25,596 bases of DNA from a virus, in IMG/VR virus record IMGVR_UViG_3300025528_000383. One strand, 5' to 3'. The position numbers and the translations under genes were made by a program. Of this stretch, positions 1-25,596 are shown one piece after another. The notes under the pieces are model-generated. The model ran no database searches. It was not told the DNA's origin and was given only the letters and a program-made list of their open reading frames with translations. Within the stretch, counting starts at the first letter, position 1. The number at the start of each line of letters is the position of its first letter.

Positions 1-999
1 CAACTTGCCGATGTTCGTGAAAGTGATGCTGTCAGAAGACCACAGGGAGTTACTTTGCAGGACAATGTGTTTCCAGTTGAGGTAAGTGGGATCAGAGTTC
101 CCTTTTTTCTCTACGATGTTTTGGAAAGTATCATTAAGGCTGTTGTAGAGTTTTTGGCCTTTCCGGTACCCTTTCTCCACGTACTCGATAAAGAGCCCTG
201 TCGCATCTTTGTCTTTCTTGTGTCCTTTCACCGTGATCTTGACGTAGGCTCCGGCCGGCACGCCCGGCTGTTTCTTGATGGCTTTTTCCTCCGTAGCCGC
301 ATTGGTCAGATTGAACGTGACCCCGTGGTATTTGAAAGAGGCTTTCCCATTCATATTGGCCTCTCGACCGGCATTTGCAAGCAGGACAAGCATGTTGGCG
401 AATTGGTTTTCACTCATGACCTTCAAGTCTTTATCGCCGTATTTCTGCACGGAGGAATGAACGAAGCTGATGGCATTGTTAAACTCTTGCACAAGGGTGT
501 CGCTCACCCACATCGCTTGGTTCATGTCCTTTTCAGAGGCTTGGTATTTTTCGGCAACATCTTGGCCCGCAAAGCCGGGAAAAGTCCAGGCGAGCATGGT
601 GTCCTGGCTGACATGATTCGGAGTGATCCCGTGCTTTTTGTAGATCGACCAAACCGAACTCTTCAGCCAATTTTCTTTACCAGTTTGCCCCGATTGGACG
701 GTGGGAAGTTTCCACTTGTTGGTATGAAACTTAGCATAAGGGGTGTTGGTGTGAGAGTACTCAAGGAATGCTTGCATCATTTGCTTCTTCGGGTGGCTAT
801 CGTAGACAACAACCGGAACGACACGGATGTTATCCGGGTCGTTGGTGATCGACAGGTAGTACCCGTCGTTCCCATCCCCATTGAAGAGGCTGAAGGCCTG
901 TGATTTAGCCGGCAGCATGGAAAGGGCCATGACGAAGACGAAAAGCCCCACCCCGATTTTCCGGAAATTTTTCCGGATGAAATGTGCCAATTTGCCCAT
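1..999 (-). CDS. Large exported/membrane conjugation protein, N-terminal 333 aa only (runs off window); VirB6-like by position
   Basis: Not in the ORF track. Manual translation from ATG at 999 (RBS GAAAGGGGG, just after the virB4 stop) is open to base 1: MGKLAHFIRKNFRKIGVGLFVFVMALSMLPAKSQA-FSLF..., a Sec signal peptide with SQA cleavage site. Product is inferred from gene order only. Confidence 0.8.
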   Translation of the reverse strand, partial: MGKLAHFIRKNFRKIGVGLFVFVMALSMLPAKSQAFSLFNGDGNDGYYLSITNDPDNIRVVPVVVYDSHPKKQMMQAFLEYSHTNTPYAKFHTNKWKLPTVQSGQTGKENWLKSSVWSIYKKHGITPNHVSQDTMLAWTFPGFAGQDVAEKYQASEKDMNQAMWVSDTLVQEFNNAISFVHSSVQKYGDKDLKVMSENQFANMLVLLANAGREANMNGKASFKYHGVTFNLTNAATEEKAIKKQPGVPAGAYVKITVKGHKKDKDATGLFIEYVEKGYRKGQKLYNSLNDTFQNIVEKKGNSDPTYLNWKHIVLQSNSLWSSDSITFTNIGKL

Positions 1000-1003
1000 C
1001 TCA

Positions 1004-2983
1004 TCAGGCCCCCTTTCGTCCGAAATATTTATCCTCATTTCCTGTGATCTGGTGATTGGCTTTCGAAATGAACTCGATTTCATAGTCGAACGCCAACGCA
1101 TACGCCACATAAGAGTCTCCGTTCATCCGGATCAGGAATTCCCCACGTTGAGCTTGCATGAGGAAATTGCGTTCCCCGTCGGACAGATGAAATTCTTGTT
1201 GCACCGCATCGATGTCGGTCGAGCTTTGACGGAGGAAGATGTTAACGAATGCGTTGGTCAGCACCGCCTTCCCGTTGGAGCTTTCCGCAAATTCGAGGAA
1301 GTTTTGTGAGGAAACAAGAAGCGAACAGTTTCGTTTCCGGCTCCGGCGGGAGACGTTTTCCAAAAATTGAGCGGTGAATTCATAGCCGGCCATGTTCCGG
1401 TTCAGAAGCATCCACGCTTCGTCACAAACGATCCGCTTCTTGATGTCCGGATTCTTCTTGCCGAACTTTTCCCACGTCCAAGAGAGGGCGACGTACATGC
1501 CAATCGGACGCAAGACGTTTTCTTCCAGACGGCTGACGTCAAAGGTGACGATTGGGGCGTTTTTGAAGTTCCGCAAGTCTTCAGAAGTTTCTTGGTCGAA
1601 CAGGTCGTAGATTCCACCCTTCTTGAACACCGCCAAGGCTTTAACCAGAGAGGTGAGTCGCTGATCTGTTTCGTTCTCCACCATCTTCGTCAGGATATCA
1701 TGGAAGTTGGAGAAGGTCGGCATTCTTTTTTTCTGACGCCCGTGAACCATTGTCTGGGTCCGCTCGTCGAAGTCGTTGACTTCTTCATACAAGGAGTTGG
1801 GATCCTCGTTGATGCCAAAATCCTCGTACATTTTCGACAATGCGTCAGAAACGACCGCCCGCTGAACATTGTCCAACCCGCCGTTCATGACGGCAATAAG
1901 GTTGATACAGTCGGAGATCTTCTCCTTCAGGTTCACAACTTCCTTCCCGAGCTTGTCGTCAAACTCTTCCTCAACATCAAACGGGTTGATGAATTGGTTG
2001 GACCCGGGATAGACTTGGATCAGGCTGCCTCCCAAGGCCCGGGTAAGCGGGGCGAATTCGCCCTCGGCGTCAATCATCGCTGTCCGGACACCCCGAAGGC
2101 TCGAACGCATCGTAATGAGGGATAGCAGGAATGTCTTACCGCTCCCAGCTTGACCGAAGATCGTGATGTTTCCGTTATTCAATTTCGTCCGGTCGAAAAA
2201 GTCGATGAGAAGCGGCGTGGAAGTGGTAAGGTTGACCCCGACCATCACGCCCTTTTCATGACTGATTTCGGAGTTGTAGAACGGGAAGCAGGCGGTAAGC
2301 GACCCGGTGTTGAAGTTCCGGTACAAATCCGGCAGGTAGGTCTTCCCAAACGGGAGAACCGTCTTATACCCATCATCTTGTCGGAGATAGGTCGGCATCG
2401 GATAGATTTTCCGCCCTTTAAGTTTGTTGTCGATCTTCTGCCATTCCTTGTTTAATTCTTCCAGGCTGTCCGCATAGAGGTTGCAGGCGATTTGCACATA
2501 GAAGAGATTTTCGTAGTTATTCTCCAGCTTCTCCCGCTGTTCGTATAACCTGCGAATGTCGTTACGGAGTTTGGTGACATTCCGGATCGACCCTCTTTCC
2601 TCTTCGTTGATGAGCTGGGCTTCGAATTGGGTGATTTTTTGCGTCAGCTCTTCCAAGGCAGCCCGTTCGTCAGAGGGTTCGATGTTGATAACGACATCGA
2701 GATCCCCGTCATAGTTATATAGGTAGTCGAGCCAGCCGACAGAAACCTGGTTCGGATACCCCTTGATCACAAAGTTTCGGACATACTTATCCCCCACCTT
2801 CATGTAGTCGGAGAACCCCCGTTCGAAACTCGGAGGGGCAATGAAGTCCTTCACGCTGGACATGCCTTTCTCCAATGTTCGTTTGTTGGTTGTCTCGTTT
2901 TGGGTCAAGTCGAAAACAATATCTTTCGGAACCTTTTTGCTTAGGCGTTTCGGTTGTTTTTCTGCTTTCTTTCTTTTTATCAT
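1004..2983 (-). CDS. virB4: VirB4-family conjugative T4SS ATPase
   Basis: 659 aa; Walker A GQAGSGKT, Walker B IVCDEAW, INPFD motif, RKRNCSLLVSSQ, HLSDGERNFL; downstream of prgI. Confidence 0.93.
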   Translation of the reverse strand: MIKRKKAEKQPKRLSKKVPKDIVFDLTQNETTNKRTLEKGMSSVKDFIAPPSFERGFSDYMKVGDKYVRNFVIKGYPNQVSVGWLDYLYNYDGDLDVVINIEPSDERAALEELTQKITQFEAQLINEEERGSIRNVTKLRNDIRRLYEQREKLENNYENLFYVQIACNLYADSLEELNKEWQKIDNKLKGRKIYPMPTYLRQDDGYKTVLPFGKTYLPDLYRNFNTGSLTACFPFYNSEISHEKGVMVGVNLTTSTPLLIDFFDRTKLNNGNITIFGQAGSGKTFLLSLITMRSSLRGVRTAMIDAEGEFAPLTRALGGSLIQVYPGSNQFINPFDVEEEFDDKLGKEVVNLKEKISDCINLIAVMNGGLDNVQRAVVSDALSKMYEDFGINEDPNSLYEEVNDFDERTQTMVHGRQKKRMPTFSNFHDILTKMVENETDQRLTSLVKALAVFKKGGIYDLFDQETSEDLRNFKNAPIVTFDVSRLEENVLRPIGMYVALSWTWEKFGKKNPDIKKRIVCDEAWMLLNRNMAGYEFTAQFLENVSRRSRKRNCSLLVSSQNFLEFAESSNGKAVLTNAFVNIFLRQSSTDIDAVQQEFHLSDGERNFLMQAQRGEFLIRMNGDSYVAYALAFDYEIEFISKANHQITGNEDKYFGRKGA

Positions 2984-3945
2984 CTGGATTCCTCCTCTAC
3001 CTCAACGTCTTCAAAAGAAATGGAAGACTTGTAGAATCCGGCCAAACGATCCCGAATTCGTTCGATTTCGTAGATCGCCTTCTTGGCAGCATCCAACACT
3101 TCCGGCGGAGTGGTGCCGTTTCCATAAAGCTCCGCCTCCAGCTTGTTGCGGGCTTCGACCAAAATCAGGTCGAGCTTGCCTTCCGCCAGGATGTTGGCCA
3201 TCTTGTTTTCCCCTTGAACGAAGGCTTTGAGATAATCGCCGTCCACGATGCCTTCGATATGGCTGTAGTTTTGGCGATGATAGACACTTGTGATGACGGC
3301 GGCGACTTCGGCCGTGGACAAGATCCGCCCCCGGAGCCCCATGTTCTCCAAACCGTCAATGACCATCTGACAACGGTTGTAGAGTTCCTTGGCCGCTTCC
3401 ATGTACTTCTCGTTGTCGTTCATGTTGGTGAGCAAAGCCGCCTCGTCATAGGGGACCACGATGTATTTTTTCTTGTGTTTCGTAGTATGGGTGCGTTCCT
3501 GAATGTTCGCCATATCCTGGTAATGGATACGGGCGTATTCTTCAAGTTGTGGAAACTCCTGCAAGGTGTCCTCGATGTCCTGCTTTAAGGAGGCGAGCAT
3601 CCGGCTGTTATCCATGGTGATGGTCTCGATGAAGATCGAGTAGGGAAAGTCCAACGAGTTGAGGAAACGTTGGAAGGAAATTTCGAGGACGTCCTTTTCC
3701 TTCTTCGTTTTGAGGTTATAGTTGGTAGAGGAAACCTCGATCAATGCCCGGTATTGGTGATTGCCAAGGTTGATCATAGAATCGGAAATGTCCTGGAAGG
3801 GCAAGAATTCTTGGGCGGTCGTGATGTCGTCACGAAGGCTCGTATCCACTCGACCCGGGTCGGTCTTCCGGATTTGCCAGGCGACCAGACCGCCCATTGT
3901 ACCGAGAATGCCCAAAAACAGGATGAGGGAAATCGCAATGGCCAT
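2980..3945 (-). CDS. Membrane-anchored T4SS protein (VirB4 partner)
   Basis: N-terminal TM helix; TAQEFLPFQDI and IEVSSTNYNLK motifs typical of the gene preceding VirB4 in Gram-positive tra operons; ATGA overlap with virB4; start moved to ATG 3945 (RBS AGAAAGGA). Confidence 0.75.
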   Translation of the reverse strand: MAIAISLILFLGILGTMGGLVAWQIRKTDPGRVDTSLRDDITTAQEFLPFQDISDSMINLGNHQYRALIEVSSTNYNLKTKKEKDVLEISFQRFLNSLDFPYSIFIETITMDNSRMLASLKQDIEDTLQEFPQLEEYARIHYQDMANIQERTHTTKHKKKYIVVPYDEAALLTNMNDNEKYMEAAKELYNRCQMVIDGLENMGLRGRILSTAEVAAVITSVYHRQNYSHIEGIVDGDYLKAFVQGENKMANILAEGKLDLILVEARNKLEAELYGNGTTPPEVLDAAKKAIYEIERIRDRLAGFYKSSISFEDVEVEEESR

Positions 3946-3949
3946 AGAC

Positions 3950-4255
3950 TCACACATCCTTTCTCACGTTGATCAGTTTTTTCGTCTTTTTCTTTAAAGC
4001 GTGTTTCCGGCGGAGATAAGTAAAAAGAGGCATTTCCATTTTCTTCACGAGGGCAAATGGCACGGACAATCCAAAGGCGATGATCGCCAAAACGACGCTC
4101 AAGAAGATGGAGCGGGTACCTGCAAAGGCCAAAAAGGCCAGAGCCATCCCGGTCACAAACCCCGCTAACAGCCAGAAAAACTGTGTCCAGTTGAGGATTC
4201 CGCCGATGACTTTCTCTTTCTCTTTTGTATCCGGTGGCACTTGGTAGACCGCCAT
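3950..4255 (-). CDS. prgI: PrgI-family (VirB3-like) membrane protein
   Basis: YQVPPDTKEKEKVIGGILNWTQF N-terminus, two TM helices, basic tail; RBS GAAGGTGA before ATG 4255. Confidence 0.8.
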   Translation of the reverse strand: MAVYQVPPDTKEKEKVIGGILNWTQFFWLLAGFVTGMALAFLAFAGTRSIFLSVVLAIIAFGLSVPFALVKKMEMPLFTYLRRKHALKKKTKKLINVRKDV

Positions 4256-4307
4256 TTCTATCACCTTCTCTTCTTCGGGATTTCGTTGGAAAGGGGAAAC
4301 ATCCCGG

Positions 4308-4730
4308 TTAATTCAGGGCGTTGTAGAAGATCCCCGTGATCATGGCGATGGCTCCGAGCCCGGCTGAGGCGATCGCCGCAAGGACGAGCCCTATGATCGC
4401 ATGCTTGCGGGCTCTCGGATTGTCGGAGGTTGCCCCCAGGCGGATGAAACCTAATATGAAAAAGAGGATCATCGTCACCGCTGCCACACCGGAGATTCCC
4501 GCCACCACAAAGCGGTAGCGACCCAATAACCGGTTCCAGAGAGTCGATTTCGATTCCACTTTGCCGTCCTTATTGAGGACACTTACTTTTCCTTTGTTGT
4601 TTATGTACAGTTTGGGTTGACTAATCACCTTTTTGCCCCCGTCCGCCCATGCCGGGAGCGGATGGATCAAGAAAGGGAGAAACGAAAAGATGAGTATGAA
4701 ACCGAGCCATTTTTTCGGACGTCCTTTCAT
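4308..4730 (-). CDS. VirB2/TrbC-like pilin paralog 2
   Basis: Signal peptide ending AWA, then two hydrophobic helices joined by LGATSDNPRARK; clear paralog of 4876..5346; RBS AAAGGAG. Confidence 0.65.
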   Translation of the reverse strand: MKGRPKKWLGFILIFSFLPFLIHPLPAWADGGKKVISQPKLYINNKGKVSVLNKDGKVESKSTLWNRLLGRYRFVVAGISGVAAVTMILFFILGFIRLGATSDNPRARKHAIIGLVLAAIASAGLGAIAMITGIFYNALN

Positions 4731-4764
4731 CTTGGGTCACTCCTTTTGCCAACATTGCTTGGAT

Positions 4765-4794
4765 ATGCTATGTGAAAATCAGTCGATTCATTAT
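4765..4794 (-). promoter_or_regulatory. SigE-like promoter for the pilin2-prgI-virB4 operon
   Basis: ATAATG-N16-CATAGCAT, 34 nt upstream of ATG 4730 and just after a terminator. Confidence 0.6.
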
Positions 4795-4826
4795 CTCCTA
4801 GCGGTCGGAATCCGTCGGGAGCAGAC

Positions 4827-4867
4827 AAAAAAAACAACCCCTCGGCGATGAGCCAGGAGAGGTTGTT
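4827..4867 (-). terminator. Intrinsic terminator after pilin paralog 1
   Basis: AACAACCTCTC...GAGGGGTTGTT stem followed by a T run on the minus strand. Confidence 0.7.
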
Positions 4868-4875
4868 CAATTCGA

Positions 4876-5346
4876 TTACCCAAGAGCGTTGAAGAAGATA
4901 CCGACGATGAACGTGACCGCACCCAATCCGGCCGCCGCCAGACCTGAGAAGACTAGGCCTACAATGACTCGGCTGCGTTCGCTTGGGTTTGCCGAGGTGG
5001 CCCCCAACTTCATAAAGTTGATGATGAAAAAGAGAATCATGGACACGGCACCAACCCCGGAAACGCCAGCGATAAAGAAGCGGTATTTGGCAATCAATTT
5101 CGTCCACGCTGATCCATCGGAACCTGTCGCCAGGTCGCCTGAATACGTCACCTTTCCGCTTGAATCCACCGTTACCTTTGAACCTGAGATTCCGGTGTCT
5201 TCTTTTTCCTTTTTTTTTGAACTGGCGGCATAGACTTCCACGGGGTTCGTCACCGCCGTGACGCCCATCGTCATGACAAAGGCGGCCAAAAGACCATACA
5301 GAGTCTTTTTCAAGGCGATTGGTTTTGCGAGAACCATGGTCATCAC
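4876..5346 (-). CDS. VirB2/TrbC-like pilin paralog 1
   Basis: Long signal peptide ending VYA, YRFFIAGVSGVGAVSMILFFI-LGATSANPSER-TM2; RBS GAAAGGGG; heads the tra cluster. Confidence 0.65.
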   Translation of the reverse strand: MMTMVLAKPIALKKTLYGLLAAFVMTMGVTAVTNPVEVYAASSKKKEKEDTGISGSKVTVDSSGKVTYSGDLATGSDGSAWTKLIAKYRFFIAGVSGVGAVSMILFFIINFMKLGATSANPSERSRVIVGLVFSGLAAAGLGAVTFIVGIFFNALG

Positions 5347-5397
5347 TTCCCCTTTCTTTATTGGTTGTTAATGAATGATCCAGCTTCTTTTCCTCTT

Positions 5398-5427
5398 AGT
5401 CTATTAAAATCCGCAGTATTTGATTAC
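5398..5427 (-). promoter_or_regulatory. Degenerate SigE-like promoter for pilin 1
   Basis: GTAATC-N16-AATAGACT, same spacing as the exact copies, 51 nt before the ATG. Confidence 0.4.
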
Positions 5428-5610
5428 CGACGGAGGGTGATTGACTGGTTGAATCTGGTAGAATTAAGATGCTCTAGATCAAGATTTCCTAGGCTTTTTA
5501 CTTTGTTTTTCTTACCCCCTTCTTTAAAGCATAAATAACAGAAAACAGCATATACATCACCCTTGACCTTGCATTCTATTCCCCCTGCAAGGGGTTTATA
5601 ATTCCATCCA

Positions 5611-5751
5611 TTATACCCCGGCATAAAAAAAGACCGCCCGTAGGCGACCGAGAAAAGAATTCAAATCCACAGTCAAACCGTCCAATTCCTTTTCGACCCA
5701 TTCCTTCATCTTGTTTAGATTAATTTGGTCCATCTTTGTTAACTCCAACAT
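5611..5751 (-). CDS. Small 46-aa ORF, possibly a truncated gene
   Basis: MLELTKMDQINLNKMKEWVEKELDGLTVDLNSFLGRLRAVFFYAGV; strong RBS GGAGGAGG and CATAGCAT promoter; last codons run through a terminator hairpin. Confidence 0.45.
   Translation of the reverse strand: MLELTKMDQINLNKMKEWVEKELDGLTVDLNSFLGRLRAVFFYAGV
5624..5650 (-). terminator. Intrinsic terminator
   Basis: GGTCGCC-tacg-GGCGGTC followed by TTTTTTT on the minus strand. Confidence 0.7.
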
Positions 5752-5817
5752 ACTTTAACCCTCCTCCATAAAAAATGCCTTCTTTTTTGGCATTGCCTGT
5801 TGTCTTGTAATCGTTTC

Positions 5818-5847
5818 ATGCTATGGCAATGGAATATGGTCTATCAC
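5818..5847 (-). promoter_or_regulatory. SigE-like promoter
   Basis: GTGATA-N16-CATAGCAT, 66 nt before ATG 5751. Confidence 0.65.
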
Positions 5848-5849
5848 GC

Positions 5850-5873
5850 AAAAAAGGCGGGAAGAGCCCGCCC
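5850..5873 (-). terminator. Intrinsic terminator of the primase 1 operon
   Basis: GGCGGG-ctctt-CCCGCC-TTTTTT. Confidence 0.75.
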
Positions 5874-5898
5874 CAGATTTGTTTGTGTTTTTATATGT

Positions 5899-6075
5899 TC
5901 AGTCAAACAACGACTCTTCAGCACTAGCGAGGTTGACCGGTACCTGATTTATTTCGACCGGTGCCATTTCTCGCCATGGGAAGGCGTATCCGAACAAGAA
6001 GGCGATATATAGAATCAACCCACCGAAGATGACGACCCCTATACTTGTCCGCTTGATCATTTGCTTCATGTTCAT
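5899..6075 (-). CDS. 58-aa single-pass membrane protein
   Basis: Below the ORF-track cutoff: MNMKQMIKRTSIGVVIFGGLILYIAFLFGYAFPWREMAPVEINQVPVNLASAEESLFD; ATGA overlap with the primase stop, RBS GGGAGG, ends before a terminator. Confidence 0.7.
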   Translation of the reverse strand: MNMKQMIKRTSIGVVIFGGLILYIAFLFGYAFPWREMAPVEINQVPVNLASAEESLFD

Positions 6076-7487
6076 CGGCTTCTCCCTCCCATTTCTCCAA
6101 CCGGCACAAACAAGGGCCGTATATCTTTTTCAAATGCTTCTTGGATGAACTCCTTGTCGATTTTCACGATCGGTTCATCATGCTGTTTTTCCAATGTAGC
6201 GATCATCTTATCATAAGCACGGATGTACGATTTATAATCAACACGCTTCACTTCGGAAAAAAATCCATTCAGCACAAGGTCGTCAAACCCCTTCCCGAAT
6301 CCCGGATCCCACCAATAATAGTAAAAATCCAGATTGCGATAGGTGTGCTTCAAGGCGAGGACCATCTCCCGGAAGGCAAAGTAGACGTTCGGGTTCTCGC
6401 ACATGTCGCTGTCGAAGAAGACGTGGACGGAGAGCACCGCCTGACCTTTTTCCGCTTCCAGATAGTCAAAGATTCGTTCGAGCTTCCCCCGCCAGCTCTG
6501 CACCCCTTGCAGGGAGACGCTGATAGCGTGATAAACCTTTGCCAACTGTTCCGATTTAAAGACCCCTTCCGTGATGTAGAGATCATGGGGGCGGTCGAGC
6601 CGTTCGGGATAGGAGACGTGAACGGGAGCTCCGCTTCCCGTTCCAAATCCCATTCCCTCCTTCTCATTAGCGAAACTAGAAGAGAACCAGATGTAGCGTT
6701 GTTCTCCTTTTTTCGCCTGATCCCGGCGGATCTGGATGCCACAAATCCGTCCTCGTTCATCCCGGATGGGGATGCCAATGCCCTTGTGGCCGACAAACGT
6801 CATCCCGCCGTTTTTCTCCAGATAATAAAAGCCCGGCACTTCCTTCAGTACGTCTTCGTCGTAGCCGTGGCGTTCCTTTAGTGCTTTCAAAAATTCCCGC
6901 ATGAAATAATTCGTCCGTCTGGGCATGGTGAAATACCCGCCCCGCTCGATGTCTTCCGGGGAAAGTTTCCGCTCTCGAAGAAGATAATCCCGATGTTTTT
7001 CAGAGAGTCTTCCGTTCTTTTTGAGCAACCCTTCACCTTCTGAAAAGACGGTATAAACCGCATGGAGAATATCCGGATCGGCCACCGGCTCCTCGACGCC
7101 GTCCACGTAGATATCGGTGTAGGTTCTCGGCGGGGCTTGAATGTCCCGATTTTCCAACGTTCCCTTTTTATAGAATTCCACCACCTGTTCAGGAGTCACG
7201 ATGCCAAATTGCAAAGCCAGCTTCCAGACGGCGGGTTTGAACCCGATTCCTTCCTGTTTTTGCACGAAATCGATACCATCCCCGCTCGCTCCACAGGAAA
7301 AGCAATGATAAGTGTTTTTCTTTTTATACAGGCTGAAGCTGCCAGCGTGGCGGTCGTTGTGGAACGGGCAGAACCCTTTGGGGACGTGGTACAGCCCCTC
7401 CACGATGTCCCGAATTGGGATCAGTCGCACCATCTCCAGAACCTGATGGAAAAACTGTCCCCGGTCGGACACATGCGGTTGGGGCAT
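6072..7487 (-). CDS. CHC2 zinc-finger/TOPRIM (DUF3854-like) DNA primase-like protein, paralog 1
   Basis: CPFHND...YHCFSCGASGDGI zinc finger; GIGIPIRDERGRICGIQIR; TOPRIM YITEG, FFDSD, KGFDD; start moved to ATG 7487 (RBS GAAGGTGA), 471 aa. Confidence 0.85.
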   Translation of the reverse strand: MPQPHVSDRGQFFHQVLEMVRLIPIRDIVEGLYHVPKGFCPFHNDRHAGSFSLYKKKNTYHCFSCGASGDGIDFVQKQEGIGFKPAVWKLALQFGIVTPEQVVEFYKKGTLENRDIQAPPRTYTDIYVDGVEEPVADPDILHAVYTVFSEGEGLLKKNGRLSEKHRDYLLRERKLSPEDIERGGYFTMPRRTNYFMREFLKALKERHGYDEDVLKEVPGFYYLEKNGGMTFVGHKGIGIPIRDERGRICGIQIRRDQAKKGEQRYIWFSSSFANEKEGMGFGTGSGAPVHVSYPERLDRPHDLYITEGVFKSEQLAKVYHAISVSLQGVQSWRGKLERIFDYLEAEKGQAVLSVHVFFDSDMCENPNVYFAFREMVLALKHTYRNLDFYYYWWDPGFGKGFDDLVLNGFFSEVKRVDYKSYIRAYDKMIATLEKQHDEPIVKIDKEFIQEAFEKDIRPLFVPVGEMGGRSR

Positions 7488-7514
7488 GAGATTCACCTTC
7501 TTTCCATAAATTCC

Positions 7515-7560
7515 ATTAACTATAGTCAAATTATAATTCATAGAGCTGCCAATAGTCAAC
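7515..7560 (-). promoter_or_regulatory. Sigma-A promoter of primase 1 flanked by two palindromic operators
   Basis: TTGACT-N18-TATAAT (7559..7530); operators ATTAACTATAGTCAAA (7515-7530) and GCTGCCAATAGTCAAC (7545-7560). Confidence 0.7.
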
Positions 7561-7844
7561 GAAACGTGGGGATAGACCCCGTGCGGCAACCGTTCCCTCT
7601 AATTCCCTTCGCCCTTCTTGGCTATATTGAAGAGAAGCAAAAAAACAAGAAATTTACAAAGGTCGCCGTTGCCCAGGGGTTGCTCATCGCCCATATCCTG
7701 AAACACCAGGATTTAGAGGGTAAAGGCCACGTTGAAAACCAAACCGAAGCCCTTATGCGTCGGCTCGGCAATGTGAATTGGGGAGCCGACCAGGAGTATA
7801 TCCGGCGGAAACACTTTCTTTAAACCGGTTGGCTTTCCCACAAC

Positions 7845-7881
7845 AAAAAGCACCCGTCCCTTTGTGGGGACAGGTGCTTTC
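7845..7881. terminator. Probable bidirectional terminator
   Basis: AAAGCACC.GTCCC...GGGAC.GGTGCTTT inverted repeat with A/T flanks. Confidence 0.7.
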
Positions 7882-7884
7882 TCG

Positions 7885-8133
7885 TTAGAATGGAAGATAA
7901 TCTCCGTTTGACTCAATGATTTTGCGTGCGACTTCCACATCCGGAACCACAAACGATTCCGTTTGGTTCCCCCAAATATGATCCCATTCTCCATCGGGAT
8001 CAACTTCGTAGCGAGCCGGATCAAAATTCCTGTACCGGGCTACAACTTTTCCGTTTTCATCTCGTATCTCAACTGTAACTCCAGTAAAATCCAAGTCTTC
8101 AATTTCGTGATAGGTGAATTCCAAATGTGCCAT
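7885..8133 (-). CDS. Hypothetical acidic protein (82 aa)
   Basis: RBS GGAGG before ATG 8133 (MAHLEFTYHE...); followed by a terminator. Confidence 0.7.
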   Translation of the reverse strand: MAHLEFTYHEIEDLDFTGVTVEIRDENGKVVARYRNFDPARYEVDPDGEWDHIWGNQTESFVVPDVEVARKIIESNGDYLPF

Positions 8134-8321
8134 TTTCTCTTCCTCCATAATATTTTAGTTCAGCAAAACAAAAATCCTTTGATTTCTGGTAGTCATGGTC
8201 TTGGGTATTCAGTCTTCCTGAAATTCTTTCAAAAATCGTAATGCCTTTTTCATTCCACCGTTCCTCCTTTTGAAATACATCGCCCAGAACCAGACGATAA
8301 CTATTTCCTTCCGTTCTTGAC

Positions 8322-8351
8322 ATTGTACTAAACAAAAATCTTCTTCATAAC
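8322..8351 (-). promoter_or_regulatory. Promoter cassette (degenerate SigE-like or weak sigma-A)
   Basis: GTTATG-N16-AGTACAAT; the -35 is identical to the primase 2 promoter; followed by a leader hairpin and TATTTCAAAAGGAGG. Confidence 0.45.
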
Positions 8352-8423
8352 AAAAAGGAGCTTTCCGTTCAGCTTCATCCCGCTTTCTATCATTCCGACC
8401 TTTGATCAGACCCACCTTTACAC

Positions 8424-8454
8424 AAAAAAAATCGTCCCCTCTAATAGGGAACGA
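8424..8454 (-). terminator. Terminator after the Uma2 gene
   Basis: TCGTTCCCT...AGGGGACGA-TTTTTTTT. Confidence 0.7.
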
Positions 8455-8468
8455 ACCTTGGATTCCGT

Positions 8469-9059
8469 TCAGGCCTCATCTTGAAAGATCTTCCTTAAAT
8501 CAATGGTGAGGCCCTTCAAAACACGGACTGGAATCGAATCTTTATGGTTGTACACGTTGTGCAATTCTAACGATCCATTCCTCGGGAGATACACTTCGAC
8601 CAGCCGGTTGGCCGGATCAACGATCCAATACTCCTTCACTCTAGCCCGCCCATAAGCCAGCCGCTTATCCATTCGGTCGATTTTTGCGGTGGCCGGAGAC
8701 AGAATCTCAACGACCAAATCCGGAGCCCCGACAATGCGGTTTTTTTGGATTTTGTTCTTGTCACAAACCACAATTAGATCGGGGCACACCCAATTCCGGA
8801 CTTTTTCATCGATCCATTCATTTTGATAATCCTCGAATAAGTATACATCTATCGGGGCAGCAAACACGCTACAATCCTTTCCTCGAAGATACGAACCGAA
8901 TTCGATCGAAAGTTGGATAGAAATGGATTGATGTTCCGGTGTTGGAGAGGGGGCCATGCTAATGATTTTTCCGTCCAAAACCTCACAACGTTTTCCTTCC
9001 GGCCATGTCGCATACTCTTTGTAGGTCATGGGTGCCTGTTCCTTTTCCGGAATTCCCAT
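8469..9059 (-). CDS. Uma2-family PD-(D/E)XK endonuclease-fold protein
   Basis: EVLDGKIISMAPSP..HQ, PDLIVVCD, GAPDLVVEILSP.T...D...K...Y....V.EYWIVDP motifs. Confidence 0.92.
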   Translation of the reverse strand: MGIPEKEQAPMTYKEYATWPEGKRCEVLDGKIISMAPSPTPEHQSISIQLSIEFGSYLRGKDCSVFAAPIDVYLFEDYQNEWIDEKVRNWVCPDLIVVCDKNKIQKNRIVGAPDLVVEILSPATAKIDRMDKRLAYGRARVKEYWIVDPANRLVEVYLPRNGSLELHNVYNHKDSIPVRVLKGLTIDLRKIFQDEA

Positions 9060-9166
9060 AAATACACACCCTTTCTGTCCTCCTGTTTTTATTATTATAC
9101 ACCATGACTTCGACCCGTTTGATGGCCGGTTTAATGAACTGGGAAACCCTTTACGGGCTTCCCAGT

Positions 9167-10582
9167 TCAGCCGGCATATACCTCCGGGAAGACTTCAACA
9201 AAGTAATGGTTTTTTACTTCCTCCTTCGGGATTTTTTGAGTCTTGCCATATTTTTTGGATAGTTTCTCAATCATCCGAGTATAAACAGTCTCGAACTTAT
9301 GAAAATCCACCCGGCGAATGGTATGCCCCATTCCGTTTTGGATGAGGTCGTCGATGCCTTTGCCATTTTTAATATCCCAAAGGGCCAAGTGAATCTTAAC
9401 CTCCGGAAATTCCTCTCGGATGAGAGCCGCCATGTTCTTAGCATGGTGGAAAACCTGTGGGTTCTCCGCCATGTCGGCGTCATATGCCACATAGATGTGT
9501 TCCAGTGGTGTGCCGGCCTTGAATCTGGCAAACTTCAGCTCCTTATTTATTTCTTTGAAGCTGCCAACACCGGCGACGGACAGACAAACGGCTCCAAAGG
9601 TTTTCGCCACGGCAACCGATTTGAAAAACCCTTCCGTGATGAACATCACGTTTGGATAGCGGTTTTCTGCCGGGTAGGAAACGTGAATCGGAGCCCCTGC
9701 CGCAGTCCCGAAGATGTAGGGGTTGTCGTCGTATGCAGCAAAACTGGATGAAAACCAAGTATACCGCTTCTTCTTTTCCCTTGCCGTGTCCCTACGGATC
9801 TGGATGCCGACGATTTCGCCCCGGGCATTCCGACTGGGTATCCCAATTCCTTTGTACTTGGCGAACGTGTAGCGGTATTCTTGTTCGCCGTTCTCCGGTT
9901 GGGAAGTGTCTAATTCCCAATCCGGACGTGTGTAGAACCCCGGTGTCCGTTTGAACACGTTCGGAGATACCCCGTACTCCCGACACCGATCCAAGAGATC
10001 GTCGAGAAACGCCTGGGTCGGTTCAGGAAAGGTGAAGAGCCCGTAATGTTCGATCTCTTCATCCGAAAGCCCCCGTTTCCGGAGGTAATCCCTATGTTCG
10101 TCCGAAAGGTCTACGCCCTCCAACATTAGCCGGTAGGCGATATCCAAGATGTACGGGATATCGATTTCCGTGAGCCCATTGGCTTTGCCCTGTTTCTTCG
10201 AGGTATCAGGGCTCACCACATGGACATCTATGTCGAAAATCTTCCCGCCGAAGTATTCTTCCGCCTGCTTTTCGCTGATGATTCCCTGATCAACAGCAAT
10301 CTTCAATACCGCAGGCTCGAAACTAATTTTGAATAAATCTTCGACAAACTGGATGCCATCCCCATATGCCCCACATGAGAAGCATTTGTAGATGCCCTTC
10401 CGATCTGAGATTTTGAAGTTTCCGGTCTCTCTGTCCCCGTGGAAAGGGCAGAGTCCATCAGCATCAGTAAAACGGTTCGGTTTCACCAGGATGTATTTCT
10501 CAAGGATCCGAGAAACGGGAAGTTTTTTCACCTCCTCCAGTACCCGAGAAAAAAATTCTCGTTTTCTTCCCTTCACATCCAT
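9167..10582 (-). CDS. CHC2 zinc-finger/TOPRIM (DUF3854-like) DNA primase-like protein, paralog 2
   Basis: CPFHGD...YKCFSCGAYGDGI; GIGIPSRNARGEIVGIQIR; FITEG, AYDAD, KGIDD; start moved to ATG 10582 (RBS AAAGGAGG), 471 aa. Confidence 0.85.
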   Translation of the reverse strand: MDVKGRKREFFSRVLEEVKKLPVSRILEKYILVKPNRFTDADGLCPFHGDRETGNFKISDRKGIYKCFSCGAYGDGIQFVEDLFKISFEPAVLKIAVDQGIISEKQAEEYFGGKIFDIDVHVVSPDTSKKQGKANGLTEIDIPYILDIAYRLMLEGVDLSDEHRDYLRKRGLSDEEIEHYGLFTFPEPTQAFLDDLLDRCREYGVSPNVFKRTPGFYTRPDWELDTSQPENGEQEYRYTFAKYKGIGIPSRNARGEIVGIQIRRDTAREKKKRYTWFSSSFAAYDDNPYIFGTAAGAPIHVSYPAENRYPNVMFITEGFFKSVAVAKTFGAVCLSVAGVGSFKEINKELKFARFKAGTPLEHIYVAYDADMAENPQVFHHAKNMAALIREEFPEVKIHLALWDIKNGKGIDDLIQNGMGHTIRRVDFHKFETVYTRMIEKLSKKYGKTQKIPKEEVKNHYFVEVFPEVYAG

Positions 10583-10651
10583 TCTTGCTCCTCCTTTTTG
10601 AAATAATTGCCCCGACGAGGGCAATGCCTTTCTTTTCCCATACTTCGTGAT

Positions 10652-10681
10652 ATGCTATGGTATCGCCAAAAGGTTCATAAC
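10652..10681 (-). promoter_or_regulatory. SigE-like promoter of primase 2
   Basis: GTTATG-N16-CATAGCAT, 69 nt before the ATG. Confidence 0.65.
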
Positions 10682-10714
10682 AACAGCCGAACTCCGCTTT
10701 CATGCCGTTTGGCA

Positions 10715-10750
10715 TAAAAAAATGAATCCCTTGAACATCAAGGGATTCGT
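10715..10750 (-). terminator. Terminator after ssb
   Basis: GAATCCCTTGA-tgt-TCAAGGGATTC-ATTTTTT. Confidence 0.8.
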
Positions 10751-10759
10751 GGAAAAATC

Positions 10760-11281
10760 TCAGAAGGGAAGATCGTCGTCCGCAATGTCAATCGGGGGCG
10801 ATTCGATTCCGGTTCCGGCTACCTCTTCGGTTCCGGTTCCGTCTCCCTCGCTTGCTCCGTTGTTGACGGGGCCGGAGTCATTCTTGCGGTAGATGACCCT
10901 GAACTTGGAAACAGTCAACGTCAAACGCTTCTGTTTCCCGTTTTTCCCTTCATACTCCTCGATTCCGAGGAACCCTGAAACCGCTACGAGAGAACCCTTC
11001 GGAATGTTGGCATTCGCCAACATCTCCGCCGTCCGTTCCCAGGCTGTCAGTTCTACGAATAGCGTTTCGGCATTTTCGGGGAAGTTCGTTCCGAGCACAT
11101 AATTAATGTGCTTCGAAACATTATTTAGGGCAACCCCCACTTTTGCGACTGCCTTTCCTTTGTTGGTATACCGCAAATCCACATCCCTGGTCGTATTTGC
11201 GATCACAACACCGAAAGGAACCTGATCTTCTCCCACTTTCCGAAAATCGACAAACGAATAAGACTTTCTTTGTTCTGCCAT
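10760..11281 (-). CDS. ssb: Single-stranded DNA-binding protein
   Basis: OB-fold motifs (TRDVDLRYTNKGKAVA, AWERTAE, KGSLVAVSG) and acidic tip DDDLPF; RBS AAAGGAGG. Confidence 0.92.
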   Translation of the reverse strand: MAEQRKSYSFVDFRKVGEDQVPFGVVIANTTRDVDLRYTNKGKAVAKVGVALNNVSKHINYVLGTNFPENAETLFVELTAWERTAEMLANANIPKGSLVAVSGFLGIEEYEGKNGKQKRLTLTVSKFRVIYRKNDSGPVNNGASEGDGTGTEEVAGTGIESPPIDIADDDLPF

Positions 11282-11401
11282 CTTAATCCTCCTTTTTAAA
11301 ATAAATTACCTTGGCACGGGCAATCCCTGTTTTAAACTTTCCCTTTATACTAGATGGACGGAAATGAATTATTCCATTACCGTTACCTTTCCCACGTTCT
11401 C

Positions 11402-11432
11402 ACTCTAACAAATACTATTTCCGATAGTCAAT
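11402..11432 (-). promoter_or_regulatory. Sigma-A promoter of ssb with operator over the -35
   Basis: TTGACT-N18-TAGAGT with extended TG; operator ATTTCCGATAGTCAAT at 11417-11432. Confidence 0.6.
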
Positions 11433-11444
11433 GGTATCCATGTT

Positions 11445-12119
11445 TTAGTGTAGCGTTTTTGTTAATTCATCGTACAGTCCGGCCAATTGGTCGTTTATGT
11501 TGTCAATATCCTTCTTTAGCCGTTCCCGTTCTTTAGGATCCGTCGTCTCCGCCGCTTTGTGGGTCAGTTTGGCCTTTTTTCCTTTCACCTGGAGAATCTC
11601 CAGAGACAGCTTTTGATCGATGTCCTTTTTCCATGAAACGGCTGTAATCACTTCCCCGGTTTTTGTGTCATACATAAGAAGAATTTTCCCGCCTTTCAAC
11701 CCAAAGAGCGAAATGGACAGGTTCCGATTCGTCTCGTATCCCAAGTAGACATCCCGCCACTTAGGATCCAAATCGTCCCGTTCCTCTTTCGGGATTTGGA
11801 TGTTGTATGTGAATGCGGACTCCGGCTTGGTAATCCCGTAGTTCTTAAAAAGAAGCCTGTAGTCTTGATACGTCGTTTGTCTAGGTGTGAAGTATTCTAC
11901 AGCCTCATCAACCGAGAGCGATGCCTGTTCTCTTACGTTTTCTCGGTGTTGGAGGAAGACGTAGACCCCAACCGATAAGGTGAGAAACGCTACGATCATC
12001 AAAGTGACCATCCATTTGATCTTGCGATACCAGGCTCGGTTTTCCTCCTCGGTTTCCGCCTCTTGGATGGCTTTTTTGTCTTCGTCGACTAACGGAGGTT
12101 GTTCCATCCAATCCCTCAT
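11445..12119 (-). CDS. Hypothetical single-pass membrane protein
   Basis: 224 aa, TM helix near residues 36-57, C-terminal coiled coil; RBS AAGGGGGG. Confidence 0.75.
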   Translation of the reverse strand: MRDWMEQPPLVDEDKKAIQEAETEEENRAWYRKIKWMVTLMIVAFLTLSVGVYVFLQHRENVREQASLSVDEAVEYFTPRQTTYQDYRLLFKNYGITKPESAFTYNIQIPKEERDDLDPKWRDVYLGYETNRNLSISLFGLKGGKILLMYDTKTGEVITAVSWKKDIDQKLSLEILQVKGKKAKLTHKAAETTDPKERERLKKDIDNINDQLAGLYDELTKTLH

Positions 12120-12185
12120 ATCAAATCCCCCCTTCGTTCAAGAAGAAAGAGCCGGTAGGTCCGGCCCTTTCCCGTCTTGACCCAT

Positions 12186-13256
12186 TCAGTTGACAAGAAC
12201 CGGCATCGCAAATTCGTCACTCACACCGGTGATGGATTCAAGCCATTTTTGGCTGTGGATGTCAAAAATGTTGAGACGGTTTTTGAAGTGGACATACAGA
12301 TAACCTTTGGAGGCGACGGTGGTATTCTGGTTGTACAAGATCCCGTCTTCCGTCAAAGGGATTTTCACCGGCTGGTTTTCGTTGCGGTTGAGGCGTCCAT
12401 TCTTCATTTTCCACTCGTTGATCAGGTGGTACGGATCGGTCCCATCCACGTATTGGACGGTATAGAAGGTTTTATCCCCCGAATCCGCCGGAATCAGGTT
12501 TGTATCAGCGGACAGATTTCCCTCCAATTCTGTGATCGACAAATCGCTCGGATTCAACGTCAGCAGGATGGAGTTACCAAGCCCACTCCCAAAACGGTTG
12601 TGAATCAAGATTTTGTCCTGAAAACGCGTGATGCAATCGGTCACATCCCCCAGGTCAATAGACGTTTCTTTTTTCGGGCTGAACAAGTGAAGCGTGGTTC
12701 CGGTCGCGTAGTATAGGTGTCCGTCAATAACGGCGTAATCACGGACGGAATCCGGGAGATTGAAGACCTTCGTGCTCCAATTCCCGCCGATTTGGTAATG
12801 GTAGGTGAGCTTCTGCCCTTCCTCTGAAAGGATGGCTACGTTCTTGCCGTCAGTTCGGAAACTTTCAGCCCCTTCCACGGAGATTTTAGCTATGTCGCCA
12901 TTGTTTTTGATTTTACCGTTTTGGAGAGATAGCTGATAAATGCGGGTTCCGTCGTAGGCGTACAAACCGTCATAGGAGGCGTTAGGGGTGTAGAGGTAAT
13001 TCCCGTTTGGGAGGGTAAAAGTCGAGGTCTTTTCCTTGGTCTTCGTGTCAATCACGGCCAGCGTTCCGTCTTCATTCGCCGAAATCACGGATTTGGCAAG
13101 CGTGTTTTTAGACGGTCCAAGTTTGAAAATGTCCCAACCGTCATGCGAAAGGAGAAAGTACAAAGCGATTCCGGCGGCTAAAAACAAGACGATCGACCCG
13201 GCCATGAGCAACTTGGTCCGGTGCTTTTGCAACTTGTATTTTAAATTGCCTGCCAC
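12186..13256 (-). CDS. Membrane-anchored extracellular beta-rich (beta-propeller-like) protein
   Basis: N-terminal TM segment then repeated short beta-strand motifs (LAVID, LYAYDG, LYYATG, LYVHF); GTG start at 13256 after RBS AAAGGAG (track start 13295). Confidence 0.7.
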   Translation of the reverse strand: MAGNLKYKLQKHRTKLLMAGSIVLFLAAGIALYFLLSHDGWDIFKLGPSKNTLAKSVISANEDGTLAVIDTKTKEKTSTFTLPNGNYLYTPNASYDGLYAYDGTRIYQLSLQNGKIKNNGDIAKISVEGAESFRTDGKNVAILSEEGQKLTYHYQIGGNWSTKVFNLPDSVRDYAVIDGHLYYATGTTLHLFSPKKETSIDLGDVTDCITRFQDKILIHNRFGSGLGNSILLTLNPSDLSITELEGNLSADTNLIPADSGDKTFYTVQYVDGTDPYHLINEWKMKNGRLNRNENQPVKIPLTEDGILYNQNTTVASKGYLYVHFKNRLNIFDIHSQKWLESITGVSDEFAMPVLVN

Positions 13257-13296
13257 TTTGGCAACTCTCCTTTCATAAAAAATTGTAGTTGTCATC

Positions 13297-13869
13297 CTAT
13301 GACCGTGGAACGGTTTTCATTCCATCCATCCTTACTCGTTTGGGTTCCCTACGGGCGATTTGCCGTTCGATATATTCCGGATGGCGGTTGTCCGCAAAAT
13401 GATCAGCTACCAGATCCAATCGAACTTTCGCGAACTCGGCCACTTCCTCAAAAAGATCTTCCATACGAACTTCAACCATGTAATATTCCTCGAAGTCGCG
13501 GAAAAAACCCTCCAAGCGGTATTCCATCCACTTTTGGTAAAATTCGTCGCAGTAGGTCTGGTGAAACCGCATGTCTTGTTTCCAAATTTCCCAAAGTTCA
13601 TGGTGCGGGTGTTCACGGAAATAGCGGTCGCCGTGGTGTAGAAAGGCTTCCCTGGCGAACCAGAGCGAAAATGTCCGGATGAACGCCCGGAACGAAGTGG
13701 CACGGGAATCATCAAATTCGATTAGGATGCCTTCGGGGAGCAGATGAAATTCATATTTCCCTTTGTCGAGGTACATCATCGACTGGAGACGGTCGATGTC
13801 GGCACTCCGGTTGATGTTGAGTAACAGTTTATCCAATGGGAACACCTTCTTTCTGTGAAGGATTGACAA
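13297..13869 (-). CDS. Hypothetical protein (190 aa)
   Basis: TTG start with RBS TAGGAG; closely coupled to the next gene. Confidence 0.7.
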   Translation of the reverse strand: MSILHRKKVFPLDKLLLNINRSADIDRLQSMMYLDKGKYEFHLLPEGILIEFDDSRATSFRAFIRTFSLWFAREAFLHHGDRYFREHPHHELWEIWKQDMRFHQTYCDEFYQKWMEYRLEGFFRDFEEYYMVEVRMEDLFEEVAEFAKVRLDLVADHFADNRHPEYIERQIARREPKRVRMDGMKTVPRS

Positions 13870-13980
13870 ATGTCATCTCCTACGGGCTAAAGCTGGTTTT
13901 CTGACTCTTTTATCATAGTTTTATTGTCTGCAAAACTTAACCGAGCATCCATTTTTTTTGGTAGGAAATCGTTCGAGTCA

Positions 13981-14011
13981 ATAAAAGAGACGGCGATATC
14001 CGCCGCCTCCC
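13981..14011 (-). terminator. Terminator after the topoisomerase operon
   Basis: GAGGCGGCG-gatat-CGCCGTCTC-TTTTATT. Confidence 0.7.
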
Positions 14012-14020
14012 GGATTCTGA

Positions 14021-16228
14021 TTAACGAAACCATTTCCCCGCCGAACCCCGCTTCAATTGCGGGATGTCCCAAACGGAAAAGGTCTGGCCGTTTACGGAAA
14101 TTTCCAATCCGCTTCCTTCTTTCACCAGGTACGCTTGTTCCACCGAATCGTCCGCCTTCAGGACAAGACTTTGCACACCCCGTGCGGTTTTTGACTGCAA
14201 TGGGAACACATCCACTTTCATCCGCCCAACATAACCTCGTTTTGTGACAAGAACCAGTTGTTCGTCTCCGTCGGTTTCGGCCACAAGCAGTATCTCGTCC
14301 CCATTCTGCAATCCGGTAGCGGCCATTTTCAGGCGGGTAGAGACAAGTTCGACACCCTTCGTCCGCTTGCAAAGCCCTGAACGGGTGACAAACAGAAATT
14401 CCTTGCCGGAAAGATGGCTTTTCGCCGCCACATACACCGGGTATTCGCTCCGTTCCAACTTCGCTAGGGCGTGAAGGGTTACTCCCTTCTCTTTTTTCTT
14501 CACCTTGGGCACGGCGGAGAGTTTCACCTGGTGGGCATTCCCCCGGTTGGTGAATACCACGAGCCGATCGTCGTCTTTCGTGCGAAAGGCGAATTTGCTA
14601 TCCTCCGGCGGTTCGGCCTGGCCGCCATCCAGCGTACGGCAATAACCGAATCGATCCACCGAAACCCAAACATCTTCCGCCTTCTTCGTCTCCGTATAGC
14701 TGAGACGCTTCATTTCCTTCAAAACGGTCTTCCTCTGGAAGGCGTAGGCGTTTTTCATTTTCAGGTGTTCTTTGTGGATCTCCTTCACAAGCTCTCGATC
14801 GTCTTCGAGAATCTTACGGGCCTTTTCCAATTCCTTTTCCAACTGCTCCCTCTCTTTTTGGAGAGCTTCTACTTCGATTCCACCAAGCCGTTGCAGTTTC
14901 ATATCCAGAATGGCCTTCGCTTGGTGTTCAGTAAATCGGAACCCTTTCGCTATCTTCTCATGCTTTTTCAGGCGGAATGAGATACCGTTCGTGTCCCCGT
15001 TCATGAGGCATCGTTTCATCTGGACGACCGACTTCGATCCCCGGATGGCCTCTATGATGGTGTCAATGACCGACACCGCCGCCATCAAACCGTCCAAAAC
15101 TTCCTTCCTCTCCATCCCCTTTTCGTACAGATAGCGGTACTTCCGCCTTGTCACATCTTTCTGGAAGTCGAGGTACAGCCGGAAATACTCTTTCAACCCG
15201 AGCTGCCTCGGCCGCCCGTCCACGATGGCAAGGAATTGGTAGGTTTCGTTCGCTTCTATTTTCGTCTTGACATAGAGCTTCTCCAAAAATTTCGGAATGT
15301 CCGTCCCCTTCTTCACTTCAAGAACGATGCGGATCCCGTCCTTCGAAGACTCATCTCTCACATCTGTAACCTCGTTTAGTTTCTTCTCTACGACCATTTG
15401 GGCGAGATCAGACACCAGTTTGGCTTTATTCCCAGATAAAGGATAGGGGATTTCCGTAATCACGACGTTGGTTTTGCCGTAAGCGGCGGGTTCAACCTCA
15501 ATTTTTGGACGGATGATCGCCTTTGCCTCACCGGTGCGGTAAAATTCCTGAAATTCCTTTGGGTTGGCGAGAATTCCACCGGTCGGAAAATCCGGTCCTG
15601 GGATGACTTCGAGAAGATCCTCCAGCGAAGCATCCGGTTGGTTTAAAAAAAGTAGAAACGCCTCCATCACTTCGCCGAAATTATGAGGCGGTATGTTCGA
15701 CCGCATGCCGACGGCGATCCCGATTGAGCCATTAACGAGAAGTTGTGGAAACTTGGCGGGAAGCACGACGGGCTCCCGTTCCGTTCCGTCATAGTTATCC
15801 CGGAAATCAACCACATTCTTATCCAGATCGGCCAAAAGCTCTAAGGCAATCGGGGCAAGCCGGGCTTCCGTATACCGCATGGCGGCGGCCGAATCCCCAT
15901 CGATGGAACCAAAATTACCGTGCCCGTCCACAAGTGGAACGTTCAGCCGGAAATCTTGGGCGAGCCGCACCATCGTATCGTAAACCGCCGCATCTCCGTG
16001 CGGGTGATATTTCCCGATGATTTCACCGACGATCCTCGCCGATTTCTTGTAAGGAGTACCTGGCAAAATACCAAGGTTTTTCATAGCATAAAGTACTCTC
16101 CGATGTACAGGTTTGAAGCCATCCCGCACATCCGGAAGAGCCCGGTCCACAATGACGGAGACCGCATAATCCCGGAATGATTTTTTCATTTCCTCTTCAT
16201 ATGTGATAGTTTCGATGCGTTCTTCCAT
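14021..16228 (-). CDS. gyrA: Type IIA DNA topoisomerase subunit A (GyrA/ParC family; no GyrA-box, so topo IV-like)
   Basis: RALPDVRDGFKPVHRR, GKYHPHGD, catalytic AAMRY(119)TE, PGPDFPTGG; short beta-pinwheel CTD. The symbol is family-level; gyrA versus parC is unresolved. Confidence 0.92.
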   Translation of the reverse strand: MEERIETITYEEEMKKSFRDYAVSVIVDRALPDVRDGFKPVHRRVLYAMKNLGILPGTPYKKSARIVGEIIGKYHPHGDAAVYDTMVRLAQDFRLNVPLVDGHGNFGSIDGDSAAAMRYTEARLAPIALELLADLDKNVVDFRDNYDGTEREPVVLPAKFPQLLVNGSIGIAVGMRSNIPPHNFGEVMEAFLLFLNQPDASLEDLLEVIPGPDFPTGGILANPKEFQEFYRTGEAKAIIRPKIEVEPAAYGKTNVVITEIPYPLSGNKAKLVSDLAQMVVEKKLNEVTDVRDESSKDGIRIVLEVKKGTDIPKFLEKLYVKTKIEANETYQFLAIVDGRPRQLGLKEYFRLYLDFQKDVTRRKYRYLYEKGMERKEVLDGLMAAVSVIDTIIEAIRGSKSVVQMKRCLMNGDTNGISFRLKKHEKIAKGFRFTEHQAKAILDMKLQRLGGIEVEALQKEREQLEKELEKARKILEDDRELVKEIHKEHLKMKNAYAFQRKTVLKEMKRLSYTETKKAEDVWVSVDRFGYCRTLDGGQAEPPEDSKFAFRTKDDDRLVVFTNRGNAHQVKLSAVPKVKKKEKGVTLHALAKLERSEYPVYVAAKSHLSGKEFLFVTRSGLCKRTKGVELVSTRLKMAATGLQNGDEILLVAETDGDEQLVLVTKRGYVGRMKVDVFPLQSKTARGVQSLVLKADDSVEQAYLVKEGSGLEISVNGQTFSVWDIPQLKRGSAGKWFR

Positions 16229-16242
16229 CGCTTACACCTTCC

Positions 16243-18168
16243 TCACAAGTCCACGTTGGCGTTCGGGGCTTCCTGAATGATGAATTCTCGCCTTGGCTCC
16301 ACCTTCGCTCCCATGAGAAGAGTGGTAATGACATCCGCCTCCACGGCGTCTTCAATCTGAATCAGCCCAAGCCTTCTTGTTTTTGGATTCATAGTGGTTT
16401 CCCATAACTGTTCGGAACTCATCTCCCCCAGCCCCTTGTACCGCTGGATGTCCTTGACAACATGACGGCCATACTTTTCCCGAAGTCGATCCCTCTCCGC
16501 ATCAGAATAAGCATACACATACGGTGGAAGTCCCTTTTTCTTTTCCAGTTCGAGGCGATAAAGCGGTGGAATCGCCCGGTAGATATGACCTTTCAGGATA
16601 AGCTCCGGTGCATAGCGGTAAAACAAGGTGAGAAGGAGTGTTCGGATGTGACTTCCGTCCACATCGGCGTCCGTCATGATGATGATCTTGTCGTATTCGA
16701 GTTTTGAGAGGTCGAATTGGTCTCCAAAACCACAGCCCAACGCACTAAACAGAGTGGTGATCTCCACATTTTTAAGTGCACGGTCAATGGAGTTTTTCTC
16801 GATATTCAAAATCTTTCCACGGATTGGAAGGATCGCCTGAAAGTTACGGTCCCGGCCTTGCTTGGCGGTGCCGCCAGCCGAATCCCCTTCTACGATGAAC
16901 AGCTCCCGTTTCGACTTGTCCCGAGTCAGGCAACTAGCGAGCTTGCCGTTCGTCTGGAGTTGGATTTCTTTCGATTGTAGGTTAATCCTCGCCCGGTCTT
17001 CCGCCTTTCGTACTTTGAGGGCACGCTCGGCCTGTTCGACGATGTGTTTCAATTCATCCACATGACGATCGAAAAATCTCGCCCCTTCCCGGATAATGCA
17101 GTCTTCCACCGCCGATTTCGCATCGCTCGACCCGAGCCTCGCCTTCACCTGACCCTCATATTGCGGATCCGGGTGGCGGATGGAGATAACTGCGACCATC
17201 CCGCTGCGGATATCCCGACCGTCAAACGGCTCCTTGGCAAGCCTGAGTTCCTTTGCATATTGGTTTACAAGTTTTGTCCAGCCGGCCTTGAAGCCGGTGA
17301 CGTGCGTCCCACCTTCCACGGTGGCAATGTTGTTGCAATAGCTGATGATCTGCTCAGTGAATTCCCGGGTGTATTGGAGGGCAATGTCAATTTCGATTCC
17401 GTTCGACACCCCGGAAAACGAGATGATCTCTCCGGTCGCTTCCCGATCTGCGTTAAGCCTTTTGACAAGGCCTTCGATACCTCTTTCTTCGCAAAACCGG
17501 ACGGACTCCGCCGTGCGTTCATCAAAGAGCCACAAGATGAGCCCCTTGTTCAGGTAGGCGGTCTCTTGAAGGCGTTTCCGCACCGTCTCAAAAGAGAATT
17601 CGACGGTCTCAAAAATTGCCCTATCCGGTTTGAACCGAATCTTTGTCCCGGTGTGATCCGCTTTTCCAATCTCGGGAAGCGTCCCCTTTTGGGTGAGTTC
17701 GACCACGGGTTTTCCGCCGTTTTCGTAGCGGTCGTGATGCACCTTCCCTTCCCGATAGATTTCTACATCGAGCCATTCGGAAAGGGCGTTCACGACGGAA
17801 GCTCCCACGCCGTGGAGGCCGCCTGAAATTTTGTAGGTTGAGCGGTCGAACTTGCCCCCAGCATGGAGGGTGGTGAAGATGACCCGAGCGGTGGGGATTT
17901 TCGCCTGCGGGTGAATGTCGACGGGAATTCCCCGCCCGTTGTCCTCCACCGTGACGGAGCCGTCCTTGTGGAGGGTCACTTTGATTTCCGTACAGTACCC
18001 AGCCAGATGTTCGTCTATCGCATTGTCGAGGATCTCCCACACAAGGTGGTGCAAGCCTTTTGGACCGGTCGAGCCGATATACATGCCGGGACGGACCCTT
18101 ACAGCGTCGAGCCCCTCCAAGATGGTGATGGAAGACCCGTCATACCGTTTCGCTTCTTGAACAATCAC
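16243..18168 (-). CDS. gyrB: Type IIA DNA topoisomerase subunit B (GyrB/ParE family)
   Basis: VRVRPGMYIG, EILDNAIDE, DNGRGIP, GGLHGVG, EGDSAGG, PIRGKILN, MTDADVDGSHI, QRYKGLGEM. The symbol is family-level. Confidence 0.94.
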   Translation of the reverse strand: MIVQEAKRYDGSSITILEGLDAVRVRPGMYIGSTGPKGLHHLVWEILDNAIDEHLAGYCTEIKVTLHKDGSVTVEDNGRGIPVDIHPQAKIPTARVIFTTLHAGGKFDRSTYKISGGLHGVGASVVNALSEWLDVEIYREGKVHHDRYENGGKPVVELTQKGTLPEIGKADHTGTKIRFKPDRAIFETVEFSFETVRKRLQETAYLNKGLILWLFDERTAESVRFCEERGIEGLVKRLNADREATGEIISFSGVSNGIEIDIALQYTREFTEQIISYCNNIATVEGGTHVTGFKAGWTKLVNQYAKELRLAKEPFDGRDIRSGMVAVISIRHPDPQYEGQVKARLGSSDAKSAVEDCIIREGARFFDRHVDELKHIVEQAERALKVRKAEDRARINLQSKEIQLQTNGKLASCLTRDKSKRELFIVEGDSAGGTAKQGRDRNFQAILPIRGKILNIEKNSIDRALKNVEITTLFSALGCGFGDQFDLSKLEYDKIIIMTDADVDGSHIRTLLLTLFYRYAPELILKGHIYRAIPPLYRLELEKKKGLPPYVYAYSDAERDRLREKYGRHVVKDIQRYKGLGEMSSEQLWETTMNPKTRRLGLIQIEDAVEADVITTLLMGAKVEPRREFIIQEAPNANVDL

Positions 18169-18198
18169 GTTTTAATGCACTCCTTTCAGTCGGCAAAT

Positions 18199-19254
18199 CT
18201 ATCCTATTGGGAATAGGCAGGTGGTCGTGCTAAGAAAACATGGGCTTTCTCCAATTCGTTCAAATTCCGCTCGCACGATTTTTCCCCGTCGGATTTCGGG
18301 GCGAAACTTGTAGATGTCCGTCTGGGTTCCTCCATCCAATAGCGGGCGGACGAGTTCCGGATAATTGCGTGGCAGGATGGCGATGAAACGCACCCGTTCT
18401 GTGCGGAACCGCTTCTTGATCTCTTCCGTGTAATACCATTTCTGCCAAATAAGATCCGTGTCTTTTTCGACTTTGAGCTCAACGACAACGATGGCTCCTT
18501 CCCGATCTTTGGCGAGGATGTCAATCCTCCCGTTTGGAAGCAGATATTGGTGTCCGACGAGTTTCAGTCCCGATTCGATATCCTCCAGATGTTCCATTAC
18601 GTATCGTTCCAATTCAGATTCCGCCACGAGCTCCGCATCCTCCACCTTCTCGTTGAAGGCGGCAATCTCTCGCTGGCAGACTTCCTCCAAGGTGAGCTTC
18701 AGATTGATTTCACAGTAGTGAAAATGCGGGAGGTTTTTCGGGAGTGTCACCTTCGCTCCATACGCTCCATTCAACTTATCCAACATCCATTTTTTCACGA
18801 CGAACGGATAGACCCGCTTGTTCCGATATTTCTGCGACTTCCGTTTGGCTTCCCGTAGCCAGGTCTCTACCTCTTTTTGTGCTCTTTTCCACTCTTTCAG
18901 GGGGTCCGGATCTTGACTGGAAAGGATTCGATCCATACCGAGACGATGGAGGAGGTCGTCGTAGATGTTTTTGAGTGGGGTTCCAATGTTGGTGGTCACT
19001 GGCACGGGGACGCCCTTGTAGAGGAACCTCCCGTCTTGGACGGGGATTGCCAAGTCTTCTATCCAGAACCTCATGAAAAAAGCCGGTAGCTCCGTTGCCC
19101 CGACCCGTGGGATTTTCAAACCATCCATGTAAACAATGAGACTCCGGCGGAACAGGTACGGCAGGAGCGTCTTCCGGTCAATGCCGTATAGCCGTTCCGA
19201 TTCCGCCACAAACACCTCTTCCAGTTCTGATTCATACATCGCCGCTTCCAGCAT
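18199..19254 (-). CDS. Protein with C-terminal NucS/EndoMS-like PD-(D/E)XK nuclease domain
   Basis: ESELERYV...GRIDILAKDREGAIVVVELK; N-terminal ~200 aa not recognised. Confidence 0.78.
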   Translation of the reverse strand: MLEAAMYESELEEVFVAESERLYGIDRKTLLPYLFRRSLIVYMDGLKIPRVGATELPAFFMRFWIEDLAIPVQDGRFLYKGVPVPVTTNIGTPLKNIYDDLLHRLGMDRILSSQDPDPLKEWKRAQKEVETWLREAKRKSQKYRNKRVYPFVVKKWMLDKLNGAYGAKVTLPKNLPHFHYCEINLKLTLEEVCQREIAAFNEKVEDAELVAESELERYVMEHLEDIESGLKLVGHQYLLPNGRIDILAKDREGAIVVVELKVEKDTDLIWQKWYYTEEIKKRFRTERVRFIAILPRNYPELVRPLLDGGTQTDIYKFRPEIRRGKIVRAEFERIGESPCFLSTTTCLFPIG

Positions 19255-19296
19255 AGATGGTCCCCGCTTCCTTGATTTGTTCCCAAGTCTATCTTT

Positions 19297-19384
19297 ATTG
19301 TATGATTACAATTGCCTATAGTCAATAAAATAATGCTTTCTGCCTTCGTTCGTTATTGATATTACCTATAGGCAATAGTATTAT
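19297..19384. promoter_or_regulatory. Divergent sigma-A promoters, each with a palindromic operator
   Basis: Minus: TTGACT-N17-TACAAT (19325..19297) with ATTGCCTATAGTCAAT at 19311-19326. Plus: TTGATA-N17-TATTAT (19356..19384) with ATTACCTATAGGCAAT at 19361-19376. Confidence 0.75.
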
Positions 19385-19488
19385 TAAGAAAAGAATATAA
19401 TTCTGGAAAGGGTTTCTCTCCCTTTCGATTCTCAAGTGAGTCGGTATTTCTTAAAAGAACTTTACATCCTTTTAAAGGAGAGATGTGT

Positions 19489-20097
19489 ATGGTTAAATCC
19501 AGTGAACCCCGATACGAAAATTTTCAAGTGTATCGGGTGGACGGGAAAAACAAGTTTCTCGAAATCCTGTCCAGAAGTTTTGAGATCGGTAAAGTCATAT
19601 TCAACTTTGTTGAGTATGACGATACCAAAGCCGCAGGAAGCCGAATCACCCAACAAGTCATGATTTACATGGATTTTCCAAAGTTCAGAGTCTTCGCCCA
19701 TGACATGTTATCGGGTCGTTTCGCCAAAATGGCGGAAAATAAAAACAACCCGATCTTCCAAGACTTGACGGGGACCTCTTCAGAACGGCTTGCCGCTCAA
19801 AACCGGGCAAGGGAAGACGGGAAAGCGGAATCCCGTAAACTGACTCTTAGTCCTGCCGCAAAAGGCTTCTTCCTCACTGCTGAAGCCGGGCCTGGGGAAG
19901 AGTCGGAAACGGGGTTAATCAAACCTACCGGTAATGTGGAAAGACGTGTGTCCATTTTGCTTGATCCGGACCATGCCAAGGAGCTGGTACTCACTACCCT
20001 GGCGGCTATGGACGCTTATGAAACCGCCAAGGAAACCGTACGCCAGTTCGAAGCCATCCGGAAAGCCCGACTCAACCCGTCCGGGAAGACGGCTTGA
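19489..20097 (+). CDS. Hypothetical protein, possible Whirly/PC4-like ssDNA-binding fold
   Basis: RBS AAAGGAG 8 nt before ATG 19489; 202 aa with two beta-meander plus helix units. Confidence 0.7.
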   Translation: MVKSSEPRYENFQVYRVDGKNKFLEILSRSFEIGKVIFNFVEYDDTKAAGSRITQQVMIYMDFPKFRVFAHDMLSGRFAKMAENKNNPIFQDLTGTSSERLAAQNRAREDGKAESRKLTLSPAAKGFFLTAEAGPGEESETGLIKPTGNVERRVSILLDPDHAKELVLTTLAAMDAYETAKETVRQFEAIRKARLNPSGKTA

Positions 20098-20112
20098 TCG
20101 CTTTTTTGGCAC

Positions 20113-20150
20113 AAGATGTCCCGCCCCATTGAAGGAGCGGGACATCTTTT
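20113..20150 (+). terminator. Terminator-like hairpin
   Basis: AAGATGTCCCGC...GCGGGACATCTT-TT. Confidence 0.65.
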
Positions 20151-20173
20151 AAATTCACATAGGAGGAAAAAGC

Positions 20174-20413
20174 ATGCAGGTCATTCAATTTGAGGATCGG
20201 CTAAGTTGGAGAGCCGCTCGGTTATATGCAAAGTTACGGGATTATCGCATTAGAACATTGGCAAACAGCCTTGAAAACGGGCAACCAGTTTATTACGTCT
20301 GGCTGTATCAGATGACGTCGGAACAAGCCCAAGACATGAAACACCGTGTGTCATCCCTCCCTGGAGCCATGTGGTTGACCGACCCGGAAGAAGTTTCAAC
20401 CGAAGGATATTAA
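20174..20413 (+). CDS. Hypothetical protein (79 aa)
   Basis: RBS AGGAGG; co-oriented small gene. Confidence 0.7.
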   Translation: MQVIQFEDRLSWRAARLYAKLRDYRIRTLANSLENGQPVYYVWLYQMTSEQAQDMKHRVSSLPGAMWLTDPEEVSTEGY

Positions 20414-20447
20414 GAGGCGATTTAAAAAACGGAAAGGATGATTGTAC

Positions 20448-20801
20448 ATGGGATACATCCGCCACAACGCCATCGTCGTCACGGCGGACGGTAACGATGT
20501 TGCATATCAACGTCTGAATCTTGCCTATAGAAAGGCAAAAGAATTGTTCGGGGATCTCGTGAGCGAGATTGTCGATTCGCCGTGGAACAAGCATCGTTCA
20601 TTTTTTATTGCTCCTGACGGCAGCAAGGAAGGTTGGGAACCATCCAATGAGTTCGATGTCAAACGGACTGAGTTTGCCGATTTCCTAGACAACCTTGCTT
20701 TTGAGGACGGATCGAATTGCATCCGGTTTGTCGATGTCGCTTTCGACGAAAAACACCAAGCGAAAGTGATGCGAACAAACCGCCCCATGGAAGTAGAATG
20801 A
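20448..20801 (+). CDS. Hypothetical protein (117 aa)
   Basis: RBS GAAAGGGA 8 nt before ATG 20448; contains FFIAPDGSKEGW. Confidence 0.7.
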   Translation: MGYIRHNAIVVTADGNDVAYQRLNLAYRKAKELFGDLVSEIVDSPWNKHRSFFIAPDGSKEGWEPSNEFDVKRTEFADFLDNLAFEDGSNCIRFVDVAFDEKHQAKVMRTNRPMEVE

Positions 20802-20861
20802 TATCTTTACGAACAGAACTGTTAATGTGTGGTTCGTAAGCGATTCAAAGGAGGCAATATC

Positions 20862-21071
20862 ATGCTGGATAAAAAGGAAGTTGTTAGGTTCTTTCATAAG
20901 AATTTCCAAAAATTGGGATGGAGAGAAAAGAGAGTTTTTGTTTATTCCTCTGATTGTATCTCAATAGAAGAAACCAAGAATCCCGGATTGTACAAAATAT
21001 CGAGTCCTTTTGGAAGTTTTGAGTTTGCATGGAACTTAGCGGGATATGAAAGGGGAACAGTATTGGGCTAA
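20862..21071 (+). CDS. Hypothetical protein (69 aa)
   Basis: RBS AAAGGAGG before ATG 20862; lower GC; followed by a terminator. Confidence 0.65.
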   Translation: MLDKKEVVRFFHKNFQKLGWREKRVFVYSSDCISIEETKNPGLYKISSPFGSFEFAWNLAGYERGTVLG

Positions 21072-21088
21072 GAAAAAAAGTAAAAACA

Positions 21089-21127
21089 ATGGTGTTCCTT
21101 TGGAAACTGGGAACGCCATCTTTTTTT
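21089..21127 (+). terminator. Intrinsic terminator
   Basis: ATGGTGTTCC...GGAACGCCAT-CTTTTTTT. Confidence 0.75.
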
Positions 21128-21141
21128 GAAAATTGCCTAGT

Positions 21142-21191
21142 AAAAAGCATAGATAAAGGCGTTTCACCGCAAAGGATGGAACGCCTTTATC
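21142..21191 (-). terminator. Hairpin/terminator downstream of the sigma gene
   Basis: GATAAAGGCGTT...AACGCCTTTATC 12-bp perfect stem. Confidence 0.6.
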
Positions 21192-21286
21192 AGTTGGAAT
21201 TCGCAATATAGGATAAGTTCGGTTCCATCCGTAGCGGAGTGGATGGAAGACTCGTGTGAAGATTTACTCGTTTGGGGATTTAGGGT

Positions 21287-21916
21287 TCAGGAGGCATATC
21301 GATCGAAGTGTTCCTCGAATAGCTCAATGTCATCTTCGTTTTCACTCATCAAGAACTTCTTAATCTTCTTCATGCAATTCTTTTGGATCTTGGAGACATT
21401 GGCCTGCGACATATTGATTTCAGCGGCGATCTCCTTCTGTGTTTTAAATTCGCATCCGTTCAATCCGTAGCGGTGGTTGATGATGTATTGCTCCAGCTCG
21501 GAAAGTTGACTCACCGCTCGCAGAATCACCTCGTGATTCTCCTTTCGGACAAGCAGTTCGCTAACCTCTTTTGCTTCATCACTTTTGTCGGACAGGATGT
21601 TGTAGAGTTCGAAGTCGTTCCCGTTCTTGTCCGTGGATAACACGAGGTTATAGGAGACATTGTGATCAGATTGTCTTCGTTCTTTCCGGAGGAAAAACCG
21701 CACCTCGTTCTTCATGCAATTGACGGCGTAAGTGGAAAACTTTGCTCCCCGAGCTTTATCGAAGGAGTTTAGGGCTTTCGTGAAACCAAACATCGCCGCC
21801 CCATAGAGGTCGTCGTAGTCGATGCGGGTGTTTCGAAACTTGTTGGCCACGAAATGAACGAGCTGCAAATTCTCCTCCGCCATCCGATTTTTTTCTTCTT
21901 CGGTCAAAAGCGGCAT
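21287..21916 (-). CDS. Sigma-70 family RNA polymerase sigma factor, sporulation (SigE/SigK)-like, with no pro-sequence
   Basis: Region 2 ENLQLVHFVANKF, DDL...GFTKALNSFD..GAKFSTYAVNCMKNEVRFFLRK; LSTDKNGNDFELYNIL linker; region 4 RYGLNG..KTQKEIA..INMSQANVSKI; RBS AAAGGGGTGA. Confidence 0.9.
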   Translation of the reverse strand: MPLLTEEEKNRMAEENLQLVHFVANKFRNTRIDYDDLYGAAMFGFTKALNSFDKARGAKFSTYAVNCMKNEVRFFLRKERRQSDHNVSYNLVLSTDKNGNDFELYNILSDKSDEAKEVSELLVRKENHEVILRAVSQLSELEQYIINHRYGLNGCEFKTQKEIAAEINMSQANVSKIQKNCMKKIKKFLMSENEDDIELFEEHFDRYAS

Positions 21917-21933
21917 CGGCTCACCCCTTTACG

Positions 21934-21949
21934 GTTGACTATAGGTTAT
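21934..21949 (-). promoter_or_regulatory. Palindromic operator just upstream of the sigma gene RBS
   Basis: ATAACCTATAGTCAAC (minus strand) matches the 8-copy consensus. Confidence 0.6.
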
Positions 21950-22170
21950 GGTACATTTTCATCATAAGAATTATTCCTTCCCTTCTCTCGTTTTTTCGGT
22001 CCAAGACCGTCCGACATCATTTAAACCAGTTGTAACCCACACGTTATTAGGGTTTCACGCACAAAAAAATAGCAGGCTCCAGATCCAGAGCCTTTGCCGC
22101 CTTATTGTCAATAGGAGTCTTTGTTGTTATAGCGAACCTTCCCCTGGTTTAACCGGAAAACAGGATAAAC

Positions 22171-22194
22171 AAAAGGAGCCTTTAGGCTCCCTTT
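22171..22194. terminator. Terminator hairpin, repeat copy A
   Basis: AAAAGGAGCC-TTTA-GGCTCCCTTT. Confidence 0.65.
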
Positions 22195-22394
22195 CATAAC
22201 TCATCTGACAAATCTATTACTTTTTTTACAAACCACAATTCCCCTCTATCAACAGCCACAAGTCTAAATCCTTTTTTTTGGAGATATAGTATCGCATCTG
22301 GGCCATTTTCGAAAACTTTTGATTCAAACCGTTCTTTTGTATAGATGAATGTACCTCCATCATCATAAACTTTCGCATGAATATATTTCTCCAT
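22194..22394 (-). CDS. Hypothetical protein (66 aa)
   Basis: RBS AAAGGGAGG before ATG 22394; low GC; has its own promoter and terminator. Confidence 0.7.
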   Translation of the reverse strand: MEKYIHAKVYDDGGTFIYTKERFESKVFENGPDAILYLQKKGFRLVAVDRGELWFVKKVIDLSDEL

Positions 22395-22460
22395 ATAATC
22401 TTTCCTCCCTTTCAATTTCATTGCCTGAAAGGCAATCCCTCATTTTTTTTGATTCCTTCT

Positions 22461-22490
22461 ATGCTATGAAGTTGAGCTCCGGATCATCAC
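22461..22490 (-). promoter_or_regulatory. SigE-like promoter
   Basis: GTGATG-N16-CATAGCAT, 66 nt before the ATG. Confidence 0.65.
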
Positions 22491-22508
22491 CGGTGAACAA
22501 AGTGAAAT

Positions 22509-22535
22509 AAAAGGAGCCTATAGGCCCCTTTTTTT
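22509..22535. terminator. Terminator hairpin after the thioredoxin gene, repeat copy B
   Basis: AAAAGGAGCC-TATA-GGCCCCTTTT; 21/24 identical to 22171-22194. Confidence 0.65.
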
Positions 22536-22560
22536 GTTATTGAGCGGAATGAACGGCGTG

Positions 22561-23469
22561 TCAGTTTTTGCTCTTCCCGCTTTCTTTCGATGATTTAGTC
22601 GCACTCGTGCCGTTATGATCCACACTGTCCTTGTCGATCGCATCTTTTTTGATCAGCTCTTTCTCGGAAATTTCCTTCCCGTTCTTATCCACTCGGACGG
22701 TGATGGTGCGAACATTATCGTAGAGCTTTTCGTCACCGAAGGCCGTCTCAATCATATCCTGGAACATGATGGCATCCTTAGAGCCAATATAGGTGTAACT
22801 GATTCGGCCAGTGTTATCAATAAACACGAAGGTCGGAACTTGTTCCACCATGTATTTGTCAATAGCGAGTTTTTTCAAACCCTTATTATCTTCCAGGCTC
22901 AATACCAGCTTTGGGCGTTTCAGATTGAGACTCTTATAGTAGGCGTTGATATCCTTGTTGCGATCGACTGGAAAAATCGTTACGAAGGTGATGTCGGGGT
23001 TCTTTTTTGCTAATTCAGACAAGATCGGGCTCATTTGTTGGCAGACCGAGCAGGTTGTTTTAGAGAAGGCGAGGATAACATTTCTCCCTTTCAGAGCTGA
23101 TAGTGAGAAATCTTTTCCGTCCATCGTTTTTCCGGAGATTTCCGCAGGTTTTTTCCCGATGTTTTTCAAAGCGTAATTCATTGAAAGCGTGTCCGGGAAG
23201 TTGACTTTGAACAAGTTCATCCCCTTTTCTGTATATTGGGCGAGGATTTCTTCGGGGGATTTCGAATAGTCGATGGTCACGGGTTTTTCCACAAATCGGT
23301 ACGATGCTTCATTTTTCTTGGCAGTCTTATGATGCACCGCTTTATCTGTATGGGCCGTCTCTTTTTCATGATGAGCCGCACCCCACAAGAATCCAAACGA
23401 TATCAAAGCCAAAACGACAAAAGCAACACCAATTCCTCCCAATACCCAGTTTTTCTTTTCTTTTTCCAC
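22561..23469 (-). CDS. Membrane-anchored TlpA/ResA-like thiol-disulfide oxidoreductase
   Basis: N-terminal TM anchor; DGKDFSLSALKGRNVILAF, CSVC active site, cis-Pro loop VPTFVFIDNTG; GTG start with RBS GGAGGTG. Confidence 0.85.
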   Translation of the reverse strand: MEKEKKNWVLGGIGVAFVVLALISFGFLWGAAHHEKETAHTDKAVHHKTAKKNEASYRFVEKPVTIDYSKSPEEILAQYTEKGMNLFKVNFPDTLSMNYALKNIGKKPAEISGKTMDGKDFSLSALKGRNVILAFSKTTCSVCQQMSPILSELAKKNPDITFVTIFPVDRNKDINAYYKSLNLKRPKLVLSLEDNKGLKKLAIDKYMVEQVPTFVFIDNTGRISYTYIGSKDAIMFQDMIETAFGDEKLYDNVRTITVRVDKNGKEISEKELIKKDAIDKDSVDHNGTSATKSSKESGKSKN

Positions 23470-23554
23470 GATCCGACACCTCCGTGGCTTTCGATTTGCA
23501 AAGACGTTCTTCTACGATCGGTTCTTCCGAATCGGACATTTTCTATAAGGAACT

Positions 23555-23611
23555 TTTGCCAATAGGCAATATTTCTTCCTATATTCTAACATACCGTTAA
23601 TTATAGTCAAT
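23555..23611 (-). promoter_or_regulatory. Sigma-A promoter of the thioredoxin gene with two operators
   Basis: TTGACT-N16-TAGAAT with extended TG (23610..23583); operators TTTGCCAATAGGCAAT (23555-23570) and GTTAATTATAGTCAAT (23596-23611). Confidence 0.62.
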
Positions 23612-23618
23612 GGTATTT

Positions 23619-23648
23619 GGTTTAAGTCCCTTTGTATTTGCATAGCAT
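23619..23648 (+). promoter_or_regulatory. SigE-like promoter (weak -35)
   Basis: GGTTTA-N16-CATAGCAT, 56 nt before ATG 23705. Confidence 0.5.
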
Positions 23649-23704
23649 TAAGAAAACTAGAAAAACAGGAATGGCCTTCCATTTTTTAAGAAAGGAGAAG
23701 TTTC

Positions 23705-24220
23705 ATGGAACAGATACAGGAACAGATACAACAACTTGTAAGAGAAGTCGGAAGCCGGCTGGCCATGCCCGTCCGGGGCTTTCCGTGGATCGGTCCGGTG
23801 CTCAAACCCCATCGGCAGCATTTCGTCGAATTTTGGGGATGGGATGGAGAGATTTACGTAAGGGATCGAGGACTCCTGTCATTACAGGAGTATTACCGAT
23901 TGGTCCTCAATAAAGGCCTTTGCTTGTGGATGAATGGCTACATCATAGGACCAACCTGGATCTCCACTCATTATAATTCACTCCACCGTGAATATTTGGG
24001 GCGGTTTCGCCTTCGTGAGGCGGAGATCCAAAAGAAACAAAGAGAGAAAAAGGATTATGCTGTTATCGAGGGTCTGGAGGCTGTGTTTGAGTCAGCAGTA
24101 GAGCTCTACCGCCAGGGTGTCTTCGACGAGAAAATGTTGAAGGCCCGTATTTGGCGGTACGTGAAGCCGGAACACAGAGAGCATGTATTTGCGGAGCTGG
24201 TTGCAAAAAAAGGAGCTTAG
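23705..24220 (+). CDS. Hypothetical protein (171 aa)
   Basis: RBS AGAAAGGAG; convergent with 24217..25077. Confidence 0.75.
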   Translation: MEQIQEQIQQLVREVGSRLAMPVRGFPWIGPVLKPHRQHFVEFWGWDGEIYVRDRGLLSLQEYYRLVLNKGLCLWMNGYIIGPTWISTHYNSLHREYLGRFRLREAEIQKKQREKKDYAVIEGLEAVFESAVELYRQGVFDEKMLKARIWRYVKPEHREHVFAELVAKKGA

Positions 24221-24246
24221 GGGTTACCTCTTGGCTCCTTTTTTTT
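24205..24246. terminator. Bidirectional terminator over two overlapping stop codons
   Basis: A7-GGAGC...GCTCC-T run spanning the TTAG stop overlap at 24217-24220. Confidence 0.75.
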
Positions 24247-25077
24247 GTCTACTTTTTGATCCTCAACCGGTAATTTTCCGGTCACCAAAAACACCTTGTA
24301 TAGCAAATCCGAATAAACTTTCTCAAACCCCTTTTCCATTTCCTTGTGGAGCTTTACTTTCTCCCCGTCTTCCGGAGTGGTGGCATGCCACAACCCCTGG
24401 GTATCCGACTTCAGAAAGAACCCGCCCGTAAGCCGAAGCCCGGGTTCTCCGTCCGGCGATTGGCCGGTCACAATGATAGCCGCTACCGCCTTCTCTGGAT
24501 CCTTCTCCCATCGGGCAAGCCGGCAATAAACGCCTTCTCCGATCTGAATCGTGATGGCGTGGACGTTCGCCAGCAAGATCGGAGCCAACGCCTCCAACAA
24601 GGAAGGGAGGAACGGTTTTTCTACACCTCCAAGAGTCACGAATCTGCGAGTTGGCTCGATGAAGAGGTGAAACAGTTTTGTATATGGGGCCCCGAGTTCA
24701 AACATGTAGGCGAAGTAATGACCACCCGTCTCGATAAAACGAAGTAACTTTCTCTGAAACCCATGATTGATTTGCTCATTAGCGATTTCTTTGTAGAATT
24801 TGAATTTCGTCCCGAGGGCGGTGGAAATGAGGTCACGGTCGTCTTTGGAGATGAGAGTCAGAAAATCATTGGAGAAGATCTTCTCTTTCAATTTGTCTGG
24901 GACCTCGTCTGTCTGGATTTCGGTTAAGTCCAACGCCTTGGGATCTTCCGGGTCTTCTCTCAATTCAAACAGGGTCACCTCGGTGATGAGATCCCCGAGA
25001 ATGTGGTAGATTCGATAGAAGATCCGTCCATCCACAGAGATTTTTGCCACCCGTTTTTCACTTTGCCATTCATACAC
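24217..25077 (-). CDS. Hypothetical protein (286 aa)
   Basis: GTG start with RBS GGAAGGTGA; follows the peptidase gene. Confidence 0.75.
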   Translation of the reverse strand: MYEWQSEKRVAKISVDGRIFYRIYHILGDLITEVTLFELREDPEDPKALDLTEIQTDEVPDKLKEKIFSNDFLTLISKDDRDLISTALGTKFKFYKEIANEQINHGFQRKLLRFIETGGHYFAYMFELGAPYTKLFHLFIEPTRRFVTLGGVEKPFLPSLLEALAPILLANVHAITIQIGEGVYCRLARWEKDPEKAVAAIIVTGQSPDGEPGLRLTGGFFLKSDTQGLWHATTPEDGEKVKLHKEMEKGFEKVYSDLLYKVFLVTGKLPVEDQKVDKKKEPRGNP

Positions 25078-25098
25078 AGATGTTCACCTTCCTTTGAT

Positions 25099-25596
25099 TC
25101 AAAAGAGTACCCACAAAAGCAAGAGATAATAGCTGACGGTGAATGCTGGGGCAAAAGGAAGCGTCGCTTTCTGGGAAGCGTTCTTTCTAAATAGCCAGTG
25201 TCCAAAGAAAAAGAGGAGTTGAATGAGGCAAGCGACAAGGAGGATAAGGCTAATTGCGTAGGGTCCCGTCCAGAATCCCATCACGGAGACGAATTTGATG
25301 TCCCCTCCAAAGGCATGGTTTGCGATCATCCCAGGAATGAAGAGGAGTAAAAAACCAACGACAAGCCCAATCGGGTGCAAAAGCCCTAAAGAGAGACTTC
25401 CACCGGGGACGATCCAGAGGCAAACTCCCACCAATAGGAAGGCGAGGTTCAGCTTATTCTTGACTTTCATGGTTCGAATGTCCATGATAAAGGCCCATAC
25501 AGCAAAAAGCCCAAATAACAAAATGGCAACAGGGGTTGCGACGGAAGCACGGAATCCCCCCTCCGCCAAAGCAAACCATTCATGGAGAAGAACCAA
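25099..25596 (-). CDS. A24-family prepilin peptidase (5' end may lie outside the window)
   Basis: Polytopic; catalytic Asp motifs AFIMDIRTMKVKN and FGGDIKF; C-terminal LPFAPAF. Confidence 0.85.
   Translation of the reverse strand: MVLLHEWFALAEGGFRASVATPVAILLFGLFAVWAFIMDIRTMKVKNKLNLAFLLVGVCLWIVPGGSLSLGLLHPIGLVVGFLLLFIPGMIANHAFGGDIKFVSVMGFWTGPYAISLILLVACLIQLLFFFGHWLFRKNASQKATLPFAPAFTVSYYLLLLWVLF

Follow-up and report, generated by a model that had tools for sequence, protein, structure and literature searches.

The stretch of DNA analyzed here (the window; 25,596 nt, IMGVR_UViG_3300025528_000383) is part of a Bacillota megaplasmid and, judged from its sequence, belongs to a family of such plasmids. 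Genes for a type IV secretion system (T4SS) lie near one end on the minus strand: PrgI, a conserved 325-aa gene, and a VirB4-like ATPase (1004..4264), preceded by two pilin-like genes. Pilin 2 (4308..4730; weak PF18895 and NF045849 matches) is likely a tandem duplicate of pilin 1 (4876..5346), which is nearer to the single pilin of relatives. Also on the minus strand are primase-like gene 2 (9167..10582), with a CHC2 zinc finger and DUF3854/Toprim, a sigma-70-family factor of 209 aa with regions 2 and 4 (21287..21916), a TlpA/thioredoxin-like gene that is a conserved neighbor of the sigma gene (22561..23469), and an A24 prepilin peptidase (25099..25596), the final gene of the Tad cluster in relatives. 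On the plus strand, orf171 (23705..24220), for which no family and no clear fold match was found, adjoins the sigma gene in seven of nine related plasmids. Sigma homologs at 43-57% identity were found in 11 plasmids, the same 11 with VirB4 above 53%, and pJeoMA, a 603-kb Jeotgalibacillus plasmid, encodes a sigma factor 58% identical to that of the window. The sigma-bearing plasmids measure 127-720 kb, range from Bacilli to Clostridia, and carry the gene beside Tad and T4SS genes. The window sigma gene sits in a conserved Tad/T4SS cluster: in all nine plasmids examined a Tad-pilus cluster and TlpA are followed by the sigma gene, and in seven of the nine it lies 1.9-5.4 kb before VirB4. A window-type sigma is also found on the Exiguobacterium plasmid contig P0041, from a genus which we take to be non-sporulating, and no relative was found among viral contigs.

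The first-pass annotation described a real SigE/SigK-like sigma gene lacking a pro-sequence, and this description holds. Membership in the sigma-70 family is clear (PF04542, 3.9e-14; PF04545, 2.5e-8; TIGR02937, 100 bits against a cut-off of 42.9), with 35% identity to SigE and 32% to SigK. The SigE pro-sequence comprises about 27 aa; the window protein lacks about 50 N-terminal SigE residues, its residue 12 aligning with SigE residue 62. Assignment to SigE itself was rejected (NF006158, 126.9 vs a cut-off of 339; TIGR02835, 119.4 vs 348.6), as was assignment to SigK (138.9 vs 252 and 128.9 vs 298.65 bits; Gln, not Arg, at the 217 position). Gln171 of the window sigma aligns with SigE Gln217 in region 4.2, a residue linked to the T in the ATA motif at -35 (PMC3789822). 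The spoIIGA-sigE-sigG context, with B. velezensis as the comparison, was not found around the window gene, whose neighbors are TlpA, orf171, and Tad/T4SS genes. In a 36-row tree with a midpoint root only, SigE, SigK, and SigG group in a separate clade (97/91) from which the plasmid sigmas are absent. The window and pJeoMA sigmas are not resolved as sisters in the same tree, and co-variation of sigma and motif is therefore conjectural.

Five exact copies of CATAGCAT had been reported in intergenic regions of the window, each exactly 16 nt downstream of a -35-like hexamer and pointing at a start codon, and all were recovered. Scores given here are those of a profile trained on pJeoMA alone and then run on the window. 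On the minus strand, ATAATG-N16-CATAGCAT (4765..4794; octamer 4765-4772; score 13.3) lies 34 nt 5' of pilin 2 and heads the series pilin 2, PrgI, 325-aa gene, and VirB4; a hairpin and T-run just upstream were seen by eye and are absent from the terminator-scan list. GTGATA-N16-CATAGCAT (5818..5847; octamer 5818-5825; score 12.0) lies 66 nt 5' of a 46-aa ORF (5611-5751), with a terminator-like hairpin from the scan just upstream (5874-5854). GTTATG-N16-CATAGCAT (10652..10681; octamer 10652-10659; score 15.4), 69 nt 5' of primase-like gene 2, likewise has a hairpin upstream (10748-10724). GTGATG-N16-CATAGCAT (22461..22490; octamer 22461-22468; score 15.3) is found 66 nt 5' of a 66-aa ORF (22194-22394), itself upstream of the sigma gene, and is flanked by terminator-like hairpins upstream (22532-22509) and downstream (22194-22171). 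On the plus strand, GGTTTA-N16-CATAGCAT (23619..23648; octamer 23641-23648; score 14.4) lies 56 nt 5' of orf171. A sixth site of promoter type, overlooked in the first-pass annotation, is GGAATG-N16-CATAGGAT (13294..13323, minus), 37 nt 5' of a 356-aa gene (GTG at 13256); it overlaps the end of the upstream ORF, and its score is only 6.3 because of its flanks. A sixth exact CATAGCAT, also absent from that annotation, is antisense inside gyrA (16082-16089, plus) and has no ATR at -35. The octamer is in excess over chance: the window holds six copies against a mean of 0.21 (largest 2) in 100 dinucleotide shuffles, and ATR-N16-CATAGSAT occurs five times against 0.05 expected. In all six strong sites the -10 box and spacing fit the SigE type (-35 ATA, about 16-18 nt, -10 CATAnnnT); the -35 triplet is ATA in one, ATG in four, and TTA in one.

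Two degenerate copies reported earlier, at 5398-5427 and 8322-8351, both fall below the profile threshold. The latter (GTTATG-N16-AGTACAAT, minus), 61 nt 5' of a 14-codon ORF with a strong ribosome-binding site and downstream of a terminator-like hairpin (8454-8432), does fit a broader pattern, TDATR-N18-TAnnAK. This pattern, defined after the data were seen, occurs at six places in the window, all intergenic and on the coding strand, vs 0.79 in shuffles, and it adds a site at 5573..5602 (ATTATA-N16-AATAGAAT, minus), which follows a terminator-like hairpin (5649-5632) and is a candidate promoter for pilin 1. The former, a weak site (GTAATC-N16-AATAGACT, minus) 51 nt 5' of pilin 1, only resembles the site before the pJeoMA pilin, GTTATA-N16-AGTAGAGT. 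Terminator-like hairpins precede three strong and two degenerate sites of the window. No sigma-type site was found upstream of the window sigma gene itself (best score, -1.0); sub-threshold CATAAAAT sites (10.6-11.7) precede the gene in three of nine relatives and are not found in the window.

The motif is most abundant in pJeoMA. CATAG[CG]AT occurs there 71 times, with 52 copies intergenic in a plasmid whose intergenic share is only 16%, and its octamers are among the top strand-biased words in de novo counts. Forty-seven copies face a start within 250 nt and two do not. AT stands at spacer 16 in 25 of the 47 gene-facing sites and in at most three at spacers 14, 15, 17, and 18, while ATG at spacer 16 is found in 13 of the 47 vs none of the 24 other sites. 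TGCATAGSATA is present 35 times in pJeoMA (control 1) vs four times in a 5.5-Mb Bacillus record (control 7), and ATG-N16-CATAGSAT 13 times (control 0) vs three (control 6). The pJeoMA profile gives at least 12.5 for four of the five window sites and 12.0 for the fifth, and also marks the gyrA copy, with none in eight shuffles. It marks 40 of 1358 upstream regions in five other family plasmids vs 2 of 523 in two chromosome samples (p=3e-4; the plasmids are not independent). Sites are retained before the primase 2 orthologs of the window and pJeoMA, before the orf171 orthologs of the window and two metagenome loci (L030 and L032), and before a YdjM-type gene in three plasmids. In eight further sigma-bearing plasmids of the family almost no copies of the strict motif were found (0-1 each); the profile marked none of 86 regions in a Geobacillus plasmid and only nine in Bt407 (reverse control, 5), and no spacing peak of the broad pattern was found in the Aneurinibacillus plasmid sample. 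The chromosome comparison, one of motif distribution only that used chromosomes of other strains and one of the same strain, supports a motif that behaves like a promoter class tied to the plasmid family, not to host chromosomes.

A palindrome, TTGACTATAGTCAA, appears to mark a second, largely separate promoter set. Eight copies are present in the window vs 0.18 expected. One box (21935..21948) lies 18 nt 5' of the sigma start codon. Two lie on sigma-A-type -35 hexamers in the divergent TlpA/orf171 gap (23556..23610), two in the divergent nucS/orf204 gap (19312..19375), one on a sigma-A-type -35 before ssb (11418..11431), and two, together with a promoter of sigma-A type (11 of 12), close to where primase-like gene 1 starts (7516..7559). 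Palindromes occur in 13-36% of upstream regions in six plasmids vs 1-2.5% in chromosomes. In pJeoMA they avoid sigma-type sites: the two sets, 87 and 188 of 523, have only 11 in common (odds 0.21, p=2e-7).

From the observed sites, their spacing, orientation, and confinement to the plasmid family, and from the sequence and conserved position of the sigma factor, we infer that the sites are promoters and that the plasmid sigma reads them. Recognition of TTATR-N16-CATAG[CG]AT promoters across the replicon by this sigma is the probable reading. Host SigE, or SigK, could instead read the sites in sporulation, timing the genes to the mother-cell program with the plasmid sigma incidental or only modulating. 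The site layout is that of SigE promoters, with -35 ATA and a -10 box shared with SigK (PMC3789822). At -35, ATA (12) and ATG (11) are about equally frequent in the wider pJeoMA set. CATAGGAT also stands 22 nt 5' of a gerPC-like gene on a chromosome, so this -10 box may be one that a mother-cell sigma of the host can use. We nevertheless consider this reading unlikely. The spacer of SigE promoters is usually 16-18 nt, but here 16 dominates (43 vs 2 at 17 and 8 at 18), and eight plasmids from genera that are presumably spore-formers are without the strict motif. The motif is at background both in the Bacillus record of 5.5 Mb and in two chromosome samples of 400 kb each, a test of low power because the canonical SigE pattern is itself barely above control in the chromosome-size record (77 vs 62). 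The earlier suggestion that transfer is timed to host SigE activity is disfavored but keeps a small probability.

Equally doubtful is a sigma-A reading, in which the sites would be promoters of variant -35 (TTATRn, 17 nt, TAnnAT) needing a plasmid-encoded activator, and the sigma gene would have another role. TAG[CG]AT with TTATRn 17 nt upstream is also compatible with sigma-A geometry, and in plasmids the distance from TAnnA[TG] at which TTATR peaks is also that of the TTGAC peak. Mixed letters precede TA in Bt407 (TC 12, AA 10, CA 6), where TATAAT is dominant; relatives have TATAAT-like boxes at the orf171 position, and conserved leader words directly follow the -10 box. Against this, pJeoMA has CA (21) or AA (19) before TA and GGAT/GAAT after it, and CATA is enriched 52-68 nt from the start (14.5 vs 4.9 per 1000). 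This pattern is the hallmark of SigE/SigK, and the same replicon encodes a SigE-like sigma that has the corresponding Gln.

The link of the promoter class to conjugation is partial. Of the first-pass proposal that the sigma is a switch for the T4SS operon, what stands is the site heading pilin2-PrgI-VirB4 in the window; among the 82 pJeoMA targets scanned, only one matches a pilus/transfer family in Pfam and 63 match none, and the class heads dozens of cargo genes there, most of them unknown. A switch dedicated to the conjugation machinery is improbable, although the position of the sigma gene between Tad and T4SS clusters is conserved and sites scoring at least 13 precede the first Tad gene in four of nine plasmids and TadB in pJeoMA. 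A variant, TTAT[AGT]-N16-[AT]GTAnA[AG], precedes the M23 gene in five of nine plasmids and the pilin in four of nine, and these are its only intergenic copies in the Brevibacillus and P. thiaminolyticus plasmids. This variant was, however, defined post hoc, after the data were seen, and a spacing peak is seen for it in pJeoMA and Geobacillus only, four further samples of large plasmids showing none. Strong sites were found before the PrgI-adjacent pilin in none of nine related plasmids and before the M23 gene in none of nine, and five of the six strong window sites have non-transfer genes as targets.

A different sigma, from another part of the replicon, is very unlikely to be the one that reads the sites: the window is only 25.6 kb of its replicon and pJeoMA, with by far the largest site set, encodes a second sigma (374 aa, 34% identical; DUF7226 fused to regions 2 and 4, with the same SQANVSK helix), but the Brevibacillus and P. 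thiaminolyticus plasmids also have sites of this class, though weaker ones, and searches covering 400 of 414 kb and 360 of 360 kb, respectively, found only one sigma homolog in each.

A precedent for a plasmid-wide sigma program is SigN (ZpdN) of the B. subtilis plasmid pBS32, a plasmid sigma whose regulon is largely plasmid-confined, includes DNA-replication genes, and has an upstream repressor (PMC6751061). SigN is described as a possibly novel sigma subclass; host LexA represses it, it drives its own expression, and its activity ends in cell death (PMC6751061). Both systems have a plasmid-encoded sigma and a promoter class confined to the plasmid, here by motif distribution only. Unlike SigN as described, the window sigma resembles SigE and SigK, keeps its place next to Tad and T4SS genes, and is preceded by a palindrome of the plasmid family; self-activation was not seen in the window. 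With host SigE and SigK it shares its sequence identity and the Gln at the SigE-217 position, and its presumed promoters have a similar layout of -35 AT(A/G) and -10 CATAnnnT; it differs in falling far below family cut-offs and outside the SigE/SigK/SigG clade, in lacking a pro-sequence, and in gene context, and the plasmid promoters differ in a -10 that is mostly CATAG[CG]AT, the 16-nt spacer, and TG before the -10. Sporulation-like sigmas are also found in phages of Bacillota, where SPO1 gp2.21 is hypothesized to read sigK-like promoters on its own genome; where tested they are non-essential for infection, and they have been studied for effects on host sporulation (PMC9429907). The window sigma is likewise a sporulation-type sigma on a Bacillota mobile element, but a plasmid rather than a phage gene. 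Orf7 of Tn916 resembles sigma region 4. Conjugation master regulators include Tn916 Orf7/Orf8, which activate their own promoter with read-through into transfer genes, pLS20 Rap-Phr, ICEBs1 ImmR/ImmA, and SXT SetCD (PMC5812530, PMC6540685). Where passages of these conjugation-control reviews mention sigma, the factors named are only host sigma-H (phrI) and RpoS (ICEclc), with no element-encoded sigma (PMC5812530, PMC6540685). These regulators are also element-encoded, but the plasmid promoter class is replicon-wide and extends beyond transfer genes.

A sigma factor together with matching promoter-like sequence before many plasmid genes suggests that the sigma likely runs a plasmid-wide program, of which DNA transfer would likely be only one part. 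The SigE/SigK-like sigma likely guides the polymerase of the host to these paired boxes (TTATR, 16 nt, CATAG[CG]AT) and would thereby switch on a plasmid-wide gene set, in the window likely including the pilin-PrgI-VirB4 transfer operon. A sigma without a pro-sequence would be active as soon as it is made, so its synthesis is the likely point of control. TTGACTATAGTCAA, which coincides with -35 boxes of sigma-A type and is also found 18 nt 5' of the sigma start codon, may be bound by a putative plasmid-encoded dimeric regulator. One candidate for this regulator is the conserved XRE-type HTH gene that precedes the Tad operon. Two tiers are predicted, with palindrome/sigma-A genes expressed first and sigma-dependent genes afterward; the latter would be mostly cargo genes and a primase and, depending on lineage, also pilus and transfer operons. 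More tentatively, and with less than even confidence, this plasmid family of 127-720 kb in Bacilli and Clostridia may have made a mother-cell-type sigma its master switch, gated by a regulator at about a hundred or more TTGACTATAGTCAA boxes and firing a plasmid-wide program with Tad-pilus and T4SS operons among its targets, some lineages using strong sites for these and others a variant AGTAnAAG -10. If this is true, cross-talk between the plasmid program and host sporulation could occur, since the promoters are SigE-like.

Sigma-type sites, with TTATR-N16-CATAG[CG]AT as their general form, lie at 4765-4794, 5818-5847, 10652-10681, 13294-13323, and 22461-22490 (minus strand) and 23619-23648 (plus strand) of the window. 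The first-pass annotation had described five octamers here, each with a hexamer 16 nt upstream; coordinates and hexamers were borne out, and start codons follow at 34, 66, 69, 66, and 56 nt. The window has six copies of the octamer, CATAGCAT, where 100 shuffles average 0.21; the sixth lies antisense in gyrA (16082) and lacks ATR at the -35 position. An additional site, GGAATG-N16-CATAGGAT (13294-13323), precedes by 37 nt a gene encoding 356 amino acids, and ATR-N16-CATAGSAT has five matches in the window where chance would give 0.05. Terminator-like hairpins were detected by scanning immediately upstream of three strong sites, and a hairpin with a T-run was spotted by eye upstream of the pilin-2 site. 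Both of the degenerate copies also proposed fall below the profile threshold, although the copy at 8322 matches a broader pattern, chosen post hoc with the data in view, that occupies six intergenic coding-strand places (0.79 by chance), including a new site at 5573. A 14-codon ORF, perhaps a gene remnant, sits behind a promoter-like site and a strong ribosome-binding site (8216-8260).

The same motif recurs on pJeoMA, the 603-kb plasmid of the cultured strain Jeotgalibacillus malaysiensis D5, with a plasmid sigma factor 58% identical to that of the window. ATG-N16-CATAGSAT occurs there 13 times, always ahead of a start codon (13/13), and its reversed-pattern control not at all. Of 71 CATAG[CG]AT copies 52 are intergenic, though only 16% of the plasmid is; 47 point toward a start no more than 250 nt away, and 2 lack such a start. 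AT is found at spacer 16 in 25 of these 47 and in at most 3 at each of four neighboring spacers. The consensus is TTTaTr-N14-TG-CATAGSATA, with site-to-start distances clustering at ~30 and ~60 nt, and both octamers were recovered by unseeded word counts. Counts of TGCATAGSATA are 35 for pJeoMA (control 1), 4 for a Bacillus record of 5.5 Mb treated as a chromosome (control 7), and 0, 2, and 1 for the B. thuringiensis 407 plasmid (Bt407), Brevibacillus, and an 807-kb B. velezensis record, respectively. In the suggested comparison of replicon with chromosome, the motif is enriched in pJeoMA and stays at control level in the chromosome-size record; eight other family plasmids each have 0-1 copies of the strict motif. 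The canonical SigE pattern gave too faint a signal to distinguish hosts from controls. Two metagenome loci, with sigma factors at 71% and 62% identity, retain the site ahead of the ortholog of orf171, a window ORF near the sigma gene.

Conserved elements lie in the leaders, downstream of the -10 box and ahead of the ribosome-binding site; the leaders themselves cluster near 60 nt in length. In the window these are ATTGCC...GGCAAT hairpins (10606-10625, 11305-11324, 22420-22436, and 5774-5794), in pJeoMA CAGTTGTGT...ACACTTTA, and in Bt407 AAAACAGGTATTT ~35 nt upstream of many starts; they possibly reflect a common RNA-level control. Promoter and leader units align with one another as a recently copied cassette might, yet conservation does not extend to the 16-nt spacers, which favors selection on the boxes. 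More than 12 similar genes of 300-415 aa, some with hexapeptide-repeat matches, stand in a row at ~124-178 kb of pJeoMA (L076-L078), and most members have their own promoter-like site and leader copy.

The closest named protein to the window sigma (95%) is encoded on a 223-kb contig of Caldibacillus debilis; contigs of Exiguobacterium (377 kb) and Rossellomorea (500 kb) carry the sigma as well. Among 72,556 plasmid records, 11 carry the sigma at 43-57% identity, and the identical 11 carry VirB4 at >53%, the next record reaching only 33%. Nine of the 11 were examined (127-722 kb; H6 and H10 left out), from Geobacillus, Brevibacillus, two Paenibacillus, Aneurinibacillus, B. thuringiensis 407, Jeotgalibacillus, C. 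difficile, and C. perfringens. The name pCDBI1 was rejected for the 301-kb C. difficile plasmid, as it denotes a plasmid of 45-48 kb (PMC12291638, in the portion available). Viral contigs searched contained no relative of the sigma or of VirB4, and a motif scan of them gave 32 matches, single and scattered. A genome scan queried with the sigma alone returned SigK-like genes at 29-33% and nothing else, and further carriers sought in 104, 401, and 401 sampled genomes came to the already-known Aneurinibacillus plasmid. The record of that plasmid contains a ~20-kb direct duplication of the Tad-sigma-pilin block (L013:1-14200 and 15000-34100), either real or an assembly artifact.

A profile trained on 87 pJeoMA sites, and hence circular for pJeoMA, was applied to the upstream regions of five other plasmids. 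Regions marked, with the reverse control in brackets, number 12 of 332 (0) for Brevibacillus, 12 of 292 (0) for P. thiaminolyticus, 7 of 293 (2) for Aneurinibacillus, 9 of 355 (5) for Bt407, and 0 of 86 for Geobacillus. Two chromosome samples of 400 kb yield 2 of 244 and 0 of 279 (pooled plasmids vs. chromosomes, p=3e-4, the plasmids not being independent). The 502-, 414-, and 722-kb plasmids were covered over 400 kb each, and the others over their full length. The -10 element in the other family plasmids is mostly CATAT[AG]AT. TTATR placed 18 nt before TAnnA[TG] forms a sharp peak in pJeoMA (72 vs. 3-17 at other spacings), Bt407 (45 vs. 4-21), and Brevibacillus (24 vs. 1-8) and a weak one in P. 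thiaminolyticus (16 vs. 4-11) and Geobacillus (4 vs. 0-2); it is missing from the Aneurinibacillus plasmid (12 vs. 2-16) and chromosomes (4 and 3). Start positions and distances on whole plasmids are approximate, because genes were called with a simple custom ORF caller. On these profile and spacing counts the class spans the family but is strong in only two places, pJeoMA and the lineage of the window. Overall, a promoter-like class in this megaplasmid family, which has been little studied, is real and well supported.

The sigma gene (21287..21916, minus strand) had been annotated as SigE/SigK-like. The likeness holds, with regions 2 and 4 present, SigK and SigE as the top-scoring models, and identities of 35% to SigE and 32% to SigK; family membership does not, as scores stay below 60% of the model cut-offs and SigE, SigK, and SigG form their own clade (support 97/91) in a 36-row tree. 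There the window sigma clusters with metagenomic relatives (94/96), with no resolved placement relative to the pJeoMA sigma. Some 50 N-terminal residues of SigE are missing. Gln171 aligns with SigE Gln217, a residue associated with the T in the ATA motif at -35 and replaced in SigK, which reads AC, by Arg (PMC3789822). This agrees with the AT(G/A) at the -35 position of the sites. The J. malaysiensis RNA-seq supplement has no row for the plasmid sigma and one plasmid gene under the tag prefixes searched; the available portion of a Bt407 proteomics paper lists plasmid proteins and does not mention the sigma (PMC12109265).

Orf171 (23705-24220) adjoins the sigma gene in 7/9 plasmids, its promoter-like site keeping a constant position, and is a candidate sigma partner, perhaps an anti-sigma factor. 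Its predicted model is confident (pLDDT 91.7); the best structural match (Z 5.3) covers the three-helix end only, and Atlas hints of a zincin-like fold fell below the bar, leaving no clear fold match. Orf204 (19483-20097) is found in 4/5 larger plasmid samples searched (range 34-41%, best matches 38-41%) and adjoins the sigma in the metagenome loci; a family search gave no Pfam match and a sub-threshold Whirly hint. Plasmid-borne clpX, absent from the window, lies directly 3' of the sigma gene in five relatives and ahead of the pilin in Bt407 (L007:12420-13607, L008, L010, L011, L013, and L014), and control of the sigma via proteolysis is possible.

The second motif is a palindrome, TTGAC(T/A)A(T/A)(A/T)GTCAA, found family-wide on sigma-A-type -35 boxes. 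The window has eight TTGACTATAGTCAA-type copies against 0.18 by chance (boxes at 7516-7559, 11418-11431, 19312-19375, 21935-21948, and 23556-23610), four on TTGACT hexamers and one 18 nt upstream of the sigma start. Palindromes rank highest in the word counts of pJeoMA, Bt407, and Brevibacillus, and mark 13-36% of upstream regions in six plasmids (188 of about 522-523 in pJeoMA, 95 of 355 in Bt407) vs. 1-2.5% in chromosomes. In pJeoMA palindromes and sigma-type sites avoid each other, with 11 upstream regions having both (odds 0.21, p=2e-7), and the two motifs jointly cover 264 of 523 upstream regions, about half. An XRE-type HTH gene lies upstream of the Tad operon in 5/5 plasmids scanned; that its product binds the palindrome is a guess.

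Taken as a whole, the arrangement is probably one in which the plasmid sigma, active without processing, would read the sigma-type sites and drive a second-tier program across the replicon, and a palindrome-binding regulator would control a first tier and the level of the sigma itself. The analysis establishes the sites, the sigma, and how they are distributed; that the sites act as promoters, which factor reads them, and the two tiers are inferred. Host SigE or SigK is an unlikely reader, conceivable because its promoters have the same layout and CATAGGAT stands at a chromosomal gerPC-like gene; gerP is a SigK target. Sigma-A with an activator, whose 17-nt spacing equals the geometry of the sites, is likewise improbable.

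A dedicated conjugation switch, as first proposed, and a second plasmid sigma are both less likely than these two. The switch, a distinctly doubtful reading, agrees with one of six strong window sites, which heads pilin2-PrgI-325aa-VirB4 (no terminator was found by scan between pilin 2 and PrgI); the targets of the other five are not transfer genes. A Pfam scan of 82 of 87 pJeoMA targets left 63 without a match, the 19 matched including HD-domain proteins, an RNA ligase, a methyltransferase, toxin-antitoxin parts, YdjM, the primase ortholog, and one pilus gene, TadB. Strong sites precede the single pilin of relatives in 0/9 plasmids, M23 in 0/9, and the first Tad gene in 4/9. A variant, TTAT[AGT]-N16-[AT]GTAnA[AG], defined post hoc and with a spacing peak in only 2/6 large plasmid samples, precedes M23 in 5/9 and the pilin in 4/9. 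These mixed counts make the transfer link real at some loci but unproven in general. The second sigma of pJeoMA, a 374-aa fusion of DUF7226 to regions 2 and 4 (L080:8638-9762, pJeoMA 208638-209762), is a very improbable reader.

The window encodes VirB4, PrgI, two pilin-like and two primase-like proteins, SSB, GyrA/GyrB, NucS, the sigma, a TlpA-like protein, and an A24 peptidase. Its pilin-like genes form a tandem pair (4308-5346), with a strong site between them, ahead of the more diverged copy; the nine relatives have a single pilin. The primase-like paralogs (6072-7589 and 9167-10582) and the gyrA/gyrB pair (14021-18168) are also found in pJeoMA. In 9/9 plasmids the sigma gene comes after a Tad-pilus cluster and a TlpA gene that is divergent. 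The sigma lies 1.9-5.4 kb before VirB4 in 7/9 and ~90-110 kb from it in pJeoMA and Bt407; in the window other genes fill the 16 kb between it and the pilins. PLSDB types all nine as non-mobilizable, yet Tad and VirB4 are present, and relaxase and coupling-protein genes were found where the stretch examined extended to them. Between the latter two, three plasmids carry a RaiA/S30EA ribosome hibernation gene (L008:2266-2799, L014:5026-5559, and L006:2651-3133).

The precedent for a plasmid sigma whose regulon is restricted to its plasmid is SigN of pBS32 (PMC6751061), and sporulation-like sigma factors are known from phages (PMC9429907). A term search in the available portions of two conjugation reviews turned up no sigma encoded by such an element (PMC6540685; PMC5812530), and neither this sigma family nor the two motifs were described in the open-access literature, to which the search was confined. 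In pJeoMA 77% of genes lack a known function and the role of the plasmid has been called unexplained (PMC5027565). The megaplasmids of the family are largely uncharacterized, and the two motifs offer a wiring diagram that can be tested in a strain already in culture. Confirmation would make this a sporulation-type sigma that is encoded by a plasmid and has a regulon of its own. It might also open a way of inducing plasmids regarded as immobile to transfer, and would place the plasmid in contact with the sporulation of its host.

Follow-up and report, generated by a model that had tools for sequence, protein, structure and literature searches.

A palindromic word that recurs on core promoters across a family of Bacillota conjugative megaplasmids is probably (at roughly 60%) the operator of a plasmid-encoded XRE HTH repressor, which would keep RNA polymerase off between a fifth and a third of the promoter regions. 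We analysed a stretch of 25,596 nt (IMG/VR record IMGVR_UViG_3300025528_000383), here called the window, in which eight sites lie at 7515..23611. The window belongs to this family, which includes pJeoMA, BTB_502p, pSC2, pJFP838A and others.

Eight sites in the window lie on promoters

All eight sites of the initial annotation were found at their positions, that at 21934 on the minus strand as given:

7515..7530, site B: directly 3' of the -10 of the primase-1 promoter, covering the predicted transcription start; 19.3 bits
7545..7560, site A: TTGACT (7559-7554, minus strand) is the -35 of the primase-1 promoter, 18 bp, TATAAT; 11.4 bits
11417..11432, site C: TTGACT (11431) is the -35 of the ssb promoter, 18 bp, TG-n-TAGAGT; 12.5 bits
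19311..19326, site D: TTGACT (19325) is the -35 of the nucS(-gyrB-gyrA) promoter, 17 bp, TACAAT; 22.6 bits
19361..19376, site E: in the spacer of the divergent rightward promoter (TTGATA 19356, 17 bp, TATTAT) of the PUR/Whirly-like gene operon; 15.4 bits
21934..21949, site F: minus-strand reading, between a weak putative -10 (abutted) and the RBS of the sigma-factor gene; 12.8 bits
23555..23570, site G: downstream of the tlpA -10; its TTGCCA is also the -35 of a rightward promoter for ORF 23705; 15.8 bits
23596..23611, site H: TTGACT (23610) is the -35 of the tlpA promoter, 16 bp, TG-n-TAGAAT; 13.3 bits
13862..13877, possible ninth site of lower score: spans the start of ORF 13297-13869, in the operon after gyrA; 9.3 bits

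The four TTGACT -35 boxes (7559, 11431, 19325 and 23610) do have -10 boxes 16-18 bp away, and sites A and B are 30 bp apart. Bit scores come from a symmetric matrix trained on pJeoMA, BTB_502p and the P. thiaminolyticus plasmid only. With this outside-trained matrix, ranks 1-8 in the window were the eight sites (11.4-22.6 bits), followed by that at 13862 (9.3 bits); sites are found at the equivalent place after gyrA in several relatives (L001, L003 and L004).

In the 3,518 intergenic bases of the window, the eight observed sites compare with a shuffled mean of 0.037 and a maximum of 1 (1000 shuffles). The string ATAG(T/G)CAA gave 11 strand-hits at 10 places, these being the eight sites and two coding positions (6462 and 20521), while 300 dinucleotide shuffles gave a mean of 0.96 and a maximum of 4. 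When up to 3 mismatches to TTGMCTATAGKCAA were allowed, 11 matches were found where 2.13 were expected, a number reached in 0/100 shuffles. This confirms that the eight sites are far above chance expectation. With TTGACT held fixed, the chance of a score of at least 11 is 0.007, which indicates that the right half is more than a by-product of the -35 box.

The sites had been described as copies of a 16-bp palindrome, all of them intergenic. The sites are real, but the proposed consensus is a local variant of the family word TTGAC-W4-GTCAA, a 14-bp palindrome found here across Bacilli and Clostridia, and the copies are imperfect: five of the eight carry 3 mismatches to TTGACTATAGTCAA. The window variant often has G at position 11 and differs from that of the closest relative, pJeoMA. 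The intergenic location held, for the primase-1 sites on condition that translation begins at ATG 7487, which has an RBS, and not at TTG 7589.

One metatranscriptome spans most of the stretch, with contig breaks near 7568-7581, 19271-19400 and 23443-23566, close to three promoters. It comes from one study, may contain DNA and cannot rank expression, and was not counted as evidence.

The genes concerned are:

1004..5346, minus: T4SS block (VirB4-like ATPase, 325-aa protein, PrgI, two pilin-like genes); upstream region without a site in the window
6072..7487, minus: primase 1, CHC2 zinc finger plus Toprim-like DUF3854; predicted target
9167..10582, minus: primase 2, paralogue of primase 1, without its own site
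10760..11281, minus: ssb; predicted target
14021..19254, minus: predicted target operon of nucS-like (18199-19254), gyrB/parE-like (16243-18168) and gyrA/parC-like (14021-16228) genes
19483..20097, plus: family-specific protein, predicted tandem PUR/Whirly (PC4-like) fold; predicted target
21287..21916, minus: alternative sigma factor (sigma-70 regions 2 and 4); predicted target
22561..23469, minus: TlpA-like thioredoxin-fold protein; predicted target
23705..24220, plus: 171-aa ORF of no family; predicted target of site G/H

The T4SS block indicates a conjugative-type element. The sigma factor is kept in 10/10 relatives compared, and a SigG/SigF-like promoter consensus, taken for this plasmid sigma, was not enriched in operator-free upstream regions. 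The model of the 19483..20097 protein (pLDDT 89.7) matched PURA (E 2.7e-4), Whirly and MRP1/2. An Rfam search gave no match, and the viral collection searched contained no relative of nucS or of the 80-aa protein discussed below.

The word overlaps sigma-A promoters

Across the family, the left half of the word usually forms the sigma-A -35 box, and a second class of sites lies 3' of the -10. TAnnnT was found at the -10 distance in 62/101, 51/86 and 16/40 oriented sites, compared with 6, 13 and 4 in the reverse orientation. The annotated idea of a plasmid-specific site overlapping sigma-A core promoters was borne out by these positions and by the near-absence of the word from Bacilli chromosomes.

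Since most sites are fixed at -35, the word might be a positive element, in which a plasmid activator or sigma-remodelling factor reads an extended -35 (TTGACTATA...) and the symmetry is secondary. In line with this, the -35 half is better conserved (4.82/4.62/4.50 of 5) than the gene-proximal half (4.65/3.98/3.85), which is nearly lost in two replicons that keep the XRE gene, and the word is nearly one-sided in C. difficile and Geobacillus plasmids (TTGACTATATAAAA and TTGACTTTAGGAAA). However, symmetry is strict in two distant replicons: among promoters chosen irrespective of their right half, 73/111 and 60/110 have GTCAA. Some sites instead lie 3' of the -10, within a spacer or next to an RBS, as would suit steric repression, and the promoters are already near the sigma-A consensus with spacers of 16-18 bp, whereas MerR-type activation works on spacers of 19-20 bp. 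We therefore regard a positive element as improbable. Neither a MerR-type long spacer nor a CtsR-type direct repeat fits the sites.

The word is spread over the plasmids and rare on chromosomes

At up to 2 mismatches, seven plasmid records contained 149, 111, 82, 55, 60, 60 and 70 copies (reversed control 1-6); two further records with variant words contained 2 and 7. The density is about one site per 4-8 kb across the whole replicon. Most copies are intergenic (139/149, 108/111 and 53/60), and sites were present in 148/465, 115/401 and 54/275 promoter-type intergenic regions of relatives. The initial annotation had proposed a regulon of DNA-metabolism genes, which is too narrow: sites are replicon-wide, at a fifth to a third of promoter regions, and most genes immediately downstream of a site are not common to the replicons (80/101, 58/86 and 23/40). 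Such a spread would also suit a site that works outside transcription, in nucleoid organisation, partition or condensin loading, and is tolerated between genes. Yet convergent gaps, of which the same replicons have 44, 44 and 32, hold only 2 sites per replicon, and the sites are in phase with -10 boxes, which makes this role very unlikely.

On the chromosome side, 399 of 400 sampled Bacilli genomes had 0-5 sites at up to 1 mismatch, and the sole outlier (20 sites) is the only one of the 400 with the family's 80-aa marker gene. In the sampled genomes the word thus does not behave like a host regulator site common on chromosomes. The initial annotation had set it apart from the Bacillus LexA, CIRCE and Fur boxes, and for LexA, HrcA/CIRCE, Fur, CtsR and FNR alike the many chromosomal sites expected of a host regulator were not found. 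The FNR/Crp-type layout is also 5-4-5 (TTGAT-N4-ATCAA), and this likeness alone would favour a host regulator site exploited by the plasmid. We hold that to be extremely improbable, given the counts in the 400 genomes (the window's own host is not among them), the conservation of the word across hosts in two classes, and the L047 source genome, where the matches listed were all on the 739-kb contig bearing family genes.

G003 and G004 have the PUR-like gene but only 1 and 3 sites and no 80-aa match, and G002 has none; these three may be other or partial elements. The marker-gene coordinates of G250 coincide with a plasmid record already counted, and it was not treated as independent. A scan for the exact 14-mer gave scattered matches on unrelated-looking contigs.

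A syntenic XRE gene is the best candidate for the repressor

The window was said to lack an obvious repressor gene, and indeed Pfam gave no stand-alone HTH or RHH among its 30 ORFs and an XRE profile gave none. Outside the window, relatives carry a conserved syntenic XRE HTH gene (HTH_3/XRE match; 226-400 aa), with Tad pilus genes (tadZ) on one side, 80-aa/relaxase genes on the other and no adjoining R-M genes. The copy of this element is predicted to lie 9-14 kb past the right end of the window (25596); among 37 XRE homologues searched, none could be assigned to it. In relatives this gene fits a check suggested earlier, an HTH gene with the motif in its own promoter: a site of at least 10 bits was found in the XRE-80-aa intergenic region of 7/9 replicons, mostly on the 80-aa gene promoter and, in most replicons, 200 bp or more from the XRE start.

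Among metagenome loci with at least 1.2 kb upstream, the divergent promoter had a site in 7/8 loci with the XRE gene and in 0/13 without, and sites numbered 23 in 99.7 kb versus 2 in 161.8 kb, where the XRE-less loci are largely near-duplicates and more distant elements whose XRE could lie on unsampled DNA. L153 has the XRE gene and no site of at least 10 bits. Left out of this tally were L163, cut at the first base, and eight loci with less than 1.2 kb upstream, of which L135 and L138 have a site and L144, L145, L148, L155, L157 and L161 do not. In one lineage the XRE gene is cleanly lost between tadZ and the 80-aa gene, and no site is found there.

The same operator and repression could depend on another plasmid binder, either the divergent protein of about 80 aa or another XRE. 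The 80-aa gene and the XRE gene form a Cro-like arrangement, with a site, often paired 30 bp apart, on the 80-aa core promoter; the protein is 55-92% identical across 63 homologues, and its predicted four-helix fold has weak HTH/winged-helix/Myb-like matches (Z up to 5.4), none significant in the fold search. Nevertheless, the 13 loci that keep this gene (some at 68-69% identity) without the XRE gene have no site, and the protein is only 27% identical between two replicons with the same strict motif. The two other recurring XRE genes have an upstream site in only 1/10 and 1/8 cases, and the smaller is not syntenic across replicons. Another binder is thus unlikely.

The syntenic XRE protein itself varies with the operator. 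By sequence comparison with the right half left free, motif variants were shown to parallel recognition-helix variants. With the H-R helix (two distant replicons) G10/T11/C12 are at about 0.88/0.88/0.85; with H-L, G10/T11 are kept and C12 falls to 0.18; with N-R, G10 (0.29-0.46) and T11 (0.29-0.63) are relaxed and C12 is kept (0.41-0.73); with Y-R, C12 is at 0.12-0.14. This covariation covers about five or six independent lineages, which differ elsewhere too, the five N-R replicons being one clade. Counted from the tyrosine, the candidate has S139, Y140 and R149. Its N-terminal extension gave no usable match.

Comparison with known repressors

Replicon-wide repressor operators are a known kind. 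In KorA/KorB (IncP-1), phage P1 C1 and mycobacteriophage L5, one element-encoded repressor acts on many dispersed operators on core promoters, with roughly 7-30 sites and other words, and KorA and KorB belong to other protein families. The megaplasmid operators outnumber these several-fold and occur in both Bacilli and Clostridia. The suggested KorA-style repressor was not supported: the candidate matches HTH_3/XRE, and the word differs and lies mostly over the -35, whereas the KorA word lies over the -10. Among the BTB_502p proteins scanned, the sole KORA profile match was below the cut-off (E 0.0096) and on a different XRE gene.

The idea of zygotic induction came from Reg576 of Bacillus pumilus p576, an RHH protein which binds dual TTATCCC direct repeats flanking four promoters (PMC6294495, PMC8708921). 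The likeness lies in a Gram-positive conjugative plasmid with one autoregulated repressor and operators at several strong sigma-A promoters; an operator in the repressor's own promoter region is also seen for the candidate (7/9 replicons). Unlike the system in these reports, the present word is a palindrome with one half as -35 box, in 55-149 copies and with an XRE HTH candidate. A Reg576-style repressor was not supported: the site is a 14-bp inverted repeat in place of direct repeats, and the best candidate is an XRE HTH; no RHH family was found in the 30 window ORFs or in 60 of 107 shared BTB_502p proteins, with methods (Pfam, ORF caller) that can miss small RHH proteins.

The best solved-structure match of the candidate was Rco of Bacillus subtilis pLS20 (PDB 8BNY; E 5e-10 single, 2e-17 profile), which is encoded divergently from a repressed promoter; in relatives the candidate gene likewise faces a promoter that would be repressed. 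Rco acts at one promoter region, where it binds CAGTGAAA direct repeats and loops the DNA (PMC4207663, PMC9986798). Those repeats differ from the enriched word here, TTGAC-W4-GTCAA, and since the helix is similar, helix type does not fix the site. At S139 and R143 of the candidate, Rco has A and M; it also has no counterpart of the long N-terminal helical extension and does not regulate a whole replicon. Rco has a C-terminal tetramerisation domain and is subject to Rap/Phr antirepression; the candidate's profile alignment runs weakly into the Rco C-terminus.

C.Esp1396I is a small XRE-fold protein that binds as a dimer to symmetric GAC-TATA-GTC (OM operator), reads it through T36 and R46, bends TATA with Y37, and represses by overlapping the start site, with three sites at one restriction-modification locus (PMC3488213). 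Its T36/Y37/R46 correspond by count to S139/Y140/R149, and the family consensus contains its core. In contrast to R-M controllers, the candidate has 226-400 aa, lies between Tad and 80-aa/relaxase genes and has no co-transcribed endonuclease layout; similarity to controller entries was weak (profile E about 2e-4).

The set is unusually large in scale for this kind. Neither the motif, as the exact 14-mer, nor a description of the megaplasmid family and its regulon turned up in the literature covered, which excludes subscription journals and bioRxiv supplements. Six variants of the 14-mer gave a single, apparently unrelated paper (PMC9604920). The megaplasmids consist mostly of unknown genes, which make up 77% of the CDS of pJeoMA. 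The role of pJeoMA is called unexplained in the J. malaysiensis RNA-seq paper, whose supplement gives differentially expressed genes only (PMC5027565).

A proposed dormancy programme and its implications

Under the favoured reading, an XRE dimer would contact the GAC/GTC half-sites through the major groove and sense the A/T centre by indirect readout, and when bound over the -35 or start site would shut out sigma-A polymerase; the XRE gene would be autoregulated through the divergent promoter. The predicted regulon contains ssb, primase, nucS-topoisomerase, dnaE, tlpA, the plasmid sigma, some T4SS operons and many unknown cargo genes. Actin-like partition, MazF and Tad genes would lie outside it, making the regulon a non-maintenance programme. 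Release on entry into a repressor-free cell (zygotic induction) has about even odds in our analysis; alternatively, some signal or antirepressor might remove the repressor.

More tentatively, and with some doubt, 0.1-0.7-Mb Bacillota conjugative megaplasmids, from Bacillus and Paenibacillus to Clostridium, may run a prophage-like dormancy switch, in which one XRE repressor holds up to 130-180 promoters and the co-evolution of repressor and operator is resolved to single residues. With the -35 box as half-site, new cargo could join via a promoter with a built-in off switch, and release would switch on replication, transfer, the private sigma factor and numerous orphan genes together.

The operator sorts megaplasmid genes into co-regulated and maintenance sets from sequence alone, serves as a diagnostic marker for the family and points to a single gene for test in hosts that are harmless and can be cultured, and the natural series of helix and motif variants offers a ready test of XRE recognition rules. 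If one repressor does hold more than 100 near-consensus promoters, the regulon would be several-fold larger than known mobile-element regulons, and this would hint at how so large an element limits its cost to the host.

The palindrome set of the window

All eight palindromic strings listed in the initial annotation were found in place, and a consensus scan agreed with its reading of TTGACT as a -35 element at four positions:

7515, 7545, 11417, 19311, 19361, 21934, 23555 and 23596: starts of the eight palindromes
7559, 11431, 19325 and 23610: TTGACT as -35 element
19356 and 23556: rightward promoters (consensus scan)
13862: possible ninth, weaker site (matrix scan)

The invariant half ATAG(T/G)CAA occurred at 10 places in the window, namely the eight sites and two coding positions (shuffle mean 0.96), and TTGMCTATAGKCAA gave 11 matches at up to three mismatches versus 2.13 expected. 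To avoid the circularity of scoring sites with a motif derived from those same sites, the matrix was trained on three other replicons only. With this matrix the eight sites took ranks 1 to 8 in the window, and shuffled intergenic DNA gave 0.037 hits. A fixed TTGACT with random bases passed the matrix in 0.7% of cases; the window has 10 intergenic TTGAC(A/T) words, of which 6 are sites. The palindrome set is a real feature.

The element and its plasmid family

The window codes for a VirB4/PrgI/pilin block, two primases, SSB, gyrase-type A and B subunits, a NucS-like protein, a sigma factor, a TlpA-like protein and a prepilin peptidase. When used as queries, the primase and the ORF at 19483 matched one common set of large Bacillota plasmids, and gene order is common to these plasmids and the window.

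Plasmids matched by the primase and the ORF at 19483
pJeoMA, 603 kb
BTB_502p, 502 kb
pSC2, 510 kb
Aneurinibacillus, Brevibacillus and P. thiaminolyticus plasmids
Geobacillus pGspE55-1
C. difficile BI1 plasmid
C. perfringens pJFP838A

The window grouped most closely with pJeoMA in the sigma (support 100/100) and VirB4 (87/95) trees. Near-identical sequence was present in two bioreactor runs, one of them possibly the origin of the window, and in one soil run. Several further features of the window were recorded:

6072-7487 and 9167-10582: primase-like paralogues (pJeoMA also has two); only the first has its own putative operator pair
8469-9059 (-): putative endonuclease of the Uma2 family, without operator, inserted between the primase genes
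10748-10724: strong hairpin between ssb and the second primase gene
19483-20097 (+): family-specific protein, in 11 plasmid records
21287-21916: alternative sigma factor, kept in 10 of 10 relatives compared (41-60%)
22171-22194 and 22509-22532: near-identical terminator-like hairpins on either side of ORF 22194-22421

The predicted fold of the 19483-20097 product consists of two PC4-like repeats and matches PURA, Whirly and MRP1/2; it probably gives the element a second protein that binds single-stranded DNA or RNA. A SigG/F-like consensus, tried for targets of the plasmid sigma factor, did not fit. Since one contig of run X3 skips 22168-22509, the small ORF 22194-22421 may be an insertion between repeats. 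In pJeoMA, the gene annotated as RNA polymerase (L001:31096-34332) stands at the position of the M23 peptidase of the relatives and is homologous to it; the label is probably a misannotation.

The motif in related replicons and on chromosomes

With at most two mismatches, TTGACTATAGTCAA was found 149 times on pJeoMA and 111, 82, 55, 60, 60 and 70 times on six further records (reversed control 1-6), 2 times on pGspE55-1 and 7 times on the C. difficile plasmid, the last two both with one-sided variants. The centre differs by replicon (TATA, AATA/TATT, AAAA/TTTT) and is always A/T, and therefore the family word is TTGAC-W4-GTCAA. According to a simple purpose-written ORF caller, 139 of 149, 108 of 111 and 53 of 60 sites in three replicons are intergenic, with only 2 per replicon between convergent genes. 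A -10-like TAnnnT was observed 16-18 bp behind the TTGAC half at 62 of 101, 51 of 86 and 16 of 40 oriented sites (reverse: 6, 13 and 4). A second class of sites, after a -10, had 11, 33 and 9 members in three replicons, part of which may be explained by A/T-rich flanks. The site and its promoter geometry are observed directly.

The DNA-metabolism regulon of the initial annotation is only a local view of a far larger set, because sites fill many promoter-type gaps (148 of 465, 115 of 401 and 54 of 275 in three replicons), mostly before unshared genes: the first downstream gene was not common to the replicons in 80 of 101, 58 of 86 and 23 of 40 cases. Core genes that often have a site are tlpA, sigma, ssb, dnaE, an exonuclease and PrgI-VirB4. 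No replicon examined had a site of at least 10 bits at the actin-like partition gene, mazF or tadZ. Separately, a second intergenic palindrome, GTAAA-N6-TTTAC, was enriched in the replicon records W02, W03 and W08 (5, 12 and 10 copies), and another, of the CTATC-N10-GATAG type, in the C. difficile plasmid; both are candidate partition, replication or second-regulator sites.

A host regulator site common on chromosomes, the alternative raised initially, was not seen. The genome behind locus L047 apart, 399 of 400 sampled Bacilli genomes contained 0-5 sites at up to one mismatch and the remaining one 20. This genome is the sole one among the 400 with the 80-aa marker gene of the family, and was not counted as independent, because it shares its coordinates with a record that the counts include. 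The genome behind L047 had 64 matches, and all those listed lie on a 739-kb contig bearing family genes. The palindrome is not a host site, the window's own host standing outside the genomes compared.

A candidate binder

In line with the initial annotation, which saw no obvious repressor gene, none of the window's genes qualifies as repressor. Three XRE genes recur among those common to the replicons, together with one for a small protein that belongs to no family. The candidate XRE is a protein of 226-400 aa with an N-terminal helical extension and an HTH_3 domain. Its gene keeps a syntenic position in every replicon examined, in the order Tad genes, XRE, divergent 80-aa gene and replication-relaxation gene. 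In 7 of 9 replicons the gap between the XRE and 80-aa genes holds a site of at least 10 bits, the two variant replicons scoring 6.7 and 4.6; the proposed search for a helix-turn-helix gene with the motif in its own promoter region yielded this candidate in the relatives. The other two recurring XRE genes have such a site in only 1 of 10 and 1 of 8. At the promoter of the 80-aa gene two sites are often found 30 bp from each other, the first at the -35 and the second following the -10, which is also the layout at primase 1 in the window. From distances in three relatives, the XRE of the window's element is predicted 9-14 kb past the right end. In record W04, a ~20-kb duplicated block at ~359-364 kb, possibly an assembly artefact, repeats part of VirB4, XRE and tad genes, with the XRE truncated.

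Metagenome loci of the 80-aa gene provided a natural experiment, for which 21 of 30 with at least 1.2 kb upstream were used. A site was present in 7 of 8 loci with the XRE and 0 of 13 without. Several of the loci are nearly identical copies, and those lacking the XRE tend to belong to more distant elements. Over whole loci, we counted 23 sites in 99.7 kb with the XRE versus 2 in 161.8 kb without. In one lineage the interval between tadZ and the 80-aa gene is 341 bp long and contains no XRE and no site.

The ~80-aa product (L114:1501-1737 and homologues) is a very conserved four-helix protein without family, whose gene is flanked by the XRE and replication-relaxation genes. It is usable as a marker for the megaplasmid family and is possibly a relaxosome accessory or co-regulator. 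The main rival explanation is that this protein, whose gene borders the same site-bearing gap, is the binder instead of the XRE. Its four helices give weak HTH-like matches only.

For covariation of the XRE recognition helix and the motif, promoters were chosen by TTGAC(A/T) and a -10 only, leaving the right half (GTCAA) free to vary; five replicons were covered as whole records, the others over 400 of 404, 414, 510 and 722 kb and 320 of 739 kb. The helix S-x-S-Y-I-H-R (pJeoMA, pJFP838A) went with strict GTCAA. With the H-L helix (BTB_502p), G10 and T11 were kept and C12 was lost (0.18), and with the N-R helix (five replicons) G10 and T11 were relaxed and C12 was kept (0.41-0.73). The right half was degenerate with the Y-R helix (two replicons; 8 and 22 promoters). 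pJeoMA and pJFP838A, which share the H-R helix, are far apart (VirB4 54%, 80-aa 27%, XRE 21%). The five N-R replicons are one clade and therefore only five or six independent states exist; the covariation is suggestive only.

A structural precedent is C.Esp1396I, which according to PMC3488213 recognises GAC-TATA-GTC with T36 and R46 and uses Y37 to compress TATA. S139, Y140 and R149 of the candidate XRE match its T36, Y37 and R46, as counted from the tyrosine and not from an alignment. R149 is replaced by K in the C. difficile plasmid and in the XRE-bearing metagenome locus L153, and sites are degenerate in both. The best solved relative of the candidate XRE is Rco, yet Rco binds CAGTGAAA repeats, which cautions against over-reading the covariation. 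Taken with synteny and co-occurrence, it points to the candidate XRE as binder, with a probability of about 0.6.

Proposed mechanism and relation to known systems

KorA/KorB, P1 C1 and L5 are global repressor regulons of mobile elements, and the megaplasmid system would resemble them, and Reg576, in working mode. The KorA- or Reg576-style repressor proposed initially fails as a class assignment on protein family or operator word, and the same applies to P1 C1 and L5. That the palindrome is the operator of a plasmid repressor at all is quite likely. Most likely, an XRE dimer would sit either on the -35 together with the beginning of the spacer or on the start site; it would thereby keep sigma-A polymerase off near-consensus promoters, so that repression is predicted. 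With TTGAC as half-site, promoter and operator would become one module. By analogy, release may occur through zygotic induction, as described for Reg576 (PMC6294495, PMC8708921), or through a switch under the control of a signal or an antirepressor, as in Rco, the odds being about even.

The palindromic word was absent from the literature searched, whose scope excluded subscription journals and bioRxiv supplements, and no description of the regulation of this megaplasmid family was found there, PMC5027565 included. The system stands out by its scale, by being conserved in two bacterial classes and by offering a concrete regulator candidate that can be tested.
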